NCBI GenBank assembly: GCA_947066105.1
Contig: CAMSYM010000008.1
Location: forward strand, 26,695-90,694
Source: an uncultured Clostridia bacterium
Lineage (GTDB): Bacteria > Bacillota > Clostridia > Christensenellales > Pumilibacteraceae
Reading direction: 5' to 3'
Length of the DNA: 64,000 nucleotides
Part shown: positions 1 through 64,000 of the stretch, in pieces
Position numbering within the stretch: position 1 is the first letter of the stretch
How the letters are laid out: every line of letters starts with the position of its first letter
Notes under the pieces: model-generated
Told to the model about the DNA's origin: nothing
Database searches by the model: none
What the model saw: the letters and a program-made list of their open reading frames with translations, nothing else
Program-made: the position numbers and the translations under genes

Positions 1-201
1 CTCGCCGTTTTTCATCAACTCGATAGGCTCGCTCATAAGGTCGAAGCAAACGACGGCGAGCATTATCCCCGCCGCGAACGACAGTAGCAGGCTGACTATC
101 TTGTTGGATTCGCGACGCAATACCGCGCCGACGATACCGCCCAGCCCCGTGCCGATAACGCCCGAAATGAAAGTTATTACGATGATCGCCAAATAATCCA
201 A
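1..201 (-). CDS. ZIP (ZupT/GufA-like) metal transporter, N-terminal part, runs off the window edge
   Basis: Hand translation from TTG at 201 gives MDYLAIIVITFISGVIGTGLGGIVGAVLRRESNKIVSLLLSFAAGIMLAVVCFDLM. The GTGLGG and SFAAGIML segments are typical of ZIP TM1/TM2. AAGGA RBS upstream. Not in the ORF track. Confidence 0.75.
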   Translation of the reverse strand, partial: MDYLAIIVITFISGVIGTGLGGIVGAVLRRESNKIVSLLLSFAAGIMLAVVCFDLMSEPIELMKNGE

Positions 202-383
202 TGCAGTTATCCTTATAAACAGGTGAGTGCGGCTGTAAGCCGCTATTATCCGTAGTCGGTTTTTATTCCGAATTTATTATACTCGCAAAATCCGAAAAAC
301 GCAAGCGATATAGACGTCGGTGCGGCGGTACGTCGACAGTCGTTTCGGTCTTGCACTTCTTTTTAAAAGTTTTCTTAATACGT

Positions 384-412
384 TTGACAAATTTTCGTAC
401 AAGCTATATAAT
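384..412 (+). promoter_or_regulatory. sigmaA promoter of iscS
   Basis: TTGACA (384-389), 17 bp spacer, TATAAT (407-412). Confidence 0.8.
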
Positions 413-424
413 AGTTAAGCAGTT

Positions 425-449
425 AATTCATACTAAATCGATAGGAATT
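425..449. promoter_or_regulatory. Rrf2-family (CymR/IscR-like) operator
   Basis: Imperfect palindrome AATTCATACTAAATCGATAGGAATT between the -10 box and the iscS start. It fits the B. subtilis CymR box as I recall it. Confidence 0.55.
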
Positions 450-454
450 AAAAA

Positions 455-1660
455 TTGAACAACAGCGATAAAAAAACCATATATGTCGACAATGCGGCGA
501 CCACCGCGATGAGCAAGACGGCGATAAACGCCATGTTGCCGTATCTCGACGGGGTGTACGGCAATCCCAGTTCGTTGCACTCGGCGGGTCAAGCGGCAAA
601 GGACGCGCTCGAAGGCTTTCGCGCGCGCATAGCGGCGCGGCTCAATGCCGAAGCGGGCGAGATATACTTTACTTCGGGCGGGAGCGAGTCGGACAATCAA
701 GCGATACGTTCTGCGGCGGTCAACGGCGCAAAGCGCGGAAAAAAGCATATAGTCACTACGGCGTTCGAGCATCACGCGGTGCTGCACACGCTCAAAAAGT
801 TGGAGCGCGAAGGATATGAAGTGACTTATCTCGACGTACACGGTAACGGGATAGTTACGGCGGAGCAGGTCGCAAGCGCCGTGCGCGACGATACCGCGCT
901 CGTGACGGTGATGTTCGCCAACAACGAGATAGGCACGGTACAGCCGATAGCCGAGATAGGCGCGGTCTGCCGAGAAAAAAAGATCGTGTTCCATACCGAC
1001 GCGGTGCAGGCGGTCGGGCATGTGCCTGTCGACGTAAAGGCTATGAATATAGACATGCTGTCGCTGTCTGCGCATAAGTTCCACGGGGCAAAGGGCGCAG
1101 GCGCGCTGTACGTTAGGCGCGGCGTGCCTATCAATACGTTTATCGACGGCGGCGCGCAGGAAAAGGGTCGGCGCGCGGGTACGGAAAATCTCGCGGGCAT
1201 AGCGGCAATGGCGGCGGCGCTCGACGAGGCGTGCGACAATATGCAAAGCACTGCAAAGCGCGAACGCGCGCTGTGCGACACGCTGATAAAGGGTTTGTCG
1301 GAGATACCGCACAGCAAGCTCAACGGCGACAGGGAACGGCGGTTGCCCGGCATAGTAAATATGTGTTTCGAGGGCATAGAGGGCGAAGGCTTGCTGTTGT
1401 ACTTGGACGACATGGGCATTTGCGCGTCAAGCGGTTCGGCGTGTACGTCGGGTTCGCTCGATCCGTCGCACGTGCTGTTGGCGCTCGGTCTGCCGCACGA
1501 AGTGGCGCACGGCTCGTTGCGGTTGAGCTTATCGGAAGCTACTTCCGACGCCGACGTCGACGAGATATTAAAAGCCGTGCCGCAAGTAGTTAAAAAATTG
1601 CGCGATATGTCGCCCGTATGGGAAGCGCTCGAAAAGGGCGAGAAAGAACACCTTATTTAA
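455..1660 (+). CDS. iscS: Cysteine desulfurase IscS/NifS
   Basis: YVDNAATT, HHAV, SAHKFHG (PLP lysine) and SSGSACTSG (catalytic Cys) motifs. Followed by iscU. Confidence 0.95.
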   Translation: MNNSDKKTIYVDNAATTAMSKTAINAMLPYLDGVYGNPSSLHSAGQAAKDALEGFRARIAARLNAEAGEIYFTSGGSESDNQAIRSAAVNGAKRGKKHIVTTAFEHHAVLHTLKKLEREGYEVTYLDVHGNGIVTAEQVASAVRDDTALVTVMFANNEIGTVQPIAEIGAVCREKKIVFHTDAVQAVGHVPVDVKAMNIDMLSLSAHKFHGAKGAGALYVRRGVPINTFIDGGAQEKGRRAGTENLAGIAAMAAALDEACDNMQSTAKRERALCDTLIKGLSEIPHSKLNGDRERRLPGIVNMCFEGIEGEGLLLYLDDMGICASSGSACTSGSLDPSHVLLALGLPHEVAHGSLRLSLSEATSDADVDEILKAVPQVVKKLRDMSPVWEALEKGEKEHLI

Positions 1661-2060
1661 ATTCGGAATTAGGAATGCGGAGTGCGAAATTGATGTCAAT
1701 TAAGAATTTAACTGCGGTATTCTTTTGTCATCCTGAGCAACGCGAAGGATCTCATCTTTATAAATAAAATAAGGTAGAGATTCTTCACTGCGCTACGCTT
1801 GTTCAGAATGACAAAGAGATAGCACGCTACGCTTGTTCGGGACGACGATAACAGTAACACTTATGTGTAAACCCACAACTCACCACCCATCATTTCGAGC
1901 GGAACAAGCGATAAAGCACAACTAATACTAACGTAATTTAGAATTGTTTACTATTGTTTATCGTAACAAAAAACTACGCGTAGCCTCCGGCTACCGAGAA
2001 ATCAAGGCGATCCGCCGCAAGGTGAATGTATCCCGAGCGAAGCGAAGCATCGTGACCTTA
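1660..2060. repeat. Composite REP-like repeat (heptamer run, TGTCATCCTGAGC...AGAATGACA hairpin and second module), copy A
   Basis: 1726-1813 and about 1886-2027 are near-identical to 25713-25796 and about 25896-26036. Confidence 0.85.
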
Positions 2061-2089
2061 TAAAAAACAAAAGCATAAAAGGAGCTATC

Positions 2090-2521
2090 ATGGCATTATA
2101 CAGCGAAAAAGTTATGGATCATTTCCGCAACCCGCGCAACGTGGGCAAGCTCGACGACGCGGACGGCGTCGGCGAAGTGGGCAACGCGCGGTGCGGCGAT
2201 ATAATGAAGATATACATCAAGGTTGACGACGGCATAATAACCGACGTCAAGTTCAATACGTTCGGGTGCGGAAGCGCGATAGCGTCGTCGTCCATGGCGA
2301 CCGAAATGATAAAGGGCAAGCCCATATCGCAAGCGTTGGAGCTTACCAACAAAGCCGTTGCGGAAGCGCTCGACGGCTTGCCCGCGCATAAATTGCACTG
2401 TTCGGTGCTTGCCGAGGAAGCGATCCGTTCGGCGATAAAAGATTACTACGACCGCAACGGCATAGAATACGACGAGTCGCTTTTTCCCGAACAGCACGAC
2501 GAACACGACGGGGAGCAATAA
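2090..2521 (+). CDS. iscU: Fe-S cluster scaffold IscU/NifU
   Basis: MDHFRNPRNVG, CGDIM, FGCGSAIASSS and LHCS motifs. GGAG RBS. Confidence 0.95.
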   Translation: MALYSEKVMDHFRNPRNVGKLDDADGVGEVGNARCGDIMKIYIKVDDGIITDVKFNTFGCGSAIASSSMATEMIKGKPISQALELTNKAVAEALDGLPAHKLHCSVLAEEAIRSAIKDYYDRNGIEYDESLFPEQHDEHDGEQ

Positions 2522-2580
2522 AGCGCTTGATAATATTACGGGCTTTTATATTCATCTACAATAAATAAACGTTAAAAATC

Positions 2581-2615
2581 ATACGCTCGGCGAATCCATG
2601 TCGAGCGTATTTTTT
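2581..2615 (+). terminator. Intrinsic terminator after iscU
   Basis: ATACGCTCGGC / GTCGAGCGTAT stem followed by a T run. Confidence 0.7.
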
Positions 2616-2633
2616 CGGCAAGAAAGAATACTC

Positions 2634-2662
2634 TTGACTTTTTTCATCATTTACGGTATACT
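2634..2662 (+). promoter_or_regulatory. sigmaA promoter of the LRR lipoprotein
   Basis: TTGACT, 17 bp spacer, TATACT. Confidence 0.65.
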
Positions 2663-2712
2663 TATACAAGATTTTAAAACTTTTGTTCGCATCGATTCGA
2701 AAGGAGGAAAGC

Positions 2713-5700
2713 ATGAGAAGAATAAAAGCTATTGCGATATTTTCGGCATTTATAGCGGCGTTTTGCTGTGCGCTGTCGGCATGCGCGTCGAGTAGCGGCG
2801 GAAATACAGACGGCGGGAACGGCGATAAGCCGCCGGAACATTTTCATGCGTGGTCTGTCGCGTATACGAACGACGGCAACAGGCATTATCGAACCTGCAA
2901 CGGTTGCGACGAAAAGAAGTACGACGAACACGGTTGGGATAAAGGTGAGATAACAACGCCGCCGACGTGCAAAGATCACGGTGTAAAGACTTATACCTGC
3001 GCGCAGTGCGGCTCGACAAAGACGGAGCAAGTAGCAAAGATCACAACGCATACATGGGATAACGGCGAAATAACAACGCCGTCGACATGCAAGGATTTCG
3101 GAGTAAAAACATATACGTGTACGGTGTGCGATGAAATTAAGACGGAGCAGTTGGCAAAATCGACTACGCATAGTTGGGGATCGTGGTATGATAAAGACGA
3201 AGCAGAACACGCGCGTTGCTGTTCGGTGTGCGAACAAACGGAAACTCGACCGCACGATTTTTCAAACGGAGATTGCGTATGCGGAAAAACCAACGATACT
3301 ACGCACGAGCATGTGTGGGCGGATACATACGTAAAAGACGGCAACAGGCATTACCAAACCTGCAACGGTTGCGACGAAAAGAAATACGGCGAACACGGTT
3401 GGGATAACGGCGAAATAACGACGCCGCCGACGTGCAAGGATCACGGCGTAAAGACTTATACCTGTGCGCAGTGCGGCGCGATCAAGACGGAGCAAGTGGA
3501 AAAAACCACGGCGCACACATGGAACAGCGGCGAGATAACGACGCCGCCCACATGTAAAGACTACGGTGTAAAAACATATACGTGTACGGTATGTGTCGAA
3601 ACCAAGACCGAGCAAGTAGAAAAAATTACAACGCATACATGGAACGACGGCGAAATAACGACGCCGCCGACGTGCAAGGATTACGGCGTAAAGACTTATA
3701 CCTGTGTGCAGTGCGGAGCGACCAAGAAGGTGCAAGTGGAAAGAACCACGACGCATACATGGAATAGCGGAGAAATAACAAAGCCGCCCACATGTAAAGA
3801 CTACGGTGTAAAAACATATACGTGTACGGTATGTGTCGAAACCAAGACCGAGCAAGTAGAAAAATCGACTACGCATAGTTGGGGATCGTGGTACATTAAA
3901 GACGAAGCCGAGCATATACGTTATTGTTCGGTGTGCAAACAGACTTTAACGGGTGCGCACGATTATACCGACGGCGATTGCGTATGCGGCAGTTCTGCGC
4001 CGCGGTTATCGTTTATGTTGAATCCTGACGGCTTCGGGTATTCCGTAGTCGGTATCGGCACGATCGATAGTTCGGAAATAATCATACCGTCCGAGTATAA
4101 CGGCAAGCCCGTTACCGGCATTAATAGCGGTGCATTCAGCAATTGCGTCGATATTACGAGCGTAACGATATCGAATTCCGTTACGAGTATAGGCGAGCAT
4201 GCGTTTTACGGTTGCGACGGCTTAAAGTGCGTGACGGTAGGAAGCGGCTTGATCGAGATCGCCGGCGGCGCGTTCGACAATTGCGTAAATTTGACGGATA
4301 TTCATATTAGCGATATTGCAAGCTGGTGCGGCATTGACGGGCTGGAAAATTTACGGGCGGCTCATACTTCCGCGCGAAAGCTATATTTAAACGGTCAGCC
4401 GTTGGCGGGAGCTTTGACGATTCCCGGCAAAGCGGGATGTGTTCCCGATTACGCGTTTTACGGTTGCGACGGCTTGATGGGCGTTACGATAGAAAACGGC
4501 GTTACGAGTATAGGCGAGCATGCGTTTTACGGTTGCGACGGTATAATGAACGTATCTATATCCGACAGCGTCGTAAGCATAGGTGAGCGCGCATTCGCCG
4601 AAACGGGATATCACAACGACGAAAAAAATCGGACAGACGGAATTTTGTACATAGGCAACTTTTTGATAGATGCGGACAAATACATGATCGGGGAATGTAC
4701 GATCAAGCAGGGAACGACGGTCATCGCCGATAATGCGTTTAGATCTTGCAATAGAATAAGCAGCCTTGTTATTCCCGATTCGGTGATCGCCGTAGGTAAA
4801 AATGCATTCGAGCATTGCGTCGGATTAACGAGCGTGATTATAGGAAAAGGCGTAACGAGCATACCGAACGGAACTTTTGCGAATTGCTACGGGTTAAAAA
4901 GCATAGTTATTCCCGCGACGGTAAAAAGCATAGGCGCGCATGCGTTCAATTCCTGTGGCGGCTTGCAAAGCGTGACGCTATCGGACGGTTTGACGAGCAT
5001 AGGCGAATACGCGTTCGCGTTCTGCTTTGATTTAACGAGCGTTACGATTCCGCGTTCGGTCGTCGAAATGGGCTCCGAAGCGTTTGGCGGGACCGATATT
5101 GCGGTAATGTATTGCCAAGCGTCAAGCAAACCGAGCGGGTGGACGGACGGCTGGATAAGCTCGGAGAATCCTATAATTTGGGATTGCGATAACAACGACA
5201 AGGACGCCGACGGTTTTGTGTACGCGGAGCTCGACGGCATAAGATATTGCTTAAAGGACGGCGTGGCGCGAGTGTACCGCCACGGGCGGAATATAACGAC
5301 CGCAAATATACCGTCGGATGTGTCGTACGGCGGCAAAACGTACGATGTTAAGACAATATCGGATCGCGCGTTTTACGGCTGCGAACATCTGCAAAGCGTA
5401 TCCATCCCGAACTCGGTGACGACGATCGGCGAGCGCGCGTTCGTGCATTGCGACGGGCTGACGAGCGTGATCATACCGAATTCGGTAACGGTGATCGGCG
5501 CGTATGCATTCGATTATTGCTCCGGCTTGGCAAGCGTAACATTGCCCGTCGGCTTGACTGATATAGGCGAAGGCGCTTTCGGCTATTGCGTCGGCTTGAC
5601 GAGTATTATCATACCGAGCGCAGTCAAAAATATCGGCGGTTACGCGTTTTACGAATGCTCGGGCTTGACCGTGTACTGCGAAGCGGCGAGCGCCGCGAGC

Positions 5701-7176
5701 GGTTGGGAAAGCGATTGGAATATTTCCGATTGTCCGGTGGTGTGGAATTGCAAAAACAACGATAAGGACGCCGCCGGCAACATGTACGCGTCGCTCGACG
5801 GCGTACGGTATTTGTTAAAGAACGGCGTCGCTACGGTAACCGTTCAGCCGCGGAACATAACGATTGCCGATATCCCCGCAGCAATAACGTATAACGGCGC
5901 AACGTATTCCGTAACGAATATCGTGGACAAAGCATTTTATCGTTGCGAATCTCTTACCGTAGTGAATATACCCGATTCGGTCGCGAGCATCGGGATCGAA
6001 GCGTTTTCGGGCTGCGAGAGCTTGGCAAGCATAACGATGGGCAAAAGCGTGACGAGCATAGGCGAATACGCGTTTTACGAATGCCGAAGCTTGACGAGCA
6101 TGACCTTGCCAAGCGGAGTAACGCGTATCGGGCGGTACGCTTTCGACGAATGCAGTATACTTATATTATATTGCGAAGCGACGAGCGCGCCGAGCGGTTG
6201 GCACGCAAGCTTCAATTCGACCGATTGCCCGATCGTATGGGACTGCAAAAACAACGAAAAGGACAAAGACGGGTTTATGTATGCGGAGCTCGACGGCATA
6301 AGATATTCGCTTAAGGACGGCTCGGCGTCGGTCATCCGTCAATCCATGTTCATAAAAACCGCGATCATGCCCGCCGAAGTTTCGTATAAGGGCGCGACCT
6401 ATGCCGTGACGCGCATAGCCGATCACGCGTTTTCGGGCTGTCAATATTTGCAAAGCGTATCCGTGCCGAGCTCGGTGACAGTAGTGGGGTACTGTGCGTT
6501 TAACGGTTGCGACAGCTTGCAACATACTCTTTACGGCAACGCGCTGTATATCGGTAACGAAAGTAACCCGTACTATGTGTTGTTAAGTTCGGTGGACGGC
6601 GATATAGCGTCGTGCACGATACACGATGATACGCGGATAATATGCGCCGCCGCATTCTCTTTTTGTCACAACTTGAAAAGCGTTACGATACCTAAGTCGG
6701 TGACTTATATAGGCGACGGTGCGTTTAGGGGCTGTCAACTGAAAAATATAACGGCGGAAAGCGGGAATACTCGTTATATAAGTTCCGGCAATTGTTTGAT
6801 AGATACCGTTACCGATACATTGATATACGCTTGCGCCGACGGAGCAATACCGTCGGATGGTAGCGTGACAGTTATCGGCGAATACGCGTTTCATAATTAC
6901 AACAGTTTGATCGAAATAATCTTACCCGACGGAGTGACGCATATAGCCGCGCACGCCTTCGAGTATTGCGCCGATCTGGCGAGAGTCGATCTACCGAACT
7001 CGGTAGAATTTATAGGCGAATTTGCTTTTTCGGGTTGTATTAAATTGACAAGCATAACCTACCAAGGCACAAAATCGCAGTGGAGTAAAATACAAAAACA
7101 CGAGAATTTCTGCGACGGGAATGTAAAAACGATCGTTTGTACGGACGGCGTGATAAGTTTGAATCAAAGGCTATAA
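2713..7176 (+). CDS. Surface lipoprotein with Cys/His-rich 40-aa repeats and BspA-type (LRR_5) leucine-rich repeats
   Basis: GGAGG RBS and ATG 2713. Lipobox LSAC. Repeats HxWxxGEITTPPTCKDxGVKTYTCxxC. Many IPxSVTxIGxxAFxxCxxL repeats. Confidence 0.85.
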   Translation: MRRIKAIAIFSAFIAAFCCALSACASSSGGNTDGGNGDKPPEHFHAWSVAYTNDGNRHYRTCNGCDEKKYDEHGWDKGEITTPPTCKDHGVKTYTCAQCGSTKTEQVAKITTHTWDNGEITTPSTCKDFGVKTYTCTVCDEIKTEQLAKSTTHSWGSWYDKDEAEHARCCSVCEQTETRPHDFSNGDCVCGKTNDTTHEHVWADTYVKDGNRHYQTCNGCDEKKYGEHGWDNGEITTPPTCKDHGVKTYTCAQCGAIKTEQVEKTTAHTWNSGEITTPPTCKDYGVKTYTCTVCVETKTEQVEKITTHTWNDGEITTPPTCKDYGVKTYTCVQCGATKKVQVERTTTHTWNSGEITKPPTCKDYGVKTYTCTVCVETKTEQVEKSTTHSWGSWYIKDEAEHIRYCSVCKQTLTGAHDYTDGDCVCGSSAPRLSFMLNPDGFGYSVVGIGTIDSSEIIIPSEYNGKPVTGINSGAFSNCVDITSVTISNSVTSIGEHAFYGCDGLKCVTVGSGLIEIAGGAFDNCVNLTDIHISDIASWCGIDGLENLRAAHTSARKLYLNGQPLAGALTIPGKAGCVPDYAFYGCDGLMGVTIENGVTSIGEHAFYGCDGIMNVSISDSVVSIGERAFAETGYHNDEKNRTDGILYIGNFLIDADKYMIGECTIKQGTTVIADNAFRSCNRISSLVIPDSVIAVGKNAFEHCVGLTSVIIGKGVTSIPNGTFANCYGLKSIVIPATVKSIGAHAFNSCGGLQSVTLSDGLTSIGEYAFAFCFDLTSVTIPRSVVEMGSEAFGGTDIAVMYCQASSKPSGWTDGWISSENPIIWDCDNNDKDADGFVYAELDGIRYCLKDGVARVYRHGRNITTANIPSDVSYGGKTYDVKTISDRAFYGCEHLQSVSIPNSVTTIGERAFVHCDGLTSVIIPNSVTVIGAYAFDYCSGLASVTLPVGLTDIGEGAFGYCVGLTSIIIPSAVKNIGGYAFYECSGLTVYCEAASAASGWESDWNISDCPVVWNCKNNDKDAAGNMYASLDGVRYLLKNGVATVTVQPRNITIADIPAAITYNGATYSVTNIVDKAFYRCESLTVVNIPDSVASIGIEAFSGCESLASITMGKSVTSIGEYAFYECRSLTSMTLPSGVTRIGRYAFDECSILILYCEATSAPSGWHASFNSTDCPIVWDCKNNEKDKDGFMYAELDGIRYSLKDGSASVIRQSMFIKTAIMPAEVSYKGATYAVTRIADHAFSGCQYLQSVSVPSSVTVVGYCAFNGCDSLQHTLYGNALYIGNESNPYYVLLSSVDGDIASCTIHDDTRIICAAAFSFCHNLKSVTIPKSVTYIGDGAFRGCQLKNITAESGNTRYISSGNCLIDTVTDTLIYACADGAIPSDGSVTVIGEYAFHNYNSLIEIILPDGVTHIAAHAFEYCADLARVDLPNSVEFIGEFAFSGCIKLTSITYQGTKSQWSKIQKHENFCDGNVKTIVCTDGVISLNQRL

Positions 7177-7285
7177 CGCTTTATCGAAAATAGCTTTGCT
7201 TTTTACGAAAACGTGTTCGGCACGCGTCTTATTGTGTGCGATTTTTGCGCAAATAAGAAATTTTACAAACTGCGGTAAATATCGC

Positions 7286-7314
7286 TTGACATGTCGCGAT
7301 CCTATATGTATAAT
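7286..7314 (+). promoter_or_regulatory. sigmaA promoter of the MarR-ABC unit
   Basis: TTGACA, 17 bp spacer, TATAAT. Confidence 0.8.
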
Positions 7315-7316
7315 GC

Positions 7317-7348
7317 TATCTAACACTGTTAGCTAATAGTGTTAGATA
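7317..7348. promoter_or_regulatory. Probable MarR operator (32-bp palindrome)
   Basis: TATCTAACACTGTTAGCTAATAGTGTTAGATA overlaps the predicted transcription start. Confidence 0.7.
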
Positions 7349-7374
7349 ATTTTACGTTCGGTTGGGAGCAAAAA

Positions 7375-7824
7375 ATGGAAACGGAAAAGGAAAATCGGGC
7401 TAAGGAGTTTATTCGCAAATTTCACGACAGCCGCCCGAAAGATTTTTTCAAAAAGCTTGACGATAAGGACAAAGGTTCGGGACTTATCATGTTTATGCTT
7501 GCGGATTCGACGGGCGACGTGCTTGCGGGCGATATATCCAAAACGCTCGGCATGAGTACGCCGCAAGTCGCGACCGCGCTCAATTCGCTCGAAAAAAAGG
7601 GGTTTGTCGCGCGTTGCGCCGCACGGTCGGATAAACGCAAAACCGTCGTGCGATTGACCGATGCGGGCGTGGCGGAGATTGAGCGCGTGCAGGTAATGAC
7701 CGAGCAAACGGTGGAATATCTTATGGAAACCGTCGGCGAGCGCGATATGAACGAGTTTTTGCGCATAGTTTACCGCATAAAGGATGCGCTCGAACGCAAA
7801 GAAAAATGCGCAAATAATGCGTAA
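7375..7824 (+). CDS. MarR-family transcriptional regulator
   Basis: wHTH pattern LGMSTPQVATALNSLEKKGFVAR...DKRKTVVRLTDAG. GGGAG RBS before ATG 7375. Confidence 0.9.
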   Translation: METEKENRAKEFIRKFHDSRPKDFFKKLDDKDKGSGLIMFMLADSTGDVLAGDISKTLGMSTPQVATALNSLEKKGFVARCAARSDKRKTVVRLTDAGVAEIERVQVMTEQTVEYLMETVGERDMNEFLRIVYRIKDALERKEKCANNA

Positions 7825-8202
7825 TTGGGAATGTATAATGCGTAATCGAATGTCGATTTGATTTCGGAATCAACGACCGCAACGCGGTGATTGATAAAAT
7901 GCGAAATAATCATTAGAAAATGCGTTATCGTTCTGCGGCGGATCGCCTTGCTTTCTCGATAGCCAAAGGCTACGCGGAGCTTTTGTTTTCTATTATTGCA
8001 GTTAAACGTTCTTACCAACAAATAATTAGTACTGCTTTTACGCTCGCTCCGCTCGAAATGATGGTGTGTTGGTCGCGGTATGCTTTTCCATAAAAAAAGA
8101 AACACTTTTCCACGCACCCCGTCATTACAATTGTTAGAGAAGAATAGCTAAACCACTCTCTCATTCATCTCGATCGTAAGGAAAGAATATTCAAATCCAG
8201 CG

Positions 8203-8266
8203 CCCCATCATCTCGACCGAAACGAGCGATAGCGAGCGGAGCGGAGAGATCCAGGCGTAGCCGCAC
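8203..8266. repeat. REP-like unit CATCTCGACCGAAACGAGCG...GGAGAGATC
   Basis: Reverse-complement match to the units at about 25622-25690 and 26085-26145. Confidence 0.8.
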
Positions 8267-8340
8267 TATATTAATCGCCCCGCAGGCTTAATTCTTAATT
8301 AACATTCAATTCCGCATTCCGAATTAAAAAAGGAGATACG

Positions 8341-10095
8341 ATGTTTAAACTGTTAGGCAAATATTTAAAACCGCGCGATTGGTTGTTTATAGTATTGTGC
8401 GCGGGATTCGTGGTAGCGCAGGTGTACTGCGATCTGGCAATGCCCGAATATACGGCAAGGCTGACGGAAGAAGTCGGCGCGGGCGCGGCGACCATGCGGA
8501 GCGTATGGAAAAACGGCGGATTCATGCTGCTGTACGCATTCGGGAGCATGGCGTGTTCGATTATATGCGGATACTTTGCGGCGCACACTGCGGCGGATTT
8601 TGCGCGGACGTTGCGCAAAGCTATGTTCGACAGGGTGACGTCGTTCTCGGCGGCGGAAATAAACAAGTTCGGTACGCCGGGGCTTATCACGCGCACGACC
8701 AACGACGTTGTGCAAATGCAGACGTTTGTCGCGATAGGGTTACAACTTATGATCAAAGCGCCGGTACTCGCCGTGTGGGCGATATGCAAAGTGTCGGAGG
8801 CGGCGGTCGAGTGGACGATAGCGACGGCTATAATCGTAGCCGTTATTGTGGTCGTTGTGGGAGTATTGATAGCGGTCTGTTATCCTAAGTTCAAGCAGAT
8901 ACAAAAACTGACCGACGGATTGAACACGGCGACGCGCGAGAATATAACGGGCGTGCGCGTGGTTCGCGCGTTCAATGCCGAAAGCTATCAAACCGAAAAG
9001 TTCGAGAATGTCAACGAAAAAGTCAAAAGCAACCAGTTATTCACCGCTCGGGCGTTGGGGCTTATGATGCCCGTTATGCAACTATGTATGAACGGCTTGA
9101 CGCTCGCGGTATATTGGATAGGCGCTATATTAATGAATAACGAGGCGAGCGTACCCGCACGCGTCGAGCTTTTGGGTAATATGATGGTGTTCACGCAGTA
9201 CGCATTGCAGGTGGTAATGGCGTTTATGCTGTTGATCATGATCTTCATGATACTGCCGCGCTGTTTGGTATCGGGCAAGCGCATAGCGGAAGTATTAGGC
9301 ACTCGACGGTCGGTGCGCAGCGGCGAAGTGAAACAGACCGAGCAAACGGCGGATACGCCCGTCGTCGAGTTTAAAAACGTCTGTTTCGCATACGATCACG
9401 GCGACGAAAAAACATTGACCGATATTTCGTTCGCGATAAGGCGCGGAGAAACATTGGCGTTTATCGGCGCGACCGGCAGCGGCAAGACTACGGTCATTAA
9501 TCTGATAGAACGGTTTTACGACGTCGACAGCGGAGAAGTGCTGTTTAACGGCGTTAACGTCAAGGATTACGACGAAGAGATATTGCGCGGCAAAATAGCG
9601 TATGCGTCGCAACGCGCGGTGCTGTTCAAGGGCGACGTAAAAGGCAACGTCACGTACGGATCGGACGCCGTCGACGAACAACGATTGCAGACCGCGCTCG
9701 AAACGGCGTGCGCGGCGGAGTTCGTGAACGGCTTGGACGACGGAGTCGATTCGGCGGTGGCGCAGGACGGCACTAACTTTTCGGGCGGGCAAAAGCAAAG
9801 ACTTTCCATAGCGCGCGCGGTGTATAAAGGCGGCGAGCTTATGATATTCGACGATACTTTTTCTGCGCTCGACTACAAAACGGATATGCTCGTGCGCAGA
9901 AACGTCAACGCCGTCAAGGGCGACGCGGCGGTGATAATAGTCGCGCAACGCATAGGCACGATAATGAACGCCGACAAAATAATCGTACTCGACGACGGCA
10001 GGATAGCGGGTGCGGGTACGCATAAGCAGTTGCTCGATTCATGTGCGGTCTACAAAGAGATCGCGCTCTCGCAGCTCGACAAGGAGGAATTGTGA
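8341..10095 (+). CDS. Heterodimeric ABC exporter subunit (permease + ATPase), non-canonical Walker B
   Basis: 6-TM domain, GATGSGKT, FSGGQKQR, Walker B IFDD. Confidence 0.9.
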   Translation: MFKLLGKYLKPRDWLFIVLCAGFVVAQVYCDLAMPEYTARLTEEVGAGAATMRSVWKNGGFMLLYAFGSMACSIICGYFAAHTAADFARTLRKAMFDRVTSFSAAEINKFGTPGLITRTTNDVVQMQTFVAIGLQLMIKAPVLAVWAICKVSEAAVEWTIATAIIVAVIVVVVGVLIAVCYPKFKQIQKLTDGLNTATRENITGVRVVRAFNAESYQTEKFENVNEKVKSNQLFTARALGLMMPVMQLCMNGLTLAVYWIGAILMNNEASVPARVELLGNMMVFTQYALQVVMAFMLLIMIFMILPRCLVSGKRIAEVLGTRRSVRSGEVKQTEQTADTPVVEFKNVCFAYDHGDEKTLTDISFAIRRGETLAFIGATGSGKTTVINLIERFYDVDSGEVLFNGVNVKDYDEEILRGKIAYASQRAVLFKGDVKGNVTYGSDAVDEQRLQTALETACAAEFVNGLDDGVDSAVAQDGTNFSGGQKQRLSIARAVYKGGELMIFDDTFSALDYKTDMLVRRNVNAVKGDAAVIIVAQRIGTIMNADKIIVLDDGRIAGAGTHKQLLDSCAVYKEIALSQLDKEEL

Positions 10096-10096
10096 T

Positions 10097-11899
10097 ATGC
10101 CGCCTATGATGGGAAAACCTGCCGCGAAAAGCGGAAAAAAGGAAAAGACCGATCTTAAAGCGTTCGGCAGACTGCTTGCGTATTGCAAGGGATATTTGCC
10201 CGCGATAATAATTTCGATATTGCTCGCAGTCGGCGGCGCGATATGCACGATAATCGGTCCCGACCGAATCAAAATCTTGATGGACGAAATACAGTCGGGA
10301 CTTTTTACGACTATCGACATGAAAACGATCGTTGCGACGTGCATAATGCTTGCGGCGATCTACGGCGGCGGCGCGTTGTTATCGTACGGTCAACAATTTA
10401 TAATGGCTACCGTAACGCAACGCGCGTCCAAAAGCTTGCGTTCGGATATAAACTCCAAAATAAACAAGCTTCCGCTCAACTACTTCGATACGACGTCGAC
10501 GGGCGACGTGCTCAGCCGCATGACCAACGACGTGGATACCATTTCGCAAACGTTGAGTCAAAGCACGGCTAACTTGGTGTCGTCGCTCGTACTGTTTGTC
10601 GGCGTTTTGATCATGATGTTCAAGGTGAACGCGGTGCTTGCGGTGACGACGATAGGCTCGTCGCTGTTGGGATTTGTCGGAATGGCGGTCATACTCAAAC
10701 TGTCGCAAAAGCACTTCGACATCCAGCAGGAACAGCTCGGCGAAATGAACGGGCAGATAGAAGAAGTATTTACGCAGCACCATGTTGTCAAGGCATATAA
10801 CGGCAAACACGCCGAGCGGCGGCGGTTCGACGCCGTAAACGGCAAGCTTTACGACAGCAACCGCAAGTCGCAATTTCTATCGGGCGCGATGCAGCCGATA
10901 ATGATGTTTGTCGGCAACCTGTCGTACGTGCTTATCTTCGTGGTCGGCGTTGCGTTTATAGTGGGCGGCAACGATACGGTCACTATCGGCACGCTGTCGG
11001 CGTTTGTCATATACTCGCGGCTGTTCTCGCAACCGCTCGGCACTATCGCGCAAGCAATGACGTCCATACAGCAGGCGTCGGCGGCGAGCCGCAGGGTGTT
11101 CGACATGCTCGACGGCGAAGAAATGTCAGACGAAACAGGCAAGACCGCCAAGCTCGACGCCCCGAAGGGCGACGTTACGTTCGAGGATATTCGGTTCGGA
11201 TACTTGCCCGATAAAGAGATAATCCACGGGTTTTCGGCGGTGCTGAAAAGCGGGCAAAAGGTCGCGATAGTCGGACCGACGGGCGCGGGCAAGACCACGA
11301 TAGTCAATCTCTTGATGCGGTTCTACGAGCTTAACGGCGGCGACATCAAGATCGACGGCGTGTCCGTAAAAGACATGACGCGTGAGAGCGTGCACGATCT
11401 GTTCGATATGATATTGCAAAACACGTGGTTGTTCGACGGCACTATTCGCGAAAACCTCGTGTATAACAAGACGGGCGTGACAGACGAAAGGCTCGACGAG
11501 GTTTGCGCGGCGGTCGGACTGACGCACTATATAAAATGCTTGCCCGACGGCTACGACACGGTCATAGGCGAATGCTCGCAGCTTTCCGAAGGGCAAAAGC
11601 AACAGCTGACGATCGCCCGCGCCATGATTAAGGACGCGCCGTTATTGATACTCGACGAAGCGACCAGCAACGTCGATACGCGCACCGAGCTTGCCATACA
11701 AAAGGCGATGGACGAGCTGACAAAAGACAGAACGTCGTTCGTTATTGCGCACAGACTGTCGACGATAAAGAATGCCGACGTGATCCTCGTGCTCAAAGAC
11801 GGCGACATAATAGAGCAGGGCAGTCATAAGGATCTTCTCAAAAAGAAAGGGTTTTACGCCGAGCTGTACAATGCGCAGTTCGCGGGCGCGGCGGAATAG
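10097..11899 (+). CDS. Heterodimeric ABC exporter subunit (permease + ATPase)
   Basis: GPTGAGKT, degenerate signature LSEGQ, LILDEATS. GGAGG RBS before ATG 10097. Confidence 0.9.
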   Translation: MPPMMGKPAAKSGKKEKTDLKAFGRLLAYCKGYLPAIIISILLAVGGAICTIIGPDRIKILMDEIQSGLFTTIDMKTIVATCIMLAAIYGGGALLSYGQQFIMATVTQRASKSLRSDINSKINKLPLNYFDTTSTGDVLSRMTNDVDTISQTLSQSTANLVSSLVLFVGVLIMMFKVNAVLAVTTIGSSLLGFVGMAVILKLSQKHFDIQQEQLGEMNGQIEEVFTQHHVVKAYNGKHAERRRFDAVNGKLYDSNRKSQFLSGAMQPIMMFVGNLSYVLIFVVGVAFIVGGNDTVTIGTLSAFVIYSRLFSQPLGTIAQAMTSIQQASAASRRVFDMLDGEEMSDETGKTAKLDAPKGDVTFEDIRFGYLPDKEIIHGFSAVLKSGQKVAIVGPTGAGKTTIVNLLMRFYELNGGDIKIDGVSVKDMTRESVHDLFDMILQNTWLFDGTIRENLVYNKTGVTDERLDEVCAAVGLTHYIKCLPDGYDTVIGECSQLSEGQKQQLTIARAMIKDAPLLILDEATSNVDTRTELAIQKAMDELTKDRTSFVIAHRLSTIKNADVILVLKDGDIIEQGSHKDLLKKKGFYAELYNAQFAGAAE

Positions 11900-12050
11900 A
11901 AAACCATTGAATTTTTTTCGGAGCACACAAGAGCCGTTCGCGCAAAACGCACGAACGGCTTTTGCGGAGCAAAGCAATGGCGCGGGCGGCAGACGGCCGC
12001 AGTCGTTTATGCAGATTGTCATATCGTTTTCGATATCGCTTGTCAAACTG

Positions 12051-12079
12051 TTGACATGTCGTGCTATCGGGTGTATAAT
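12051..12079 (+). promoter_or_regulatory. sigmaA promoter of the queuine salvage operon
   Basis: TTGACA, 17 bp spacer, TATAAT. Confidence 0.85.
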
Positions 12080-12097
12080 TAAAGCAATCGAATATTC

Positions 12098-12152
12098 GGG
12101 CAGTTCGTAACCATCCTGCCTTGTGGTATTTCTCACTAAATCAAAACTACGG
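12098..12152 (+). ncRNA. preQ1-I riboswitch aptamer
   Basis: P1 GGCAG/CTGCC encloses the loop TTCGTAACCATC, with an A-rich tail AAAACTA. It sits directly upstream of a YhhQ-type transporter operon. Confidence 0.8.
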
Positions 12153-12171
12153 AGGTATAGCGTTTTTACGC

Positions 12172-12210
12172 ATGTGTTTTGTATGGTTGCAGAACACATT
12201 TTTTGTTTTT
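12172..12210 (+). terminator. Leader terminator (riboswitch expression platform)
   Basis: ATGTGTTTTG / CAGAACACAT stem (one G-U pair) followed by TTTTTTGTTTTT, upstream of the probable CDS start. Confidence 0.65.
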
Positions 12211-12906
12211 ATGGTAAGATATTCGGTGATCAGGGATAAGCTCAAGCGCGAGATCGTGCTGTTGCGCGGACGCGGTTGCGCTTATAAAAAGTGTACGTTT
12301 TGCGATTATCATCTCGACCGCGATCCGTCCGACGAAAAAAACTACGCGCTCAACCGCGAAGTTTTGGCGCAAGTTACCGGCGAGTACGGCGAAATAGAAA
12401 TAATCAACAGCGGTTCGGTGTTCGAGCTCGACGGTAAAACGCGAGCTTACATAAAAGAGCTGTGCCGCGAAAAGGGTATATCCGTCATACATTTCGAGTT
12501 GCATTTTATGTATGCCGACAAGATCCCCGAGTTGCGGAAAGAGTTTGACGGGTTCACGCTCAAAACGAAGCTCGGGCTCGAAACGTTCGACTATGTGTTG
12601 CGCGAACGCATTTTACATAAAGGCATACCCGAGCGCGATCCCGAGCGCATAGCGCGGGGCTTTGACGAGGCGAATTTCCTGTTCGGTATTACGGGACAAA
12701 ATACGTCGTCGATGCTTTCGGACATCGAACTCGGATTAAAGCATTTCGAGCGCATTTGCGTAAATATCATGTGCGAAAACAGCACGGATGTAAAGCCCGA
12801 TAAAGCCGTTATCGAAATGTTTATGCGCGACGTGTATCCGCGGTACATAGATAACGAACGCGTGGATATTCTTGTCAACAATACCGATTTCGGGGTGGGC
12901 GCATGA
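12211..12906 (+). CDS. Short radical SAM enzyme, probable queuine lyase (QueL-like)
   Basis: CX4CX2C motif GCAYKKCTFCDY, preQ1 riboswitch upstream, stop overlaps the transporter start. Start codon uncertain (12172 or 12211). Confidence 0.65.
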   Translation: MVRYSVIRDKLKREIVLLRGRGCAYKKCTFCDYHLDRDPSDEKNYALNREVLAQVTGEYGEIEIINSGSVFELDGKTRAYIKELCREKGISVIHFELHFMYADKIPELRKEFDGFTLKTKLGLETFDYVLRERILHKGIPERDPERIARGFDEANFLFGITGQNTSSMLSDIELGLKHFERICVNIMCENSTDVKPDKAVIEMFMRDVYPRYIDNERVDILVNNTDFGVGA

Positions 12907-13625
12907 ACGAGCTGTTGTTATTGTTATCGGTCGTGCTCATATTCGGCGCGACGTTGCTCGCATATATGTTTTTCGGACGGTCGGGGCTGTATTGCATGAG
13001 CGCCATCGCTACCATCGTGGCGAACATCGAGGTATTGATACTCGTCAAGGCGTTCGGCATGGAGCAGACTCTCGGCAACGTCTTGTTTGCGGCGACCTTT
13101 CTCGCGACGGATATCCTGTCCGAGTGCGAGGGCAAACGTGCGGCTAATAAGGCGGTGTATATCGGTATATTCGCGTCGCTGTTCTTTTTGGCGCTTTCGC
13201 AAAGCTGGATGCTGTTTGTACCGAGCGACGGCGATTGGGTCATGGATTCCATAACGACGGTATTTTCCAATACGCCGCGGCTTATAACGGCGTCGCTCGC
13301 AGTATATGCGGTCAGTCAGTTCTTCGACGTGTGGCTGTACCATAAATGGTGGAACTTTACCGAAAAGAAGTTCGGGAACAAGCGCAAATTTTTATGGCTC
13401 AGAAACAACGGGTCTACGCTCGTAAGTCAGTTGATAAACTCGTTTTTATTTACGATCCTCGCGTTTGCGGGGACATACGATTTTCCCACGCTGATGTCAA
13501 TATTCGCGTCGGGTTACGTGATATTTATATTTACGACGCTGTTGGATACGCCCGCGGTATACTTCGCGCGGATGATAGGCGATCGCCGCAAAAAGCGTCT
13601 TAACGTGTTGATCGACGCCGAATAA
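12903..13625 (+). CDS. Queuosine precursor transporter (YhhQ/VUT family)
   Basis: Multi-TM protein with GNVLFAATFLATDILSE, ASLAVYAVSQFFDV and WLRNNGSTLVSQLI motifs. Confidence 0.9.
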   Translation: MNELLLLLSVVLIFGATLLAYMFFGRSGLYCMSAIATIVANIEVLILVKAFGMEQTLGNVLFAATFLATDILSECEGKRAANKAVYIGIFASLFFLALSQSWMLFVPSDGDWVMDSITTVFSNTPRLITASLAVYAVSQFFDVWLYHKWWNFTEKKFGNKRKFLWLRNNGSTLVSQLINSFLFTILAFAGTYDFPTLMSIFASGYVIFIFTTLLDTPAVYFARMIGDRRKKRLNVLIDAE

Positions 13626-13836
13626 GCGTTTGCGCCGTCGTTTGCGCAAAAAATTCCTATATTCAACATATGATTTTCACGTTGTTATCAATTGGATATT
13701 TTATAATGAATGCGTAAAGAGTTACTCTTTGCAATCTTTTTCTTCCTTTGATAAAGCGTCGTATCGATCCCCCCTCGGTGCGGCGCTTTATCATTGCCGT
13801 ACAAAAAACAACGTCGCTGTGCGCGAAGTCGAAAAA

Positions 13837-14763
13837 CTATAATATGTCGTCTATGCCGTCGCCGTGCTCGGCGGCGTTTTGCGCAATGCGGCGTTGCGCT
13901 TCGGCGTAATACCGTTCGTATGCGGACAGGCAGTAATTGTCGTGTTTGCCGTTTGCCGAATCGTCGTCGGGCGGATCGAACGAATATTTCCCGTTGACCT
14001 TCCAGCTTTTGAAGAAGCCGATGTCTATCGCGTTTTTGGGGCAATTGAAAGCGCAACGCATACACATCATGCAGTTGCCGCCGAACGCGACCTTGCCGTC
14101 GGGCTTTATCTTGATGTTGTCGGCGGGGCAGGCTTTGACGCAAAGCCCGCACTTGACGCAGTCCTTATTGGCGCGGAAAAACTTGCCGTTGAACTTTGCG
14201 CCGGGGTGCTCGATACGCAGTACCCAAGCGAGAAAGCCGCCGAGAATGACGTTTTTCGGCAGGTGCGGCGCGCCGCGCAGAATTTCGTCGGCGTCGACGG
14301 GCACGAGCGATTTTGCGGTCTGCCACATTTTGTACGCCGCTTTGTCGCTGTGCCTGAATATGATGTTGTACGGCATTACGTATTGATATTCGCCCGTCAC
14401 GGTGTAGCCGCGCTTTTTAAGGATCTTGCGCATTTTCAGCGACGATACGTCGCTCATGCGCACAGGCTCGCCCGAAGTTTTATAAATGAACACGCGTTTG
14501 CTTTCGCCGCGCGCGGCGTTAAGCTTGGGCAAGGCTTTGCACGTTTTCAAAATTATCTTGGGCGCGTTGAACGCATGTATGGGATAGCCTATGCCTATCA
14601 TGTCGCAGTCTTGCGCCGTCGCGGCGTTAAGTAGGTCTGCGGGTGGGGCTGGAAGTTCGACGACCGCGGTTTCGTGATCGGCGTTTTCAAACGCGTCGCG
14701 GTACAGCTCGGTTATCATTTTCGTATTGCCCGTACCCGAAAAATATATCAACAGAATTTTCAT
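13837..14763 (-). CDS. EFR1-type flavodoxin/ferredoxin fusion
   Basis: YFSGTGNT flavodoxin loop plus two 4Fe-4S motifs, CVKCGLCVKACP and CMMCMRCAFNCP. Confidence 0.85.
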   Translation of the reverse strand: MKILLIYFSGTGNTKMITELYRDAFENADHETAVVELPAPPADLLNAATAQDCDMIGIGYPIHAFNAPKIILKTCKALPKLNAARGESKRVFIYKTSGEPVRMSDVSSLKMRKILKKRGYTVTGEYQYVMPYNIIFRHSDKAAYKMWQTAKSLVPVDADEILRGAPHLPKNVILGGFLAWVLRIEHPGAKFNGKFFRANKDCVKCGLCVKACPADNIKIKPDGKVAFGGNCMMCMRCAFNCPKNAIDIGFFKSWKVNGKYSFDPPDDDSANGKHDNYCLSAYERYYAEAQRRIAQNAAEHGDGIDDIL

Positions 14764-16289
14764 AAAGCCTGCTCCGCGTCGATCTTTCGAATATGCGCGT
14801 CAAACCGTTCGTCGAGCGAATACACGTAATTTTCGTCCTTTGCGTGAGTGTCGTACCATACCGACGCATAAATCTTGTCCTTTTTGCTGAGTCTGTCGTA
14901 ATCCCAAACGAAATCGTCGTACAGCGGATTATGCCAATGTCCCGCGCGCAATACGGTGTATGCGCGCGCCGTAAACTTATCGCCGTCCTGCGTGCGCCAT
15001 TCGAGCGGTTCATACATATCTCCGTCGAACGTCGACAACAGTTCGCCGCCGTGCGCCGCCGCGACCGATTCGAGATCGGCTTGCGTAAGCTCGGCGTCGG
15101 GCTTGCCGAAGTCGAAGCCTCGCTCGACGGGTACGGCGTTGTCCGACATTTCGTAGATGTCGTCGGGGTCGGGGAGCGCGATATCTTTCCAGGACGACGC
15201 TTTGAGCTTGTCGTAATTTTCGCGACTGCCGAAGTACGCCGTCACGCGCGCGTCGTCGTTGTGATCCGCCCAGTAGACGGGCGCGTTATCGTTTTTCAAA
15301 AGACGTTTGAACAGTATGTTGCGTATAAGTCCTTTGGGTACTATCCGCGCGAGCTTGAATATCGGGTGAGCTTTTTCGATCTCGTTCCAGTAGTCTTCGG
15401 GCGTCTGCGATACGTAGTCGAACATGGAGTTAAGCTCGTCGTCGAGAAACCAACCGCCGTGAAAATTGCGCGTCGCGCTGTAATGCGGGCGGAAGTAGTC
15501 GCGCACCGTGCCGCCTATTATCCTAAAACCGCGGTCGAACGTTTGATAACCGTATTGCCTGTTCGCCTTGCCGCCGACTATATCGAAACAACGATTCCAA
15601 AACCGTCGGGGTATAGTGTCGGTAGCAAACCTTTGCAGTATGCGCGCTATCAATACGCCGCTGTCGTGCGCGGTCGTCCATTCGAGCGGCGCGTCGAACG
15701 TGGTATGGTACATCAACGGATCGCTTATATTGCCAGAAAGCATATGCGGGTGCAACATCGCGGATTGGCGCAGGATAGCCCATTTTTTTACGGAGCTTTC
15801 CAGAATGCGGAACTCGCTTCGGATCTTGGTCGCCGAATATACGTCGAACGGACTGCCCAAAAGCGGATCGCCGACGCGCACGAACGGATGTCCGCCCGAA
15901 CGGTTGCCGTACACCGCGACCGTGGATATGTGAACGAGCGCGGGCGCGCGGTCGGTCGCTTTTTCTATTTCGGACACCAGCAGATCGACGCCCGTTTGAT
16001 TGCATGCTATCGCCGCTTCGGGGCGGTGGTCGGAGCGGGGCGGGATCACAGCCGCCATATTGACTACTATGTCGACGTCCTTTACGAGCCGCGCGATCGC
16101 TTGTTGCGTCATGCCGCCGTCGATTATCTCTATTTTGCGGCGCAAAGCTTTGTGTTTTTTCAAAAGCTTTTTCATGCGTTTTTTATTGTTGCACAAAAGC
16201 TTGATCTTGTCTATTTCGGGGACGTTTTCGAGCGCGGCGAGCACCGCTTGTCCCATGTTGCCGGTAATGCCTGTTATAGCGGCTGTCAT
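14760..16289 (-). CDS. NAD-dependent epimerase/dehydratase (extended SDR) with C-terminal extension
   Basis: ITGITGNMG, NMAAVIPP, HISTVAVYG and YSATK motifs. Confidence 0.85.
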   Translation of the reverse strand: MTAAITGITGNMGQAVLAALENVPEIDKIKLLCNNKKRMKKLLKKHKALRRKIEIIDGGMTQQAIARLVKDVDIVVNMAAVIPPRSDHRPEAAIACNQTGVDLLVSEIEKATDRAPALVHISTVAVYGNRSGGHPFVRVGDPLLGSPFDVYSATKIRSEFRILESSVKKWAILRQSAMLHPHMLSGNISDPLMYHTTFDAPLEWTTAHDSGVLIARILQRFATDTIPRRFWNRCFDIVGGKANRQYGYQTFDRGFRIIGGTVRDYFRPHYSATRNFHGGWFLDDELNSMFDYVSQTPEDYWNEIEKAHPIFKLARIVPKGLIRNILFKRLLKNDNAPVYWADHNDDARVTAYFGSRENYDKLKASSWKDIALPDPDDIYEMSDNAVPVERGFDFGKPDAELTQADLESVAAAHGGELLSTFDGDMYEPLEWRTQDGDKFTARAYTVLRAGHWHNPLYDDFVWDYDRLSKKDKIYASVWYDTHAKDENYVYSLDERFDAHIRKIDAEQAL

Positions 16290-17911
16290 TGGTTTCTCCT
16301 TGTATCGATAAGCGGTCGCACGACCGTTTCGTCGAGTTTGAATTCGTCGAGCCTTTCGCGCAGTTCGGCGGGCGACACGTTTTCGGCGCGTATGGTAAGT
16401 TTGTCCGATGCGCGCATAAAAGTTTCACCGTCGGGCACTATGTCAGTGCCGTCGGCGCGGACCAAGCCCGTAACGAGCCAATTATACGGCCAAAGCACGT
16501 CGCGAATGCGCTTGCCGCACAGCGTCGAGCTTTCCGCGACGATGCAGACGGCGGTGATATCCGCGGCGTCCGACGGACGCGGCGCGCGGGAGTGCAGGTC
16601 TTCCATCATGCGCTCGTACAGCGGCGCGGAGCGCGTGACGGCGCATGCCGCGGTCGCGACGGCTACCGCTATCGCGCACGGCAAGACGTTTGCAAAGCTT
16701 GCCGTCAGTTCGAGCGTCATGACGATCGCGCTTATGGGCGCGCGTACCGTTGCCGCGAAAAACGCCGCGATACACAACAATATTATATTGCCGGAGTATG
16801 CGCTCGGCAGTCCGCACGCGATGCATGCTTTGGCAATCAACGTGCCGATGAGTCCGCCTATGGCTATCATAGGCAAAAACAATCCGCCCGTCGCGCCGCT
16901 GCCGCTTGCCGTGACCGTGAGTACGAATCGCGTCGCCAGTAATGCTAACAATAGCCATGCGCCCGACGATACCGAAACGGACGCGAGCGAGCTTTCGCCG
17001 CTGCCCGCGGATATGGAAAACGTCAGTCCGCATACCGCCGTCAGAACGAACGCTGGCATGAGCCTGAGCGCGGGCGATTTGATCTTGCCGAACAGCTTGC
17101 CCAGCGCGAAAACCGATCTGTTGAACGCGGCGGCGAGCGCGGCACACGCTATGCCGCAAAGCGCGGCGACGCCGCATACCGAAAACAGTATCCCCGCGCC
17201 GTCGTATTGGGTTTGGATAAGGTGCGGAAGTACGGTGAACCCTTCGCGAATGCCGAGCGCATACAGGTATGCGTTATGTCCCAAGCCCCAAAATATAAGC
17301 TGTGCGACGAGTACCGCAGGCACTGCCGCTGAAAACGCCGCAAGCAATATTCCGGGAGAAAAACGTCGGTGCGTTTCTTCGAGTGCGAGCGTTACGCCGG
17401 TGAGCGGCGCGTTGAACGCGACTGCAAGCCCCGCGCTCGCCCCGCCGGTTATGAGATACCGTCTCAGTTCGTCCGATTGTTTCGTCGCTTTGCCCACGCC
17501 GTCGCCGATAAGTCCGCCTACGCCTATGGACGGACCTTCGCTTCCGAGCGGCATGCCGCAGGCAAACGACAGCAAGCTTCCTGCGATGAGCGCGGCGGCG
17601 GTGCGCAACCATTTGACGCGCAACATGCCGCGAGCGCAACCTTCGGCGAGCGGGATGCCGCTGCCTTTACAGGACGGACACAGCGTTTGCAATACGGAGG
17701 TAAGCAAGCACGCGGTCAAAACGAGAAACGCTACGCATGCTATCGTTACAGCGCCGTCGATCTCCGCTTGCGCGTATAACGAAAACGCGAACGCGCATAC
17801 GACCTTCGCGCTCGTCAGGAACAGCGCTATTGCGCCGCCGCTTATAATGCCGACGATACAGCCGTACATTAGCGGCTTGATAACGCGGTATATTTTCCTT
17901 CCTGTCGTCAA
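16286..17911 (-). CDS. ClC-family chloride/proton antiporter with C-terminal TrkA-C domain
   Basis: GSGIP, GSEGP, AFNAPL and GGLFLP signatures. The C-terminus GKRIRDVLWP...VPDGETFM resembles RCK_C. Confidence 0.85.
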   Translation of the reverse strand: MTTGRKIYRVIKPLMYGCIVGIISGGAIALFLTSAKVVCAFAFSLYAQAEIDGAVTIACVAFLVLTACLLTSVLQTLCPSCKGSGIPLAEGCARGMLRVKWLRTAAALIAGSLLSFACGMPLGSEGPSIGVGGLIGDGVGKATKQSDELRRYLITGGASAGLAVAFNAPLTGVTLALEETHRRFSPGILLAAFSAAVPAVLVAQLIFWGLGHNAYLYALGIREGFTVLPHLIQTQYDGAGILFSVCGVAALCGIACAALAAAFNRSVFALGKLFGKIKSPALRLMPAFVLTAVCGLTFSISAGSGESSLASVSVSSGAWLLLALLATRFVLTVTASGSGATGGLFLPMIAIGGLIGTLIAKACIACGLPSAYSGNIILLCIAAFFAATVRAPISAIVMTLELTASFANVLPCAIAVAVATAACAVTRSAPLYERMMEDLHSRAPRPSDAADITAVCIVAESSTLCGKRIRDVLWPYNWLVTGLVRADGTDIVPDGETFMRASDKLTIRAENVSPAELRERLDEFKLDETVVRPLIDTRRNQ

Positions 17912-17935
17912 TTCGGGTACTTCCGTATTATTGCG

Positions 17936-18508
17936 TTAAATATTTTTACGTTTTGCGGCGCGTTTTTCGGTAGTTCCGGCTTTGTCCGTCGGCGCGGGGT
18001 CTGCGGTCGCGCCTTTCTTGGCGCGCGCGACCGTGACGTTGCGCGGGGTGAATGTTACGGGATCGGACGAAACTACGGGAAGCTCCACCGTCGTTATGCC
18101 GTCGAACTCGGCGTTGCGCTTTTTCTTGCGTCGCGGTTTTTCCGCCGTATGATATGTAAGCGGAACGGTAAGCACGCCGTCCGAATACGCGTCGCCGCGT
18201 TTGCGTGTCGTGCGCGATCCGGCGTTCGACGGCTCTGCGGACGTCGAGACTTCCGTCGCGACCGCGTCGGGCAACGTTCGCTGTTTTTCGGCTTGCTCTT
18301 GCTTGCGTTTAAGCGCGGCGCGTTGCCGCTTGATCTCTTCGCGGAAAAAGAACGCGCGAAAGCTTTTGCTTACGTAAAGCAGGGCGAGTATCGCGGCGAG
18401 CATCAGCGAAACGATGATAAACACCGTGAGCGCGATCGAAAGTGCAAACTCGCTTGCGCCGAGCAGTGCGGCGCCCGTCGTTATCGTGTGGGCGTTATGC
18501 ACCGTCAT
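17936..18508 (-). CDS. Hypothetical protein, one TM helix and a basic tail
   Basis: Fills the operon gap. Hydrophobic stretch followed by a K/R-rich region. Confidence 0.55.
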   Translation of the reverse strand: MTVHNAHTITTGAALLGASEFALSIALTVFIIVSLMLAAILALLYVSKSFRAFFFREEIKRQRAALKRKQEQAEKQRTLPDAVATEVSTSAEPSNAGSRTTRKRGDAYSDGVLTVPLTYHTAEKPRRKKKRNAEFDGITTVELPVVSSDPVTFTPRNVTVARAKKGATADPAPTDKAGTTEKRAAKRKNI

Positions 18509-18511
18509 AAG

Positions 18512-20653
18512 TTACAAACCCATGGACGATGCGTCGCGAAGCTTGGCGTAAAATTCGGCTTCGCGGTCGCCCTTGAAAAAGTCCGATGCGAATATGCGGT
18601 TGACGTGGGATATCTTGTTCAAAAGCACGGTCGCTTTGTCTTCTATTTCCGCGAGATATTTCTCGTCGGCGTCGTCCGCCTTGTATATTATAGTGTTAAG
18701 ACTGTTGAAATATATTTTGTCGGTCAAAAATTTGCCGTACGCGCGCGAGTACAGTATCGATTCCTGTTCGGAAAACGCGCTCGTGCCGTACATAAGGTTG
18801 GAGAACATAGTTACGCCGAGCAGGTCGAGTATGGTAGGGTAGATGTCCGATACGCACGTGAATTTATTGATGATCGGGCGGTCGAGATTTTGGTTGCCGA
18901 CCTTCATCATGACGGGGACGCGGTACAGCTCGGTATAATTCGGGACCTTGGACGAGTAAATGTTTTTGGCGTAATTGCTCGTGCCTTGATAGTAGCAGTT
19001 GTGATCGCCGAAAAGCGTTACGAGCGTGCGGTCGGCGAGCTTGACGGGGTTGCCCTGCTCGTCGGTCACCTTGTTCCCGTTTTCGTCGAGATAGTCGGTG
19101 TTTTCCAAATAGTCGAGCATGACGCCTATCGCTTTGTCCAAGTCCATGCCCGCCGCGCAGTAGTAGCGCAACGCATTCTGTTCGTCGTTCCCTTCTTCGA
19201 ACGGGAGTATGCCGAGCGCGTCCATCTTGTCGTAATACGGTTTAAGATTTTCGCGGTATGCGTACTGTCCGTGCTGGGTTATGGTGGTGATGTACGTGTT
19301 GAACCTGCGACCCGTCGGGAACATTTCCTGTTTACAGGTTTCGAACATGAGCGAATCGAGATTGCGTTCGCCCAAGCCCGTGTCGTCGTCCTCTATGTCC
19401 ATGTCCTCGGTCGCGGTGTAGCTGTTAAAGCCGAGCGCGGTCGTGTGGTGTTGGTCGCGGTTGTAAAAGCTTTTATATCCGTCGTGGAACGAATTGCTTT
19501 CTACGCCGAACATGTTTTTCATTATGTTGGGCAGGCTGTAAGGAATGGTGTTTTCGGGATATGTGTAGTTGATGTATTCGTAAAGCGGATAGTTGCCGAT
19601 AATGCTCTTGTTTTCGGAAATATCCGTTTTTTCGAGCGAGTACGAATTGTTGAATACTACGGTAGAGTCGCTCTCGTAAAACCTGTAAAGATTGGGGTAC
19701 AGCGTTTTTAGATTAGCTATGATCTCTTCCGCGGTCGGCGGCACGATCGTTTCTTCGGGCGTGCCGGGCTTGTCGTCGGGAAGTTTCGCGTAACCGTTGG
19801 GATAGCGTTGCGCGTCGTAAAGGAAAGTGAACCACTCGAAGCTTTCGCAAAGTACGGTGACTACGTTGTATCCGTCGGCTTTGCCGAACATGGGCGTATG
19901 CTCGGTGATGCTGTCGTAAATGAAAAAGCGCAATTCTTCGGGATCGCCGATATCTATTTCCGAAAACCACAGTCCGCGCACAAGCTCGTTGTAAAAATTG
20001 CCCACTATGCCTTTGTTGGAGTATGTGGCGGTTTCGGTTTGGTGGAGCATGTAACTGAGATCGTTCACGTCGTTTTTGGCGTTGCCTATGTACGAAACCA
20101 TGACGTTGACGCATACCGCGAGCGCGGCGAGCGACGACGTGGTGACTGCGCTCGAACGGTTTACGTCGGGCTTGGGCATGCGGCTTATAAGCATGAATCC
20201 GAGCACGCCGTAGAGCGCGAGCGTGACCGCCGATACGAAAACGAACGTAAAGCTGAACGGCAATGTTTCCACGATAGCCATGGCGTCGTTGCGAAGATTG
20301 AGCATGGCGAAGTCGAATACCGTTCCGCCCGTGCTGTCGAATATGACGATGAATACGAGATCGAGTATAATGTTGACTATAAGCGCCGATAAAAACAGTG
20401 CATACCGCGATCTGTGTCCGGGCAGATATTGCGAAACGATGCAGACAAACGCCACGAACGTCAAAAACAGATACGGCTCGGTCATGTAAAACTTGCCCGC
20501 AGTAACCGCTACGCCCGTAAGCTCTATAAGCACAGCCGCCACGATATATGCGAACATCAAGTAGTTGACCTTGAAAAATGCGACGCACCAAGCGCCGAAC
20601 GCTTTCAGTCCGGTCGTAAACCTTGTTTTAAAGCTTATCTTTTGATTTTCCAT
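18512..20653 (-). CDS. LTA synthase / sulfatase-like membrane protein
   Basis: 5 N-terminal TMs, then NVVTVLCESFE, KTDISE, TITQHGQY, FGDH and SDIYPTILDLLG. Confidence 0.8.
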   Translation of the reverse strand: MENQKISFKTRFTTGLKAFGAWCVAFFKVNYLMFAYIVAAVLIELTGVAVTAGKFYMTEPYLFLTFVAFVCIVSQYLPGHRSRYALFLSALIVNIILDLVFIVIFDSTGGTVFDFAMLNLRNDAMAIVETLPFSFTFVFVSAVTLALYGVLGFMLISRMPKPDVNRSSAVTTSSLAALAVCVNVMVSYIGNAKNDVNDLSYMLHQTETATYSNKGIVGNFYNELVRGLWFSEIDIGDPEELRFFIYDSITEHTPMFGKADGYNVVTVLCESFEWFTFLYDAQRYPNGYAKLPDDKPGTPEETIVPPTAEEIIANLKTLYPNLYRFYESDSTVVFNNSYSLEKTDISENKSIIGNYPLYEYINYTYPENTIPYSLPNIMKNMFGVESNSFHDGYKSFYNRDQHHTTALGFNSYTATEDMDIEDDDTGLGERNLDSLMFETCKQEMFPTGRRFNTYITTITQHGQYAYRENLKPYYDKMDALGILPFEEGNDEQNALRYYCAAGMDLDKAIGVMLDYLENTDYLDENGNKVTDEQGNPVKLADRTLVTLFGDHNCYYQGTSNYAKNIYSSKVPNYTELYRVPVMMKVGNQNLDRPIINKFTCVSDIYPTILDLLGVTMFSNLMYGTSAFSEQESILYSRAYGKFLTDKIYFNSLNTIIYKADDADEKYLAEIEDKATVLLNKISHVNRIFASDFFKGDREAEFYAKLRDASSMGL

Positions 20654-20654
20654 A

Positions 20655-21440
20655 TTACAACACCAATACGACTATCGACGCCCAATACGTGACGTGGAAA
20701 CGATAGTCGGCAAGCACGAATATACCTGCGTAAACATACGTGAACATATAGTACAGCCACGGATATGCGTGGTCGGTAGTGCCGAGCTCAAACACGAGTT
20801 CGATAAGTCCGAAGACTGTCACCAAAAATATCGCGCCCCAGGGAACGGTGAATTTGGCGGGTAAAAGCAGGGTAAGCCCGCGCTGTACGAGCGTTGCGGC
20901 GGCGAGCGCCAGCCACAAATGGAACGCGTAATAAAAATACACCGAAATGTTGGTGAGCGCTTGCGCCATGGTAACGCCGTTGCCCATTTCGATCTGGACC
21001 TTGGTCTTGAACCCGAACGCCGCGCTCGTTACGAACACCGCCGCCGCGCAGATAGCTATGACGCCGAGCGCCTGCGGAATGGTCATTTTTTTATCGCGCG
21101 GCAAAAACATGCGAAGCTCGCAATTCTTTTTCATATAGTTGTTGAGAACTATTATATATATTGTACACAACACGCCCAAAAATATGTAGTATATGACTTC
21201 GGACAGCGTGCCGTAATAGATCTTATCCAAAAGCGGTTTGAACAGCCAAAACAGTCGCGACAAAAACATCACGAGCATGGTGACGCCCGCCGCGCCGAGC
21301 ATGGTAAAAGCGCGCGTTTTTTCGGACGCGGGCACGGACAGATACGCGTCGCGAAAGGCGTCGCGCGCGGGCGCAGGGGAAACGACTGCTTCCGCGCCGT
21401 TCGTAACGGCTGTATTGTGATCTTGCGTGCGTTTTTTCAT
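20655..21440 (-). CDS. Hypothetical integral membrane protein
   Basis: ATG 21440 overlaps the upstream stop (TAATG). About 6-7 hydrophobic segments. Confidence 0.65.
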   Translation of the reverse strand: MKKRTQDHNTAVTNGAEAVVSPAPARDAFRDAYLSVPASEKTRAFTMLGAAGVTMLVMFLSRLFWLFKPLLDKIYYGTLSEVIYYIFLGVLCTIYIIVLNNYMKKNCELRMFLPRDKKMTIPQALGVIAICAAAVFVTSAAFGFKTKVQIEMGNGVTMAQALTNISVYFYYAFHLWLALAAATLVQRGLTLLLPAKFTVPWGAIFLVTVFGLIELVFELGTTDHAYPWLYYMFTYVYAGIFVLADYRFHVTYWASIVVLVL

Positions 21441-22018
21441 TATCGTTGATTCTGTCGGTCGAGCGCGGCGAGTACGTCGTGCATGGACTTGACGTATTCG
21501 GCTTCCGACGAGTTGTAGAATAAGAGAATATCGTCGATGAAGGACGGCGGGGTAAAGTCCACCGTGGTTATGTATTCGTCCCAGTGCTTTATCTTGTAAA
21601 CGTCGCGATCGGAATTTCGACGGAGCATGCGCTCGCGGCACACCTGCGGAGTTGTAACTACCCAAATGACGACGAGTTCGGCTTTATATTTGCTGAGCTT
21701 GTCCCGCAGTTTGCTTATGTATTGCGCGTCGCGTATCTCGCGCGTGAACGGCGCGTTGATAAGCACCGTATCGTCGTATAACAAAGCCTCGAAGCCGAGA
21801 TTAAGTATTACTTCGTACTCGTAGTCGCGGATCTGTTCTTCGAAGAAGTCCGAACTGCGGTCGTACGGCTTTTTCGCCGCGCGGAATATTTGTTTGGACA
21901 AAGGGATAAGCGTGTCCTTGTCGAGATACACAACGTGATCCAGACTTTTTGCGAGCTGGCGCGAAATATAGGTTTTGCCGCATGCCGGCGGCGACGTTAC
22001 CAAGATCATTCGTTTCAT
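21440..22018 (-). CDS. P-loop kinase/ATPase (AAA_33-like)
   Basis: Walker A SPPACGKT, YLDKD, VLINAPF and lid motif CRERMLRR. Confidence 0.75.
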   Translation of the reverse strand: MKRMILVTSPPACGKTYISRQLAKSLDHVVYLDKDTLIPLSKQIFRAAKKPYDRSSDFFEEQIRDYEYEVILNLGFEALLYDDTVLINAPFTREIRDAQYISKLRDKLSKYKAELVVIWVVTTPQVCRERMLRRNSDRDVYKIKHWDEYITTVDFTPPSFIDDILLFYNSSEAEYVKSMHDVLAALDRQNQR

Positions 22019-22182
22019 ATTTCTTACAATATTTTATCAAATACGAAAAAAGCTGTCAAGCGTTCGCCGTAAAATCGGTCGAATTGCGCCGTGGCGCGCT
22101 CTGTTTTCGGCTTTAAATCGCCGTCGCGACAACAAAAACCCCGAACGATGTTCGGGGCGAAAACATTTGTCTACATATCGCG

Positions 22183-22506
22183 TTATGCGTTGTTTTGTTC
22201 GGAGCGTTTTTGCGCGCGCGACCGCGCCTTTTGCTTTTTGGGCTTGTCCGACGTGCGGCGCGTCACCCAATACGCAAAAAGATAGCCCGAAAACAGCGCG
22301 GCAAAAAGATACGGCGCGAGCCGAGTTCCCGTCAGTATGATGTACAGCGTAAACGCGCCGCCGACCGCGGCTACCGTCAACACGTCGAGAACGAACGTCA
22401 CGGGCAACAGGTTGGTGCGGCGCGACAGCGCGGTGGACGCCATATACAGTATGCGCGCGCCGACGCCAAGTCCCAGACAGAATAAAAACGCGTAAAGCTC
22501 GGTCAT
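22183..22506 (-). CDS. yabQ: Spore cortex protein YabQ-like
   Basis: Three-TM protein overlapping the yabP stop, the conserved yabP-yabQ arrangement. Confidence 0.55.
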   Translation of the reverse strand: MTELYAFLFCLGLGVGARILYMASTALSRRTNLLPVTFVLDVLTVAAVGGAFTLYIILTGTRLAPYLFAALFSGYLFAYWVTRRTSDKPKKQKARSRAQKRSEQNNA

Positions 22507-22793
22507 TTGAATATCCGTTTCAACAGCGGCACTTTGGCTTGCACGTATTTGACCGAGTCGACGTTGCCGGTAAGCGAAAGATTGCCGTCGGCGTCGTCGA
22601 ACTTGACTATTTTCAGCTCCGAACCGCTTACGAGCAGTCGACCCATACAGGTGGTGAGCGATATTTCGTTGTCGCTCGCGCCGTCTACTTTGGCTACTCC
22701 CGTCATGGATATTTTTTTGCGGTCGGTCATTGCGATCGAGTGCGACGTGAATTTGGTTTGGTTTTGTTGCGTTATTGTTCGGACTTCTTTCAT
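22503..22793 (-). CDS. yabP: Sporulation protein YabP
   Basis: HSIAMTDRKKISMTGVAKVDGA...TCMGRLLVSGSELKI...GNLSLTGNVDSVKY pattern. Confidence 0.8.
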   Translation of the reverse strand: MKEVRTITQQNQTKFTSHSIAMTDRKKISMTGVAKVDGASDNEISLTTCMGRLLVSGSELKIVKFDDADGNLSLTGNVDSVKYVQAKVPLLKRIFK

Positions 22794-22944
22794 ACCGTAT
22801 GTGTATGCGCGTCGCTTAGCGATTATGCCGAGCGTTGCGCCGCCTGCGAAAATGTAGTGTAAAACAATTGATTTTATTTTGCCGTTGTTGTAAAATGATA
22901 CAAGCGCCGCAAGTCGATCGCGGCAACGTTACGAGGGATCATTC

Positions 22945-25488
22945 ATGGACGTAAAGAAACAACTCGCCGAGGAATTCGAGCTAAACCCGGAGCATTGCTC
23001 CAATATCGTCGACCTTTTGGATCAAGGCGACACCGTGCCGTTTATCGCGCGTTACCGCAAGGAAATGCACGGCGCGACCGACGATCAGGTCATACGCGAA
23101 CTGTCCGACCGCTACGAGTACTTGAAAGGACTCGTAAAGCGCAAGGAGGAGATACAAGCGTCTATCGAGTCGCAGGGCAAGTGGACGGACGAACTCGCCG
23201 CCGCGCTCGACGCCGCGAAAACGCTCACCGAAGCGGAAGATATATACAGACCGTACAAGCAGAAAAAGAAAACGCGCGCGTCGGTCGCTATCGAACGCGG
23301 GCTTGAACCGCTTGCCGATATAATAGAAGCGCAAGCGCTCGAAGCGTACGACGAAGCGGAGCTTTGCGCGCCGTTTATCGATGCCGAAAAGGGCGTGCCG
23401 GATGCCAAAGCGGCTATCGACGGCGCGTGCGATATAATCGCCGAACGCATATCGGACGATGCGGCTTTGCGCAAGGCTTTGCGCGAACAGGCGATGACCG
23501 ACGGGCGTATAACGGCTGTCGCCGACGAGTCGTGTACCGACGACGAAAAGAAAAAGGTTTACGAAACGTATTTCAAGTTCGACGAAGCGGTCGCGACCGT
23601 ACCAAGTCACCGCGTGCTTGCCGTCAACCGCGGCGAAAAGGAGGAATGCCTTAAAGTTTCGGTGGTCGTCGACGAGGAAAAGGCTCGCAGTATCATTGCC
23701 GCGGCTAAAAAGAAAAGCTCGGCGTTCGATGCGCTTATCGACAGAACGATCGAGGACAGCTATAAACGGCTCATCGCGCCGAGCATAGAGCGCGAAGTTC
23801 GCACCGAGCTGTTCGACCGCGCGTCGGAGCAGGCGATAAAGACATTCGAGCGCAATTTGAAGCCGTTGCTGTTACAGCCGCCGCTCAAAGGCAAAGTCAT
23901 ACTCGGACTCGATCCCGCGTACCGCACAGGCTGCAAGATTGCGGTCATAGACGCGAGCGGAAAGTTTTTGGACAGCGCGGTCGTTTATCCCACGCCGCCG
24001 CAAAAAAAGATCGAGCAGGCGAAGGAGATACTCAAAGCGCTCATCGCCAAGCACAACGTCGACTGTATTTCCATAGGCAACGGCACGGCGAGCAAGGAAT
24101 CGGAGATATTCGTCGCCGATCTTATAAAAGAACTCGACCGCCCCGTATCGTATGCGGTCGTATCGGAATCGGGCGCGTCCGTTTACAGCGGTAGCAAGCT
24201 CGGCGCGGAGGAATTCCCCGAACTCGATCTTACCATACGCAGCGCCATATCCATCGCGCGCAGGCTTTTGGATCCGCTTGCGGAGCTTATAAAAGTGGAC
24301 GTACGCTCGCTCGGCGTAGGTCAGTATCAGCACGACATGCCGCAAAAGCGGTTGGTGTCGTCGCTCACGGCGGCGGTCGAGGACTGCGTCAACAGCGTCG
24401 GCGTCGACCTTAACACCGCGTCGTACTCGCTGTTGTCGTACGTGTCGGGACTCAATGCCGGCACTGCCAAAAACATCGTGGAATACCGTTCCAACAAGCC
24501 GTTCGGCTCGCGCAAGGAATTGCTCAAAGTTCCCAAGCTCGGCGCGAAAGCGTTCGAGCAGTGCGCGGGATTTTTGCGAATACCCGACGCGCAAAACGTA
24601 CTCGACAACACGGCGGTCCACCCCGAATCGTACGAAGCGGCGCAAAAACTCATAGATAAATTCGGCTATACGCAGGACGACGTCAAGGCGTGCAAGCTGG
24701 ACAGCCTGCCGCAACGCGTCAAGGACGCCGGCGAGGAAACGGTCGCCGCGGAGATAGGAGTGGGCGTGCCTACGCTCAACGACATAGTGGCGGAGCTTAT
24801 AAAACCGGGACGCGACGTGCGCGATCAATTGCCGCCGCCCGTACTGCGCTCCGACCTTATGGACATGAACGATCTTACCGAAGGCATGCGCATAGAGGGC
24901 GTAGTGCGCAACGTCACCGATTTCGGCGCGTTCGTGGATATATCCGTACACCAAGACGGATTGTTGCATATTTCCGAGATATCCGACAGCTTTATCAAGC
25001 ACCCGTCCGACGTTTTGAAGGTGGGCGACAAGGTCAACGTGTGGGTTTTGTCGGTCGACAAGCAAAAGCACCGCATCGCGCTCACCATGCTCGATCCCGC
25101 GACGCGCGACACGCGCAAAGCGGAGTACGAACAGCAAAAACAACAGCGCAAGGAGCAAAAAGCGGAGCGCGATAAAAAGCACGCCGAGTATTTGGAACGC
25201 AAAGCCGCGCGCGAAAAAAGCCATGCGGAATATTTGGAGCGTCAGGCGGCGCGCGAAAAACGCAAAGCGGAAGGCGACGGCGACGCCGATCGGCGCAGAG
25301 AACGGTTCGACCGCGACCGCAGTCGCGACGACCGCAACGGCGAGCGCAGATACGGCTCGGACAGACCGCGCCGCGAAGGGTTCGTAAGCGGTTACCGCGA
25401 CCGTGCGGACGACAGCGCGCCCGATACGGCGGGCATGTCCATGGACGAAAAGCTCGCCGCGCTCGCAAGCATGTTCAATAAGAAATGA
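22945..25488 (+). CDS. tex: Tex-family RNA-binding protein with C-terminal charged extension
   Basis: TVPFIARYRKE, GLDPAYRTGCK, IGNGTAS, GVGQYQHD, HhH, and S1 domain GVVRNVTDFGAFVDISVHQDGLLHISE. Confidence 0.93.
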   Translation: MDVKKQLAEEFELNPEHCSNIVDLLDQGDTVPFIARYRKEMHGATDDQVIRELSDRYEYLKGLVKRKEEIQASIESQGKWTDELAAALDAAKTLTEAEDIYRPYKQKKKTRASVAIERGLEPLADIIEAQALEAYDEAELCAPFIDAEKGVPDAKAAIDGACDIIAERISDDAALRKALREQAMTDGRITAVADESCTDDEKKKVYETYFKFDEAVATVPSHRVLAVNRGEKEECLKVSVVVDEEKARSIIAAAKKKSSAFDALIDRTIEDSYKRLIAPSIEREVRTELFDRASEQAIKTFERNLKPLLLQPPLKGKVILGLDPAYRTGCKIAVIDASGKFLDSAVVYPTPPQKKIEQAKEILKALIAKHNVDCISIGNGTASKESEIFVADLIKELDRPVSYAVVSESGASVYSGSKLGAEEFPELDLTIRSAISIARRLLDPLAELIKVDVRSLGVGQYQHDMPQKRLVSSLTAAVEDCVNSVGVDLNTASYSLLSYVSGLNAGTAKNIVEYRSNKPFGSRKELLKVPKLGAKAFEQCAGFLRIPDAQNVLDNTAVHPESYEAAQKLIDKFGYTQDDVKACKLDSLPQRVKDAGEETVAAEIGVGVPTLNDIVAELIKPGRDVRDQLPPPVLRSDLMDMNDLTEGMRIEGVVRNVTDFGAFVDISVHQDGLLHISEISDSFIKHPSDVLKVGDKVNVWVLSVDKQKHRIALTMLDPATRDTRKAEYEQQKQQRKEQKAERDKKHAEYLERKAAREKSHAEYLERQAAREKRKAEGDGDADRRRERFDRDRSRDDRNGERRYGSDRPRREGFVSGYRDRADDSAPDTAGMSMDEKLAALASMFNKK

Positions 25489-25502
25489 TATTATACTCAG
25501 CA

Positions 25503-25530
25503 CAAAAGCGTCCTATGCGGGCGCTTTTGT
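25503..25530 (+). terminator. Terminator after tex
   Basis: AAAAGCGTCC / GGGCGCTTTT stem. Confidence 0.65.
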
Positions 25531-25571
25531 AATTAAGGATTCGTAATGATCGATCCCTACGGGTGATGGAG

Positions 25572-26185
25572 AATTCGGAATTAGGAATGCGGAATGCGGA
25601 ATTATAGTCTATTTATATTTATGCGGCTTCGCCTAGATCTCTCCACTCCACTCCACTCGCTTTGCTCGTTTCGGTCGAGATGATGGGGGGGGGGCGATGT
25701 ATCACTCTTTTTTGTCATCCTGAGCAACGCGAAGGATCTCAACCATATTTAAAAAAGATGAGATTCTTCACTGCGCTACGCTTGTTCAGAATGACAATAA
25801 ATAGTTGTGCGCTACGCTTGTTCAGAATAGCCTGCGGCTGCTACGTAGGACAAGGATATAGTTGGACATGTATATGGCAAACAACAACCTACACCCCCAT
25901 CATTTCGAGCGGAGCAAGTGAAAAAGCATAATTAATACAAACGAGATTTAGAATTGTAAAATATCGTTAATCGTAACAAAAAACTACGCGTAGCCTTCGG
26001 CTACCGAGAAATCAAGGCGAACCGCCGCAAAGTGAAATAGTAATTATGAATTTGGAAAGCAGAATTACGGTCGATTAAGTATTGTGCGGCTACGCCTAGA
26101 TCTCTCCACTACACTCGCTTTGCTCGTTTCGGTCGAGATGATGGGGGGGGGGCGATGTATCACTCTTTTTTGTCATCCTGAGCAA
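25572..26185. repeat. Composite repeat cluster, copy B: heptamers, two about 100-bp direct repeats and REP hairpins
   Basis: 25622-25727 is nearly identical to 26085-26185. The interior matches 1726-2027. Confidence 0.9.
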
Positions 26186-26190
26186 TGGTT

Positions 26191-26976
26191 TTAAGCAAAC
26201 CGTATATCTATGTCGCCGTTGGACGTGCTTGCTATCGCTCGTCGTTTTTCGCTCGCGGCGACGTCCGTAATGTTTTTGCTCGGCGTGCCGTCGACGGAGA
26301 TCGCGCCGTGCGTCGTTTCCAGAGTAAGGCGGTAATCGTCGCGCGTTCCCGCGCACAGCGCGTTTATCTTGCCGTTGGATGTTTCCAACCGTAACGCCGC
26401 AACGTCGACCGCGCTCGCGTCGATAGCGCCGTTGTGCGTGGAGCAGTCCAGCTTGTTCGCGCGTACGTCTATCGCGGATACAGCCGCGTTATGGCAGGAA
26501 ACGGTCACCGCCGTCGCCTTGACGTTTTCCGCTTTGATATTGCCGTTGGAGCATTTTACGTTGACGGCGTCGGTCGCGGTCAAGCCTTTAAGCGCGACCG
26601 TGCCGTTGTGCATTTTAAGCGTAAACTCATTGCACGAGATGTTTTCCGCGTCGCACTTGCCGTTGGCGGTGGAGATCTCTATGTCGGCGAATGCGCCGTC
26701 TTTTATGTACAAGCCGCCGTTTTTATTGCGAAACCGCAGTCTGCCGCGGAAATATTTGGGCAGTATCAGTTTAAACTCCAACCGACGCATGAGCATACGG
26801 TAAAAAATATTGCCCTTTTTTTGCGTTACGGTCAACAGTCCGTTGTTATCCGCCTGAACGTTGAAGTATTTTTCTTTGGCGGATACGAACCTGCAAACAT
26901 CGTCGTCCCCGCGCGAGATATCCGCAACGCAGTCGGTGCCGTAAACGGCTATGCCTTTTATGTTTTGAAATTCCAT
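26191..26976 (-). CDS. DUF4097-like beta-strand repeat protein
   Basis: Repeating xSTxNGKxxx / xTHNGAI beta-strand units. Confidence 0.75.
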   Translation of the reverse strand: MEFQNIKGIAVYGTDCVADISRGDDDVCRFVSAKEKYFNVQADNNGLLTVTQKKGNIFYRMLMRRLEFKLILPKYFRGRLRFRNKNGGLYIKDGAFADIEISTANGKCDAENISCNEFTLKMHNGTVALKGLTATDAVNVKCSNGNIKAENVKATAVTVSCHNAAVSAIDVRANKLDCSTHNGAIDASAVDVAALRLETSNGKINALCAGTRDDYRLTLETTHGAISVDGTPSKNITDVAASEKRRAIASTSNGDIDIRFA

Positions 26977-27298
26977 GTCTGCCTTCGGGCGTGTTACCGC
27001 CGTTTATTTTTCGAGGGTGATAGGATAAATACCGTATACATTTTACCGCATTTTCGGTCATAAAGCAAGCGAAATTCGAGCGCATGTCAAAATATCCCGA
27101 CCGTTGCGGTATGACGGTCGAAGCGCGATTGCGTATAAACAAAAGGCGTTTGCGCAAACAATAAGCGATATACGCCGTCGGAACGGTGCGACGCGGATAA
27201 TCGGCGTTTCGCAACGGCGCGGAATACGTCGTTACGGCGCGGTTTGTGTAGATATTGTCTTACAAATGTGAAAAAAATGCGTTTGGACGGACGGGGGC

Positions 27299-27327
27299 TT
27301 GACAATGCGTACGGGTTAATATATAAT
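27299..27327 (+). promoter_or_regulatory. sigmaA promoter of GT2-glf
   Basis: TTGACA, 17 bp spacer, TATAAT. Confidence 0.75.
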
Positions 27328-27398
27328 GATAGGGCGTCGAAGGACAATAAGTCGGCGCATGCGTGCGGCGAGCGCGCTTGTGCGCATAGGTGCAGAGA

Positions 27399-28901
27399 AT
27401 GGATAGATTTAACGAGATATTATCGATAATCAACGATCAGGTCTTATTGACTATAATCGGAATAGCGTTCGGGATACAGTTGATTTACATATTGCTGTTT
27501 TTTATTCCCGCCAAAAAATATCCCCAAGCCAAAACCAAGCACAAGTTCGGCATAGTAATACCCGCGCGCAACGAAGCGGACGTTATCGCCGATACTGTCA
27601 AGTGCCTGCTCGCGAGCGATTATCCGCGCGAGCTGTTCGACGTGTACGTCGTTGCGGATAACTGTACCGACAATACGGCGGAGCTTGCTCGCAAAGCCGG
27701 TGCGGTCGTCTACGAACGTTCCGACCCCGATCCCAAGCATCGTAAAGCGGGCTACGCGCTCAAATATCTGTTCGAGCGAATAATGGAAGAGCATGCGGGC
27801 GAATACGAGGCGTTTATCAAGTTCGACGCGGACAACCTTATGGAACGCGATTACATATCGCGCATGAACGACGCTTTCGATGCTGGCGTCAAGTGTGCGC
27901 GCGGTTATTCCAACTCCAAAAACATCGACCAAAACGTCGTTGCGGGCATATCCGGTCTGTGGTATATCCGCGACTGTCGGTTTGGTAGCAATTTCCGTTC
28001 GGCGATAGGTCAAGGCACCATGCTCGGCGGAGCGGGCATGATGTTCGCGGCGGAGATAATCGAAAAGCACGGTTGGGATTGTTTGACTTCGTCCGACGAC
28101 TCCGAATTTACCATGCGTCGGCTCAATCAAGACAAGATAAAAACCATGTACGTCAAGGACGCGATAGTATACGAAGATCAGCCGTCCACCATAAAAGACA
28201 CGTTCAACCGCTATAAGCGAATGGCGGGCGCGCTCAACTCGCTGTTTTATACGCAGGGCATTAAATCGTTTTTCATGTTTTTCGCGCGTTGGAAGTGGAC
28301 TTATATCGACATGTTCCTTACGCTCATGTTCATTCCCGTGTGCGTACTCATGTGCCTGTGGTTGCCGATATATTACGGGTATGTATTGATATACCACGGA
28401 CTGATGGGAAATTGGGAAATTTTCTGGACGTATTTGAACACCATTTGCTTTTCGCTGGCGTTCGCGTTCGTATTGATGTTCATATTGCAGGCGTTGCTTG
28501 CGGTCGCGCTCGAACGCAAACGGCTCAAATGCCCCGCGCGTAAAATGATGCCCGCGGTGTTTCTGTTCCCCGCGTTCATGATAATTTATGCGGCGGCTAT
28601 CACCATCGGCGTGTTCAGCAAACCCAAATGGAAGCAGATAAAACGCAATACTACCGCAAGCGCGGGCATAATGCAAGCTACGCCCGCGACGGAAACGGCG
28701 GCGACCGACGACGGCGACGATGTTAACGATACGCCCGCCGCCGACTCGCCTGATGATAATGCGGAAAGCTCTGACGACCGAACGACCGACGACGCGCGGT
28801 CGAACGGCGGCGATATCGCGCCAGACGAGCCGACCGACGACGGTGGATGCAACGATGCGATACCGTCCGACGAAAAAGAAATTGCGGACGGCGCGGAATA
28901 G
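27399..28901 (+). CDS. GT2 membrane glycosyltransferase with acidic C-terminal tail
   Basis: VIPARNEADVI, VADNCTD, KAGYAL, DAD motif, C-terminal TMs. Confidence 0.85.
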   Translation: MDRFNEILSIINDQVLLTIIGIAFGIQLIYILLFFIPAKKYPQAKTKHKFGIVIPARNEADVIADTVKCLLASDYPRELFDVYVVADNCTDNTAELARKAGAVVYERSDPDPKHRKAGYALKYLFERIMEEHAGEYEAFIKFDADNLMERDYISRMNDAFDAGVKCARGYSNSKNIDQNVVAGISGLWYIRDCRFGSNFRSAIGQGTMLGGAGMMFAAEIIEKHGWDCLTSSDDSEFTMRRLNQDKIKTMYVKDAIVYEDQPSTIKDTFNRYKRMAGALNSLFYTQGIKSFFMFFARWKWTYIDMFLTLMFIPVCVLMCLWLPIYYGYVLIYHGLMGNWEIFWTYLNTICFSLAFAFVLMFILQALLAVALERKRLKCPARKMMPAVFLFPAFMIIYAAAITIGVFSKPKWKQIKRNTTASAGIMQATPATETAATDDGDDVNDTPAADSPDDNAESSDDRTTDDARSNGGDIAPDEPTDDGGCNDAIPSDEKEIADGAE

Positions 28902-28936
28902 TAGCGGCGCGTTCGGCAAAAAATAACGGAGTAATC

Positions 28937-30040
28937 ATGAAAAAGTACGATTATTTGATAGTAGGCGCGGGATTGTTCGGCGCGACGTTTGCGCAGACGA
29001 TGACCGAGCGCGGCAAGAAATGTTTGGTCATAGACAAGCGCGAAAGCGTGGGCGGCAATATCGCGACCGAAAAGATCGCGGGCATAGACGTTCATAAATT
29101 CGGCGCGCACATATTCCACACGAGCGACAAACGCGTTTGGGATTACGTAAACAGGTTCGCCGAATTCAATAATTTCATCAACAGCCCGATAGCCAACTAT
29201 AAAGGCAAGCTTTACAGCCTGCCGTTCAACATGTATACGTTTTACCAGCTGTGGGGGACGCGCACCGCGGCGGAAGCGCGCGCGGTCATCGAATCGCAAC
29301 GCGCGGCGACGGGAATTACCGATCCCAAAAATCTCGAAGAAAAAGCGTTGATGTCGGTCGGCGAGGATGTGTATAAAATTCTGATCAAGGGCTATACCGA
29401 AAAACAGTGGGGCAGGGATTGCAAATATCTGCCGTCGTTTATTATCGGACGAGTGCCGTTGCGATTCGTATACGACAACAATTATTTCAACGACCGTTAT
29501 CAGGGCATTCCGATCGGCGGCTATACCCAAATGGTCAAGCGCATGCTCGACGGTATCGACGTCAAGCTCGGCGTCGATTACTTTTCCGACAAAGCTAAGT
29601 GGGACGAGACGGCGACAACGGTTTTGTACACGGGCGAGATAGATCGGTTTTACGATTACCGTTTGGGCGAGCTGGAATACAGGTCGTTGCGGTTTGAAAC
29701 GGAAGTACTCGATGCGGAAGATCATCAATCCAACGCGGTCGTCAATTACACTGATTTCGAAACGCCGTATACGCGCATTATCGAGCATAAGCACTTCGAC
29801 AGAACGCAAAGCTCGGACAAGACGGTCGTCACTCGCGAATATCCCGAAAGCTACGTAAAGGGGAGCGAGCCGTACTATCCCGTCAACGATCAAAAGAACA
29901 ACGCGCTGTACGCCGAGTATGCGCGGCTTGCCGAAAAAGAGAAAAACGTCATATTCGGCGGACGGCTCGCCGGCTATAAGTATTACGATATGGACGACAC
30001 CGTCGCGGCGGTGTTCGAACTTACCGATAAGCTTAAATAA
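28937..30040 (+). CDS. glf: UDP-galactopyranose mutase
   Basis: IVGAGLFG, HKFGAHIFHT, YTEKQWG, RIIEHKHF, EPYYP and GRLAGYKYYDMD motifs. Confidence 0.95.
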   Translation: MKKYDYLIVGAGLFGATFAQTMTERGKKCLVIDKRESVGGNIATEKIAGIDVHKFGAHIFHTSDKRVWDYVNRFAEFNNFINSPIANYKGKLYSLPFNMYTFYQLWGTRTAAEARAVIESQRAATGITDPKNLEEKALMSVGEDVYKILIKGYTEKQWGRDCKYLPSFIIGRVPLRFVYDNNYFNDRYQGIPIGGYTQMVKRMLDGIDVKLGVDYFSDKAKWDETATTVLYTGEIDRFYDYRLGELEYRSLRFETEVLDAEDHQSNAVVNYTDFETPYTRIIEHKHFDRTQSSDKTVVTREYPESYVKGSEPYYPVNDQKNNALYAEYARLAEKEKNVIFGGRLAGYKYYDMDDTVAAVFELTDKLK

Positions 30041-30060
30041 ATAATACAGAATATAAATTG

Positions 30061-30090
30061 AAAAAGCTCGGTTTTGCGCCGAGCTTTTTC
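30061..30090. terminator. Terminator after glf
   Basis: AAAAAGCTCGG / CCGAGCTTTTT stem. Confidence 0.75.
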
Positions 30091-30285
30091 GGTTGCCAAA
30101 TTATACGGCGGGGCATTACAGCACGGATAAGGATCGACCGTGTTTGTTTATGTGTGTAAAACATCGATAAAAAATATAAAATTCGACATAATAGATACGT
30201 GACGGAAACCATATAACCCCCGTGCATACGCTACGGAGCGACAGTAAAAACTCCGAAATAATTTCGGGAAATTTGCGAAAAGTAC

Positions 30286-30316
30286 TTGACAAATCAAAAC
30301 GGGGGGGGGGTATACT
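30286..30316 (+). promoter_or_regulatory. sigmaA promoter of GH3 cluster 1 with a G10 tract in the spacer
   Basis: TTGACA (30286-30291), AATCAAAAC + G10 (19-bp spacer), TATACT (30311-30316). Confidence 0.7.
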
Positions 30317-30456
30317 TATAAAAAATATGCTTACAGACAGTTGCGTGTCGGGGCGTGTGATGAAATTACCGATCGTCGCGATCGTTCCGTCCGTCGACCA
30401 AGGTTTATACGTGTGCATAACACGGATAGATAAATATATAAAAGGAGAAGGATGAA

Positions 30457-33400
30457 ATGAAAAAACATTCCAAGGCAGTCCGTAGAGGCGTTACCGCAGG
30501 TGCGCTCGCGGCTGCGGTAGGACTCGTCGGAGCGGCGGGAGGTATCGCGGGAGCGGGCGCAAACGGCGCGTTTGCCGCGACGGCGGAACCGCTCTACAAA
30601 TCGGCGTATTCGAGCAAGGCGGAAGCCATGCAGGCGGGACTCGATCTCAACTTGAAGATCGCCGAAGAAGGCATGGTTCTTTTAAAGAACGAAAACAAAA
30701 CGTTGCCCATTGCGTCGGGCGGCGTCAAGGGCGCGCGCGTTACCGTGTTCGGTCGTGCGGGTACTAAGCCCGCCACGGGCGGGAGCGCAAACGGCGGCGA
30801 CGCGTCCGGCGGCGTTGCGGGAGTAAGCGTCGACATTTACGACAGCTTGGCGAGCGCGGGCTACCGCGTCAACCCCGTAGTAAAAGCGCAGTACGTCGAT
30901 TGGACTTCGCAGGTGCGCGAAGTACCCGGCACGGACTGGCAGGGCAATCCCACGGTCACGCAACAGCCCGTATATCCGAGCGATGCGTCCATCGCGGCGG
31001 AAATAGAAAAATTCGGCAACGACAGTGACTGGGTCAAGTCGTTCGACAGCTACAACGACGCGGCGCTCATATTCATAAGCGGCGGGTCCAACGCGATAGG
31101 TTCGGGCGCGGGCAAACGCATACACTCGTTGCAGCTCGACGAAGAGCAGTACGAACTTGTGGAACACGTGGTCGATTCGGGTAAGTTCAAACGCATAGTA
31201 TTGCTTTTGAACACCTGCACGCCGCTCGAACTCGATCTTGCGAGATTCGACGATGTGGGCGCGATATTGCAGATAGGCGAGCCGGGCGACAACGGCTTGG
31301 GCGCGCTCGGCAAAGTACTTAACGGCACGGTGTCCCCGTCGGGACGGCTTACCGATACGTGGGCTAAGGACTTTACGAAAGACCCGTCTTATCACAACTT
31401 CAATACCCGTACCGACAACTTCGGTTGGTCGGTCGACGGCAACGGAACTTTTACCGGCTATACGCGGTATAAGGTGGACGGCAAGCTCGTCAACACGTGG
31501 TCGGTTGGATACGAGGAAGGCATCTATACGGGTTATCGCTATTACGAAACGCGCGGCGCGTCCGACGAAGCTTGGTATAACAACAACGTCAACTGGACGT
31601 TCGGCTACGGTCTTTCGTATACCGATTTTAAGTGGGAGCTTGTCGGCGAGCATATGAACACGACCGGTATCGGCGCGAACACTACGTTAACATACGATGT
31701 GAAGGTCACCAATACCGGCGATCATGCGGGTAAGGACGTTGTGGAACTTTATTACACTGCGCCGTACACCGAATTCGACAAAACCAACGGCATAGAAAAA
31801 GCGCATGTCGTTTTGGGCGATTACGCCAAGACCGATACGCTCAGACCGGGCGAAAGTCAGGTGGTCCATCTTACGCTCGATGCGAAGGATATGGCGTCCT
31901 ACGATTTTGCGGTAAATAAAACTTACGTACTCGAACAGGGCGATTACGAAGTCAAGCTCATGGAGAACGCGCATACGGCTAAGGGCGAGAACTTGTCCAA
32001 GACGTATAGCGTTGCGGACCTTGTCAAGTGCGACACCGCCGTTACGGGCAACAAGATAACCAACCAATTCGACGACGTTACCGACGGCTTTAAGTCCGAA
32101 GGCTACGTATCGCTTTCGCGCAACGACTGGGAAGGCACCATGCCGACCGAGCTTGCGACAGTCGATACCGTCGACGGCTACGCCAAGGCGAGCGTCAAGG
32201 AGATAACCGCCGAGCAATATAAAAAATGGGCGTACGACGACGCGGCGTTCAACGCCAAGTACGACGGCATAGCTACCGTCAAGCTCGGCGACGCGTCCAA
32301 GCGCACCGGCGATACGTATAAGTTCGTTCTTTCCGACCTTATCGGCGCGGATGCGGAAGACGCGCGTTATCAGGAACTCGTCGAACAGCTCACCGTCGAA
32401 GAGATGATCGATCTCGTCAACAACGGCGGATTCCAATCCAAGGCGATACCGTATATCGGCAAGCCGTTCTCGCGCGATACCGACGGGCCCAAGGGCTGGA
32501 CGGGCAACTATACCGACAGCACCGACCGCTTCAACTTCTTCGCGTCCGAACCGATGATCGCAAGCACGTACAGCAAAGACCTTGCGTACGAAATGGGCGT
32601 TATGATCGGCGAACAGGGCTTGTGGGGCAACGCCACGCAGGAAAGCGGCGTCGCGTACAACTATACCGGCTGGTACGCGCCCGGCATGAATATACACCGC
32701 GGCTACTTCGACAGCCGCTATACCGAGTATTATTCGGAAGACCCCGTGCTTACCGGCATGACGGCGGCTTCCGCGTCGCTCGGCGCTAAGTTGAAAGGTT
32801 GCTATATCACGCTCAAACACTTTGCGTTCCACCAAGACGGCGGCGGCGCGTCCACCTACCGTGCGGGCGCGATGGCGGCGGCAGGCACGCCCAACGAAGG
32901 TTTGTCGGCGTGGATGACCGAACAGACCATCCGCGAGCTTTATCTCAAAGGCTATCAGATCGCTGTCGAAAGCGGCGAAGCTACGTTCGCCATGGGTTCG
33001 TTCACGCGTATCGGCTATACCTGGTGCGGCGGCAGCTATGCGGTAAACACCGCGCTCCTGCGCGACGAGTGGGGCTTTAAAGGCGCGGTCGTGACCGACA
33101 TCGTTCTTTACAACTCGGTCAACGCGTATCAGCTCATCAAAGCGGGCGCCAACCTTATGCTCGACGCCAAGGTGTACGGCATAAACGGCGGCATTTATCT
33201 CGACAAAGCGACTATCGACGCAATGCCCGCCGCGGATAAAAACATCACGCTCCATTGCTTACAGCAGGCTACCAAGCAGGTACTGTACATGGTCGCCAAC
33301 AGCAACGCCATGCAGATCCCGACCGGCGCGAAAATAGTCTACACGGGCATGACCGAAGTAGACGGCGAAGAAGTAGAGCTCAAACTCGCGGACGCCAAGG

Positions 33401-33768
33401 TCGGCGCGGCGTATACTTCCGTCGCCGTGAACAATGCGTCGCTCAACACGTACTACGCATTCTCGGATATCCGATACTCGGTGGCGGGTCTGCCCGACGG
33501 CTTGACGTTCGACGCCGATACAGGCGTGATAAGCGGCACTCCGACCAAGGCGGGCGTCTACAACATTACCGTCACCGCCACGGCGGAAGGCTATAAGTCC
33601 GCATCGATCGATCTCGCTTTGACGGTCGGCGCGGCGGACGGCGCGATAGACGCCGCCGATAACGGCGATACCGTCGACGCGGTGGCTGTTGCCGGTCTTG
33701 TTATCGGTATAGTCGGCTTGCTCGCGGCGGGCGCGGCGATAGCGCTTGTCGTGGTCAAGAAAAAATAA
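30457..33768 (+). CDS. GH3 beta-glycosidase 1 (permuted domain order), secreted, with Ig-like domain and C-terminal TM anchor
   Basis: EEGMVLLKNE, SPSGRLTDTW, YEEGIYTGYRYYET, FGYGLSYT, DTDGP, KHF, nucleophile motif VVTD, GLPDGLTFDADTGVISGTPT. Confidence 0.9.
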   Translation: MKKHSKAVRRGVTAGALAAAVGLVGAAGGIAGAGANGAFAATAEPLYKSAYSSKAEAMQAGLDLNLKIAEEGMVLLKNENKTLPIASGGVKGARVTVFGRAGTKPATGGSANGGDASGGVAGVSVDIYDSLASAGYRVNPVVKAQYVDWTSQVREVPGTDWQGNPTVTQQPVYPSDASIAAEIEKFGNDSDWVKSFDSYNDAALIFISGGSNAIGSGAGKRIHSLQLDEEQYELVEHVVDSGKFKRIVLLLNTCTPLELDLARFDDVGAILQIGEPGDNGLGALGKVLNGTVSPSGRLTDTWAKDFTKDPSYHNFNTRTDNFGWSVDGNGTFTGYTRYKVDGKLVNTWSVGYEEGIYTGYRYYETRGASDEAWYNNNVNWTFGYGLSYTDFKWELVGEHMNTTGIGANTTLTYDVKVTNTGDHAGKDVVELYYTAPYTEFDKTNGIEKAHVVLGDYAKTDTLRPGESQVVHLTLDAKDMASYDFAVNKTYVLEQGDYEVKLMENAHTAKGENLSKTYSVADLVKCDTAVTGNKITNQFDDVTDGFKSEGYVSLSRNDWEGTMPTELATVDTVDGYAKASVKEITAEQYKKWAYDDAAFNAKYDGIATVKLGDASKRTGDTYKFVLSDLIGADAEDARYQELVEQLTVEEMIDLVNNGGFQSKAIPYIGKPFSRDTDGPKGWTGNYTDSTDRFNFFASEPMIASTYSKDLAYEMGVMIGEQGLWGNATQESGVAYNYTGWYAPGMNIHRGYFDSRYTEYYSEDPVLTGMTAASASLGAKLKGCYITLKHFAFHQDGGGASTYRAGAMAAAGTPNEGLSAWMTEQTIRELYLKGYQIAVESGEATFAMGSFTRIGYTWCGGSYAVNTALLRDEWGFKGAVVTDIVLYNSVNAYQLIKAGANLMLDAKVYGINGGIYLDKATIDAMPAADKNITLHCLQQATKQVLYMVANSNAMQIPTGAKIVYTGMTEVDGEEVELKLADAKVGAAYTSVAVNNASLNTYYAFSDIRYSVAGLPDGLTFDADTGVISGTPTKAGVYNITVTATAEGYKSASIDLALTVGAADGAIDAADNGDTVDAVAVAGLVIGIVGLLAAGAAIALVVVKKK

Positions 33769-33885
33769 CCGTTTAGAATACCGTAATAACTGTCAATAAT
33801 AAGTAGCGCGGTAAGTCGAGTGCGTTCGCCGTATGCGGGCGTACTCGGCGAACGCGTAAATACTATTAAAGAAAAGGAGACAACT

Positions 33886-34515
33886 ATGAAAAAGTTCATC
33901 AAAAAATTGCTTGCCGTAGCTTTGGCGGGTTGCATGCTGTTTTCCGTGGGCGCGCTCACGGCATGCGGCAACGGCAACGACGAGGATAACGGCGGCGACA
34001 ACGGTTCGGGAACGGAATACACGTTCGAAGCGGAGTACACCGATCTTACGGGGCTCGAAGGCATGGGACCGTCGGGCAGTCCCAAGGGGCTGGACTTGAT
34101 AAGCGAATCCAAAGAGGCGAGCAACGAGTTTTTTGTGGGAAGCTTGGGCGAAAAAAGTCCCATAACGTTCAAGATCACGTCCGACAAAGCGGTGACCGCC
34201 ACGCTTAAAGGCATATTCGGCAGTAACGCGCTTTCGCCCATAACCTGGACTCCCGATACCTTTGCGATCGAAGTCAACGGCACGGCGATAACGTACAGCG
34301 GGTTCAAGACCGAAACGTCGGTGTCGAGCACGCAAAACTTCAAGCTCCGCACGATAGGCGATATTTCGCTCAAAGCGGGCGAGAATACGATAGTGTTCAA
34401 GCCGAAGGAAAACAAATATCTCAACGGTACTACGAGCGCGCCGTCCATCGACTGCATCAAGCTTACAGCCGATGCGACGCTCACTTTCGACGCGCACGAG
34501 AGCAATCTCGATTAG
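33886..34515 (+). CDS. Lipoprotein with a single CBM6/35-like beta-sandwich domain
   Basis: Lipobox LTAC. The domain starts FEAE and ends APSIDCIKL, as in CBM6/35-like folds. Confidence 0.7.
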   Translation: MKKFIKKLLAVALAGCMLFSVGALTACGNGNDEDNGGDNGSGTEYTFEAEYTDLTGLEGMGPSGSPKGLDLISESKEASNEFFVGSLGEKSPITFKITSDKAVTATLKGIFGSNALSPITWTPDTFAIEVNGTAITYSGFKTETSVSSTQNFKLRTIGDISLKAGENTIVFKPKENKYLNGTTSAPSIDCIKLTADATLTFDAHESNLD

Positions 34516-34540
34516 TATCGATCTATTGTAATACGAAGAT

Positions 34541-34620
34541 AAACGGAAAGGCGTTGTATCGGCTTGCGTTGCGTCGTTACGCCGCTTGCGGTCGGTACGG
34601 CGCCTTTTCGTTTTATTTTT
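34541..34620 (+). terminator. Long intercistronic stem-loop (attenuator/stabiliser)
   Basis: 24-bp stem, 34541-34564 with 34590-34613, containing G-U pairs and followed by a T-rich run. Confidence 0.7.
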
Positions 34621-34659
34621 TACTTAACGGACCGAAAGCGTAACATAGGGAGCATATGT

Positions 34660-37600
34660 ATGGATCTTAAATTTATTTGGAAGCACAAAGGTACGCGCGC
34701 ATGGCTGTTGACTACCTGCATACTGTTGGTATTGGTGTTGGTCATCTCCTTCGTCATAACGCAAGTACCCATAATCAACAACTCGTTGGGACTGGTATTC
34801 GGCGGCGAGCGCGCCAATATAGTCGAAGATCGGCGCGACGAGCTTTACAACCGCGAGTACGACAACAAAAAGGACGTGCTCGCCGCGGCGAACGAGTTTG
34901 TGGAAAGCGTCGCCGAGGAAGGCATAACGTTGCTTAAAAATCAAAGCAATGCGTTGCCGCTCGGCGCGGGCGCCAAGGTCAGCGTGTTCGGCAAAAACTC
35001 GGTCGATCTCGTTTACGGCGGATCGGGTTCGGCGAGCGGCGCAACGGGCGCGGCGCGTAAAACGCTTTACGACAGTCTTAAAGCGGCGGGCATCGAATAC
35101 AACCCCGTGCTTAAAAGCTTTTACGACGACAATTCGCGGTCGGGTTCTGGCAGACCGGATAACCCGCCCATGACGAGCGGTCAGCGCTTGGCGGGCTTTG
35201 CCGTAGGCGAAACGCCTATAGCGTCGTACGAGCCGCTCGAAAATTCGTACGACGGTTATACGGACGCGGCGATCGTCGTGTTCTCGCGCATAGGCGGCGA
35301 AGGATTCGATCTGCCGCGCACCATGGCGGATGATTTCGGGTCGGATAAACCCGTGTCGGGCGCGGAGTCGGCGGACAGCCATTATCTCGAACTCGACAAA
35401 AACGAAAAAGCGTTGTTGGACCACGTCAAATCCAAGTTCGGAAAAGTGGTGGTCGTGCTCAATACGGGTACGACAATGGAACTCGGCGCGCTCGATGCCG
35501 ACCCGGATATCGACGCGGTGTTGTGGATGGGCTTGCCCGGCGCGACGGGCGTCATGGCGCTCGGCAGGATACTTACGGGCGAAGTCTATCCGTCGGGGCG
35601 CACTGTCGATACTTGGGCGGCGGATTTCACCAAAGACCCCACCTGGTACAATTCGGGCGTTTACGGCAGTAAGTACGGCAACCGCTATCTGAAACCCGAC
35701 GGCTCGACGAGCGATTTTGCTTTCGTTAATTACGAAGAAGGTATTTACGTCGGCTATCGCTATTACGAAACGCGAAGCTACGAAGAGAACAAGACCGCGC
35801 AGACCGTCGACGAGTGGTACGATGCAAACGTCGTGTATCCTTTCGGCTACGGACTGTCGTATACCGATTTCGATTGGGAAGTGTCTTTCGATAAACCGAC
35901 GGGTTCGGCAATAAATGCGGACGACGTTATCAAGGCGACGGTCAAGGTCACGAACAAGACCGAAGTCGCGGGCAAGGACGTCGTTCAGCTTTACTATACC
36001 GCGCCGTACACTGCGGGCGGCATAGAAAAATCACACGTCGTGCTCGGCGCGTTCGCAAAGACAAAGCTCATCGCGGGAGGCGGCACGGATACCGTCGAGC
36101 TGGAACTCAAAGTATCGGATATGAAGTCGTACGACTGGTCGGACGCCAACGGCAACGGGTTCAAGGGCTACGAGCTGGACGCGGGCAAATACACGGTGAC
36201 GGTCGGAACGGACGCGCATACCGCAAAGGCGAGCGCGACGTACGAGCTTAAAGACGGCGTTACGTTGCGCGAGATAGCCGATGCGGACGGAAAAGCGGTC
36301 GCGGTGCAAAACCGTTTCGACGACGTGAGCGCGGGCATATTCGGCAACGATACCGCGGCGGCGTATGTATCGCGTTCGGACTTTGACGGAACTTTGCCGC
36401 AGGCGTATTTGACGGACGGCGAGCGTACGCTCACGCAAGAGCTTTTGACCAAGCTCGAAAATTCGATCAAGCGCAAGTATACGGAATCGGACGACGGCAA
36501 AAAATGGCAGGTGACCGGCGAGTCGCCGCGCACCACGCCCGTCGATAACGGGATATCTTTTGCCGACATGCTGTATGACGACGACGGCAATTTCGTCGGT
36601 TCGGCGGACTTCGACGATCCGCGCTGGGAAAAACTGCTCGACGAGATATCGCTCGACGAAATGAAAAATCTCGTCGGATTCGGCGCGTTCCGCACCAATG
36701 CTGTGTCGGGCGTGAACGGCGTAGTGGATAAACCGTTGACCAACGACAGCGACGGTCCGAGCGGGTTCACGAGCTTTATTTCGGGCGCGACCATATACGA
36801 CACCTGCTCGTATCAGGCGGAATGCTTGCTCGGCGCGACGTGGAACGTAGAGCTTGCTTACCGCATGGGCGAGATAGTCGGCGAGGAAGGTTTGGTTGGT
36901 AACGAAAAGGGCGACGGCATGCCGTACAGCGGCTGGTATGCGCCGGCGGTAAATATCCACCGCAGTCCGTTCGCTGGCAGGAACTGGGAATATTACAGCG
37001 AGGACGGCTTGCTTTCGGGCAAGTTCGCCGCCGAAGTCATTAAGGGCGCGCGGACAAAGGGCGTATATTGCTACGTCAAGCATTTTGCGGTAAACGATCA
37101 GGAAACCGACCGCGAGTACAACGGGATCTTGGTTTGGGCTAACGAACAGGCTATGCGCGAGATATACTTGGAGCCGTTTGAAATAGCAGTCAAGCAGGGC
37201 AAAGCCAACGCCATGATGACGTCGTTCAACCGTTTGGGCATGACGTGGGCTGGCGGCAGCTACGAGCTGCTCACCGAAACGTTGCGCGACGAATGGGGCT
37301 TTAAAGGCATGGTCATTACCGATTACAGCCTTAACCGTTATACGTACGTCGATCAGATGATACGCGCGGGCGGCGACTTGTTTTTGACTCAGGACGTAAA
37401 AACGTTCAATATGCCCGACGACGCTACGCAGGTAACGCTGTTGCGTAAGGCGACTAAAAATATTTTGTATACCGTAGCCAACAGCAATATCATGAGCATA
37501 AAGATAGACGGCTATAAGCTGGCGGTGTGGCAAGTGGTCCTTATCGTTATCGACGTAGCGGTGATAGTCGCGCTCGCCGTATGGGGAGTGCTGATAATAT

Positions 37601-37722
37601 ACTTCACGCGCAAGCGCGAAAAGGAAATGCTCGGCGTCGGTCCGGCGGCGAGTGGGGCGGAGCTCGACCGTTCGACGGACGCGCCGTCGGGAGAACAGCC
37701 TGTCGACAGCGACGAAAAATAA
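34660..37722 (+). CDS. GH3 beta-glycosidase 2 (permuted), N- and C-terminal TM anchors
   Basis: EEGITLLKN, YEEGIYVGYRYYET, DSDGP, KHFAVNDQE, VITD. Confidence 0.9.
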   Translation: MDLKFIWKHKGTRAWLLTTCILLVLVLVISFVITQVPIINNSLGLVFGGERANIVEDRRDELYNREYDNKKDVLAAANEFVESVAEEGITLLKNQSNALPLGAGAKVSVFGKNSVDLVYGGSGSASGATGAARKTLYDSLKAAGIEYNPVLKSFYDDNSRSGSGRPDNPPMTSGQRLAGFAVGETPIASYEPLENSYDGYTDAAIVVFSRIGGEGFDLPRTMADDFGSDKPVSGAESADSHYLELDKNEKALLDHVKSKFGKVVVVLNTGTTMELGALDADPDIDAVLWMGLPGATGVMALGRILTGEVYPSGRTVDTWAADFTKDPTWYNSGVYGSKYGNRYLKPDGSTSDFAFVNYEEGIYVGYRYYETRSYEENKTAQTVDEWYDANVVYPFGYGLSYTDFDWEVSFDKPTGSAINADDVIKATVKVTNKTEVAGKDVVQLYYTAPYTAGGIEKSHVVLGAFAKTKLIAGGGTDTVELELKVSDMKSYDWSDANGNGFKGYELDAGKYTVTVGTDAHTAKASATYELKDGVTLREIADADGKAVAVQNRFDDVSAGIFGNDTAAAYVSRSDFDGTLPQAYLTDGERTLTQELLTKLENSIKRKYTESDDGKKWQVTGESPRTTPVDNGISFADMLYDDDGNFVGSADFDDPRWEKLLDEISLDEMKNLVGFGAFRTNAVSGVNGVVDKPLTNDSDGPSGFTSFISGATIYDTCSYQAECLLGATWNVELAYRMGEIVGEEGLVGNEKGDGMPYSGWYAPAVNIHRSPFAGRNWEYYSEDGLLSGKFAAEVIKGARTKGVYCYVKHFAVNDQETDREYNGILVWANEQAMREIYLEPFEIAVKQGKANAMMTSFNRLGMTWAGGSYELLTETLRDEWGFKGMVITDYSLNRYTYVDQMIRAGGDLFLTQDVKTFNMPDDATQVTLLRKATKNILYTVANSNIMSIKIDGYKLAVWQVVLIVIDVAVIVALAVWGVLIIYFTRKREKEMLGVGPAASGAELDRSTDAPSGEQPVDSDEK

Positions 37723-37742
37723 CGATCGCGATTGTGTTTGCC

Positions 37743-37782
37743 CAAAACGGATATCGGATAAACTTCGGTATCCGTTTTTTTG
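37743..37782 (+). terminator. Terminator ending GH3 cluster 1
   Basis: AAAACGGATATCGG / CGGTATCCGTTTTTT stem. Confidence 0.75.
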
Positions 37783-37886
37783 TGCGTAAAATAAGGATAA
37801 AACGCGGGCGCAACGATTATACTTAATACATATAAAAGACGGCGCAACTACGCGGAAAGCTTTTGCGCCGCGACAAAGGAGACAAT

Positions 37887-38510
37887 ATGAAAGAACGTTT
37901 TTATCCGTTTGCGAACGAGCCGTTGCCTTACGACTATTCGGCGCTCGAACCGTTTATCGATACGGAAACAATGCACTACCATCACGACAAGCATTTACAA
38001 ACTTATGTCGATAATCTCAACAACGCGTTAGCCGACAGCGACGCGCTCAAAAAAATGTCGCTCGAACAAATGCTTACGGACATAGAGCGCTTGCCCGAAG
38101 CCAAGCGCGCGGCGGTGCGCAACAACGGCGGCGGCGTGTTCAATCATACTTTCTATTTCGACGAACTCGGCAAGGACGGAAAACACGAGCCGCAAGGCGC
38201 GCTTGCCGAAGCGATCGATAAGGCTTTCGGCGGGTTTGCGGCGTTTTACGAAAAGTTCAAAAAAGCGGCGCTCGGCGTTTTCGGATCGGGCTACGCGTGG
38301 TTGGTCAAAAGCGGCGACGCGCTCGAAATCGTGACGACGGCTAACCAAAATACTCCGCACGCGGACGGCTATACGCCTGTGATGTGCTTGGACGTTTGGG
38401 AACACGCATACTATTTGAAAAACAAAAACATGCGCGGCGCATATATCGACGATTGGTTCAAAGTCGTCGATTGGAGCAAGATAGAAAAACGGTTCGGCGA
38501 AGCGTTTTAA
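37887..38510 (+). CDS. sodA: Fe/Mn superoxide dismutase (Mn-type signature)
   Basis: HHDKH, NNGGGVFNH, FGSGYAWL, TANQ and DVWEHAYY motifs. Confidence 0.92.
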   Translation: MKERFYPFANEPLPYDYSALEPFIDTETMHYHHDKHLQTYVDNLNNALADSDALKKMSLEQMLTDIERLPEAKRAAVRNNGGGVFNHTFYFDELGKDGKHEPQGALAEAIDKAFGGFAAFYEKFKKAALGVFGSGYAWLVKSGDALEIVTTANQNTPHADGYTPVMCLDVWEHAYYLKNKNMRGAYIDDWFKVVDWSKIEKRFGEAF

Positions 38511-38524
38511 AATTAAGCGAATGT

Positions 38525-38568
38525 AAATATACGGTCGATCGTTAAAAACGATCGACCGTATATTTTTT
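38525..38568. terminator. Bidirectional terminator
   Basis: Perfect inverted repeat AAATATACGGTCGATCGTT / AACGATCGACCGTATATTT. Confidence 0.85.
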
Positions 38569-38724
38569 GATATTATTTTAAGACATGTCCGAAAATCCGA
38601 CACGCAAAACCGTCCTGCGAGCGATAGACCGCAAGAGTACTCGAAAAGAACAATACCGCGGGGATCGGCGTGCCGACTGCTAATGCTCCGTAAAGCAGCG
38701 TTCAAACCGAAAAGCGCGAAAAAG

Positions 38725-39096
38725 TCAATCGGGAGAGTTAAGGAAAGCGTTACGGCGGATAAGCTTGGCGAAAACGGCGATAACAAAGCCGTTATGGATA
38801 TCAGTGCGCGGAATATGCGCGCCGGTAAGCTCGGATAATTTCGAATGCAAACCGTCAGCTTTGTTGATAGCGTAGGAAATATCGCGTGAAACGGAATGCG
38901 CGGAAATGCCGTGAGTGGCTCCGACTAAGGAATATAATCGAGCGTCGGAAAGGGGCTTGTCAGCGTAGATAAGCGCGCAATCGACAAGGAAGTCGAAGCC
39001 TTTGAGATGAGCGGGGATGTTACAGGAAAGAGCGAGTTGTTCGGCGAAGCAGCGTTGGGTGTTATCGGCGCTTTCATAAGTAAAGAAAATCTCCAT
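38725..39096 (-). CDS. Stand-alone Spo0A C-terminal (DNA-binding) domain-like protein
   Basis: IPAHLKGFDFL...LYSLVG...SVSRDISYAI resembles Spo0A_C. No receiver domain. Confidence 0.65.
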   Translation of the reverse strand: MEIFFTYESADNTQRCFAEQLALSCNIPAHLKGFDFLVDCALIYADKPLSDARLYSLVGATHGISAHSVSRDISYAINKADGLHSKLSELTGAHIPRTDIHNGFVIAVFAKLIRRNAFLNSPD

Positions 39097-39216
39097 ACTA
39101 TATATACATGAAAATCAACCGGTTTTTCCAACGTTTTATTAATTTTTTTACAAATTTTTCGATTTTTCTTTAAGCTTGCGATAAAAAGCCCGAATGACCG
39201 CTAAGAGCTGCGGTTT

Positions 39217-40428
39217 TCAAACGATATATTTTTCCAGTCGTCCCGATTGTTTTAAGAACGACAGCATGCTGTCGGCGCAAAAAACGTCGGGCGCAAGCGC
39301 AAGACACAGCGCAAGATCGGTAGGGTCTATCAGGCTTTTCAGTCCGTATCCGTCGTCGGGATAAAGCCGTTTGAATACCGCAAAAGCGGCGGTCTGTCGT
39401 TTTTTCAAAGCGGCGAGCATGCGCATTTGTTCGGCGCGGAATTCGGCGCGCCTGTATTCGCACAGCCGCATTTTGGCGGGCGGATAGATCGGCGACGCGT
39501 ATACGCATGCGCGGCGCACGTCTGCGCCCAAGTATTCGCATACGCTGTCGATGCGTTTGCCGTTGTCCGGCGGGAACTCGAATTTATCCGACGTAAGATT
39601 TTTAATATAAAATTCCGCTACGTATCTGCCGACGAGCATTTCGGTCTCGCCGCGCATGGCGAGCGGACGGTCTTCGGCGGCGTACAGCATGCGCAACGCC
39701 TCCGCCGTTTGCGCCGCGCCCGACGCGTGTAAAAGCTCGGGCTTGGCTTCGACGGTTTTTGCGGCTTTTTCGCCCGCGCGAACGAGTGCGGCGGTTATTT
39801 CGGGCGTGTTCTTTTCGAGCGATCTCAGTTCGGCAGTCAGGTCCGCGACAAGCTTCGCTATTGTTTCGACAAGCGTCGCGTCGGTGCGTTCGCCGCGCAT
39901 GTATGCGCCGAATGTCAGGTCGAACGCGCACAGATCGAGCGAAACTATCTCGCCGAATATCGACGCGAGATTGCGGTCGACGTCGGTCTTGTCGATCGCG
40001 ACGGCGTTCGGCTTGCGCCCGCGCCGCATTATCGCAAACGCCTTGTCTTGCGTTCGGTATCGGTCCGTCGCCGCCGCCGCAAAGGCGTGCGTGGGGCAAA
40101 GTATCAAGTATTTATCGGCGTTTTCGCGGGCGAGCGCGAATTCGCGTTCGCCGCCGCGCGCGATCGTGATGTCCGCGCGTTCGCCGTCGACGGCGCGGTA
40201 GCCCGCGCGCAAAAACATATCCGCGCGATCGAAGCCTATCGGGCGGATCGTGCTGCCTTCGGGAGCTACGGCGCGCACTGCGTCGATAACGTTGTCGTAA
40301 AACGTTGGGCTTGACGGACTTTCGACGTCGGGCGACTTTTCGTCGTCTTCGTCGTCGTCAAAATCCAAAGCCCAAGCAAAGGCTTCGCGTAAGGATATTT
40401 TGGGTAGCGCGGGCGCGGTCGTTTTCAT
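39217..40428 (-). CDS. Divergent glycerol-1-phosphate dehydrogenase (AraM/EgsA)-fold protein, catalytic motifs eroded
   Basis: LILCPT, KPNAVAID, IFGEIV and ASGAAQ segments occur in the order of the family motifs, without the metal-binding His/Asp. Confidence 0.4.
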   Translation of the reverse strand: MKTTAPALPKISLREAFAWALDFDDDEDDEKSPDVESPSSPTFYDNVIDAVRAVAPEGSTIRPIGFDRADMFLRAGYRAVDGERADITIARGGEREFALARENADKYLILCPTHAFAAAATDRYRTQDKAFAIMRRGRKPNAVAIDKTDVDRNLASIFGEIVSLDLCAFDLTFGAYMRGERTDATLVETIAKLVADLTAELRSLEKNTPEITAALVRAGEKAAKTVEAKPELLHASGAAQTAEALRMLYAAEDRPLAMRGETEMLVGRYVAEFYIKNLTSDKFEFPPDNGKRIDSVCEYLGADVRRACVYASPIYPPAKMRLCEYRRAEFRAEQMRMLAALKKRQTAAFAVFKRLYPDDGYGLKSLIDPTDLALCLALAPDVFCADSMLSFLKQSGRLEKYIV

Positions 40429-40584
40429 ATTTACAGTATAACAAAAAACGCGCGTCGAAAATTCGACGCTTTTGTAGCCGCGCGGTGATTAATGTAGAAT
40501 TTAAGGTGGATGCGGCGCGCGGCGACGGCGGTCAAGCGCGCTGAGTTCGTGCGTATCGTCTGTCGAATAAATGCGTGCAAACAG

Positions 40585-40613
40585 TTGACAGTGTCGGGGT
40601 TTTATTGTATAAT
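40585..40613 (+). promoter_or_regulatory. sigmaA promoter of rplM-rpsI
   Basis: TTGACA, 17 bp spacer, TATAAT. Confidence 0.85.
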
Positions 40614-40735
40614 ACATGTTGCACCGTGACGGCGGCGGTTTTGCCTGCCCCCGGAAAGATCGGCTCGACGTTACGGAAGCGCGGCGGCGTGAAACGTTTG
40701 CGCTTGAAACAAAATTTTTTACGAGGTTGTTTTCG

Positions 40736-41224
40736 ATGAAAACATTAATGGCAAAAAAGATCGATTCGCGTTCCGCCGATTATAAGATCGGCGACAAGGA
40801 ATACAAGCGCAAGTGGTATGTGGTCGATGCGGCGGGCGTGCCGCTCGGCAGGCTCGCAAGTCAGGTAGCGACGGTACTCAAAGGCAAGAACAAGCCCGAG
40901 TATACGCCCAATGCCGATGCGGGCGATTTCGTTATAGTCGTCAATACCGATAAGGTCGTGCTTACGGGCGATAAGCTCAACAAAAAGTTGCGCACGTATC
41001 ATACCGGTTACATGGGCGGGCTGAAACAGCAAAAGTATTCGCATTTTCTGCAAGAGAATTCGGATAAAGCCGTCGTCAAGGCGGTAAAAGGCATGCTCCC
41101 CAAAAACACGCTCGGTCGTCAAATGATCAAAAAGCTCAAAGTGTTCAAAGGTCCCGAGCATAATCACGAGGCTCAACAGCCCACTCCGCTCGCCATAAAA
41201 TTCAACGGCGGCAAGGCAGATTAA
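40736..41224 (+). CDS. rplM: 50S ribosomal protein L13
   Basis: RKWYVVDA, LGRLAS, GKNKPEYTPNADAGDFVIVVN and KGMLPKN motifs. Confidence 0.97.
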   Translation: MKTLMAKKIDSRSADYKIGDKEYKRKWYVVDAAGVPLGRLASQVATVLKGKNKPEYTPNADAGDFVIVVNTDKVVLTGDKLNKKLRTYHTGYMGGLKQQKYSHFLQENSDKAVVKAVKGMLPKNTLGRQMIKKLKVFKGPEHNHEAQQPTPLAIKFNGGKAD

Positions 41225-41243
41225 GGAGAAGAGGTAATAAGCT

Positions 41244-41660
41244 ATGGCAGCTAAATCAACCGCAAAAAAGAAAGTTCAGTACTGGGGTACGGGCAGACGC
41301 AAAAAGGCTATCGCCCGCGTGCGCGTTCTTGCGGGCGGCACAGGCGCTATTACGGTCAATAAACGTTCGCTCGACGATTATTTCCCGCTCGATACGCTTA
41401 AACTCATCGTCAATCAGCCGTTCGCGGAAACCGATACGGCGGGCAAGTTCGACGTTATAGTCAACGTTCGCGGCGGCGGCTATACCGGACAGGCGGGCGC
41501 TATCCGTCACGGCATTTCGCGCGCGCTCTGCAACGTCGACGCGACTTACCGTCCCGCGCTCAAAAAAGCGGGCTTCCTTACTCGCGATCCGAGAATGAAA
41601 GAGCGTAAAAAATACGGTCTTAAAAAAGCGCGCAAAGCGCCGCAATTCTCCAAGCGTTGA
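41244..41660 (+). CDS. rpsI: 30S ribosomal protein S9
   Basis: [31 protein letters not shown] and [12 protein letters not shown] motifs. Confidence 0.98.
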
Positions 41661-41663
41661 TCC

Positions 41664-42686
41664 ATGCCGAACAGGCTTCTCGAAAACGGCGAGTTGCTCG
41701 ACGCAAACGGTGTTCTCTGCGACAGCGGTTATGCCTATTCGCAAGTCAAAAGTTACGATAGGCGCGCGATCAAAGGGCAAAGTCTGCGCATAAAGGAATG
41801 GGATTATTACGGCTTCGGCGACGACAGATATTTTGTGGCGTTGACCGTCGCGGACAATTCGTATATGTCGCTCGGATCGGTCTCGCTTATCGATTACAAG
41901 TATTTGACGTATACTACGAAAAGCAAGATCGGGTTGTTTCCGCGCGGCAAGCTTGATATGCCGTCAAGCTGTTCGAGCGGCGACGTTATATTTCGGAAAG
42001 GCGGCGTCACGATCGAATTCGCGACGCGCGACGACGGGACGAGAACGCTGAGTTGCGAGTTTAAAAAGTTTTCGGGCAAAAAGACGTTTAAATGCGAATT
42101 GACGCTCGATCCGCCCGACGGAGACAATATCACGGTCGCTGTTCCGTTCGCCAAAAGAAAACAGTTTTACTACAACACAAAGATCAATTGTCTTAAAGGC
42201 AAAGGTCGGTTCGAGCTGGGCGATATGCGTTACGAGTTTAACGACGGGCGCGGCGGGCTGGACTGGGGTCGCGGCGTTTGGCCGCATAAGAACAAATGGT
42301 ACTGGTCGTCGCTGTCGTGCGAAGTCGACGGTAATGAGTTCGGACTGAACTTAGGCTACGGCTTCGGAAAACCCACGGCTACCGAGAATGTGATTTTTTA
42401 CAACGGAAAAGCGAACAAGATAAACAACGTGGATTTCGATATCCCGTATACGCTCGGTCAATTCGATTTTCTCAAACCGTGGAAGATCAATGACGACGAC
42501 GGAAGGCTCGACTTGGTGTTTTATCCGATCGTCGACCGTAAGGACAAAATGCGATGCTTTAATCTTATGACGGATCAGCATCAAGTTTTCGGCAAATTTT
42601 ACGGTAAGGCAGTACTCGACGACGGTACGATAGTAACGGTCACGGACAAGATCGGGTTTGCCGAACAGGTGATCAATCAGTGGTGA
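41664..42686 (+). CDS. DUF2804-like protein
   Basis: KEWDYY, DWGRGVW, GLNLGYG, ENVIF, PW and HQVFG motifs. Confidence 0.75.
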   Translation: MPNRLLENGELLDANGVLCDSGYAYSQVKSYDRRAIKGQSLRIKEWDYYGFGDDRYFVALTVADNSYMSLGSVSLIDYKYLTYTTKSKIGLFPRGKLDMPSSCSSGDVIFRKGGVTIEFATRDDGTRTLSCEFKKFSGKKTFKCELTLDPPDGDNITVAVPFAKRKQFYYNTKINCLKGKGRFELGDMRYEFNDGRGGLDWGRGVWPHKNKWYWSSLSCEVDGNEFGLNLGYGFGKPTATENVIFYNGKANKINNVDFDIPYTLGQFDFLKPWKINDDDGRLDLVFYPIVDRKDKMRCFNLMTDQHQVFGKFYGKAVLDDGTIVTVTDKIGFAEQVINQW

Positions 42687-42746
42687 CGTAAGTCGATACC
42701 GGTCATTAAAAATCAAATAGATCGCGTCTATAATAGGCGCGAGTAC

Positions 42747-42836
42747 GGAGAGATGTCTGAGCGGTTTAAGGTGCTCGCTTGGAAAGCGGGTGTAGTCTAA
42801 CAGCTACCTCGGGTTCGAATCCCGATCTCTCCGCCA
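42747..42836 (+). tRNA. tRNA-Ser(GGA)
   Basis: Cloverleaf with long variable arm, anticodon loop TTGGAAA, GGTTCGAATCC T-arm, encoded CCA. Confidence 0.95.
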
Positions 42837-43037
42837 AAACCACTATATATTGTGTATATGGTGGTTTTTTATTGCGAAATTGTCACAACACCAAAAGGCA
42901 TACATTACACGCTTAGTATACAAAAAGCGCACTTTTACGGCGTTAAATTTTATTAGGCATGCGCATTTATAATGTTGACATGTGTCGGAATTTATGATAT
43001 TATTAGTAAAAAGCGAGATTGCGGAGGCGAAAATTGT

Positions 43038-45065
43038 ATGTATACGATCAAACCGGAGTCGGTTAAAACATTTGTTTTGGATAGAAATATCAAGCTTCCG
43101 CGGTTTCAAAGGAAGCAGACTTGGACGGAAAAGAAAAATTTTCAGTTATGTATAAGTTTATTTAAGCAGTATCCGTTGGGCGTTACAATATTAAGCGTTG
43201 AAGAAAAAAACGGTAAAACAATCAGATGGTTGTTAGACGGGCGTCAGAGAAGGAACGCTTTATTGCAAGTGTATGAAAATCCCGAAAATATTTATATTTG
43301 GGCGAGAAAATTTATCGGATTTAAAAATAATGATCAACCCGATGAAATAGGAGATCGTTTTTGGGAAAAAATTCAAGAATACATAGAATACGACGACATA
43401 GACAATGCCGATATCGAAGACAATAATGACGTTAACGATTATGAAAGTTCGGGCGCTTTCGTAACAGATGAGAATATTGATTTGGACGGTAATACCGGGC
43501 TGGATTTTTTGTTGGAAATAATTAAGATTTTTCATAATAAATCATTGACGAATAACGGCTTTACCAAACCGTTTGATATTTGCAAATATGTTCGAACGCT
43601 TCCTTATGCGGATAATAATCGGGGTGCCAATATGCTGTCGTCTAAAAAATTAAAGAATTTTTTGGATGAATATAGAAAGTATTGCGATTTGGAAAACTTT
43701 AATTATGAGCAAATGCAATCCTTTTATCAATTTATCGGTTCAAGATGCGATATAACGGAACCCGATAAATTAAAGCAATTTTTGGAAATGAAAAAAAGCG
43801 ATATAGTGTCGAGAATAAATCTTATAGAAAGGATAGATAATTTGTTGGCTAACAGCACAATAGGATTGATCGAAGTTAAAAATCTTTCGCCCGTGGATTC
43901 TCAAAAGATTTTTAATATAATAAACACGGAGGGCGAAAAATTGACGGCGGTTGAAGTTCTTTCCGCAAAACCTTCGTGGAATACGATAATATCCAATGTG
44001 TCCGATGAAATGAAAAATGCGGTTAACGAATTGTATGAACGAATCGGTACGAATTATGTCGACGTCGTCAAGTGGGATTTGCCTGCGACGCTTTTGCGAC
44101 GGATCGGTAATAATTTCATTGTCAAAAAATTCAGCGATTCCGCAACCGATTTTGCAAAAGAAATAACGTTTGGATTTAAATTGATAGCCGGCATTTGGAA
44201 TTTCGGCGTAAAAAAAGAAGATTATGAATCGTTGAGTATTAATCGTAATATCAATTGGGCTAACGAATATGAAGAATTGGTATACGATTTAAAAAGCATG
44301 ATTAAATTAATGGAAAGTTTTAATTATTTTGAATTTTTCAAGACATGGCGAACTTCGATCATGGAATTGACAAGCGAATCCATAGCGTTAAACTTTTTTA
44401 TAATAATGTTTCTCGATTGGAAAAGAAAAGGAAAACCGATAGGGAACAATTTAAAAGCGAAAATGTTCGGAAAGAATTGTTTAATATTATGGGATAAATT
44501 AATTTACGAGTACGTGTCGACCTTATGGCGCGGCTCTGCCGATGCGAAAATAGCGGCTAATATCGGTTCGATTAAAAACGAACCCGACGGATTGTTTACA
44601 CAGACGGAATCGAGTAAGTGGCTTCAAATATTCGATGAAATAGAATCGTCGGCAAAAATCATGGGCAATAAAATAAGCGAAGCAATGATGAAACCGATTT
44701 TATATCATTTTTACTGTTTAAAATCGATATCTGCGCCTACGGATCCTTATAGCATAGAGATCGACCATATAATTCCGCAAACGCTGTTTGAAAATTCCAC
44801 GATAAACGATAAGGAACATATTAAAGACAGTATATTCAATTTGGGTCTTTTGCCTAAAAAAGAAAACATAAGCAAAACAAATAAACGATTGATCGAAATA
44901 ACAGATGATTGGCTGAAAGATCAAATTGCGAATTATGAATTTGTCACTCCCGATCAATATCAATTTTACTCCGATATTACCAATTACAAAACGATTTTTG
45001 CACAGAGAAAACGATTATTTGCGGAAGTTTTCGGTGATTTGAGAGATCAAAAAATAAATAATTAG
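43038..45065 (+). CDS. DUF262 + C-terminal HNH (DUF1524-like) protein, GmrSD/SspE-like defence nuclease
   Basis: LPRFQR..W, LLDGRQR, FNIINTEGEKL, and IDHIIPQ...NLGLL...N...N. AT-rich relative to the flanks. Confidence 0.8.
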   Translation: MYTIKPESVKTFVLDRNIKLPRFQRKQTWTEKKNFQLCISLFKQYPLGVTILSVEEKNGKTIRWLLDGRQRRNALLQVYENPENIYIWARKFIGFKNNDQPDEIGDRFWEKIQEYIEYDDIDNADIEDNNDVNDYESSGAFVTDENIDLDGNTGLDFLLEIIKIFHNKSLTNNGFTKPFDICKYVRTLPYADNNRGANMLSSKKLKNFLDEYRKYCDLENFNYEQMQSFYQFIGSRCDITEPDKLKQFLEMKKSDIVSRINLIERIDNLLANSTIGLIEVKNLSPVDSQKIFNIINTEGEKLTAVEVLSAKPSWNTIISNVSDEMKNAVNELYERIGTNYVDVVKWDLPATLLRRIGNNFIVKKFSDSATDFAKEITFGFKLIAGIWNFGVKKEDYESLSINRNINWANEYEELVYDLKSMIKLMESFNYFEFFKTWRTSIMELTSESIALNFFIIMFLDWKRKGKPIGNNLKAKMFGKNCLILWDKLIYEYVSTLWRGSADAKIAANIGSIKNEPDGLFTQTESSKWLQIFDEIESSAKIMGNKISEAMMKPILYHFYCLKSISAPTDPYSIEIDHIIPQTLFENSTINDKEHIKDSIFNLGLLPKKENISKTNKRLIEITDDWLKDQIANYEFVTPDQYQFYSDITNYKTIFAQRKRLFAEVFGDLRDQKINN

Positions 45066-45242
45066 TATTTCGGTGCAAATAGCGGTAAATACGAAAATGT
45101 CTTTTGATGGCGATCGTTTAGTAAATACAATATACTATTATCAGTCGACAATTTTCCAAAACGCTTTTCTTTTTGAGAAAAGTGTGGTATACTTAGGTTG
45201 AATGCTCGATGTTGCGGGCATCGAAACGGATCGGAGCGGAAA

Positions 45243-45953
45243 ATGACCAAGATAGCGATAGTCGAAGACCAACGTTCGGAAGCGGAGTTGTTGAAAAGAC
45301 TGTTGAGCGAGTATGCCGAAGCGCATACCCGCGAATTTGTCGTGGAGTGGTTCGACGATCCTAAAAAGTTTTTGGACGGGTTCGACGTCGATCTCGATCT
45401 GGTGTTTTTGGATATCCAAATGCCGAATATCAACGGTATGGATGTCGCGCGCAAAATTCGCGAGCGCGATTGCGACGTAAACATAGTGTTCGTTACCAAT
45501 ATGATCCAGTACGCGGTGGAAGGCTATTCGGTGCAGGCGTCCGATTTTATAGTCAAGCCCGCCGCGCCCGCAAGCGTCAATCGCGTTATGAACAGGGCGC
45601 TTGCCGCGTCCGATCGCAACGCCGATAAAACGGTCACTATAAAAAACGCCGCCGACGGACGTACGGTCGTCGTAAAAGCGAGCGAGATCTATTATGTGGA
45701 AGGCAGCGGACACAGGATCACATATCACACGGCGCACGGCGAGTTTTCGGATTGGGGATCTATGAACGCGGTGGCGGCGGAATTACCGTCGCGCAGTTTT
45801 GCGCGCTGTCACGTGTCGTTTCTCGTCAATCTCAAATACGTGCGTGAAACTTCAAAGGATACCGTCAGGGTGTGCGACGACGTTTTGCCGTTGAGTCGCA
45901 CTCAGAAAAGCGCGTTTTTCGCCGAACTTGCCGCCTATCTCGGCGGATCGTAG
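45243..45953 (+). CDS. LytTR-family response regulator
   Basis: IVED, FLDIQMP, FVT and FIVKP receiver motifs. LytTR domain IYYVE...H...FARCHVSFLVNL. Confidence 0.92.
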   Translation: MTKIAIVEDQRSEAELLKRLLSEYAEAHTREFVVEWFDDPKKFLDGFDVDLDLVFLDIQMPNINGMDVARKIRERDCDVNIVFVTNMIQYAVEGYSVQASDFIVKPAAPASVNRVMNRALAASDRNADKTVTIKNAADGRTVVVKASEIYYVEGSGHRITYHTAHGEFSDWGSMNAVAAELPSRSFARCHVSFLVNLKYVRETSKDTVRVCDDVLPLSRTQKSAFFAELAAYLGGS

Positions 45954-45984
45954 CTCGGTAAATTTCAATGTCAAGGGATCGGTC

Positions 45985-46328
45985 ATGAAAAAATTTAAAA
46001 GCATAATAGGCGTTTTGTGCGCACGCTTGATGCTTTTCACTGTCGCAGTCGGTTGCGGCAATGCGCACGCGCCGATTTTCCCCGACGGTGGTATCGAAAC
46101 TCGCGTAACGCCGCCCGACGGCGGGGATGAGAAATATGGAGCTTTGCGGGCTTTGATAATCTCGCATTGCAGTTCGCCGCGATCGATAGAGTTACGTTCG
46201 ACGGTTCCGACATAACGGGATCGTCCTATCATGCAACGCAGGTTTGCAAAGCTTGCGCGGTAAGCATGATTAACGGGCATGGCGTGAGCTTTTTTTCGCG
46301 GTACTTCGGTGATGTTGCGGAAAAATAG
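45985..46328 (+). pseudogene. Frameshifted lipoprotein-like remnant
   Basis: Signal peptide with VAVGC lipobox in one frame. It continues as WSFAGFDNLALQFAAIDRVTFDGSDITG... in another frame from about 46137 to TAG 46328. Confidence 0.5.
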
Positions 46329-46368
46329 GGTGGGCCGTAAAGCGTTACGGCAAAAACACTGCGGATAA

Positions 46369-47739
46369 ATGGTAATGTATAATTTTTCTTCGGCGCTGTT
46401 TTGGTACAAGTTCATATTTATAACGGAGCTTATCACTGCGGAATGCACGTTCGTGTTTTTGCTCAAAGAGCGCAAAAGATTTTTATTGCGCGCCGTGCTG
46501 TCCGTTTTGGGCATGTACGGACTGACTTTTGCCGTGCCTATATTCGGATACAACGCGCTTGCGGTGTCCGCGCTTTTTTCCGCGCTGTTTGTGGCGAGCC
46601 TTGGCGCGATGAAGATATGCTTCGACGAAAAATTCGGCGTTATCCTGTTTTGCGGGATATGGGCGTACACGGTACAGCATTTTTCTTATCTTATAGGCAA
46701 CTTTATCACGACGGCGGCGGGGCTTTCGAGCGGATCGTTTTACGAATCGACCATAACGGTGTACAATGCGGGTTCGCTACTTATCGGCACAGCGGCGTTT
46801 ATAGTCGTGTACTTGGCGTCCATGTTTACCGTGCGATACATATTCCGCAACATGACCGAGATACGCATACACGGTTTCGTGCTGGTCGTGCTGTCTATCA
46901 TTTCGCTCGTGATAGAGATAGTGCTCAACGCAATAGTCGTATTTTTGCAGGTGGAAACGGTGTCGCTCACGCTGTTTGCGCTGTGCTATGTTTACGATAT
47001 TCTCGGGTGTCTGCTCACCATAGGTTTGTTGATATTTTCGCTGTGGAACAAATCGTTACAGCGCGACAAGGCGATAATGCAACTGCGGTTCGACAGGGAG
47101 CGGCAAAGCTTCGAGATACGCAAGGATAAGATAGACCGCATAAACATCATGTGTCACGATCTTAAACACCGCATACGCGAGCTGGGCGAAACGGGCTATG
47201 CGAACGACAAGCTGAAAAAGCTCGAAAGCGCCATAAAAAGCTACGACGCGCGGTTCCGCACGGGCAACGACGCGTTGGACGTGATACTTTCGGACGCGAA
47301 TGTCCAGTGCGAAAAGAGCGGCATACAGTTTGTGTGCATGGCGGACGGATCGTTGCTTGCGCATATGGAGACCGATCATATATATTCGCTGTTCGACAAT
47401 GCCATAAACAACGCTATCGACGCGGCGGGCAATGTCGACGAACCCGAAAAGCGATACGTGTACGTTTCGGTCGCGCGCAAAAACGGCATGATAACGGCGC
47501 ATGTGGAAAACTGTTTCGTAAACGACGGTAAGCTGACGTTCGAGAACGGCGTGCCGCAAACTACCAAGAACAACGCCGACGAGCTTCACGGCTACGGCAT
47601 GCGCAGTATCAAGCATATAGTCGAGCTGTACGGCGGCGGGTTGTCTGTCAAGGCTGACGGTGATATTTTTATGCTGGATATATTTATCCCGTTTGTCGAG
47701 CGGGCGGACGATACCAAACTTGAAACGAAAACGACCTAA
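46369..47739 (+). CDS. GHKL sensor histidine kinase (AgrC/LytS-like)
   Basis: Multiple TMs, HDLKH, TGNDALDVIL, LFDNAINNAID and HGYGMRSI motifs. Confidence 0.92.
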   Translation: MVMYNFSSALFWYKFIFITELITAECTFVFLLKERKRFLLRAVLSVLGMYGLTFAVPIFGYNALAVSALFSALFVASLGAMKICFDEKFGVILFCGIWAYTVQHFSYLIGNFITTAAGLSSGSFYESTITVYNAGSLLIGTAAFIVVYLASMFTVRYIFRNMTEIRIHGFVLVVLSIISLVIEIVLNAIVVFLQVETVSLTLFALCYVYDILGCLLTIGLLIFSLWNKSLQRDKAIMQLRFDRERQSFEIRKDKIDRINIMCHDLKHRIRELGETGYANDKLKKLESAIKSYDARFRTGNDALDVILSDANVQCEKSGIQFVCMADGSLLAHMETDHIYSLFDNAINNAIDAAGNVDEPEKRYVYVSVARKNGMITAHVENCFVNDGKLTFENGVPQTTKNNADELHGYGMRSIKHIVELYGGGLSVKADGDIFMLDIFIPFVERADDTKLETKTT

Positions 47740-47781
47740 CTTGAAATGCCCATTGACACTCGCCGCGCGGCTTATTATAAT
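47714..47781 (+). promoter_or_regulatory. Putative LytTR direct-repeat site plus sigmaA promoter of GH3 cluster 2
   Basis: CCAAACTTGAAACG (47714) and CCTAACTTGAAATG (47735), 21-bp period. TTGACA (47753), 17 bp spacer, TATAAT (47776). Confidence 0.75.
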
Positions 47782-47843
47782 GGTATCGGAATCACGCCCG
47801 ATACCGTTTTTTGCGTGATAAATAAATTTCAACGGGAGAGTGT

Positions 47844-49469
47844 ATGAAAAAACTGTCGAAGATCCTATTGTCGACGCTCGTCGCGGTCTTGCTCGGCTTT
47901 TCGTTCGCGGCGTGCGGCGGAAGCCGGCTCACTGCGATAGAGATCGTGTCCGATACGACCGAATTCGTAGCGGGCGACGTGATAAGCACGGAGTTTGTGT
48001 CGGTAAACGCCAAGTATGCCGACGGGAGCAGTCGCACGGTCACGGGCTGGACTGCCGATATTACGGGCGCGCTCGAACAGGGCGAGCATACCGTAACTAT
48101 TACATATACCGAAAACGGCGTGACAGTCAGCGCGACGCTCGACGTTACTGTGTCGGAGACGGAGCATGTTCATGAGTTCGGAGCGGAATGGCAAAGCGAC
48201 GACGTCGCGCACTTTCGCGTTTGCGCTTGCGGTGCGCGTACGGACGAAGCGGCGCATATCCGCGCCGGCATAACGGTGACAGCCGAAGCGGACTGCATTA
48301 CGGACGGCACGCGCGCTTATGTTTGCGCCGTTTGCGATCGCAAGGGCGAGGAAAAGTTAGCCGCGCTCGGTCACAGCTTTAATATAGACCGTCTCGACGA
48401 CAACTCGCATTGGAAGGATTGCGCGCGTTGCAACGCATCGTCGCAAAAGCTCGCGCATGATTTTATCCTATGCGTAGATAACGTAAAGACGGAATGGTTT
48501 GACGGCGATACTTTTACGCTCGACGGGGCGACCGCGCATAAGGAGTGCGACTGCGGATATGCGAGTGAGCTGGATATTGCTACGGTCGTTTCGTCCAAAA
48601 CGGAATTGAACGTGACCGACGGCGGCGAATTGACATTGACTTGCGGCGAATTGACGACGACGATAAATATAGACGTCAAACGTCGCGAGATAATCGGCAT
48701 CGAAATCGATCCGTCGACAAAAAACGTTTACTTGATCGGCGAAGCGTTCGGCGGCGGCACGCTCGTGATAACGTACAACAATTCTTCTACGACTACAACC
48801 GAATTGACCGTCGACATGATAAAAGGCTTTGATACGAACAGCGTCGGCGAAAGAACGTTTGAAGTAGAATACGACGGAAAAAAGTGCGAGCTTGCGGTCA
48901 AAATAGGATACGACGCGCAGTCCGGCGCATATGAGCTGGGTACGGAAAAGCGTGCGTATAAATTGCAAGCGGAAGATGAAACGTATGTTGATATGAGCGG
49001 CGCGGCGTTGCAAAAAGGCACTGCGACCAATAAATTCGAAAATCAGGCAAAGGACGGGAACAATCAGTTATATCCCAACGGCGCCGAAGGATACAGTACT
49101 TGCAATATCACTAAACCGGGCAATAAAATAGTGATAAAATTCTATTCGCGTTCGGCGGGAAAATTCAAGCTCGGTCTACGTGCGCAATCGGGCAATAAAG
49201 CAGGGAAAAGCGATGTTGCCGTCGACGCGGCATTTTCGGTAAAAGTCAACAGTTCGCAAAAAAAGATAAACGGCAATATTGCGAAGGCGAGCTTGTCCGG
49301 TAGTAATTGGCAAAATATGACTAATTGGACAACGCTCGAAGATATCGCGGGCGAGTTGGATATTGTTGTCGGTTTGAATACGATCGAGTTCGCTTATCTC
49401 GGCACGTTAGACGGTACCGGCGATCTGCGTTTCCCCAATATCGACTACTTTATTATTACATTGATTTGA
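47844..49469 (+). CDS. Lipoprotein with Ig-like (Big_3-type) domains, Cys/His modules and C-terminal CBM-like domain
   Basis: Lipobox FAAC. Ig-like YxxGExFxGGTLVITY..GFDT. C-terminus homologous to that of 58512..60038. Confidence 0.7.
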   Translation: MKKLSKILLSTLVAVLLGFSFAACGGSRLTAIEIVSDTTEFVAGDVISTEFVSVNAKYADGSSRTVTGWTADITGALEQGEHTVTITYTENGVTVSATLDVTVSETEHVHEFGAEWQSDDVAHFRVCACGARTDEAAHIRAGITVTAEADCITDGTRAYVCAVCDRKGEEKLAALGHSFNIDRLDDNSHWKDCARCNASSQKLAHDFILCVDNVKTEWFDGDTFTLDGATAHKECDCGYASELDIATVVSSKTELNVTDGGELTLTCGELTTTINIDVKRREIIGIEIDPSTKNVYLIGEAFGGGTLVITYNNSSTTTTELTVDMIKGFDTNSVGERTFEVEYDGKKCELAVKIGYDAQSGAYELGTEKRAYKLQAEDETYVDMSGAALQKGTATNKFENQAKDGNNQLYPNGAEGYSTCNITKPGNKIVIKFYSRSAGKFKLGLRAQSGNKAGKSDVAVDAAFSVKVNSSQKKINGNIAKASLSGSNWQNMTNWTTLEDIAGELDIVVGLNTIEFAYLGTLDGTGDLRFPNIDYFIITLI

Positions 49470-49481
49470 TCGGAGATATAT

Positions 49482-52400
49482 ATGAATTTCAAGACGTTTT
49501 GGAAAAAAAGAAGCTTTAAGGCGTGGTTTTGCTCGTTCATACCCGTGCTTGCTTTGACGCTTGCCGTCGTGCTTGTGCTTACGTGCAATACCTTTTTGTA
49601 TCAAACGATAAACGCCGTGTTGGGCGGCGAGCGTCGCGTGTTAAAAAGCGGTGACCCGTCCAAGTATCAGTATTACACCACGGAGTACAAGGGCAAGGAC
49701 GACGTGCTTGCGGCGGCGAACGCGCTCAACGAGCGCATAGTAGAAGAAGGCGCGGTGCTTTTGAAAAACGAAAATAACGCATTGCCCGTCGCGGCGGGCG
49801 CAAAGGCTACCGTTTTCGGCAAGAATTCGGTCAACGCGGTTTACGGCGGTTCGGGTTCCAACGCGGGCGCGGGCGGCGACGACGGCAAATGCACTCTTTA
49901 CGATAGTTTGGAAAGCGCGGGAATCGAGTATAACGACGCGATGAAGGCGTTTTACGACAGCGACAAGCGATCGGGCGACGGTCGTCCCGCATCGCCCGAC
50001 ATGAATTCGACCATAACGGGTTTGACCGGCTTTGCCACGGGCGAAACGCCTGCCGACAGGTACGACGATACGGTACGCGCGTCGTGGAAGGATTACAACG
50101 ATCTGGCGATAGTGTTTATCTCGCGCATAGGCGGCGAGGGCTTCGATCTGCCGCGCTCCATGTTTTGGGACGGCAAGGGTTATCAAAACTGGAACGGCGA
50201 TTCGCTCATACCCGGCGCGCGTAACAAGGACGATCACTACTTACAGCTCGATAAAAACGAAACGGACATGATAAGCGTCGCCGCGCAAAACTTCGATAAG
50301 GTCGTTGTCGTGCTTAACTGCCCCACGAGCATGGAACTCGGATTTTTGGACGATCCCGATCATTACGCGTACAGCGACAAAATAAAAGCGTGCTTATGGA
50401 TAGGCACGCCCGGCAATTCTGGCATGGCGGCGCTCGGCAGGATACTGACGGGCAAAGTTAATCCGAGCGGGCGGACGGCGGATATTTACGCGCGCGACTT
50501 TAAAAAAGACCCGACCTGGAACAACTTCGGCAATAATCTCGAAGAGGGCGGCAATCAGTACGTCGACGAGAACGGCGAAAAGCGCAGTGCGTACTTCGTG
50601 CATTACAGCGAGGGCATTTACATAGGCTACCGCTATTATGAAACGCGTGCGCTTACGGAATCGAATAACGGCAACGGCGGGTGGTATAAGGACAACGTGG
50701 TGTTCCCGTTCGGTTACGGGCTGAGCTATACAGACTTTACGTGGAGCGTCGAGCGTACTTCGCATTCCGAAAGCTTCGACGGCGACGACACGATCACCGT
50801 CGACGTAAAGGTCGTCAACGTCGGCGACGTTGCGGGCAAGGACGTAGTACAGCTTTACTATTCCGCGCCGTACTATTCCGATAGCGGTATCGAAAAATCG
50901 CACGTCGTTTTGGGCGCGTTCGCAAAGACGAAGTTGTTGCAGCCCGGCGAGAGCGATACAGTTGCGCTCGAACTTTCCGCGCGCGATATGGCGAGCTACG
51001 ACTATGCGGACGGTAACGGCAACGGGTTTAAGGGCTACGAACTCGAACACGGCAACTATACGCTGTACGTTGCGCGCGATTCGCACGACCGTTCCGCGCC
51101 AGTCACGCTTTCGCTCGGCGCGGACGTCAAGTACGAAACGGACGGCAAAACGGAGACGCCCGTTAAAAATCTTTTCGACGACGTAAGCTCGCGCGTGACC
51201 GAGTACATGAGCCGCGACGACTTTGAAGGAACGTTTCCGCAAGAACCGTCGGCGGAGCTTCGCACGCTCAAAGCGAGCGATATACAAAAGCTGAATTACA
51301 CGTTAAAGGATAAGGCGAGCGATCCGTGGTACAGTACGGATATGCCCGATCAAAGCGCGTCGGAGCTTACGCGCGATCAAACAAAGATCAAGCTTTACGA
51401 CCTTATAGGCAAGGACTACGAACACGAGCTGTGGGACGAATTGCTCGATCAATTGACTGTTTCGCAAATGCGCTCGCTCATAGAGATAGGCAACTACCAT
51501 ACCGAAGCGATAGTCGGTATAGACAAACCCAAAACCACCGATCCCGACGGACCTATGGGCTACTCGCTGTTCATGGGCGACGACGCGGTGTATAAGACCT
51601 GCTACTATGCGGGCGAATCGCTCATGGGTAGCACGTTCAACGTCGAACTGGCGGAAGAGTTCGGCAAGATGATAGGCGACGAGTCGCTCATCGGCGATCG
51701 CAAGGGCGACAAGCGCACGTATTCGGGCTGGTACGCGCCCGCGTGCAATCTTCACCGCAGTCAGTTCGGCGGACGCAACTTCGAGTATTACAGCGAGGAC
51801 CCCGTGCTTTCGGCTAAAATGGCTGTGGGCGTTATCCAAGGCGCGATGAGCAAGGGCGTATATACTTATCTCAAACATTTTGTCATGAACGATCAGGAAA
51901 CCAACCGCGACACCAACGGTATAGCGGTGTGGGCTAACGAGCAGACCATGCGCGAGCTGTACTTTTTACCGTTTGAAAAGGCGGTCAAGGACGGCGGCAC
52001 TACCGCGATGATGAGTTCGTTCAACCGCATAGGCTTTACCTGGGCGGGCGGAAATCACACGCTGTTGACAAAGCTTCTGCGCGACGAGTGGGGCTTTAAG
52101 GGCATGGTGATAACCGATTACAACCTGCAACAGTACATGAACGTCGACCAAATGATCCGCGCGGGCGGCGACGTCAACCTGAGCCAAAGCAAATCGCTCA
52201 AAAATTACGATACCGCGACTTCGGTCACGGCTATACGCAAAGCTGCCAAGAACATTCTGTACACGGTAGCCAACAGCAACGCCATGAACGGCATGGGCGA
52301 AGGCAACGTTTGGGCGTACGCCGCGCCCGTATGGTTCATAGCTATGTGGGTCGTGTTTGCCGTGCTTGCGGCGGGATTTGTCGCATGGGGCGCGGCGGTG

Positions 52401-53768
52401 ATAGCGAAAATAGCCGTCGAGTACAATACGGGCGTAAAGAGCGGCGTTATAGTACCGCCCGCAAAAAAGCAACGCGTCAAAGATCCCGACTTTAAAATGA
52501 GCAAGCTCGCTAAGATATTCATAGCGGCGACGGGCGGCGCGGCGGTCGCGCTTGCGGTGACGGCGATAGCGCTTTTGGCTACGCCCGCCGAGCAAAGCGG
52601 CGTGCCGCAGGATTACAGACCATACGTCGGCGGGATCACTTTGACTTTCGACAACATGCCCGTTACGGGCGGAGTAGTCACCGTCGAGCGCGGCGGCGAC
52701 ACTCACCGCATAACGGCGCTCGTCGATACGTACGGCATGGAATCGGGCGGGGTCGTATACGAAAGCTCCGACGAGAATATAGCGGCGGTCGGAGCGGACG
52801 GCACGATCGACGCGAGAGCGGTCGGCGAATGTTCGGTCACCGTTACGGTAGTCAACGATAAGTCGGTGTACGGCGCTTTGCTTGTGCGCGTTACCGACGG
52901 CGAGCTTGACGGCACGGCGCACGTCGTGACGGTGGTGGGCGGAAGCGCGAATTTGGCGCAGGCGACTGCGGGAACGACGGTAATACTCACGCCCGAAACT
53001 CGTACGGGCATGCGCTTCGTCGGCTGGGAATTCGACTGTGAAGTCGAACAAAGCGGAAACCTGTTCCGCATGCCGTCCGCGCCCGTTACCGTAACGGCTA
53101 AGTACGAGAAGATAGGTTACAAACTGACGCTCGACGGCGCGACGTTCGCGGACGGCGAAAGCGAAAAAACTCTGTTGTACGAGGACGGTTTCCCGCAAGA
53201 CATGCGTTATACGCTCGACGACGGCGAGCTGTTTTTCGGCTGGCGCGACAAGGTGAACGGCAAACGCGTGACCGATCTTACCATGCCCGCGCGCGACATG
53301 ACGATACAGCCGATGATCCTTGCCAAGGGCGATGCGCTCGTCATGGCGGAAAACGGATTCGATTACGGTTCGGGTACGGGCGGCAATGCGACCGATACCG
53401 ATATCGACGGCGTAGCCGCAAAGCGCATAGAGATAGCGGCGGGGCAAAGCCTTGTGCGCATCAAAAACGGCGGAGTCACCGGCGGCGGCGATAACGACGT
53501 GTACGTCGGCATCACTCTGCGCAATCCCAACGAGTTCGATATAACTTTGGAATATCAGGTGGAGTATTACGGCGTAGTGTGGGGTACGGGCAAGGTGACA
53601 GTCAAGGCGGGCGAAACGGCAACATATGCCATAGTCGTAAACGGACTGGACGCAACGGCGACGCCTTATCACAGAATAGTTTTGGAAGCGGCGACGGAAC
53701 AAACGGCAATGCTCGATTTTTGCGGGTTTATTTACGAAACCGAAGGAGAGAACAATGAAAATGCGTAA
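49482..53768 (+). CDS. GH3 beta-glycosidase 3 (permuted) with TM hairpin, Big_2-like, InlB-B-repeat-like and beta-sandwich domains
   Basis: EEGAVLLKNE, YSEGIYIGYRYYET, TDPDGP, KHFVMNDQE, VITD. Two TMs after the catalytic core. Confidence 0.9.
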   Translation: MNFKTFWKKRSFKAWFCSFIPVLALTLAVVLVLTCNTFLYQTINAVLGGERRVLKSGDPSKYQYYTTEYKGKDDVLAAANALNERIVEEGAVLLKNENNALPVAAGAKATVFGKNSVNAVYGGSGSNAGAGGDDGKCTLYDSLESAGIEYNDAMKAFYDSDKRSGDGRPASPDMNSTITGLTGFATGETPADRYDDTVRASWKDYNDLAIVFISRIGGEGFDLPRSMFWDGKGYQNWNGDSLIPGARNKDDHYLQLDKNETDMISVAAQNFDKVVVVLNCPTSMELGFLDDPDHYAYSDKIKACLWIGTPGNSGMAALGRILTGKVNPSGRTADIYARDFKKDPTWNNFGNNLEEGGNQYVDENGEKRSAYFVHYSEGIYIGYRYYETRALTESNNGNGGWYKDNVVFPFGYGLSYTDFTWSVERTSHSESFDGDDTITVDVKVVNVGDVAGKDVVQLYYSAPYYSDSGIEKSHVVLGAFAKTKLLQPGESDTVALELSARDMASYDYADGNGNGFKGYELEHGNYTLYVARDSHDRSAPVTLSLGADVKYETDGKTETPVKNLFDDVSSRVTEYMSRDDFEGTFPQEPSAELRTLKASDIQKLNYTLKDKASDPWYSTDMPDQSASELTRDQTKIKLYDLIGKDYEHELWDELLDQLTVSQMRSLIEIGNYHTEAIVGIDKPKTTDPDGPMGYSLFMGDDAVYKTCYYAGESLMGSTFNVELAEEFGKMIGDESLIGDRKGDKRTYSGWYAPACNLHRSQFGGRNFEYYSEDPVLSAKMAVGVIQGAMSKGVYTYLKHFVMNDQETNRDTNGIAVWANEQTMRELYFLPFEKAVKDGGTTAMMSSFNRIGFTWAGGNHTLLTKLLRDEWGFKGMVITDYNLQQYMNVDQMIRAGGDVNLSQSKSLKNYDTATSVTAIRKAAKNILYTVANSNAMNGMGEGNVWAYAAPVWFIAMWVVFAVLAAGFVAWGAAVIAKIAVEYNTGVKSGVIVPPAKKQRVKDPDFKMSKLAKIFIAATGGAAVALAVTAIALLATPAEQSGVPQDYRPYVGGITLTFDNMPVTGGVVTVERGGDTHRITALVDTYGMESGGVVYESSDENIAAVGADGTIDARAVGECSVTVTVVNDKSVYGALLVRVTDGELDGTAHVVTVVGGSANLAQATAGTTVILTPETRTGMRFVGWEFDCEVEQSGNLFRMPSAPVTVTAKYEKIGYKLTLDGATFADGESEKTLLYEDGFPQDMRYTLDDGELFFGWRDKVNGKRVTDLTMPARDMTIQPMILAKGDALVMAENGFDYGSGTGGNATDTDIDGVAAKRIEIAAGQSLVRIKNGGVTGGGDNDVYVGITLRNPNEFDITLEYQVEYYGVVWGTGKVTVKAGETATYAIVVNGLDATATPYHRIVLEAATEQTAMLDFCGFIYETEGENNENA

Positions 53769-56700
53769 GAACAAAATGTACAAAGCGACCGCGTCGATTT
53801 TTGCGGCGGCGCTTATCGCGACAAGCGCGTTCGGAGTTGCTCCCGCAATACGCGTTGCGGCAAATAATGCGGGGGGGGGTATGCCTTCCGAAATTTCCGA
53901 AAGCTCCGCAAGCGCGAAAACGTTGAAAAAGAGTCCCGTCAACGGAAATTATTATTTCGCGGATTACGACAGCTCGCAGGAAGCGTTCGAAGCGGGCGAC
54001 AGGCTTAACAAGGATATAATATCCGAAGGCGCGACACTGCTCAAAAACGAAAACTCTCTGCCGCTCAAAGCGGGCGCAAAGGTAAGTATTTTCGGAAAAC
54101 GCTCGGCTAACAACCTGCGTTACGGCGGCGCGGGTTCGGGCGCGGGCAGCGGCGGCGCGAAGATAACTCTCGCGCAATCGTTGGAACGCGCGGGGCTTTC
54201 CGTAAACGCCGCATTGACGTCGTTTTACAATAACAATAACCAGTCGGGATCTGCGGGCGGCGATCTTAACAGTTACGGTGTTTATGCCGGACCCAAAAAC
54301 GGGTTCGAAACGCCGGTAGCCAAGCTCAAACAGTACGTAAACGAAAGCACGTATTCCGAGTACGGCGACGCGGCTATCATAGTGATCTCGCGCGCGGGAA
54401 GCGAAGCGGGCGACCTTACCAAGGGCATGGCGACGGGATACGGCGGCGACGGCAGGCTAAACGGCACTCCCGTTTCGGGCGCGCGCAATGCCGACGATCA
54501 TTACTTACAGCTCGATCAAAACGAGACCGATCTCATCAAGTACGTGGGCGATCGTTTCGACAACGTTATAGTGTTGTTTAACACAGGCTCGCAAATGGAA
54601 GTTGGATTTTTGGACGACGAAAATCACTATGCGTATCACAAAAATATCAAGGGCGCGATGTGGATAGGATTCCCCGGCAACGGCAACGGCTTGGAAGCCG
54701 TGGGCGAGATATTGGCGGGCAAGATAAGTCCGAGCGGACACACCGTAGATACTTACGCGCGCGACTTCAAGCTCGACCCTACGTGGTCGAACATGCCGAC
54801 GTATACAAATAATTTGTTCGTATACTCCAACTATTCGAGCAAGTCGTTCGTCAACTACAAGGAAGGCATTTATTCGGGCTACCGTTATTACGAGACGCGC
54901 GGGTTCACCGAAGGCGACGACGCGTATGTCAGCGGCGGCGAAAATACCGACGTTATCCACGGCACGAACACTACCGAGTGGGATGATTGGTACGACGCGC
55001 ACGTAGTGTATCCGTTCGGCTACGGCTTGTCGTACACTTCGTTCGACTGGGAGTTCGTAAGCTCCACATTGCCCGACGACGGCGTTATAGACCGCGACGA
55101 CGAAATATCCGTTTCGGTCAAGGTGACCAACACGGGCGAATACGCGGGCAAGGACGTAGTTCAGCTTTATTATACCGCGCCGTATACTGCGGGCGGGATA
55201 GAAAAGTCGTACGTCGCGCTTTGCGGGTATGCAAAGACGGGCGTGCTGGCGCCAGACGAAAGTCAGGTCGTCACGATGTCGGTCAAGGCGCGCGACATGG
55301 CGAGCTACGATCATAACGACGCCAATAAAAACGGATTTAAGGGTTATGAGCTGGAAGCGGGCGATTACGTTTTGAACGTAAGTCGCAACGCGCACGACGC
55401 GGTCATAAAAAAGGCGTTCAAGGTGGCGGGAGACGGCTTTAAGTACGCAGAGAACGAGATCGGCGTAATAGTCGAAAACCGCTTCGCCGATGCGGAAGCG
55501 GAAAACACAGTATATCTGAGCCGCAAGGATTTTGCGGGGACGTTCCCCAAAGAGCCGACGGCGGAAGAGCGTATCGCGGCGCAGACGGTGACGGACAAAG
55601 TCGCCGAAACGTCGGACAGCAACAAGATAGTTGCGGGCGACGATCCGTCCGATCCGTACTATGCGAGCGAGATGCCCGTAACGGGCGCGGACAACGGCGT
55701 AAAACTTGTCGATCTTTACGGACTCGATTACGAGAGCGCGGACTGGGAATTATTTCTCGATCAGCTTTCCGTCGGCGACAAGACGACGCGCGGCACTATG
55801 ACCAACGCCGTTTGGGAAAGCGGCTGGACGAGCTTCGGTAACTCGGCGCTCGGCATACCCGATTTTCACCATGAGGACGGTCCGAGCGGTATCGCGGGGC
55901 GGTACGTCAGCGGCGGTAACTATACCAACTTCGCAAGCGAAACGGTCACCGCATCCACTTGGAATAAAGAGCTTGCCGAACGCAAGGGGAATATCATAGG
56001 CAATCAGGGCTTGTTCGGCAACGGCTCGTCGCACGTGGAAGCGCTGTACGCGCCCGCTTGCAATATCCACCGCAGTCCGTTCGGCGGGCGTAACTTCGAG
56101 TATTTTTCGGAGGACGCGTATTTATCGGGCGAGATGGCGGGCAACATCGTCGCGGGCTGTAACGAAAAGGGCATGATAACCTTTGTTAAGCATTTTGCGG
56201 TCAACGATCAGGAATCCAAGCGCGACACGCTGTTGACCTGGGCGAACGAGCAGACTATACGCGAAGTGTATTTGCGTCCGTTCCAGATCTGCGTGGAAAA
56301 ATACGAGTCGCACGGCATGATGTCTGCGCTCAATAATCTCGGCGCGGTATGGACGGGCGGACATTACGAACTTTTAACCGACGTACTGCGCGGCGAGTGG
56401 GGCTTCGACGGCGTGGTCATCACCGATTACGTGCAAGGTCGCGGACAGCTTAACGGCAATATGGCGTTGCGGGCGGGCGGGGATATTTTGCTCGCGACGA
56501 GCGGCTCGGTGCAAAACCCCGCGGGACTCGATAAGCCCACGACCGTCGCTAATCTGCGCCGTGCGACGCATAATCTGTATTACAATATAGTCAACTATAC
56601 CGCGGCTTTCAATAAGAGCGTGATAAACGCGATGGGCGCGTACGACGGCGGCACGCTCGCGCCTGCCATCGATTCGATGGATTACGAGCAGTCGGTAGCC

Positions 56701-58482
56701 GGCGTATCGCTAAACGACGGCGGCTCGCCGAGCGACGTGACGTACGCTTTAAAGGACGGAAGCGAACTTCCCGACGGACTGACTTTGCGCGCGGACGGAG
56801 TGATATCGGGTTCGGCGGCAATGCAGTCGGAGGCGGCGGAATTTACGGTAGTCGCCAAGTACGGGTTTGCCGAGCGCGAAGCGACGTTCACTTTGCCCGT
56901 AGTCGACAAAGATCTTTCGGTCATTTACATCAAACAGCAAAATACAGTCGACGGGTTTGTCGGCGCGGAGCTTAACGAGCGCGTCGACTGGGCATACACG
57001 CTCGACGGCAAAAAACACGATATAAAGTACGGTCTGGCGGACGGGTGCCAAATGCCGTCGGGCTTGACGCTCGGTACGGACGGCGTTATATCGGGCAAAT
57101 CCGAATTGCCGTTCACCGATTACGAAGTGACGGTGCGCGCCGAGAGCGACGGGTTGTTGCCCATGTCCGTCAAGCTCGTTTTGAATATGTACAACGAGCA
57201 ACGCTTCAAGCCGAGCGCGCTCAAAAACGCCAAGCTCGGCACGCCGTATGCGGAAAGCGTTGTCGTCGGCGCGGACGGAACGGCAAAGTACGCATTGCGC
57301 ACGGGCGACAGTCTGCCGCAGGGCTTGACGCTTACCGAGCGCGGCTATATAACGGGAACGCCGACGGAAGCGGGGCTTAAAACGTTTACGGTCATTGCGT
57401 CGGGCGCATACGTCAAAACGCAGGAGCAAACGTTCTCGCTTGACGTAGGCATTCGTTACGATAATTTCACGCCCGCCGACGGTACGGTCGGAGCGAAATA
57501 CGAAACGTATATCAATTTCGCTCAGGGCGCGACCGACGTCAAATACAGTCTTACGGACGGCGCGTTGCCGCGCGGTATCACTCTCACGCGCGACGGGCTT
57601 TTAACGGGAACGCCGACGGAAAGCGGAAACTTCGCGTTTACCGTGACCGCTCGGTCGGGCGCTCTTTCGGACAGCGTTACCGCCAATCTGCATATCGCCG
57701 CCGCGGCGTCGCATACGGCGTATTATGCGGGATTGGGCATAGGCATAGCCGCGATCGTCATAGCGACGGCGGGTTGCGTCGTGTATTTGCTCGTTATAGA
57801 CAAGCGCAATTACGCGGACGGCAGCAAAGCCAAGCTCAACAAGACGTTTATCAAGATAGCGTCGCCGATAGTGGGCGTGATGCTCGTTTGCGTCATAACG
57901 CTTGGCGCGGTCCTTGCGCCGACGGCGGCTGCGGGCAAGCTCGAAACATATACGTTCGAAGCGGAATATGTGTATCTCGACGAATTCATGGGCGCGGGTA
58001 TAAGCAATTCAGGCGAAGGCGTTAACAACATTTACGGCGACGGCGGCGAAAACGACATAAACAAGGGTTGGAGCAACGGTTATTTCTTGGGAAATACGTA
58101 CGCCAAAAATTCGATAACGTTCGAGATAACGTCGGATAAAGCGGCGGACGGCAAGCTTGTTTTACGGCTTGCGTCCGAGCTGGGCAATCTCGCGCTCGAT
58201 AACAGCGTGTTCGGACTGGAAGTCAACGGAAAGGAAGTGGAATACAGCTTGACCGTTGCCAATTCGGCGGCAGGCTCGTACGACTTTGCCGATTATCCGA
58301 TCTCGGCTGTCGTAAAGCTGGGCGAAGGCGTAAACACCGTCACGCTCACGATAAAAGACAACACGTTAAAGGACGGCAACAGCATAGGCGCGCCGCTCAT
58401 CGACTGCATACGCATAACGACGGACGCTACGCTCACTTGGTCGCCGCTGACCGATAATCCCGACAACCGCGGCAAGATATAA
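53755..58482 (+). CDS. GH3 beta-glycosidase 4 (permuted) with four Ig-like (He_PIG-type) repeats, TM hairpin and C-terminal CBM-like domain
   Basis: SEGATLLKNE, YKEGIYSGYRYYET, HEDGP, KHFAVNDQE, VITD. Repeats LPxGLTLxxDGxISGTP. Confidence 0.9.
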   Translation: MKMRKNKMYKATASIFAAALIATSAFGVAPAIRVAANNAGGGMPSEISESSASAKTLKKSPVNGNYYFADYDSSQEAFEAGDRLNKDIISEGATLLKNENSLPLKAGAKVSIFGKRSANNLRYGGAGSGAGSGGAKITLAQSLERAGLSVNAALTSFYNNNNQSGSAGGDLNSYGVYAGPKNGFETPVAKLKQYVNESTYSEYGDAAIIVISRAGSEAGDLTKGMATGYGGDGRLNGTPVSGARNADDHYLQLDQNETDLIKYVGDRFDNVIVLFNTGSQMEVGFLDDENHYAYHKNIKGAMWIGFPGNGNGLEAVGEILAGKISPSGHTVDTYARDFKLDPTWSNMPTYTNNLFVYSNYSSKSFVNYKEGIYSGYRYYETRGFTEGDDAYVSGGENTDVIHGTNTTEWDDWYDAHVVYPFGYGLSYTSFDWEFVSSTLPDDGVIDRDDEISVSVKVTNTGEYAGKDVVQLYYTAPYTAGGIEKSYVALCGYAKTGVLAPDESQVVTMSVKARDMASYDHNDANKNGFKGYELEAGDYVLNVSRNAHDAVIKKAFKVAGDGFKYAENEIGVIVENRFADAEAENTVYLSRKDFAGTFPKEPTAEERIAAQTVTDKVAETSDSNKIVAGDDPSDPYYASEMPVTGADNGVKLVDLYGLDYESADWELFLDQLSVGDKTTRGTMTNAVWESGWTSFGNSALGIPDFHHEDGPSGIAGRYVSGGNYTNFASETVTASTWNKELAERKGNIIGNQGLFGNGSSHVEALYAPACNIHRSPFGGRNFEYFSEDAYLSGEMAGNIVAGCNEKGMITFVKHFAVNDQESKRDTLLTWANEQTIREVYLRPFQICVEKYESHGMMSALNNLGAVWTGGHYELLTDVLRGEWGFDGVVITDYVQGRGQLNGNMALRAGGDILLATSGSVQNPAGLDKPTTVANLRRATHNLYYNIVNYTAAFNKSVINAMGAYDGGTLAPAIDSMDYEQSVAGVSLNDGGSPSDVTYALKDGSELPDGLTLRADGVISGSAAMQSEAAEFTVVAKYGFAEREATFTLPVVDKDLSVIYIKQQNTVDGFVGAELNERVDWAYTLDGKKHDIKYGLADGCQMPSGLTLGTDGVISGKSELPFTDYEVTVRAESDGLLPMSVKLVLNMYNEQRFKPSALKNAKLGTPYAESVVVGADGTAKYALRTGDSLPQGLTLTERGYITGTPTEAGLKTFTVIASGAYVKTQEQTFSLDVGIRYDNFTPADGTVGAKYETYINFAQGATDVKYSLTDGALPRGITLTRDGLLTGTPTESGNFAFTVTARSGALSDSVTANLHIAAAASHTAYYAGLGIGIAAIVIATAGCVVYLLVIDKRNYADGSKAKLNKTFIKIASPIVGVMLVCVITLGAVLAPTAAAGKLETYTFEAEYVYLDEFMGAGISNSGEGVNNIYGDGGENDINKGWSNGYFLGNTYAKNSITFEITSDKAADGKLVLRLASELGNLALDNSVFGLEVNGKEVEYSLTVANSAAGSYDFADYPISAVVKLGEGVNTVTLTIKDNTLKDGNSIGAPLIDCIRITTDATLTWSPLTDNPDNRGKI

Positions 58483-58511
58483 AAAGTATTTTACGGGAGA
58501 TCGCAGATATC

Positions 58512-60038
58512 ATGAAAAACAGGTTCAAAAAGCTTATGCTCGCAATATTCGCTATGACGGCGGTCGCAATGTGCGTGTTGGCGCTGGCGGCGTGCAGCGG
58601 TGGATATGTGGAAAAGCTGTCCGTAAAGGGCAAGATGTACTACATGGTCGGCGACGAGTTTGCCGGTGCGACGCTGACTGTCACGTATTCGGACGGCAGG
58701 CGCGAGCAGGTGGACGTCACTGCCGATATGGCGAACGGGTTCGATACGACGGTCGCAGGCAACAAAACGATAGCGGTCGTTTACGGCGGCAAGACGGTCG
58801 CCTTTGATATAACCGTGTCGGAGCTGTACGCGTCGGGCATATCCGTCGCCGACGGCGGCAAGACCGAATATCTTATCGGAACGCAATATGCGGACGGCGA
58901 CGCGAGTATAAACGTTTCGTATACCGACGGCACGGTGCAGACCGTTCCGATAACGGGCGGAATGATCTCCGGGCTGGACACGACTGTCGAAGGAGAAAAA
59001 ACGGTCAGCGTCAAGTATGGAATGCTGGACACGGCGTATACCGTGACGGTGCGCTATCCGTACGTCGTTTCGGCTACCGTCGCAAGCTCGACCAAAAGCG
59101 TGTACCGCGTGGGCGACGAGTTCGGCGGCGTGACGCTGGACGTGGTTTACGAGGACGATACGAGCGGCTCGGTGACCTTGACCGATATCGAGAGAGTAAA
59201 GGGCTTCGATACTACGGGCATAGGTCCGCGCACCGTGCGCGTCACGTACCGCAACCGTACGGTAAGTTACGACATACAAGTGCTTAAAGCGATAGCGGGC
59301 GTTACCGTAAAGAGCAGCGTCGGCATGTACGCAAAGGGCGACGCGTTCAAGGGCGCGGAGCTTGCGGTGGAATATGCCGACGGCACGAGCGAAACCGTTG
59401 CGGTCACGCCCGAAATGCTGACGGAGTTCGATACTATGCAAGTGGGCGATCGGACCGTCAAGCTGATGTTTGAAAACAGGGAGCTTACGTTCGGCATAAC
59501 CGTTTACGGCAAGTTCGCGGACGACGGCGGCGACAACAAGATACAGGTCGAAGACGGCGATCTCGTCGATATGAGCGGCGCGCAATTGCAAAGCGGCGCG
59601 GCAAGCAAGTTTGAAAGCACGACAAAAAATGCGCAAAACGAAGAATATTCAAACGGCGCGGAAGGATCGAGTACGGCGAATATTTCCGTTCAAGGCAATA
59701 AGATAGTTATCCGCTTTATCGCCGAGCGCGCCGGCAAGTATAAGCTGGGCATGCGCGCGCAGTCGGGCAGCGACGCCGGCAAAAGCGACGTCAAAGTCGC
59801 CGACGCATTCGATATATATGTCAACGGCGACATAAAGACGGCGAGCGGCGTCATACAAAAGGGGAGCGCCACGGGCGTCAACTGGAAGGATATGACTAAC
59901 TGGACGTTGCTCGACGATCTCGTCGGCGAGATCGATATCGTCGCGGGACTTAACGAGATAGAGCTCGCGTTCAAGGGCGGCACGGCGCAGACCATGCGGT
60001 TCCCCAATATCGACTATTTCGTCCTTACCGCGGTGTGA
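58512..60038 (+). CDS. Lipoprotein with four Big_3-type repeats and C-terminal CBM-like domain
   Basis: Lipobox LAAC. Repeats YxVGDEFxGATLTVTYSDG..GFDT. C-terminus ends RFPNIDYF. Confidence 0.75.
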   Translation: MKNRFKKLMLAIFAMTAVAMCVLALAACSGGYVEKLSVKGKMYYMVGDEFAGATLTVTYSDGRREQVDVTADMANGFDTTVAGNKTIAVVYGGKTVAFDITVSELYASGISVADGGKTEYLIGTQYADGDASINVSYTDGTVQTVPITGGMISGLDTTVEGEKTVSVKYGMLDTAYTVTVRYPYVVSATVASSTKSVYRVGDEFGGVTLDVVYEDDTSGSVTLTDIERVKGFDTTGIGPRTVRVTYRNRTVSYDIQVLKAIAGVTVKSSVGMYAKGDAFKGAELAVEYADGTSETVAVTPEMLTEFDTMQVGDRTVKLMFENRELTFGITVYGKFADDGGDNKIQVEDGDLVDMSGAQLQSGAASKFESTTKNAQNEEYSNGAEGSSTANISVQGNKIVIRFIAERAGKYKLGMRAQSGSDAGKSDVKVADAFDIYVNGDIKTASGVIQKGSATGVNWKDMTNWTLLDDLVGEIDIVAGLNEIELAFKGGTAQTMRFPNIDYFVLTAV

Positions 60039-60049
60039 CGGTAAAAAGT

Positions 60050-60083
60050 TCGGCGGTCTTGCGTAACGGCAAGACCGCTTTTC
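60050..60083 (+). terminator. Terminator ending GH3 cluster 2
   Basis: GCGGTCTTGC / GCAAGACCGC stem followed by TTTT. Confidence 0.7.
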
Positions 60084-60179
60084 CGTTTGTCGAAACCAAA
60101 GCGGAGCGAGCGAAACCGTGTACGTTCGCGGGCGCGGGGTCTTGCGAGTTTTTGCGTGCGGCGAATGGCGTTAAAATGC

Positions 60180-60209
60180 TTGACAAGGCGCGCGTTATTC
60201 GGTTATAAT
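60180..60209 (+). promoter_or_regulatory. sigmaA promoter of the str operon
   Basis: TTGACA, 18 bp spacer, TATAAT. Confidence 0.7.
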
Positions 60210-60303
60210 AAAGAGTACGCGCGGAAAAGCGCGTATAGCTCTTATTCGGATCACGGTTCGGAGTGGGGCGGCAATACTACTATTAAAAGGAGGTAGAGTA
60301 ACG

Positions 60304-60675
60304 ATGCCTACGATCAATCAGCTTGTTAGGAAGGGTCGGCAAAAGGTCGAGTATAAGTCCATGAGTCCTATTCTCGACAACAATCCGCAAAAGCGCGGCG
60401 TGTGCCTTTCGGTCACGACCACTACGCCTAAAAAGCCGAATTCCGCTTTGCGCAAGATCGCGCGTGTGCGCCTTGTCAACAAGATGGAAGGTACGGTTTA
60501 TATCCCGGGAATCGGTCACAACTTGCAGGAACACTCGGTTGTGCTCGTCCGTGGCGGCAGAGTGAAGGATTTGCCCGGTGTGCGGTATCACATCATACGC
60601 GGTGCGTTAGACACTGCGGGTGTAGCCAAACGCAAGCAAGCCCGCTCAAAGTACGGCGCAAAACGCGCGAAATAA
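60304..60675 (+). CDS. rpsL: 30S ribosomal protein S12
   Basis: [19 protein letters not shown] and [13 protein letters not shown] motifs. Confidence 0.98.
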
Positions 60676-60687
60676 TAGGCTCTGTCT

Positions 60688-60841
60688 CTCAACGCTCGCA
60701 CCGCGTCTTGCTGTGATTTTCGGCGCTTGCTTTGTTGCGGCTTCTCGACGTAGCGCTGCTACGACTTCGTCGCCGCGCCGCGTAATCGCTCGAAAATCCC
60801 GACGCAATACGTTGATGCTCGCGTTGTTCGACATTCGCAAT
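60688..60841. repeat. Palindromic REP/MITE-like element, copy 1
   Basis: Core TCTTGCTGT...TCGACGT...TACGACTTC...CCGACGCAA is shared with 61560-61663 and 63900-64000. Confidence 0.8.
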
Positions 60842-61060
60842 GCTCTGTCTGTATGTAAAATGCAGATAAGAATATTGCTCATAGACCTAAAAGCTTTGTC
60901 TCGTAATGTTCGCCGTATACGCTTTGTATGTCAAAGTGTAAGCGGGATATTGCGCGCACGGGTTTTATTTCGCAAATTTTGTTCCGCAACGCTTTTCTTT
61001 ATTATATATAGGGAAAGCACAACGGGCGTACGCCCGAAAAATTCGAATAAGGAGATAATC

Positions 61061-61531
61061 ATGCCGAGAAGAAGCGGGGTCCCCAAACGGGACGTATTAC
61101 CCGATCCTATTTATAACAGCAAGGTCGTTACCAAGCTCGTCAATCAGATCATGCTCGACGGCAAAAAAGGTACGGCTCAGGCTATCGTGTACGACGCGTT
61201 TTCCATTATGAAGGAAAAAACGTCGCTCGAACCGGTGGACGTTTTCAATCAAGCTATGGCAAACGTCAAACCGCAATTGGAAGTCAAGGCGCGCAGAGTG
61301 GGCGGCTCTACTTATCAAGTGCCGCTCGAAATTCGTGCCGACCGTCAGCAAACGCTCGCTATCCGTTGGATAGTCATGTTCGCACGCAAGCGCGGCGAAA
61401 AGACGATGGACGAGCGGCTTGCGGGCGAGCTTATCGACGCGTACAACAATACGGGCGCGGCGGTCAAGCGCAAAGAGGAAATGCACAGAGTTGCGGAAGC
61501 CAACAAGGCGTTCGCGCATTTCCGTTGGTAA
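61061..61531 (+). CDS. rpsG: 30S ribosomal protein S7
   Basis: MPRR...[26 protein letters not shown] and [12 protein letters not shown] motifs. Confidence 0.98.
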
Positions 61532-61534
61532 TCG

Positions 61535-61690
61535 CTTGCTCAAAGCGACTTGCGCGACATCTTGCTGTCGATTTTGCCGCTAAGTGCGTTAACGCCTTTT
61601 CGACGTGGCGCTGCTACGACTTCAAAGGCGTTGCCTTCTTACCGACAAAATCGCCGACGCAATCTCGTCACGTCGTCGCTATCGCAAGCT
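61535..61690. repeat. Palindromic REP/MITE-like element, copy 2
   Basis: Same core as copy 1 with different but complementary stem arms. Confidence 0.8.
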
Positions 61691-61770
61691 ATCACATCTT
61701 TAATTAATAAATATAGACCATAATTCCGAATTCCGAATTTCGAATTCCGAATTGATTAAGAGGAATAATC

Positions 61771-63870
61771 ATGGCAAGACAATTCAAACTTGAAAACACG
61801 CGCAATATCGGTATCATGGCGCATATCGACGCGGGTAAAACAACAACGTCCGAGCGTATTTTGTTCTACACCGGCAAGGTGCACAAGATAGGCGAGGTCC
61901 ACGACGGCGGCGCGACAATGGACTGGATGGTCCAAGAACAGGAGCGCGGCATAACCATTACGTCGGCGGCGACCACCACGCAGTGGCAGACTGCGCCCGA
62001 TCAGCCGTTGGTGCGTATCAACCTTATAGATACCCCGGGACACGTCGACTTTACGGTCGAGGTCGAGCGTTCGCTCAAAGTTTTGGACGGCGCGGTCGCG
62101 GTGTTCTGCGCAAAGGGCGGCGTCGAGCCGCAGTCCGAGACCGTTTGGCGTCAGGCGGACAAGTACGGCGTGCCGCGTATAGCGTACGTCAACAAGATGG
62201 ATATCAACGGCGCAAACTTCTTCAACGTGCTAAACATGATGAAGACGCGTTTGGGCGCACATCCCGTCGCTTTGCAGATCCCTATCGGTAAGGAAGACAC
62301 GTTTAAGGGCATGGTCGACCTTATCACCATGAAAGCGGAGATTTACGAAGACGATCTGGGCAAGACCATCAACGAGACCGATATCCCCGAAGAGTACAAG
62401 GCGCAAGCGGAAGAATACCGCGGCATACTTTTGGAAGCCGTTGCGGAAACCGACGACGCGCTCATGGAAAAATACTTCGCCGGCGAAGAGCTGTCCGTGG
62501 AAGAGATCCGCACTGCTGTGCGCAAGGCTACGCTCGATATGACGATGAACCCCGTATTCTGCGGCTCGTCGTACAAGAACAAGGGCGTGCAAAAGCTTCT
62601 CGACGCCGTCGTTTACTACTTGCCGAGCCCCGTCGATATCGCGCATATCAAGGGCACCGACCCGAAAGGCGAGGAAGCCGAGCGCAAGACGGACGACAAC
62701 GAGCCGTTCTCCGGCTTGGCGTTCAAGATCGCCGCGGACCCGTTTGTCGGTAAGCTCGCGTTTTTCCGTTGTTACAGCGGCGTATGTCCTGCGGGATCGT
62801 ACGTACTCAATTCGACCAAAGGCAAAAAGGAACGCATAGGGCGCTTGCTGTTGATGCACGCCAATTCGCGTACCGATATCGAAGAAGTCCGCGCGGGCGA
62901 TATTTGCGCGATAGTCGGACTCAAAGATACGACGACGGGCGACACGCTTTGCGACGCTTCGCACCCGATCGTGCTCGAAAGCATGGAATTCCCCGAGCCG
63001 GTCATTCGCGTAGCTATCGAACCCAAGACCAAAGCCGGTCAGGAAAAAATGACCATGGCGCTCATCAAACTCGCGGAAGAAGACCCCACGTTCAAGACCT
63101 ATACCGATCAGGAAACGGGTCAAACGATAATCGCGGGCATGGGCGAGCTGCATCTCGACATCATCGTCGATCGCTTGCTCCGCGAATTCAAGGTGGAAGC
63201 CAACGTCGGTAAGCCGCAGGTCGCGTACCGCGAAACTATCCGCAAAAAGGTGGAAGCCGAAGGTAAGTATATCCGTCAGTCGGGCGGTAAAGGTCAGTAC
63301 GGTCACTGTAAGGTCATTATGGAGCCGCTCGAACAGGGCAGCGGCTACGTATTCGAGGACAAGACCGTCGGCGGTTCCGTTCCGAAGGAATATATCCCCG
63401 CAGTCGACAACGGTATACAGGAAGCGCGCATGAGCGGTATACTCGCCGGTTACGAGTGCGTGGACTTTAAGGTAACGTTGTACGACGGAAGCTATCACGA
63501 AGTCGACTCGTCCGAAATGGCGTTTAAGATCGCGGGCTCGATGGCGTTTAAGGACGGCATGAAAAAGGGCGACGCGTTCTTGCTCGAACCTATCATGAAG
63601 GTCGACGTAACGCTCCCCGACGAGTATCTCGGCGACGTTATGGGCAACGTGTCCGCGCGTCGCGGCACGATATTCGGCACCGACCTTGTCAACGGCAGCC
63701 AGATAATCCATGCGGAGATCCCGCTGTCCGAAATGTTCGGCTACGCGACCGATCTTCGTTCGCGTACGCAGGGTCGCGGCAACTACACCATGCAGTTCGA
63801 TCACTATGCCGAAGTTCCGCGCAATATAGCGGAGAAGGTAATAGGCGAGCGTAGCAAAGCCCAAGCTTGA
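61771..63870 (+). CDS. fusA: Elongation factor G
   Basis: [31 protein letters not shown] and [12 protein letters not shown] motifs. Confidence 0.99.
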
Positions 63871-63889
63871 TAAGCCTATTTTCAAGCAT

Positions 63890-64000
63890 TCGTGCGACAT
63901 CTTGCTGTCGTTTTCGGCGATGACCGCGTTGCAGCCGCTCGACGTATAGTGAACATACGACTTCGCGGCTGCGCCTTGTTCTCGCTCGAAAACGCCGACG
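63890..64000. repeat. Palindromic REP/MITE-like element, copy 3 (truncated by the window end)
   Basis: GCGACATCTTGCTGTCG...TCGACGTA...TACGACTTC...CCGACG. Confidence 0.75.

Follow-up and report, generated by a model that had tools for sequence, protein, structure and literature searches.

A length-variable poly-G tract in the promoter spacer of a GH3 glycosidase operon in mouse-gut Clostridia, and its probable role in tuning promoter strength

The promoter of a GH3-lipoprotein-GH3 operon in an uncultured gut Clostridia bacterium carries an uninterrupted run of G residues between its -35 and -10 boxes, and the length of this run differs among otherwise identical assemblies. A hypermutable promoter-spacer tract is well supported by these observations, and the tract probably tunes the strength of the promoter that drives the operon. 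Within this preferred reading, true length polymorphism of the tract is highly likely, and an effect of tract length on expression is rather likely. Hereafter, the window denotes the whole stretch of DNA that was analyzed, 64,000 nucleotides (64 kb) in length.

The promoter was read directly from the + strand of the window. It comprises the -35 hexamer TTGACA (30286..30291), which matches the consensus at six of six positions and is the same in every strain and in the L008 and L002 orthologues of the promoter; a non-repetitive spacer part of 9 nt, AATCAAAAC (30292..30300); the variable element, a poly-G tract that is G10 in the window (30301..30310); and the -10 hexamer TATACT (30311..30316), with five of six consensus matches. 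These letters and coordinates agree exactly with those of a first-pass annotation of the same DNA, which had described TTGACA, AATCAAAAC with G10, and TATACT. The spacer (30292-30310) is 19 bp long, the promoter as a whole matches 11 of 12 consensus positions, and it is located approximately 140 bp upstream of the ATG of the first GH3 gene (30457). We infer that the TTGACA/TATACT pair is the promoter actually used. From the position of its -10 box, transcription is predicted to start near 30323 on the + strand, which would give a 5′ UTR of 30323..30456 with the Shine-Dalgarno sequence AAAGGAGAAGG at 30441-30451. An Rfam scan of the window returned one tRNA only and no riboswitch or leader in this 5′ UTR. 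Moreover, a perfect 15-bp palindrome, CCGAAA-TAA-TTTCGG (CCGAAATAATTTCGG; 30253..30267, + strand), was flagged as a hairpin 19 bp upstream of the -35 box. The orthologous promoters L008 (CGAAATAATTTTCG) and L002 (AAAAGT-AAAAA-ACTTTT) have palindromes in about the same place, and this element may serve as the operator of a conventional regulator that acts on top of the tract. The promoter is set apart from the preceding glf operon by a hairpin with flanking A/T runs (30060..30090, + strand), which was recognized from the sequence and a hairpin scan, resembles a bidirectional terminator and coincides with a fall in RNA coverage after approximately 29950-30145. A G-quadruplex was ruled out from the sequence, as a lone G10 run cannot provide four G-runs with loops.

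To place the 19-bp spacer among the promoters of the organism, the window was scanned for pairs of -35 and -10 boxes that lie 14-21 bp apart and have at least 11 of 12 consensus matches. Ten sites were found, eight of which have a 17-bp spacer (384, 7286, 12051, 27299, 40585, 42975, 47753, and 22059 on the minus strand), one an 18-bp spacer (60180) and one, the poly-G promoter, a 19-bp spacer; a scan limited to spacers of 16-18 bp misses the latter. At the looser threshold of 10 of 12, shuffled sequence yielded approximately 1.4 sites per spacer class. The claim that sigmaA promoters in the window have 17-bp spacers with a single 18-bp exception is therefore borne out by the best sites, eight of ten being 17 bp. 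As the canonical sigma-A promoters are mostly of this length, spacing appears to be strict in this organism, and the poly-G promoter is an outlier. The perfect sequence TTGACA-17-TATAAT is present at six positions (384, 7286, 12051, 27299, 40585, and 47753); six perfect promoters in 64 kb follow the consensus unusually closely, and promoter prediction in the clade could be calibrated with them.

The genes downstream of the promoter form a putative operon of three genes on the + strand. The first (30457..33768) encodes a GH3 glycosidase of 1103 aa, in which Pfam matches and sequence features indicate a signal peptide, permuted GH3_C, Fn3-like, and GH3_N domains, and a He_PIG Ig domain; its C-terminus has a transmembrane anchor and a KKK tail. 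The Pfam scores were 49 bits for PF00933 (cut-off 27) and 86 bits for PF01915 (cut-off 31), with similar values for the last gene of the putative operon (34660..37722), a second GH3 glycosidase of 1020 aa. Between the two lies the gene for a putative lipoprotein of 209 aa with the lipobox LTAC|G (33886..34515, called as a gene in L005). This protein and the C-terminal module of another GH3 protein in the window (53755-58482) are homologous (blastp 34.5% over 220 aa), which makes a carbohydrate-binding module probable. A terminator-like hairpin with a T run, found by the hairpin scan at 37755..37781 on the + strand, closes the three-gene unit. The nearest solved structures to the 1103-aa GH3 among PDB matches are beta-glucosidases; with the NCBIfam equivalogs, every score for both operon GH3s was far under the cut-off, and no substrate was assigned by this search. 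The order GH3-lipoprotein-GH3 is kept in L002, L003, and L009, and an RNA contig (X22, 32895-34065) spans the stop codon of the first GH3 gene and continues into the lipoprotein gene. Consequently, the earlier designation of the locus as a glycosidase operon was upheld by GH3 domains, conserved gene order and this RNA contig, and its designation as a surface locus by the signal peptide and membrane anchor, the encoded glycosidases being predicted to be surface-anchored.

The window contains four paralogous, domain-permuted GH3 genes in its 64 kb (30457-37722 and 49482-58482), which are 34-50% identical to one another. Two of them belong to the tract-bearing operon, and the other two form a tandem pair, in which one protein has a cytoplasmic-looking N-terminus and a transmembrane segment and the other carries a G9 tract. 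Upstream of 53710, at the 3′ end of the GH3 gene 49482-53768, four of four other assemblies share a different sequence (…CGTTCGATACGGCGACCGAACAGACCACCG); around 53700-53710, either the MAG of the window has a strain-specific C-terminus of this GH3 or it is chimeric. The window also encodes a BspA-type leucine-rich-repeat protein of 1497 aa (2683-7176; PF13306, 552 bits), likely a surface protein; the product of 42972-45065 carries a GmrSD_N restriction-endonuclease domain.

The sequence of the window is present in metagenomic and metatranscriptomic runs from mouse gut or faeces, and the window matches a mouse-gut, Christensenellaceae-like MAG (GCA_950096665.1, contig CATNAW010000005). Its closest relatives in genome collections are labelled uncultured Clostridia or Christensenellaceae. 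Relatives were collected through a search with the GH3 protein; a search for the exact promoter pattern with a variable gap gave no match in genome contigs or JGI metagenome contigs. Three lineages with the tract were obtained. In the window species (GH3 100% identical), the promoter reads TTGACA-AATCAAAAC-G10-TATACT, with a spacer of 19 bp; in a 90% lineage (L008), it reads TTGACA-AATCAAAGA-G9-TATACT, with a spacer of 18 bp; and in a 77% lineage, hereafter the sister species (L002, L011), it reads TTGACA-AAAGGTC-G9-TATAAT, with a non-repetitive part of 7 nt and a spacer of 16 bp. When the three were aligned, the promoter core was the best-conserved non-coding block, and the UTR had diverged by large indels. 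In every copy from the three lineages, the G tract is uninterrupted and adjoins the -10 box, while the other part of the spacer is variable in both its sequence and its length. Since a slippage-prone run has been kept at the same promoter position while the neighboring spacer changed, the comparison indicates that the tract itself is under selection. The retention of the tract across lineages with 77-100% GH3 identity was accompanied by four G/C runs of at least 9 nt in the window against approximately 0.03 expected, which also points to selection. More distant, AT-rich orthologous operons (L009, L010) are without the tract, and that of L009 has an ordinary TTGAAA-17-TAAAAT promoter.

The conserved promoter block has a sharp upstream edge. 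Beyond approximately 30233-30244, the upstream sequence of other strains of the window species is entirely different, and in the sister species (L012-L024) the corresponding boundary is approximately 220 bp upstream of the -35 box. Instead of glf, assemblies of the sister species have upstream of the operon either a serine recombinase (Resolvase/Recombinase/Zn_ribbon_recom) or a DNA methyltransferase together with a recombinase remnant; L023, L029, and L030 have yet another neighbor. From these sequences, the 5′ flank of the operon looks like a hotspot of recombination or insertion.

Tract lengths were scored as the consensus of assembled contigs, Logan contigs being used for runs, together with contig breaks, and as some runs and loci may share samples, all allele counts are upper bounds on independent observations. 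Among 14 assemblies of the window species, G9 was found three times, G10 approximately nine times, and G11 twice, corresponding to spacers of 18, 19, and 20 bp. The G10 allele is present in the window/L005, L006, L007 (=X1/X2, 30x), X7, X9, X10/X13/L025 (13-15x), X15 (13.5x), and X18 (8x). G9 was recorded in X3 (2.5x, without SNPs relative to the window), X33 (4.3x, from the study and with the haplotype of X9), and L027 (7.6x), and G11 in L026 and in X38 (depth approximately 21), which shares its study and haplotype with X10/X13, both G10. L026 and L027 encode identical GH3 proteins and have five differences in 5,900 nt, two of which are in the tract. G8, which would give a 17-bp spacer, was absent from all of the approximately 14 window-species assemblies.

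Similar variation was observed in 18 assemblies of the sister species, where G8 (four), G9 (thirteen), and G10 (one) correspond to spacers of 15, 16, and 17 bp. G8 is found in L017, L019, L021 (12.4x), and L023; G9 in L002, L011-L016, L018, L020, L022, L024, L029, and L031; and G10, the 17-bp allele, in L030. Seven of these assemblies, which represent one haplotype, came from the same pipeline and have coverage of 7-16x where stated, are identical over 5,394-5,780 nt but for one G of the tract, three having G8 and four G9. Likewise, one tract G is the sole difference between L029 and L030 in 5,150 nt. The other homopolymers of the sister loci (A8, T7, and several A6 and T6) showed no variation. 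Overall, tract variation occurs on at least four haplotype backgrounds in two species, which suggests recurrent mutation of the tract. The first-pass annotation had proposed that an invariant tract length would refute phase variation; the lengths G9/G10/G11 and G8/G9/G10 among otherwise identical assemblies are the opposite of that outcome.

The mechanism that is proposed for the preferred reading, promoter tuning by the spacer tract, is as follows. Slipped-strand mispairing during replication would add or remove single G residues, and each slip would shift the distance and the angular offset (approximately 34 degrees per bp) between two invariant boxes. Each slip would then be a heritable and reversible change in promoter strength. 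A slip should have this effect because the other strong promoters of the organism use a strict 17-bp spacer; from that spacing and from precedent, spacer length is expected to set expression. Changes in the tract would be frequent and reversible within a clone. The outcome would be subpopulations with differing amounts of surface enzyme, that is, a rheostat rather than a clean ON/OFF switch.

Transcription of the first GH3 gene in the gut was evident from RNA contigs, which cover it in five mouse-gut metatranscriptomes. The 5′-most of these begin at 30340 (X14), 30392 (X5), 30473 (X23), and 30475 (X22), and among the RNA contig pieces listed, none crosses 30200-30339. Such contigs fit a start just downstream of the -10 box (near 30323) and co-transcription of the genes. 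The depths of the GH3 contigs were similar to or higher than those of the glf operon (in X22, approximately 9-10 versus 4-6), contig depth being a poor measure of expression. The promoter had been described as a stochastic ON/OFF or rheostat switch that is currently in a low state. Neither the low state nor ON/OFF behavior found support: G10 is the modal allele (approximately 9 of 14 assemblies), the gene is transcribed in vivo, and G8 is absent in this species.

The distribution of modal spacers is a difficulty for a simple model with an optimum of 17 bp. The modal spacer is longer than 17 bp in the window species (19 bp) and shorter in the sister species (16 bp), which is unexpected under that model; the 90% lineage has 18 bp, and the 17-bp allele was seen in 1 of 18 sister assemblies and in none of the window species. 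Full-strength expression may be disfavored in the gut, the unusual geometry of poly(dG).poly(dC) may shift the effective spacer optimum, or spacing may be less important at the poly-G promoter. In addition, G10 is the dominant consensus across several strains with approximately 3% difference in the flanks and, because it dominates in strains so far apart, stabilizing selection on G10 rather than free switching is pointed to.

These features are also what would be expected if the tract were mutable and kept for another reason, its length having little effect on expression and changes of ±1 being tolerated noise. In one variant of this explanation, the tract acts within the spacer through its structure or its specific sequence, poly(dG).poly(dC) having unusual twist and rise and a G standing at -14 of an extended -10; in another, transcription proceeds mainly via the -10 region or an activator at the upstream palindrome. 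Modal spacers that differ among the three lineages (19, 18, and 16 bp), with 17 bp hardly ever seen, the persistence of G10 across diverged strains, transcription in vivo despite a G10 consensus, and the conserved palindrome just upstream of the -35 box all accord with it, and an excerpt of PMC5758882 describes homopolymeric spacer tracts as fixed promoter-selectivity elements for other sigma factors. However, TTGACA is perfect in all three lineages, which argues for its use, and the strict spacing of 17 bp that other strong promoters of the window keep argues that the RNA polymerase is sensitive to spacing. Furthermore, a purely structural element need not remain an uninterrupted, slippage-prone run of 9-10 nt. 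A tract of neutral length was accordingly considered unlikely, and promoter tuning was retained as the preferred reading.

The observed lengths could, in principle, also arise technically, through Illumina or PCR stutter and assembler behavior at G10, with the real tract being fixed. The site is indeed hard to sequence and assemble: contigs break at or beside the promoter tract in X4, X8, X17, and L028, and a MAG contig of the 90% lineage (L001, CANDGE010000048, 1-106) ends in poly-C-rich junk directly upstream of its G10, which was treated as an assembly artefact and left out of the allele counts. Two of the three G9 calls in the window species were, moreover, made at 2.5-4.3x. Deviant lengths were nevertheless obtained at good depth (G11 in X38 at approximately 21x, G8 in L021 at 12.4x, and G9 in L027 at 7.6x), and the 3:4 split arose among otherwise identical assemblies from the same pipeline. 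A coding-sequence G9 elsewhere in the window was stable in four assemblies, including X8, where promoter-tract contigs break, and a consensus requires a majority of reads, which stutter does not yield. A purely technical origin was therefore judged improbable. True polymorphism is retained as part of the preferred reading. Short-read assembly systematically loses or corrupts tracts of this kind.

Finally, over-long spacers of 19-20 bp are characteristic of promoters of the MerR family, in which a spacer-untwisting activator realigns the boxes, and the window allele has 19 bp; however, the spacer AATCAAAACGGGGGGGGGG is without dyad symmetry, its length varies between 15 and 20 bp across orthologues, and no MerR-family domain was found in the genes scanned around the operon, so that a promoter of this type is hardly credible here.

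The promoter tract is one of few long G runs in the window. In 64 kb, G/C homopolymers comprise 118 runs of 4, 5 of 5, 1 of 6, and none of 7-8, followed by one G9 (53871-79) and three G10 (25685-94, 26143-52, and 30301-10), each with its G residues on the + strand. Under an order-3 Markov model, approximately 0.03 runs of at least 9 are expected, against the four observed; an order-0 model predicts 0.6 such runs, and approximately 92 runs of 5 against the 5 observed. Long G runs thus greatly exceed the chance expectation, although G/C runs are otherwise avoided in this genome. The homopolymer count also showed that it was correct to restrict the other long G runs to a repeat cluster and one GH3 gene.

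The G9 at 53871-53879 lies in the GH3 gene 53755-58482 (1575 aa, GH3/He_PIG) and encodes Gly-Gly-Gly directly after the predicted signal peptide (…AIRVAANNAGGGMPSE…). A slip of ±1 at this site is a frameshift, one of the shifted frames terminating approximately 17 codons on, and the position is classic for a translational phase-variation tract. It was G9 and in frame in four of four other assemblies checked, at 10-32x and with run X8 included. The repeat cluster (25571-26185), which is located between tex and a DUF4097 gene, is a dispersed repeat with two direct copies of an element of approximately 155 nt, each with an internal G10 (…TCGAGATGAT-G10-CGATGTATCAC…GTCATCCTGAGCAA); a partial copy in reverse orientation (25894-25918) has C5 only. 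In mouse-gut metagenomes, contig depth in the repeat region is 200-500 compared with 10-15 in its flanks, which marks it as a high-copy element, and some copies have G11. Descent of the promoter tract from this G10-bearing repeat was considered and rejected, as the two have no similarity other than the G residues.

A broader proposal, which is speculative and which we consider doubtful, is a small contingency system for surface glycosidases in this clade of uncultured mouse-gut Christensenellales. It would comprise the promoter-spacer tract of one GH3 operon, the in-frame G9 of another GH3 gene, and the G10 on a high-copy repeat. The promoter tract would be selected off the 17-bp optimum (modal 19 bp, sister 16 bp), with most cells at low and a minority at high enzyme levels, as bet-hedging or division of labor for an enzyme that is costly, shareable, and exposed to antibodies and phages. 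Under this proposal, phase variation of carbohydrate foraging through simple sequence repeats (SSRs) would occur in gut commensal Firmicutes and not in pathogens only.

If tract length sets expression, single-nucleotide differences between strains would alter the glycan-degrading phenotype of an abundant mouse-gut lineage, and contig breaks would systematically conceal tracts of this kind. Most metagenomic pipelines throw away such differences as homopolymer noise. The locus also provides a clean natural experiment on the response of a Gram-positive sigma-A holoenzyme to spacer lengths of 15-20 bp.

Repeat-mediated phase variation is textbook knowledge in Neisseria, Haemophilus, Campylobacter, and Helicobacter. 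Heritable heterogeneity in gut commensals is known mostly from invertible promoters and variable methyltransferases in Bacteroidota. In the literature searched, no commensal Clostridia were described in which a homopolymer switches the promoter of a glycoside-hydrolase operon.

The closest known system is porA of Neisseria meningitidis, and related spacer or promoter tracts are those of opc and fetA. Control of promoter efficiency by the repeat-dependent spacing of promoter elements is established, as stated in PMC5084427, which cites van der Ende et al. 1995 (J Bacteriol 177:2475; its ref. 24) for porA. The two systems share an uninterrupted G run of approximately 9-11 nt in the -35/-10 spacer of a housekeeping-sigma promoter, single-nucleotide slips that alter the spacer, a surface-exposed product, and several lengths that coexist among closely related strains. 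Several features of the porA class were found here: the tract is uninterrupted and at least 8 nt long, varies in length between constant flanks, and is over-represented and conserved. Judged by sequence, it probably also lies between the -35 and -10 boxes of the promoter that drives the operon, an 11/12 match with both boxes conserved in three lineages. The locus is, therefore, a probable case of porA-type promoter-spacer phase variation in a gut commensal Firmicute. In porA, a proteobacterial pathogen varies a porin or adhesin target, whereas here a three-gene glycoside-hydrolase operon would be varied by an uncultured Gram-positive-type gut commensal from the Christensenellaceae-like Clostridia. 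The modal allele here is, in addition, 2 bp over the canonical optimum, which was not observed in the window species.

The promoter T-tract of sabA in Helicobacter pylori provides the model of a rheostat (PMC4081817). In both systems, a homopolymer beside the core promoter would alter the geometry of promoter elements and make expression graded instead of binary. The sabA tract is located upstream of the -35 box and acts via the axial alignment of upstream elements, whereas the tract of the window is inside the -35/-10 spacer and adjoins the -10 box. The intragenic poly-G loci of Campylobacter jejuni and Neisseria (PMC3025981, PMC5084427) share over-represented G/C tracts of 8-11 nt, the lack of intermediate lengths, and an association with genes for surface structures. 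They act by translational frameshift, in contrast to the promoter tract of the window, which would act on transcription; the coding-sequence tract of the window, unlike theirs, was invariant in the four assemblies examined.

In gut Bacteroidota, surface loci and polysaccharide-utilization loci undergo phase variation by invertible promoters (invertons). The poly-G promoter has no flanking inverted repeats other than the small 15-bp palindrome. Both systems would provide stochastic, heritable variation of surface and glycan loci in gut commensals, through site-specific recombination in the invertons and through replication slippage at the poly-G promoter. The anatomy of this promoter is thus known from porA, and its setting is new: an uncultured gut commensal of the Clostridia, with a glycoside-hydrolase operon probably under its control.

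Follow-up and report, generated by a model that had tools for sequence, protein, structure and literature searches.

A set of GH3 and lipoprotein genes beside a LytTR regulator recurs in many gut Firmicutes and was previously uncharacterised. We found such genes in a window of 64 kb (the whole stretch of DNA analysed) from an uncultured mouse-gut Clostridia bacterium. We lean towards the explanation that two paralogous operons in this window encode a cell-surface exo-glycosidase apparatus. In such an apparatus, the phosphorylated regulator would bind a repeat with a 21-bp period and activate the operon from lipoA to lipoB. The catalytic domains of the GH3 enzymes would face outward, and CBM35/6-like domains would hold their substrates at the membrane. 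Judging from the sequences, the substrates would probably be soluble oligosaccharides or plant glycosides, which would lose terminal β-linked sugars of the glucose, xylose or arabinopyranose type. The monosaccharides released would enter through general transporters encoded elsewhere, and poly-G tracts in promoter spacers may add variation in expression.

Gene layout and the four GH3 enzymes

The region runs from position 30457, the exact start of GH3-1, to 60038, the exact stop of lipoB, and all features of its two clusters lie on the forward strand. Cluster 1 (approximately 30285–37781) is a trio of GH3-1, lipoS, and GH3-2, closed by a terminator-like hairpin with a T-run (37755–37781). Cluster 2 (45243–60079) has six genes in the order response regulator, histidine kinase, lipoA, GH3-3, GH3-4, and lipoB, and ends at a strong hairpin terminator (60052–60079; 11 pairs, 7 of them GC). 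Between cluster 1 and the two-component pair lie approximately 7.5 kb of unrelated genes (sodA, an unknown gene, rplM–rpsI, DUF2804, tRNA-Ser, and a low-GC GmrSD island). The LytTR/GHKL pair that an earlier note on this DNA had called adjacent is therefore adjacent to cluster 2 but not to cluster 1. A GT2/UDP-galactopyranose mutase operon is located directly upstream of cluster 1.

The Pfam domain order in all four GH3 proteins is Glyco_hydro_3_C, Fn3-like, Glyco_hydro_3, which confirms the earlier description of four large GH3 proteins with a permuted, GlyA1-type order. PDB alignments are collinear with 5WUG and 5K6L and swapped with 2X40 and 8IDZ. The closest solved structures are β-glucosidases, including the permuted 5WUG and 5K6L. 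GlyA1 (PDB ID: 5K6L), the Paenibacillus barengoltzii β-glucosidase (5WUG), and BrGH3A have the same order of an (α/β)6 sandwich, an FnIII domain, and a (β/α)8 barrel. The permuted topology is an already described subfamily (PMC5104943). It is described as comprising β-glucosidases/xylosidases of broad specificity and is associated with gut Firmicutes (PMC5104943; PMC11233000), as here. The NCBIfam scores of the GH3 proteins are 168–270 bits, against equivalog cut-offs of 666–1350. The enzymes fall in the β-glucosidase/xylosidase clade and not in the NagZ clade.

The window enzymes differ from the GlyA1-type proteins in their length of 1000–1575 amino acids and in having second ectodomains, TM hairpins, and Ig stalks. 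BrGH3A lacks a signal peptide and was proposed to be intracellular (PMC11233000), and the sections consulted describe no membrane anchor for GlyA1 or 5WUG, whereas signal peptides or TM helices are predicted for all four proteins here, as had been claimed. The individual architectures were read from Pfam and TM prediction together with alignments. GH3-1 (30457–33768; 1103 aa) consists of a signal peptide, a permuted GH3 module minus the acid/base loop, a He_PIG Ig domain, and a C-terminal TM anchor. GH3-2 (34660–37722; 1020 aa) holds a canonical permuted GH3 module between N- and C-terminal TM helices (PDB matches at E 5e-74). In GH3-3 (49482–53768; 1428 aa), an N-terminal TM helix is followed by a canonical permuted GH3 module (catalytic-residue alignment), a TM hairpin, and a second ectodomain of Big_2, Flg_new_2, and an unassigned β-rich C-terminal domain, which has no detectable relationship to CBM profiles. 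In GH3-4 (53755–58482; 1575 aa), a signal peptide and a canonical permuted GH3 module precede He_PIG repeats and a TM hairpin, after which comes a fused type A CBM35/6-like domain, identified by AlphaFold2/Foldseek. Positively charged loops follow the TM helices, which by the positive-inside rule suggests an outward topology. No LPxTG, SLH or dockerin had been recognised earlier, and the motif scan and Pfam agree: the cluster proteins show no LPXTG-like motif and no SLH, dockerin or cohesin match.

The nucleophile Asp of the barrel (Asp709 in GlyA1) aligns with a (V/I)TD(I/Y) motif in all four GH3 proteins and in all relatives, so the TD motifs noted earlier are indeed intact. The acid/base Glu (Glu143 in GlyA1; SGEGYD in TnBgl3B) lies on a loop of the sandwich domain. 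This loop reads SRIGGEGFD in GH3-2 and GH3-3 and SRAGSEAGD in GH3-4, and alignment indicates that no catalytic or −1 subsite residue has been lost in these three proteins. In GH3-1, however, a loop of approximately 23 residues carrying the Glu is deleted. GH3-1 thus has the intact nucleophile motif described earlier but not the canonical acid/base loop. The same deletion, a departure from the GlyA1 type, is common to 20 of 20 aligned family members and to the orthologues in the related loci L026, L027, L148, and L149. GH3-1 belongs to a large conserved subfamily, all lacking the canonical loop, which also carries a conserved FH(N/Q)DGGG insertion. Without the canonical acid/base residue, one or more of the "enzymes" may be unable to cleave ordinary glycosides, which speaks against a purely hydrolytic apparatus.

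The loss of this loop throughout the subfamily, together with the He_PIG, Big_2, and Big_3 stalks, would suit an adhesin or colonisation factor. Large Ig-stalked surface proteins would then bind host or dietary glycans through GH3-like and CBM-like domains acting as lectins, with phase variation as a means of evading immunity or phage. We think this very unlikely. The full set of catalytic and −1 subsite residues is kept in three of the four proteins, and even GH3-1 still has its nucleophile and, for substrate binding, Asp, Arg, and Lys-His. A pure lectin would need none of these.

Lipoproteins with CBM35/6-like domains

All three lipoproteins have a lipobox. The small lipoS (33886–34515; approximately 209 aa) is a lipoprotein form of the type A CBM35/6-like domain, as judged from its alignment to GH3-4 and its predicted fold. 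By Pfam, lipoA (47844–49469; 541 aa) has Big_3 Ig domains and a Cys/His-rich middle, and lipoB (58512–60038; 508 aa) has four Big_3 Ig domains; both end in a type B CBM35/6-like domain, assigned by alignment in lipoA and by AlphaFold2/Foldseek in lipoB. The proposal that the lipoproteins stand on Ig stalks therefore applies to lipoA and lipoB, but lipoS has no such stalk.

Sequence searches with the C-terminal domains gave nothing above threshold in Pfam (best CBM_35 at E 0.11; PF14683 with 21 of the required 27 bits) and no matches in the PDB. The type B domain of lipoB was modelled by AlphaFold2 with a pLDDT of 90 and matched CBM35/CBM6 structures in Foldseek at E 5.6e-7. The type A domain was modelled with moderate confidence (pLDDT 76.6) and matched them at E 5e-7. 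For both types, many CBM35/CBM6 entries were found at a Foldseek probability of 1.00 and E values of 5e-7 to 1e-5; TM-scores of 0.5–0.74 to these entries indicate divergence. A comparison of the type A profile with that of type B by hhalign shows them to be homologous (88%). On these models, the C-terminal domains fold as CBM35/CBM6-like sandwiches, in line with the CBM-like sandwiches first proposed for the three lipoproteins. For lipoA, the fold is probable from its 44% identity to lipoB.

Residues 1361–1570 of GH3-4 align with full lipoS, signal peptide included. In relatives, the type A domain is a separate lipoprotein gene directly 3′ of the He_PIG GH3 gene. As read from these alignments, GH3-4 ends in a copy of the small lipoprotein that is fused to the enzyme via the TM hairpin. 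A lipoprotein domain that is fused in GH3-4 and split in relatives ties the lipoprotein to the enzyme.

The Sus-like systems of Bacteroidota (SusD/E/F, SGBPs) also have lipid-anchored, Ig-stalked carbohydrate-binding proteins beside surface glycosidases. This likeness is functional only, with binding predicted in the present case; the membrane-tethered assembly and SusD-like substrate capture proposed in the earlier note are likewise putative. In contrast to those systems, the window has no SusC/SusD pair and the organism no outer membrane, and the CBM35/6-like folds are unrelated.

Conservation of the modules and absence of a linked transporter

The earlier note had proposed a synteny check of the lipoprotein domains against GH3. 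The two co-occur at every locus examined (13 genome loci and L001–L006, L023, L024, L026, L027, L148, and L149), in addition to the domain fused in GH3-4. At least seven related MAGs share the six-gene module of cluster 2, with different flanking genes in each. It is entire in L006, L013, and L018 and partial in L001–L005, L009–L012, L014–L017, and L019–L021. The cluster 1 trio is found in L026, L027, L148, and L149, with identities of 58–59% for GH3-1, 53% for lipoS, and 65–68% for GH3-2; the hosts are Lachnospiraceae and Coproplasma-like genomes (53–68% identity). A LytTR/GHKL pair is located beside the trio in three of these four (L026, L148, and L149). The arrangement is not due to chance, as many genomes carry the same gene sets.

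The earlier note had seen no ABC, PTS or MFS sugar transporter and no GH family other than GH3 in either cluster, and Pfam detects none across the entire 64 kb. The only ABC genes in the window (8341–11899) encode exporter-type fused proteins beside a MarR gene. No endo-acting enzyme was found by Pfam among the genes of the GH3 clusters, and the GH3 enzymes are exo-acting. The module is also transporter-less elsewhere: no transporter lies in or next to it in any genome examined (more than 15 contexts, whose flanking genes are otherwise unrelated). For exo-enzymes that set monosaccharides free, the lack of a transporter gene nearby is nothing unusual. Among the surroundings of related loci, we observed an SBP_bac_1 gene and an MCP gene approximately 3 kb downstream on the opposite strand in L148, and a weak GtrA-like gene after the trio in L027. 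One distant relative lies beside rhamnose catabolism genes.

The gpPULs of gut Clostridia likewise combine clustered GH genes with a transcriptional regulator, as cluster 2 does with its LytTR/GHKL pair; cluster 1 has no regulator in the window, and its orthologues in L026, L148, and L149 have one. LytTR response regulators are among the listed gpPUL regulators, but the definition also requires a carbohydrate transport system, besides at least one polysaccharide-degrading enzyme, for which the exo-acting GH3 proteins would be the only candidates here (PMC5320581, Sheridan et al. 2016). We do not assign the locus to the gpPULs, as no such system is encoded in the 64 kb or in or beside the related modules. 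It also differs from them in having a single GH family and in having CBM lipoproteins, not ABC solute-binding proteins, as binding proteins. The locus might still serve glycan utilisation in the ordinary Gram-positive manner, with a dedicated transporter that is encoded elsewhere and co-regulated through the same LytTR box, so that "transporter-less" would describe gene position only. The visible part of the genome is 64 kb, the mono- or small saccharides produced by exo-acting GH3 enzymes need uptake, and the SBP_bac_1 and MCP genes of L148 are suggestive in this respect. We hold this to be rather improbable, given the count of zero transporters in the contexts above. A scan of metagenome contigs for the LytTR box gave chance-level matches only.

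Another alternative is self-directed envelope remodelling. The anchored GH3 enzymes would trim or turn over a cell-wall or capsular glycopolymer made by the cell itself, the polymer would be bound by the CBM lipoproteins, and the LytTR system would couple this process to envelope state or cell density. The GT2/UDP-galactopyranose mutase operon upstream of cluster 1, the GtrA-like gene of L027, and the lack of transporter and catabolic genes around the module in every genome examined are consistent with such a role. However, the GT2/Glf adjacency is seen in no other genome examined, and in the window a hairpin and separate promoters part this operon from cluster 1. The assignment of the enzymes to the β-glucosidase/xylosidase clade and not to NagZ also speaks against it, and the rhamnose catabolism genes beside the distant relative point to nutrient use. 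We regard envelope remodelling as unlikely.

Regulation and poly-G tracts

The response regulator (45243–45953) has a receiver and a LytTR DNA-binding domain (Pfam), with orthologues of 50–57% identity in the same position. Its NCBIfam matches to BtsR, LytR, and AgrA are all far below the cut-offs. The histidine kinase (46369–47739; orthologues 55–59% identity) has a polytopic N-terminus and a GHKL (HATPase_c_5) domain by Pfam, an AgrC-like architecture. It has no extracellular domain and is not an obvious candidate for sugar sensing; to our knowledge, AgrC-like kinases are usually not sugar sensors. A 76-aa lipoprotein-like ORF between the two genes is specific to the present lineage.

A repeat scan located a LytTR-type box (47713–47747) composed of ACCAAACTTGAAAC and ACCTAACTTGAAAT with a 21-bp period, and a conserved box is present at the equivalent place in orthologues. 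Its core is the exact 9-mer arrangement AACTTGAAA-N12-AACTTGAAA (47717–47746), which occurs only once in the window (0.04 expected by chance). The repeat lies 6 nt upstream of a σ70 consensus promoter, TTGACA-17-TATAAT (47753–47781; 12 of 12 matches), which would serve lipoA through lipoB and whose position is conserved in orthologues. A hairpin with a T-run (47779–47814) overlaps the −10 box, has equivalents in orthologues, and is probably the terminator of the regulator–kinase transcript. The proposed LytTR link to the lipoprotein/GH3 operon is thus supported by this repeat and by the place of the pair in the conserved cluster 2 module. Since the lipoA promoter is already consensus, it may need no activator, and the box could equally serve repression.

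The earlier note had placed both clusters under the one pair. This is not supported, as the pair adjoins cluster 2 only and the repeat scan found no AACTTGAAA-type repeat upstream of cluster 1 in the window. The sole backing for joint control is that cluster-1-type trios elsewhere own a LytTR pair. In L027 and L148, the trios are preceded by direct repeats with a 20–21-bp period.

Agr-type sites are direct repeats of approximately 9 bp, approximately 12 bp apart, just upstream of the −35 box. The candidate site near lipoA matches this architecture, with analogous boxes in orthologues, L027, and L148, and the Agr-type systems (AgrC/AgrA, ComD/ComE, PlnB/PlnC) share the polytopic HATPase_c_5 kinase and LytTR regulator. 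In contrast to those systems, the putative regulated genes here are glycosidases and lipoproteins. Moreover, neither AgrB/AgrD or equivalent peptide-precursor and processing genes nor other peptide-pheromone or export genes were found in the window or the orthologous modules.

The putative cluster 1 promoter (30285–30316) consists of TTGACA, a 19-nt spacer containing a G10 tract (30301–30310; homopolymer scan), and TATACT. Assembled contigs of run X3 have G9 at this place and those of X1, X2, X7, X10, and X15 have G10, and contigs break at the tract in X4, X8, and X17. All four G/C tracts of at least 8 in L001–L021 (377 kb) fall in promoter spacers of the GH3–lipoprotein module, with G10 in L006 and G9 in L017; L022–L027 contain no such tract. 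These tracts may provide on/off or graded variation in expression. Poly-G/poly-C tracts in Neisseria porA/opc are known as homopolymer contingency promoters, and phase-variable promoters are typical of surface-structure genes. The G9–G10 tracts here likewise separate the −35 box from the −10 box in promoters of surface-protein operons and differ in length between samples. Unlike the Neisseria promoters, they occur in Clostridia and are seen, as candidates for phase variation, in assembled contigs only. Promoters with candidate phase-variable tracts and AgrC-like kinases would also fit the envelope remodelling considered above. The G9/G10 difference would likewise fit an adhesin, but it was seen between samples, in assembled contigs.

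Expression was examined in assembled contigs of one mouse-gut metatranscriptome run, X5. Contigs of 100% identity span cluster 1, and one starts at 30392, downstream of the G10 tract. Fragments of the response regulator and histidine kinase genes are present, and no contig covers lipoA to lipoB, which fits an inducible and not a constitutive cluster 2. A further G9 tract (53871–53879) lies within codons ~39–41 of GH3-4 and is unchanged in X1 and X3.

Layout, conservation and anchoring of the two GH3 clusters

The region at 30457-60038 is a real, conserved and uncharacterised module, putatively of surface exo-glycosidases. It holds two GH3 clusters on the + strand with unrelated genes in between. 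Cluster 1 consists of GH3-1 (30457-33768, 1103 aa), the small lipoprotein gene lipoS (33886-34515, with a lipobox) and GH3-2 (34660-37722), and ends at a + strand hairpin and T-run at 37755. Cluster 2, also on the + strand, opens with a LytTR response regulator (RR, 45243-45953) and a GHKL (HATPase_c_5) histidine kinase (HK, 46369-47739). These are followed by lipoA (47844-49469, lipobox), GH3-3 (49482-53768), GH3-4 (53755-58482) and lipoB (58512-60038, lipobox). A strong + strand terminator at 60052 closes cluster 2, directly 5' of the rpsL-rpsG-fusA operon. Between the clusters lie sodA, an unknown gene on the minus strand, rplM-rpsI, a DUF2804 gene, tRNA-Ser and a GmrSD gene in a 41% GC island. 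The inventory of GH3 enzymes, lipoproteins and two-component genes in the earlier note is correct. No sugar transporter or further glycoside hydrolase is encoded elsewhere in the 64-kb window; the sole ABC genes are exporter-type and adjoin a MarR gene.

Both clusters recur in related genomes with the lipoprotein domains beside GH3, as the earlier note had expected of a genuine system. The lipoB family is rare (28 matches in 5.8 billion clusters, every one from uncultured Clostridia), and gene order is identical in every context recovered for it. A scan of GTDB species representatives gave 13 loci in 8 MAGs, including Ca. Protoclostridium gallicola, Ca. P. stercorigallinarum, two labelled Christensenella sp. 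and several named only as uncultured Eubacteriales, Clostridia or Firmicutes. The order RR-HK-lipoA-GH3-3-GH3-4-lipoB is kept at 40-80% identity (tblastn) while each genome has different flanks. This makes cluster 2 a conserved module of six genes, with the two-component pair among them.

Cluster 1 is kept much more widely than cluster 2. Close relatives of GH3-1 with the same architecture number in the hundreds and include proteins of Lachnospiraceae bacterium 10-1, Kineothrix sedimenti and Ca. Coproplasma. The trio, laid out as a He_PIG GH3, a protein of about 215-240 aa and a GH3 of about 1000 aa, is intact in all four contexts examined (loci L026, L027, L148 and L149), and a LytTR/HATPase_c_5 pair stands beside it in three of them. 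At L026 and L027, tblastn identities are 58-59% for GH3-1, 53% for lipoS and 65-68% for GH3-2. Lachnospiraceae, Coproplasma-like and Christensenellales-like genomes share the trio at above 50% identity. It is not confined to a single MAG. No context examined has a transporter inside the module.

Several features of the surroundings were recorded. Directly 5' of cluster 1 lies an operon (27299-30090) for a GT2 glycosyltransferase and a UDP-galactopyranose mutase (Glf), with 12/12 consensus bases in its promoter; its presence implies a surface polymer that contains galactofuranose. A functional tie between this operon and cluster 1 was considered and dropped, as the neighbourhood is not kept in other genomes. 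At 42747-45065, tRNA-Ser(GGA) is followed directly by the GmrSD-type restriction endonuclease gene (41% GC against about 53% elsewhere), which looks like a small defence island put in at the tRNA, just 5' of the two-component genes. The 415-bp gap between RR and HK contains an ORF of 76 aa that has a lipoprotein signal (MKKFKSIIGVLCARLMLFTVAVGC..., 45985-46215); the strain of sequencing run X1 also has this ORF. Since these two genes abut or overlap in all orthologous modules, the insert is lineage-specific. Farther upstream, a BspA-type leucine-rich-repeat surface protein of 1497 aa is encoded at 2683-7176; in Ca. Protoclostridium gallicola (L018) a related LRR gene and tex lie 5' of the module, giving partial synteny with the window. 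In L026, a 3.3-Mb genome, three consecutive tyrosine-recombinase (Phage_integrase) genes (6109-9082 of that locus) are found directly 5' of the trio and LytTR pair, which suggests that a mobile element can carry the module.

The four GH3 proteins share the permuted order GH3_C, Fn3-like, GH3_N and are paralogues, with pairwise identities of 34-50%. Hydropathy analysis and the positive-inside rule predict four distinct anchoring modes. GH3-1 would have a cleavable signal peptide and a C-terminal TM helix followed by KKK, and GH3-2 a TM helix at both ends. GH3-3 is predicted to have an N-terminal TM helix, then a TM hairpin (950-968 and 1014-1032) flanking a basic loop, and beyond it a second ectodomain of Big_2, Flg_new_2 and a beta-rich domain. 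For GH3-4 the prediction is a signal peptide, He_PIG repeats, a TM hairpin (1329-1347 and 1368-1386) and a C-terminal domain. All four are predicted to expose their catalytic domain on the outside, and none of them shows an LPXTG, SLH or dockerin signal.

The GH3-1 active site and the lipoprotein domains

Active-site residues were read from alignments to TnBgl3B and GlyA1; Glu143 is named as the GlyA1 acid/base in its report (PMC5104943). The window enzymes belong to the described permuted GH3 subfamily, but GH3-1 departs from it at the acid/base residue. This Glu is kept within SR(I/A)GxEG/A in GH3-2, GH3-3 and GH3-4. In GH3-1 the whole acid/base loop of about 23 residues is deleted, and a conserved insertion, KHFAFH(N/Q)DGGGxxTYRxG, stands where the others have KHFAVNDQE. 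GH3-1 keeps the nucleophile along with the Asp, Arg and Lys-His of its -1 subsite. Loop deletion and insertion are common to all 20 relatives aligned and to every type I trio, the gene set of cluster 1, and the partner GH3 of the trio is always canonical. Among the solved or characterised GH3 members compared, none has the same active-site state. GH3-1 may use another acid/base residue, may need activated or assisting substrates, or may only bind sugar. The absence of the canonical acid/base residue from a large GH3 subfamily poses a concrete enzymology question.

Searching Pfam (at E values up to 10) and the PDB sequences with the C-terminal domains gave no match above threshold, so a fold search was needed. 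The type B domain, present in lipoA and lipoB, was modelled from lipoB by AlphaFold2 (pLDDT 90) and matches many CBM35/CBM6 structures with a Foldseek probability of 1.0 and E of about 5e-7. The type A domain, present in lipoS and GH3-4, was modelled from the C-terminus of GH3-4 (pLDDT 76.6; 37% identity to lipoS), and its Foldseek matches to CBM35/CBM6 are similar. The two profiles are mutually related (hhalign 88%, E 3e-6). Judged from these models, both types are divergent CBM35/6-like domains beyond current Pfam models, which bears out the earlier description of them as CBM-like sandwiches. The GH3-3 C-terminal domain (~1282-1428) has no detectable kinship to either CBM profile (hhalign probability 0.5%).

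The whole length of lipoS aligns with GH3-4 residues 1361-1570, and the second helix of the GH3-4 hairpin is the counterpart of the lipoS signal peptide. In relatives, the domain is a lipoprotein of its own with a Cys lipobox, encoded directly 3' of a He_PIG GH3, as in cluster 1 of the window. In L023, L001 and L024 the GH3-3 extension is absent or on a separate gene. The split-vs-fused pattern is the best available evidence for a CBM lipoprotein that works with the enzyme. It is a rare genomic argument for lipoprotein-glycosidase partnership. The membrane-tethered assembly proposed earlier gains support from the pattern, short of proof of a complex.

In lipoA, residues ~100-285 (48140-48700) contain Cys/His-rich repeats between the Ig domains, e.g. 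H..F....H....C.CG and C....G.....C..C. The relatives P0038 and P0039 have similar inserts with CxxC. The repeats have no Pfam match and may be extracellular zinc-ribbon-like modules.

Promoters, poly-G tracts and control of the two clusters

A sigma-70 promoter with 12/12 consensus bases lies 5' of lipoA (47753-47781) and matches the rpsL and rplM operon promoters in quality. Six nt upstream of it stands an exact repeat, AACTTGAAA-N12-AACTTGAAA, which can be lengthened to 14 bp with 13/14 positions identical and occurs once in the window (0.04 expected by chance). This is the classic layout of LytTR sites, as in those of AgrA, ComE and PlnC. Six orthologous loci have another, mutually conserved box at the same position before lipoA, and direct repeats are found 5' of the trio with a period of 21 bp in L027 and 20 bp in L148. 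In the window, nothing convincing of this type was found 5' of cluster 1, lipoS, GH3-2 or the RR gene. The proposal that one pair governs both clusters therefore lacks this support for cluster 1. A hairpin and T-run overlaps the -10 box of the lipoA promoter and recurs in orthologues; we infer that it terminates the RR-HK transcript and that transcripts from the lipoA promoter escape it. No Rfam riboswitch or leader RNA was found in 26000-64000, and the 139-nt leader of cluster 1 has no unusual structure (z = -1.2).

An unlinked transporter under the same control is a live alternative. JGI metagenome contigs scanned with AACTTGAAA-N12-AACTTGAAA for co-regulated genes, e.g. for a transporter, gave at least 120 matches, none with a -35 box downstream and none resembling the window; the scan is uninformative, since 18 specified bases are too few for this collection. 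A second repeat was noted at 7814-7846, at the 3' end of the MarR gene and upstream of the two ABC exporter genes. It is an exact 12-bp direct repeat of 21-bp period, ATAATGCGTAAT-N9-ATAATGCGTAAT, and its AATGCG core resembles the box 5' of lipoA in the orthologous loci.

The putative cluster 1 promoter (TTGACA, 19 nt, TATACT) contains a G10 tract within its spacer. Only four G/C runs of at least 8 exist in 377 kb of related loci (L001-L021), and all four lie within promoter spacers of the module, 5' of lipoA or the RR gene. L006 has G10 where L017 has G9, with nearly identical flanks. The tract at 30301 is G9 in sequencing run X3 versus G10 in five runs, and the assembly breaks at it in three others; G10 is also kept across diverged strains. 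These length differences, read from assembled contigs, are a candidate signature of contingency promoters and phase variation. A G9 tract inside GH3-4 (53871-53879, codons ~39-41, AGGGM, in frame just past the signal peptide) was considered as a translational phase switch. This is unproven; its length is unchanged in X1 and X3, and orthologues have no such tract. Outside the module, a ~155-nt element stands in two copies (25571-25727 and 26034-26185), 458-463 bp apart, between tex and a DUF4097 gene; the 82-nt cores are 99% identical and each copy has a G10 tract.

The window sequence is found in mouse-gut metagenomes. X5, a bona fide metatranscriptome, has 100%-identical contigs over GH3-1, lipoS and GH3-2, plus short fragments of RR and HK. 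It has none over lipoA to lipoB and is not among the RNA runs that contain cluster 2. The contigs of this single run faintly suggest that cluster 1 was expressed and cluster 2 silent in the sample, a pattern loosely fitting inducible control of cluster 2 despite its consensus promoter. The LytTR box and the poly-G promoter tracts offer handles on the in vivo switching of surface enzymes.

Likely role and relation to known systems

On balance, and by a modest preference, we take the most likely role to be the harvest of terminal beta-linked sugars from soluble oligosaccharides or glycosides. Envelope remodelling, in which the enzymes would act on envelope glycans, and an adhesin role are live alternatives to such harvest. 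A gpPUL is defined by an enzyme, a transporter and a regulator (PMC5320581). The locus falls outside this definition on the transporter, and a module without a linked transporter is passed over by current gpPUL definitions. The likeness to Sus-type surface capture is by analogy only; how gut Firmicutes harvest glycans is far less well understood than the Sus paradigm of Bacteroides. Regulator, kinase and binding-site layout are like those of Agr systems, but the peptide genes are missing here. No description of a LytTR/GH3/CBM35-lipoprotein system was found in the open-access literature.

A bolder and improbable reading is that the type I trio is an unrecognised three-part surface machine widespread in gut Clostridia. 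The GH3-1 type, having lost the acid/base loop and gained FH(N/Q)DGGG beside the active site, would work by a non-canonical mechanism. An alternative His/Asp could serve as acid/base, as in NagZ-type GH3; the substrate or an anion could assist catalysis; or the protein could do no more than capture substrate. The loop-less GH3 would team with a canonical GH3 and a CBM35-like lipoprotein. An AgrC-like kinase would set expression by sensing a non-peptide signal, and slipped-strand change of the poly-G promoter spacers would add a second control layer. Lachnospiraceae bacterium 10-1 and Kineothrix sedimenti are culturable carriers of the trio with a LytTR pair, which makes the module directly testable.

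A distant relative with 31% lipoprotein identity is found in L007 (950-12457) and L008 (GCA_022511445.1). There, rhamnose catabolism genes (for an FGGY-family kinase, rhaA, Fe-ADH and a class II aldolase) directly precede a permuted GH3, after which come three small unknown genes and the Big_3 lipoprotein. This order hints that substrates of that lineage include glycosides with rhamnose.

Follow-up and report, generated by a model that had tools for sequence, protein, structure and literature searches.

The lipoprotein gene at 33886-34515 of the window (by which we mean the whole 64,000-nucleotide stretch of DNA analysed) specifies a domain of a family that has no Pfam or NCBIfam model, and this domain is very probably a working partner of GH3 enzymes, because across gut Firmicutes it is nearly always encoded beside GH3s or fused to them. 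Its most likely role would be that of a cell-surface accessory module which captures substrate for membrane-tethered GH3 exo-glycosidases, or activates them. In the form that we favour, to which we give a probability of about 0.6, it is a lipid-anchored, extracytoplasmic and non-catalytic module of the CBM6/CBM35 superfamily that binds substrate in trans for the GH3s, with the window protein GH3-4 as the covalent version. The features on which the argument draws are collected in Table 1.

Table 1. Features of the lipoprotein gene and of its neighbours in the window.
Feature	Position	Strand	Basis or remark
Lipoprotein gene, 209 aa, subject of this study	33886..34515	+	ATG start, stop TAG 34513-34515
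Shine-Dalgarno AGGAG, ATG of the lipoprotein gene 6 nt further	33875..33879	+	sequence
Lipoprotein signal peptide, lipobox L-T-A-C (Cys27)	33886..33966	+	sequence; kept in close homologues
Flexible Gly/Asn/Asp-rich linker of lipoprotein, GNGNDEDNGGDNGSG	33967..34011	+	model pLDDT <55; alignment length varies
CBM35/CBM6-like beta-jelly-roll domain of lipoprotein, residues 43-201 (predicted)	34012..34488	+	AlphaFold, Foldseek, profile vs PDB
GH3-1, permuted-topology GH3, N-terminal signal sequence, C-terminal TM anchor ending KKK	30457..33768	+	Pfam, hydropathy
C-terminal TM anchor of GH3-1 (residues 1075-1100), then KKK and stop codon	33679..33756	+	hydropathy
GH3-2, permuted GH3, N-terminal signal-anchor TM and C-terminal TM	34660..37722	+	Pfam, hydropathy
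Terminator-like hairpin and T-run closing the GH3-1/lipoprotein/GH3-2 unit	37755..37774	+	consensus scan only
GH3-3, permuted GH3 core, TM hairpin (residues 950-968, 1014-1032), extracellular tail	49482..53768	+	Pfam, hydropathy
GH3-4, 1575 aa, permuted core, three He_PIG stretches, TM hairpin, lipoprotein-type domain	53755..58482	+	Pfam, BLASTP, AlphaFold
TM1 of GH3-4 hairpin (residues 1323-1348), equivalent to C-terminal anchor of unfused GH3s	57721..57798	+	hydropathy
Cytoplasmic basic loop of GH3-4, DKRNYADGSKAKLNKTFIK, residues 1349-1367 (19 residues)	57799..57855	+	sequence
TM2 of GH3-4 (residues 1368-1389), aligned with lipoprotein signal peptide; lipobox Cys lost; AAA-G next	57856..57921	+	alignment, hydropathy
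C-terminal CBM35/6-like domain of GH3-4 (residues 1398-1575) (predicted)	57946..58479	+	alignment, AlphaFold
LytTR response regulator (45198-45953) and GHKL histidine kinase (46369-47739), upstream of second GH3 cluster	45198..47739	+	
Lipoprotein with Big_3 repeat and ~170-aa C-terminal jelly-roll-like domain ending FPNIDYF	47844..49469	+	
Second Big_3-repeat lipoprotein, C-terminal domain as in the 47844..49469 protein (56% identical)	58512..60038	+	

The N-terminus of the lipoprotein, MKKFIKK-LLAVALAGCMLFSVGA-LTAC27, fits the lipobox pattern [LVI][ASTVI][GAS]C, from which sequence lipidation is predicted, and its jelly-roll domain is bounded by an FEAEY motif at the start and an APSIDCI motif at the end. 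About two-thirds of family members carry a lipobox, the remainder a type-I signal peptide. A precomputed Pfam domain is attached to none of 110 homologues, which are 'hypothetical' wherever the source gives a name. The gene is transcribed: it is present in mouse-gut metatranscriptomes, contigs of which bridge the stop codon of GH3-1 and the beginning of the lipoprotein gene. The organism of the window is a mouse-gut Clostridia bacterium.

The earlier note had likened the lipoprotein to about the last 170 residues of GH3-4, a claim that was to fall if the alignment lacked significance. Run pairwise, BLASTP aligned lipoprotein residues 2-209 with GH3-4 residues 1363-1570 at 76/220 identities (35%), 78 bits and E=1e-20, a likeness far above chance; this was the single alignment of the two proteins, all other segments in the same search having E>3. 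The motifs quoted in support are all present, both in the lipoprotein ORF and in GH3-4 residues 1399-1575. The alignment in fact extends beyond the ~170-residue domain, starting at the signal peptide and reaching the C-terminus, and it pairs the lipoprotein signal peptide, KKFIKKLLAVALAGCML, with the second hydrophobic helix of GH3-4, KTFIKIASPIVGVML.

All four GH3s of the window, like the flanking GH3s of other loci, show the domain order PF01915, PF14310, PF00933, and by this order fit the permuted-topology GH3 subfamily (GlyA1 type), which runs from an (alpha/beta)6 sandwich through FnIII to an (alpha/beta)8 barrel (PMC5104943). Pfam places GH3_C at residues 73-360 of GH3-1, a Fn3-like domain at 428-501, GH3_N at 700-888 and He_PIG at 994-1057; the PDB relatives of this protein are beta-glucosidases. 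The ORF of GH3-2 opens with TTG at 34564, its likely start being the ATG at 34660 behind GGGAG. The extracellular tail of GH3-3 consists of Big_2, Flg_new_2 and unknown sequence, and its identity with the lipoprotein domain was ruled out (hhalign probability 0.4%). The architectures that the earlier note had drawn for GH3-1 (Ig domain, one TM) and GH3-4 (Ig domains, TM hairpin, lipoprotein-type domain) were recovered: one He_PIG domain and one C-terminal TM in the former, three He_PIG stretches, TM1/TM2 and the domain in the latter. An AlphaFold model of GH3-4 residues 1240-1575 likewise has Ig sandwich, helix, helix and jelly roll, in that order.

Inference of functional linkage from domain fusion, the Rosetta-stone approach, goes back to Marcotte et al. 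and Enright et al. in 1999. In its classical form, a single polypeptide of one genome corresponds to two distinct proteins of another. Both parts of the composite GH3-4 have free homologues of this kind: GH3-1 shows homology up to residue 1028 and in the Ig/TM region, and the lipoprotein matches the remainder as described. The earlier note had gone on to call GH3-1 plus lipoprotein a split version of GH3-4. The architecture does map, but the pair could not be kept as the direct counterpart, since the GH3-4 core is nearer to GH3-2 and GH3-3 (43%) than to GH3-1 (34%), at a domain identity of 35%; the closest free relatives of the GH3-4 domain are other lipoproteins (P0260, 73%; P0262, 62%). The pair in the window is better taken as a paralogous split module. 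The direct counterpart is found elsewhere. In locus L082 a 1342-residue He_PIG GH3 ends in a stop codon and is followed, after 40 bp, by a lipoprotein gene, the GH3 being 61.6% identical to GH3-4 (residues 8-1316) and the lipoprotein 62.3% (residues 1367-1575); L086 and L087 have the same split layout, and all three are orthologous split forms of GH3-4. L078/L079, also considered as a split form, was rejected for its different arrangement, without He_PIG GH3 and with a Mob_Pre neighbour gene. The comparison of L082 with GH3-4 thus has the form of the classical Rosetta stone, while here the case also occurs within one genome, as paralogues.

GH3 fusions account for 8 of the best 150 family representatives. 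What is joined in them is two exported proteins, and a TM hairpin lies between enzyme and module in all eight, diagnostic of a signal peptide turned second TM helix. Both gene orders are seen among them, including the reverse, module x7 / TM-TM / GH3, and there are relatives with tandem arrays of 4-7 module copies. In an unsupported NJ tree the fused and free forms are interleaved, which may hint at more than one event. GH3-4 may itself have originated by read-through from a GH3 with a C-terminal anchor into the lipoprotein gene downstream, so that the two became fused: the enzyme anchor would have become TM1 and the signal peptide TM2, and the basic loop between them corresponds to the ancestral cytoplasmic tail, the intergenic spacer and the signal-peptide n-region. 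By this conversion enzyme and module of GH3-4 would both stay outside the cell. An artefactual origin, with the resemblance due to chance or the fused ORF due to an error of assembly or a frameshift that merged two genes, has a negligible probability and is refuted by the pairwise E value, by fused orthologues of GH3-4 (P0118, P0256, P0257 and P0145), which were recovered in independent assemblies with identities of 84%, 77%, 67% and 52%, and by three further independent assemblies that span the fusion junction without indels, differing from GH3-4 by 28 synonymous and 5 non-synonymous changes. One contig that crosses the hairpin comes from a run with the label 'RNA?'. Two strains have a 1-bp deletion at 58481, located in the A-run of the GH3-4 stop codon, where TAA is preserved.

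The genomic context of the module was surveyed in 70 loci, 69 of them non-redundant, collected by two peptide motifs from the family. In 57 of the 69, which come from many Bacillota lineages, the module is flanked left and right by same-strand GH3 genes within 700 bp, and in 68 at least one GH3 is adjacent, counts which the motif-based collection biases toward close relatives, though it still reaches 25% identity. Three look-ups of context independent of the motifs gave an agreeing result, and the first contexts examined were GH3 / module / GH3 in four of four. The conserved unit has three genes, a permuted GH3 (often with a He_PIG Ig domain), the module and a second permuted GH3; it occurs widely among gut Bacillota, in many cases beside a LytTR two-component system. 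A pair like the LytTR/GHKL genes of the window accompanies the module in L001, L006, L078, L084, L085 and L087, and tandem multi-copy family members sit directly behind a permuted GH3, again with a LytTR system. No sugar transporter was found in the operons of the module. Our literature search returned papers on permuted GH3s only, with no description of the lipoprotein or of the three-gene unit. The notion that the domain works together with GH3 is strongly supported by the genomic evidence, near-universal adjacency to permuted GH3 genes and recurrent fusions; for a putative physical interaction or shared pathway, synteny and co-transcription lend indirect support. Elsewhere in the window, the FPNIDYF-ending domain of the Big_3-repeat lipoprotein at 47844-49469 is possibly a distant relative of the domain studied.

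Family searches with the lipoprotein itself (Pfam at default and at E<=10, NCBIfam, single-sequence phmmer against the PDB) gave nothing usable. Its AlphaFold model (pLDDT 85, pTM 0.78) was more informative: the best Foldseek matches in the PDB are CBM35 modules or CBM35-bearing enzymes (2w3j at E=8e-6 and TM-target 0.76; also 2wz8, 3zm8 and 2w46), spanning E 8e-6 to 1e-4 and TM-target 0.6-0.76, with CBM6 lower in the list. Searched against the PDB, the family profile found two CBM35 chains, 2wz8 (E=2.5e-4) and 2w3j (E=4e-3), and nothing else credible. By predicted fold and by profile, then, the domain stands nearest to CBM35/CBM6. Among 31 aligned members no Pfam or NCBIfam family reaches threshold, and neither CBM_6 nor CBM_35 of Pfam is matched even at E<=1. 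The nearest Pfam model is PF14683 ('CBM-like'), against which the lipoprotein scores 13.7 bits and the GH3-4 C-terminus 20.2 (cut-off 27); 8 of the 31 members have a sub-threshold match, the best at 4e-5, and the distant GH3-fused relatives P0131 (46.6 bits) and P0141 (49.6 bits) pass the threshold. The family comprises 1488 representative clusters at E<=1e-3. It retains its standing as a candidate unclassified CBM family, as the earlier note had proposed.

In CBM6 and CBM35 the 'region C' Asn, at the base of the loop binding site, is invariant and critical for hydrogen bonds to the sugar (PMC9843283). At its position (APNID in 2wz8) the lipoprotein family has APSID, the Ser being nearly invariant, and GH3-4 has APLID; with Ser or Leu in place of Asn, the canonical CBM6/CBM35 binding mode would not be retained. 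Four aromatic residues, W121, Y137, F140 and F152, are nearly invariant and were compared, by sequence alone, with the 'region A' Trp platform of CBM35/CBM6. E48, E50 and D189 are invariant in the family alignment, which would be consistent with the structural Ca2+ site that Glu of the N-terminal x-E-x-E strand and Asp of the C-terminal strand form in CBM6/35. Conserved loop residues of the domain include G59-G68, S79/N80, N131, N151/F152 and S187. With CBM35 (2W3J, 2WZ8, 2W46) and CBM6 the domain has in common a beta-jelly-roll of similar size, which in those families has ~120-140 residues, and the motifs x-E-A-E (at the start), A-S-x-G-x-x-V-G and A-P-x-I-D-x-I (at the end), but identity is only 11-25%, the long and highly conserved G-x-G-x-S-G-S loop of the domain is absent from the aligned CBM35s, and the domain is found on its own, in a lipoprotein or a secreted protein, or else is separated from an enzyme by a TM hairpin, whereas the CBM35/CBM6 module is directly appended. 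The fold matches also include 1NKG, of PF14683 (rhamnogalacturonan lyase PL4 domain III), whose enzyme partner is PL4 where that of our domain is GH3.

If the reading we prefer is correct, both GH3s of the unit would be held on the outer face of the membrane by their TM anchors, with the lipoprotein module hanging beside them on its flexible Gly/Asn/Asp linker. The module would most likely bind the carbohydrate substrate, an oligosaccharide or chain end, and retain it on the cell surface, available to the exo-acting GH3s, as a CBM in trans. Tandem arrays of modules are what avidity-driven glycan binding predicts, and are an established CBM pattern. Counting against this reading are the lost region C Asn, the lack of a sugar transporter in the module operons and the behaviour of the GlyA1 domain discussed below. 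Such a protein has a parallel in the polysaccharide utilisation loci of Bacteroidota, where SusE/F-like SGBPs are non-catalytic, lipid-anchored, CBM-like proteins that stand in trans beside surface enzymes. As lipid-anchored CBM-like proteins in a glycan-degrading operon these resemble the module in its predicted role, but the module unit is Gram-positive, has no SusC/D pair and no transporter, belongs to another fold family and has exo-acting GH3 partners.

The alternative that deserves most discussion starts from GlyA1, founder of the permuted-topology subfamily and the one characterised permuted GH3, whose C-terminal domain, CBM6/35-like by predicted fold, showed no binding to xylan, cellulose or barley glucan, and whose activity fell 2- to 18-fold when this domain was removed (PMC5104943); a domain needed for activity yet devoid of such binding would have a role in catalysis rather than binding. 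Like our domain, that of GlyA1 (PDB 5K6L) is tied to a gut-bacterial permuted GH3 and lacks the obvious canonical motifs. The module could then be an accessory subunit acting by protein-protein contact, docking to the permuted GH3 and enhancing its catalysis as the GlyA1 domain does in cis, rather than a glycan binder. This accords with the loss of the region C Asn, with the strict placing of the module between two GH3 genes, with the want of room for a cis domain between core and TM in GH3-1 and GH3-2, and with the one-third or so of members that, lacking a lipid anchor and having a type-I signal peptide alone, would need to bind something at the cell to be retained. The window GH3s, having no cis domain, would on this account gain one in trans or by hairpin fusion. 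Yet the family profile, which detects no sequence similarity to GlyA1, misses the 921-residue chain 5k6l_A at E<=10 (the presence of GlyA1-Ct in that chain is assumed), arrays of 4-7 copies are more readily reconciled with multivalent binding of a ligand than with a stoichiometric subunit, and in the fusions two membrane passes and linkers part the module from the enzyme, so that docking is not required. The layouts differ too: GlyA1-Ct (~120 aa) adjoins the barrel directly, the paper mentioning no signal peptide or TM (PMC5104943), whereas our domain is exported as a protein of its own or is attached to an extracellular enzyme through a TM hairpin. We regard subunit docking as rather unlikely, and as doubtful the proposal that the unit forms an obligate membrane-tethered hetero-complex, in which two paralogous permuted GH3s would share an essential activating or gating module, non-catalytic and no classical CBM, equivalent to GlyA1-Ct in trans.

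The regulatory neighbours raise another possibility, that the module binds the cell's own wall polysaccharide and so positions the enzymes, or offers a ligand to the LytTR-type sensor kinase encoded beside it. A LytTR response regulator and GHKL kinase do recur beside the module, and GT2 and UDP-galactopyranose mutase (Glf) genes lie just upstream of GH3-1. Other loci, however, do not conserve the GT2/Glf pair, in many loci the regulator is a PucR-type HTH_30 protein or the flanks read contain no LytTR system, and the fusion partner is always a GH3, never a kinase; we give this reading a slim chance. A galactofuranose-containing substrate, which the GT2/Glf pair had brought to mind, was dropped, the pair being absent from all other loci examined. 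The earlier note had also been prepared to give up its proposal should the domain turn out to be a known CBM in unrelated contexts, that is, an ordinary member of a catalogued family whose GH3 adjacency in the window is incidental. The CBM35/CBM6-like fold and the distant relatives that pass the PF14683 threshold would suit such a member, but the 31 aligned members are claimed by no Pfam or NCBIfam family at threshold, nearly every locus surveyed has its adjacent GH3, and GH3 fusions recur; incidental adjacency is contradicted by the synteny, and we hold this explanation to be very improbable.

Little is understood of the extracellular GH3 exo-glycosidases that gut Firmicutes produce, and the surface glycan-binding proteins of Bacteroidota have Gram-positive counterparts that are largely undescribed. 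The family identified here, widespread and without a Pfam or NCBIfam model, is recognisable by its position between permuted-topology GH3s or its fusion to them, and it has culturable carriers, for example Kineothrix alysoides KNHs209 and Lachnospiraceae bacterium 10-1. It is a candidate new CBM family with a non-canonical putative binding site, and its module may help to account for the C-terminal domain of GlyA1, whose enhancement of activity is unexplained. Fusions with a TM hairpin indicate that two exported proteins can fuse without loss of topology, the signal peptide becoming the second TM helix, and the hairpin may be used as a signature in searching for similar fusions. Should the hetero-complex proposal prove true, the unit would be a previously unrecognised Gram-positive surface glycan-processing machine under LytTR control, with a new CBM-like family bearing a non-canonical site.

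The lipoprotein encoded between GH3-1 and GH3-2 begins with the signal peptide MKKFIKKLLAVALAGCMLFSVGALTAC27 and, as the earlier note had proposed by eye, is related to the end of GH3-4: BLASTP returns one significant alignment, of residues 2-209 with GH3-4 1363-1570 (35% identity, 78 bits, E=1e-20), and every motif quoted in that note is found in both translated ORFs. The alignment begins within the lipoprotein signal peptide, opposite the second of the two hydrophobic helices of GH3-4. In the AlphaFold model of GH3-4 residues 1240-1575, an Ig sandwich is followed by two long helices and then a jelly roll; at its C-terminus GH3-1 has a single TM helix, preceded by one He_PIG Ig domain and followed by KKK (Pfam, hydropathy). 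The architecture described earlier for the three proteins was correct in all details. Directly past TM2 of GH3-4 lies A-P-T-A-A-A-G, resembling a type-I signal-peptidase site, and GH3-4 could shed its C-terminal domain after insertion, provided that TM2 still works as an internal signal peptide. In GH3-3, too, the catalytic core is followed by a TM hairpin, beyond which Big_2, Flg_new_2 and ~215 unassigned aa make up an extracellular tail; by hhalign (probability 0.4%) that tail is not related to the lipoprotein domain, and GH3-3 therefore displays the same fusion principle with a different passenger.

Features of the window, with residue numbers (res) for parts of GH3-4
Feature	Position	Strand	Remarks
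BspA-type leucine-rich-repeat surface protein	2683-7176		1497-aa; LRR_5, E=2e-168
NAD-dependent epimerase/dehydratase	14760-16289	-
ORF, rejected	14793-17939	+	1048-aa
CLC chloride channel	16286-17911	-
GT2 glycosyltransferase and Glf	27390-30040
GH3-1	30457-33768	+
Shine-Dalgarno AGGAG of lipoprotein gene	33875-33879	+	sequence; graded strong
Lipoprotein ORF	33886-34515	+	209 residues
Terminator-like site past GH3-2	37755-37774		terminator scan
GmrSD-type restriction endonuclease	42972-45065
LytTR response regulator and GHKL kinase	45198-47739
Big_3-repeat lipoprotein	47844-49469
GH3-3	49482-53768	+	hairpin helices 52329-52385, 52521-52577
GH3-4	53755-58482	+	1575-aa ORF
GH3-4 TM1	res 1323-1348		hydropathy
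GH3-4 basic loop, 19-residue	between TM1 and TM2		DKRNYADGSKAKLNKTFIK; hydropathy
GH3-4 TM2	res 1368-1389		hydropathy
GH3-4 TAAAGKLE	57922-57945		res 1390-1397
GH3-4 C-terminal domain	begins res 1398		hydropathy analysis
Big_3-repeat lipoprotein	58512-60038

The rejected ORF, without family and antisense to the epimerase and chloride channel genes, is almost certainly spurious.

The GH3-4 fusion is real. Three independent metagenome studies of mouse gut and faeces gave contigs (~98% identical) that cover 57000-58480 with zero indels, 28 of the 33 listed differences being synonymous, and the hairpin is crossed by a contig (57545-57903) from a run labelled 'RNA?'. In two related strains one base, at 58481, is missing from the A-run in the GH3-4 stop codon (TAAAAA), and the stop is kept. 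The lipoprotein gene is covered by metatranscriptome contigs, two of which (33000-34065 and 33584-34049) run across the stop codon of GH3-1 and the start of the lipoprotein gene, and a terminator scan found no terminator-like site in either intergenic gap of the GH3-1/lipoprotein/GH3-2 unit. Because RNA-library contigs can contain DNA, co-transcription of GH3-1 and the lipoprotein is likely rather than proven.

No Pfam or NCBIfam model reaches threshold on the lipoprotein domain, PF14683 'CBM-like' being the only recurring sub-threshold match for the family. A search of 5.8 billion proteins gave 110 relatives, all of 133-257 aa, none with a Pfam annotation and every named one hypothetical. The AlphaFold model, built on 31 sequences (pLDDT 85, pTM 0.78), is a beta-sandwich over residues 43-201, for which Foldseek finds in the PDB mostly CBM35 and after it CBM6 (top 2w3j, E=8e-6, TM-target 0.76; then 2wz8, 3zm8 and 2w46). 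Independently, the family profile matches two CBM35 chains, 2wz8 (E=2.5e-4) and 2w3j (E=4e-3), sharing ASxGxxVG, VNG, GxNT and APxIDxI with them. The 'region C' Asn of CBM6/35 is described as invariant and as required for hydrogen bonds to the sugar (PMC9843283); the lipoprotein family has Ser at this position (APSID), and GH3-4 has Leu (APLID). The module thus represents a divergent branch of the CBM6/35 superfamily whose site is non-canonical, and it is not demonstrably a member of either family. The Big_3 lipoproteins flanking the GH3-3/GH3-4 pair have in common a C-terminal domain of ~170 aa (56% identity, E=4e-65), which has zero Pfam or PDB sequence matches and whose end, FPNIDYF, is classical CBM6/35-like with the Asn kept; its similarity to the lipoprotein family is weak (hhalign probability 66%, E=5.6e-5; hmmsearch 6.9e-5).

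All four window GH3s have the order GH3_C, Fn3-like, GH3_N (Pfam), the permutation that defines the subfamily of GlyA1 (PMC5104943). The four homologue contexts initially inspected (47-57% identity) each place a small protein between a He_PIG GH3 and a second GH3 on one strand. A synteny scan with one genome per species, from 90% down to 25% identity, yielded 70 loci labelled Clostridia, Christensenellaceae, Lachnospiraceae, Anaerovoracaceae, Oscillospiraceae and Bacilli/Izemoplasmatales, cultured Lachnospiraceae among them (Kineothrix alysoides KNHs209, Lachnospiraceae bacterium 10-1). At 57 of 69 non-redundant loci the gene is flanked on either side by a same-strand GH3 gene within 700 bp, and 68 have a GH3 on at least one side, contig ends explaining most exceptions; the downstream GH3 has an N-terminal TM in 61/67, and about two thirds of the middle proteins carry a lipobox, the remainder a type-I signal peptide. 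Three loci labelled Alloprevotella sp. or Bacteroidaceae bacterium (L049, L050, L069) have query identities identical to, and a layout nearly matching, L048 and L067 from an Anaerovoracaceae bin of the same project, and are probably mis-binned contigs, not Bacteroidota occurrences. The window's LytTR regulator and GHKL (HATPase_c_5) histidine kinase recur beside GH3/module units (L001, L006, L078, L084, L085, L087), a PucR-type HTH_30 regulator standing in their place at other loci. The GT2 glycosyltransferase and UDP-galactopyranose mutase (Glf) directly upstream of GH3-1 suggest synthesis of a galactofuranose-containing glycan; this pair is not kept beside the module in the four homologue contexts examined.

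An exhaustive profile search (E<=1e-3) gave 1488 representative clusters, the best 150 of which include 61 small free proteins, 56 of 261-700 aa and 28 longer, many of the longer with 4-7 tandem module copies. Two multi-copy proteins with enough context lie directly 3' of a permuted GH3 that itself follows a LytTR regulator and kinase. Eight of these best 150 contain a GH3 core, all with two hydrophobic helices between GH3 and module, in at least three architectures: GH3, He_PIG, hairpin and one module as in GH3-4 (P0118, P0145); GH3, hairpin and four or five modules (P0131, P0141, P0203, P0238, P0227); and, reversed, seven modules, hairpin and GH3 (P0132). These correspond to the middle gene joined to either neighbour.

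With the GH3-4 C-terminus as query, the matches included fragments of fused proteins (84% and 67% identity) and free lipoproteins (73%, 62% and 51%). At locus L082 a 1342-aa He_PIG GH3 closes with a TM and a basic tail before its stop, and 40 bases further (AAAGGAG, then ATG) a 213-aa lipoprotein starts; they are 61.6% and 62.3% identical to GH3-4 residues 8-1316 and 1367-1575, and upstream lie a second GH3 and, before it, a Big_3 protein, matching the window. L086 and L087 share this layout, which is the orthologous split state of GH3-4. GH3-1 plus the lipoprotein, which the earlier note took for a split version of GH3-4, has the same design but is a paralogous copy, not the orthologous one (GH3 cores 34%, domains 35% identical). 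Since the split state is overwhelmingly commoner, fusion is the derived state; more than one fusion event is hinted at by the interleaving of fused and free forms in an (unsupported) NJ tree and by a loop three times longer in P0145. On two Logan contigs, L078 (7929-8573) and L079, a GH3-4-type domain copy (78% identical) follows a GH3 and a short Big_3 ORF, with the He_PIG GH3 absent and a Mob_Pre relaxase gene and duplicated LytTR regulator present; the locus may have been rearranged or be mobile.

Sequence analysis supports two ecto-enzymes held by TM helices and a jelly-roll module that lipid or TM2 anchors by way of a flexible linker of ~15 residues; the positive-inside hairpin loop is consistent with enzyme and module both being extracellular. 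We favour, at a probability of about 0.6, the view that the module works in trans as a CBM and concentrates substrate for the two exo-acting GH3s; its tandem multiplication in relatives speaks for ligand avidity. The main rival, rated rather unlikely, makes the module an activating subunit for permuted GH3s instead of a glycan binder. The cis CBM6/35-like C-terminal domain of GlyA1 bound no tested polysaccharide and its deletion lowered activity 2-18-fold (PMC5104943), the only biochemistry available for the subfamily, and the canonical Asn is lost in the module; homology with that domain is unproven, as the module family's A1 profile misses the 921-residue GlyA1 chain 5k6l_A. Beside the indel-free contigs, an artefact of resemblance or fusion is minor or excluded, as is, beside the lack of a Pfam or NCBIfam match, an already catalogued CBM; an anchoring or sensing role ranks with these.

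It is commonplace for glycoside hydrolases to carry CBM-like modules, and there is one earlier observation of CBM6/35-like domains on permuted GH3s. New here are the recognition of a large family that lacks a Pfam or NCBIfam model and has a non-canonical site, its use as a free lipoprotein, its near-obligate occurrence in a three-gene unit beside two permuted GH3s of gut Bacillota, and recurrent, topology-preserving TM-hairpin fusions documented by orthologous split and fused pairs.

Follow-up and report, generated by a model that had tools for sequence, protein, structure and literature searches.

A poly-G tract near the start of a surface GH3 glycoside hydrolase gene in a mouse-gut Clostridia bacterium is a candidate frameshift switch

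We identified a run of nine guanines (G9) shortly after the predicted signal peptide of GH3-4, a large family-3 glycoside hydrolase of an uncultured Clostridia bacterium, and we consider this run to be probably a slipped-strand hypermutable site that is able to switch the gene ON and OFF, with the gene mostly held ON in vivo. On the best reading the mechanism is a textbook one, and the site joins the contingency loci of the Campylobacter and Neisseria type. The evidence of actual switching at G9 is thin, and the site counts as a fair lead and not yet as a discovery.

The nine Gs occupy positions 53871 to 53879 on the + strand of the window (i.e., the whole 64,000-nucleotide stretch of DNA that was analyzed), in the context ...aataatgc GGGGGGGGG tatgcc..., and fall within codons 39 to 42 of GH3-4 (GCG GGG GGG GGT, encoding A-G-G-G), which are in frame at this length. 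The original prediction had placed the tract about 40 codons into a 1575-residue gene, in frame and just after a signal peptide; the open reading frame (ORF) translation agrees, and inspection and hydropathy both indicate a hydrophobic N-terminal region ahead of the tract. This region (residues 1 to 36; 53755 to 53862, + strand) looks like a Sec signal peptide, with a basic n-region (MKMRKNKMYK), a hydrophobic stretch at the Kyte-Doolittle peak (residues 11 to 34), and a possible cleavage site after VAA, and the sequence past the hydrophobic stretch reads RVAA/NNAGGG.

GH3-4 itself extends from an ATG at 53755 to 58482 (+ strand), 4 nt downstream of a ribosome-binding site, GGAGAG (53745 to 53750, + strand). 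On the basis of Pfam matches and hydropathy, it is a domain-permuted enzyme, secreted and anchored in the membrane, composed of GH3_C, Fn3-like, and GH3_N domains (PF01915, residues 94 to 376, E 3e-21; PF14310, 467 to 544; PF00933, 695 to 920, E 8e-30), three He_PIG Ig-like domains, and two C-terminal transmembrane segments, and its end carries a C-terminal domain of about 180 residues without a Pfam match. Both GH3 catalytic domains are thus present with the C-terminal one coming first, an order that Pfam finds repeated in the three paralogues. The end of the upstream paralogue GH3-3, stop codon included (ORF with Pfam matches, 1428 residues; 49482 to 53768, + strand), and the start of GH3-4 share 14 nt, which makes cotranscription of both genes probable, and a gene for a 508-residue Big_3-domain protein (58512 to 60038, + strand) follows 29 nt downstream of the GH3-4 stop codon. 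GH3-4 is expressed in vivo, since parts of it were found on contigs from runs labeled as RNA or metatranscriptome, one of which (X15) covers the tract as G9.

A tract of this length is far beyond chance. The whole window contains 586 runs of G3, 73 of G4, 2 of G5, none of G6 to G8, 1 of G9, and 3 of G10, whereas runs of at least 8 appeared in 0 of 30 simulations under a third-order Markov model, with an expectation of about 0. Judged by its length, G9 would count as a hypermutable simple-sequence repeat (SSR; a G/C run of at least 7 to 8). The codon choice is equally unusual. It had been remarked that glycine is mostly encoded by GGC, and our counts for the window genes bear this out (GGC, 62%; GGG, 8.8%). 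Among the 99 Gly-Gly pairs in these genes, GGG-GGG occurs once, at the G9 site, and GGG-GGG-GGT is unique among the seven Gly-Gly-Gly tripeptides, the other six being spelled in GGC and GGA codons apart from one GGG.

The tract is so placed in the 5' part of the ORF that a change of one unit would be expected to alter expression. Slipped-strand mispairing during replication would add or remove one G. Tracts of G9, G6, or G12 would keep the frame and give the full 1575-residue enzyme; G8 or G11 would lead to a TGA stop at 53924 to 53926 (+ strand; product of 56 to 57 residues), and G10 or G7 to a TAA stop at 54006 to 54008 (+ strand; 83 to 84 residues), so that the enzyme would not be made. Every out-of-frame length thus truncates GH3-4 within 84 codons, to products of 56 to 84 residues. 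Premature termination in the OFF state may also lower expression of the downstream Big_3 gene through a polar effect. G9 (ON) would be the prevailing allele in the gut, and OFF alleles would arise and occasionally reach high frequency. We infer the slippage mechanism, its reversibility, a high switching rate, the lack of enzyme in OFF cells, and whatever adaptive value there may be.

It is very improbable that the run is instead a recoding signal, where a fixed DNA sequence would yield alternative products by transcriptional slippage or programmed ribosomal frameshifting. Long homopolymers can indeed cause RNA polymerase to slip, and an ATG at 53867 joins the frame of the enzyme body at G10 or G7, which would give a 1538-residue ORF without a signal peptide. 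However, G9 leaves the main ORF in frame with no need of recoding, each alternative frame runs into a stop within 45 codons and has no recognizable product, no Shine-Dalgarno sequence lies ahead of ATG 53867, and the RNA-labeled contig X15 has the unaltered G9. Two further candidates were rejected. Reinitiation at Met43 or ATG 53867, giving a cytoplasmic enzyme, was dismissed as a designed feature, neither start having a Shine-Dalgarno sequence, and an internal promoter at the coding tract (TTGCGG-N19-TATGCC, which mimics TTGACA-N19-TATACT) matches the consensus at three of six positions in each hexamer; the promoter scan showed none at this place, and we regard the resemblance as coincidence.

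In Logan contigs, which are consensus sequences with minority variants dropped, the tract was an in-frame G9 in 12 of 13 informative mouse-gut runs (nine studies), as it was in two assemblies, the source one and a second; in these runs the flanks matched on both sides and the contigs were unbroken at the tract even at 24 to 32x depth. A homopolymer miscall, or poly-G from two-color chemistry, might be suspected, as the source assembly is metagenome derived and homopolymers are error prone. This explanation has next to no probability and is effectively refuted by the recurrence of the same G9 and flanks in 12 independent runs and the second assembly, and by the intact frame: public assemblies contain the exact GH3-4 protein and four strain variants, all of 1575 residues. 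G10 was found in run X24 only, on a 465-nt contig of 7.3x depth that is otherwise identical over 135 nt, in a run of unspecified library type. This contig, the only one of its kind and of low depth, appears to represent a frameshifted GH3-4 allele, in the frame ending at the TAA stop.

The original prediction named an invariable G9, or an interrupted tract in relatives, as evidence against it. The X24 allele is G10, and an interrupted tract (e.g., with a synonymous GGC) was sought among the known strains and none was seen. As these strains are about 98 to 99% identical in the GH3-4 protein, conservation of the tract among them proves nothing. The claim of a frameshift switch is therefore partly borne out: the anatomy (a 5' coding position, a dispensable linker, and truncation in the shifted frames) and one G10 run speak for it, and the G9 in the remaining 12 runs speaks against it. 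Exact look-up in the protein collection of the OFF peptides predicted for G8 and for G10, with three alternative starts in each case, and of the product beginning at Met43 returned none of them; a protein search with the N-terminal 161 residues recovered two distant homologues and missed the cluster of GH3-4 itself, so that the lack of OFF products among its matches says nothing. Besides, a gapped pattern scan of JGI metagenome contigs allowing any tract length gave 0 matches, the species being apparently absent there.

The closest homologues (52 to 65% identity) have no poly-G at the corresponding site, which implies that the G9 tract is recent. The 65% identical P0001 reads TLGNA--T at the tract position and P0002/L003 are without the segment; with the linker absent or different in these proteins, an extra or missing glycine should be tolerated. 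The matches of a genome-collection search were L003, a 54% identical relative, and an unrelated Flavobacterium. The split orthologue of L002 was considered as a second slippage site and rejected, as it reflects a 49-bp deletion relative to L003.

The missing tract in homologues would also suit a nonadaptive mutational hot spot, in which a short glycine-rich linker became a G run by drift, and slippage bias then lengthened this run to its equilibrium of G9 to G10. Tolerated in a dispensable linker, such a run would be a burden and not a switch, and its occasional G10 and G8 alleles, that of X24 included, would be ordinary loss-of-function mutants that are purged, with no bet-hedging benefit. 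We rate this explanation as possible but the weaker one. The near-universal G9 across samples accords with it, as do two of the four long tracts of the window. These are G10 runs in copies of a dispersed repeat element (25685 to 25694 in copy 1 and 26143 to 26152 in copy 2, 458 bp downstream; both + strand); the copies are 99% identical over 82 nt and lie between convergent genes (3'/3'), where a control role is not apparent. The region has a very high copy number in metagenomes, and a repeat-element scan of JGI metagenome contigs gave 0 matches. Since the run is G4 or G5 in further copies of this element, G runs evidently reach 10 in this organism without functional selection; long G tracts here are not confined to control points, and a partly mutational origin is favored. 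Bayliss et al. likewise attribute the modal G9/G10 lengths in C. jejuni to mutational drivers rather than to selected rates (PMC3401435). On the other hand, two of the three independent long-G loci, one in a promoter spacer and one in a 5' coding region, lie where length would control expression, and both are at paralogous surface GH3 genes; in the rest of the window, G runs of moderate length are strongly purged. Furthermore, a purely harmful run should favor a synonymous GGC interruption, which no strain carries.

The promoter-spacer locus is a G10 tract at 30301 to 30310 (+ strand), upstream of GH3-1 (30457 to 33768). The original prediction of a G10 promoter tract was correct: inspection of the sequence places the run between the hexamers TTGACA (30286 to 30291) and TATACT (30311 to 30316). 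Its length differed among runs, being G9 in X1 and X16, G10 in X2, X3, X11, and X12, and G11 in X6, and contigs broke at or in the tract in X6 and X14, which indicates that G tracts of such length slip in this organism; in the same runs where the promoter tract varied, the GH3-4 tract stayed G9. The statement that every GH3 cluster comes with a slippage-prone site of its own holds as a description, with the reservation that half of the long G tracts lie elsewhere. We think it conceivable, though rather doubtful, that this commensal possesses a Campylobacter-type multilocus poly-G phasome that switches or tunes its paralogous surface GH3 clusters independently of one another. With similar caution, the coding G9 for GH3-4 and the promoter G10 for GH3-1 might together create combinatorial heterogeneity in the foraging for glycans or in surface antigenicity. 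Combinatorial phase variation for phage or immune evasion or for nutrient bet-hedging, as first suggested, is speculation.

Promoter-spacer homopolymer switches are known from porA and opc of Neisseria meningitidis and the fim genes of Bordetella. The comparison with these covers the GH3-1 tract, not the coding G9. As in those switches, the G run lies between the -35 and -10 elements, and the spacer would be 19 nt at G10, 18 nt at G9, and 17 nt at G8; for the GH3-1 tract, however, an effect of length on expression is a prediction, and the observed G9 to G11 all give longer-than-optimal spacers.

For the coding tract, the nearest parallel is with C. jejuni, a pathogen of 31% GC content that is not known to have mismatch repair. 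Its phasome has modal lengths of G9/G10 and a dearth of G5 to G8, with 80% of the tracts being poly-G on the coding strand, and its G7 to G11 tracts undergo 1e-4 to 4e-3 switches per division (G9 tracts, 2e-4 to 1.2e-3) (PMC3401435). The GH3-4 site shares with loci such as cj1139c, cj0031, and capA an intragenic poly-G on the coding strand, where one G would be predicted to shift the gene between ON and OFF; it also shares the G9/G10 lengths with scarce G5 to G8 (as counted in our window), a surface- or glycan-related target, and the poor conservation of the tract between lineages at one and the same locus (PMC3401435). It differs in that the host is a mouse-gut commensal of 52.5% GC content, that the tract is ON in nearly all samples, and that a GH3 glycoside hydrolase takes the place of a glycosyltransferase, capsule, or flagellar gene as the target. 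Moreover, switching rates have been measured in C. jejuni, whereas the GH3-4 tract is known from contigs, and if its host has mismatch repair, the rates could be far below those of C. jejuni.

Slippage-based phase variation has been described mostly in pathogens, and the known switches of gut commensals are largely invertible promoters. The phase-variable glycan-utilization loci of Bacteroides, through which a gut commensal varies its surface glycan machinery stochastically (PMC11868660), resemble what we predict for GH3-4, but their SusC/SusD-type promoters are inverted by site-specific recombinases, in another phylum, and we propose repeat slippage. In a 2025 review, multilocus phase-variable genomes appear restricted to pathogens, which is called an open question (PMC11868660), and our literature search found no paper on phase variation by SSRs in gut Clostridia. 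The phasome reading, if true, would mean SSR-based multilocus phase variation in a nonpathogenic gut Firmicute, acting on carbohydrate-active enzymes; it would bring carbohydrate foraging in the microbiome into the range of contingency-locus biology and bear on whether multilocus phasomes are really pathogen restricted.

A metabolic precedent is the C7 tract in glpK of Mycobacterium tuberculosis, where a homopolymer frameshift is reversible and drug tolerance is the documented benefit; a related paper by Vargas et al. is cited in the 2025 review (PMC11868660). Both tracts are G/C homopolymers in nonvirulence, metabolic-type genes, with a reversible loss of function that is presumed for GH3-4, while the glpK tract is shorter and lies in a gene for a cytoplasmic enzyme, in an organism not known to have mismatch repair. 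In metagenome assemblies, moreover, poly-G tracts break contigs and make genes look like pseudogenes, and they can confound comparisons of gene content between strains.

On the forward strand, positions 53866 to 53885 read AATGC GGGGGGGGG TATGCC, and the nine consecutive G's occupy exactly 53871 to 53879, where they fall in codons 39 to 42 (GCG GGG GGG GGT, Ala-Gly-Gly-Gly) of GH3-4 (53755..58482, +). This ORF starts with an ATG, encodes 1575 amino acids, is preceded by a ribosome-binding site (GGAGAG, 53745-53750, +), and overlaps the stop of its paralogue GH3-3 by 14 nt. Sequence and translation agree with the original prediction, which placed nine in-frame G's about 40 codons into a 1575-aa gene. 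The N terminus consists of a basic stretch (MKMRKNKMYK), hydrophobic residues 11 to 34, and then ...RVAA/NNAGGGMPSE, so that, judged by inspection, the tract probably lies a few residues past the predicted signal-peptide cleavage site. By Pfam, GH3-4 is a domain-permuted family-3 glycoside hydrolase, with GH3_C (residues 94-376), an Fn3-like domain (467-544), and GH3_N (695-920), followed by three He_PIG Ig-like repeats and two hydrophobic segments near residues 1321-1396; its C-terminal domain of about 180 aa had no Pfam match. The paralogues at 30457..33768 (GH3-1), 34564..37722, and 49482..53768 (GH3-3) have the same permuted order, and all four enzymes combine GH3_C, Fn3-like, and then GH3_N with Ig-like repeats.

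The window is a chromosomal stretch whose 3' end carries rpsL/rpsG/fusA/tuf; it was placed on contig CATNAW010000005.1 of assembly GCA_950096665.1, and the public runs carrying the locus are mouse gut or faecal metagenomes. GH3-3 and GH3-4 stand between two Big_3 proteins (47844..49469 and 58512..60038) in an apparent operon within 45198-60038, with genes for a LytTR response regulator and a GHKL histidine kinase ahead of it (45198..47739) and one for a GmrSD-like restriction enzyme at 42972..45065.

The G9 tract is beyond chance by a wide margin. G runs in the window (52.5% GC) comprised 586 of G3, 73 of G4, 2 of G5, none of G6 to G8, 1 of G9, and 3 of G10, the longest C run being 6, and no G run of at least 8 arose in 30 simulations under a third-order Markov model. 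As had been claimed, glycine codons in the window's genes are mostly GGC (62%, versus 8.8% for GGG). The other Gly-Gly-Gly tripeptides in these genes (n = 6) use GGC and GGA with one GGG in total, and a GGG-GGG codon pair occurs at 1 of 99 Gly-Gly pairs, namely at the coding G9 site. All four long tracts have G on the forward strand, the strand that codes for almost every gene in this region and is rich in G along its whole length. The same bimodal G-run spectrum and coding-strand poly-G bias are seen in Campylobacter jejuni, whose poly-G tracts are modally G9 or G10 with a dearth of G5 to G8, 80% of tracts being poly-G on the coding strand (PMC3401435).

When the tract length was edited in silico and the GH3-4 frame was followed, G6, G9, and G12 retained the frame (1574 to 1576 aa); G8 and G11 ended at TGA 53924-53926 (56 to 57 aa), and G7 and G10 ended at TAA 54006-54008 (83 to 84 aa). 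Neither shifted frame encoded a recognizable product. With G10 or G7, an ATG at 53867-53869, just 5' of the tract, is read in frame with the enzyme body and opens a 1538-aa ORF that begins MRGGGMPSE... and has no signal peptide, while Met43 (ATG 53880) lies directly 3' of the tract. We judged a cytoplasmic isoform from either codon unlikely as a designed outcome, because no Shine-Dalgarno sequence is visible upstream of either.

Natural length variation was read from Logan consensus contigs, in which within-sample minority variants are invisible. The coding tract was G9, without an indel or contig break, in 12 public sequencing runs from nine studies (X1, X2, X3, X6, X10 to X16 with X15 labelled RNA, and X19), with flanks up to about 5% different from the window. 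An independent assembly (L007), with 118 differences from the window's contig across 12.8 kb, likewise has G9. Three runs were left out as uninformative: X23, whose contig starts 5 nt past the tract, and two RNA runs in which the site was not covered. Run X24, from a tenth study (word depth 7.3, unspecified library type), carried G10 in a contig otherwise identical over 53760-53894, an allele giving the 84-aa OFF frame. Between samples, a length difference at the coding tract was seen in 1 of 13 informative runs, a single low-depth contig, against 12 runs and two assemblies that are all G9. This agreement, together with the in-frame ORF, leaves G9 as an artefact poorly supported. Recoding by transcriptional or ribosomal slippage at the G run is likewise poorly supported, as the GH3-4 ORF is already in frame and the RNA-labelled contig reads G9.

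We used the second tract, a G10 (30301-30310) about 140 nt upstream of GH3-1, as an internal control in many of the same runs. It lies between TTGACA (30286-30291) and TATACT (30311-30316), which are 19 nt apart at G10, 18 nt at G9, and 17 nt at G8; this pair was missed by our consensus promoter scan because only spacers of 16 to 18 were allowed. The promoter tract was G9 in X1 and X16 and G10 in X2, X3, X11, and X12; X6 had a spanning contig with G11 and a second contig that stops at the tract, and in X14 the tract was unassembled, contigs stopping at 30303 and resuming at 30314. No contig crossed it in X10, X13, X19, or X24. Therefore, the contig method can detect length changes, and poly-G tracts of this size slip in this organism. 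Each of the two GH3 clusters has its own slippage-prone tract, as originally proposed, and instability is better supported for the promoter tract, with its clear between-sample polymorphism (G9/G10/G11), than for the coding G9. The promoter tract probably acts through the spacer as a switch or rheostat of expression, resembling the type found in Neisseria porA/opc and Bordetella fim. Around the coding G9, TTGCGG-N19-TATGCC (53854-53885) has the same geometry as the promoter's TTGACA-N19-TATACT (30286-30316), and the flanks are also alike (caaat-aatgc-Gn-tatgcc versus caaatcaaaac-Gn-tatact). Chance or a common origin may account for the resemblance, the coding hexamers being weak (3/6 each).

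Anatomy, anomalous composition, the one G10 allele found in nature, and the proven instability of the sister promoter tract together make it fairly probable that the coding G9 is a slipped-strand hypermutable site, at which a length change would turn GH3-4 OFF and further slippage would return it to ON, the ON state predominating in vivo. The coding tract was far more uniform across runs than the promoter tract, as expected where the gut usually selects against alleles that leave the enzyme OFF. A simple mutational hot spot that is subject to purifying selection predicts such uniformity just as well, and we regard as possible, if doubtful, the same mutability without an adaptive role, in which the tract grew by slippage within a linker that tolerates it and alleles with G10 are ordinary null mutants. 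Bayliss et al. also ascribe modal G9/G10 to mutational drivers, not selected rates (PMC3401435). Consensus-contig data do not separate the two.

The G tract was absent from the closest homologues found. In P0001 (65% identity over a 161-aa N-terminal query), the site reads ...TLGNA--T... (DNA, CTCGGCAATGCGACC), and in P0002/L002 and the MAG locus L003 (52-54% identical) the whole linker segment is missing. The linker that holds the tract is therefore not conserved and probably free of constraint, and the tract itself is recent in evolutionary terms. All five strain variants of the protein known from public assemblies have 1575 aa and contain NNAGGGMPSE, a conservation of little weight given their overall identity of about 98-99%. 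In one metagenome contig of a related species, the orthologue (52% identical) is split (L002 6619-6620 versus L003 about 3120-3168); slippage was rejected as the cause, since the split is a 49-bp deletion relative to the same-species L003, not a homopolymer change.

The proposed switch would operate by the textbook contingency-locus mechanism, and the coding tract, with the length, over-representation, and expression-altering position of phase-variable simple-sequence repeats (SSRs), is a candidate locus of this kind. Its closest match is the intragenic poly-G tracts of C. jejuni. To our knowledge, that species lacks mismatch repair. Its G9 tracts switch at 2e-4 to 1.2e-3 per division (PMC3401435), rates measured in that background that may not carry over to the present host. 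The setting, carbohydrate-active enzymes in a non-pathogenic gut commensal, adds mild novelty; our literature search brought up no paper on phase variation by SSRs in Clostridia of the gut, and a 2025 review describes multi-locus phase-variable genomes as apparently restricted to pathogens while asking whether database bias explains this (PMC11868660). The lead is sound and the mechanism ordinary, the direct evidence for frameshift switching at the coding G9 being the single X24 contig. The speculative idea of combinatorial phase variation that would serve to evade phages or immunity or to hedge bets on nutrients is compatible with the layout of two GH3 clusters with one tract each, one tract being polymorphic.

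Elsewhere, 2683-7176 encodes a BspA-type leucine-rich-repeat surface protein (1497 aa; LRR_5, E 2e-168) whose exact product is absent from the protein collection, though the contig is present. Long ORFs occur on both strands, those at 14793-17939 and 18149-19711 (+, no Pfam match) overlapping 14760..16289, 16286..17911, and 18512..20653 (-). Intergenic mosaics of short dispersed repeats in very high copy number with many alternative junctions occupy 1640-1860, 8120-8300, and 25560-26180; they are MITE/REP-like, share motifs such as TTGTCATCCTGAGCAACGCGAAGGATCTC, and had no match in JGI metagenome contigs. Within 25560-26180, where word depth is hundreds to thousands versus 3-30 in the flanks, two copies of an 82-nt element (25646-25727 and 26104-26185; ...CTCGTTTCGGTCGAGATGAT-Gn-CGATGTATCAC...TTGTCATCCTGAGCAA) contain the other two G10 tracts (25685-25694 and 26143-26152, respectively) and stand between a Tex-like gene (+) and a convergent DUF4097 gene (-). 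These copies are 99% identical and 458 bp apart, and their tracts probably reflect one event and then local duplication; other copies, at 8203-8220 (-) and 25895-25912 (-), have G4 and G5 at the matching position. The repeat-element G10 tracts have no evident control role, and therefore G runs here can reach 10 away from switch positions.
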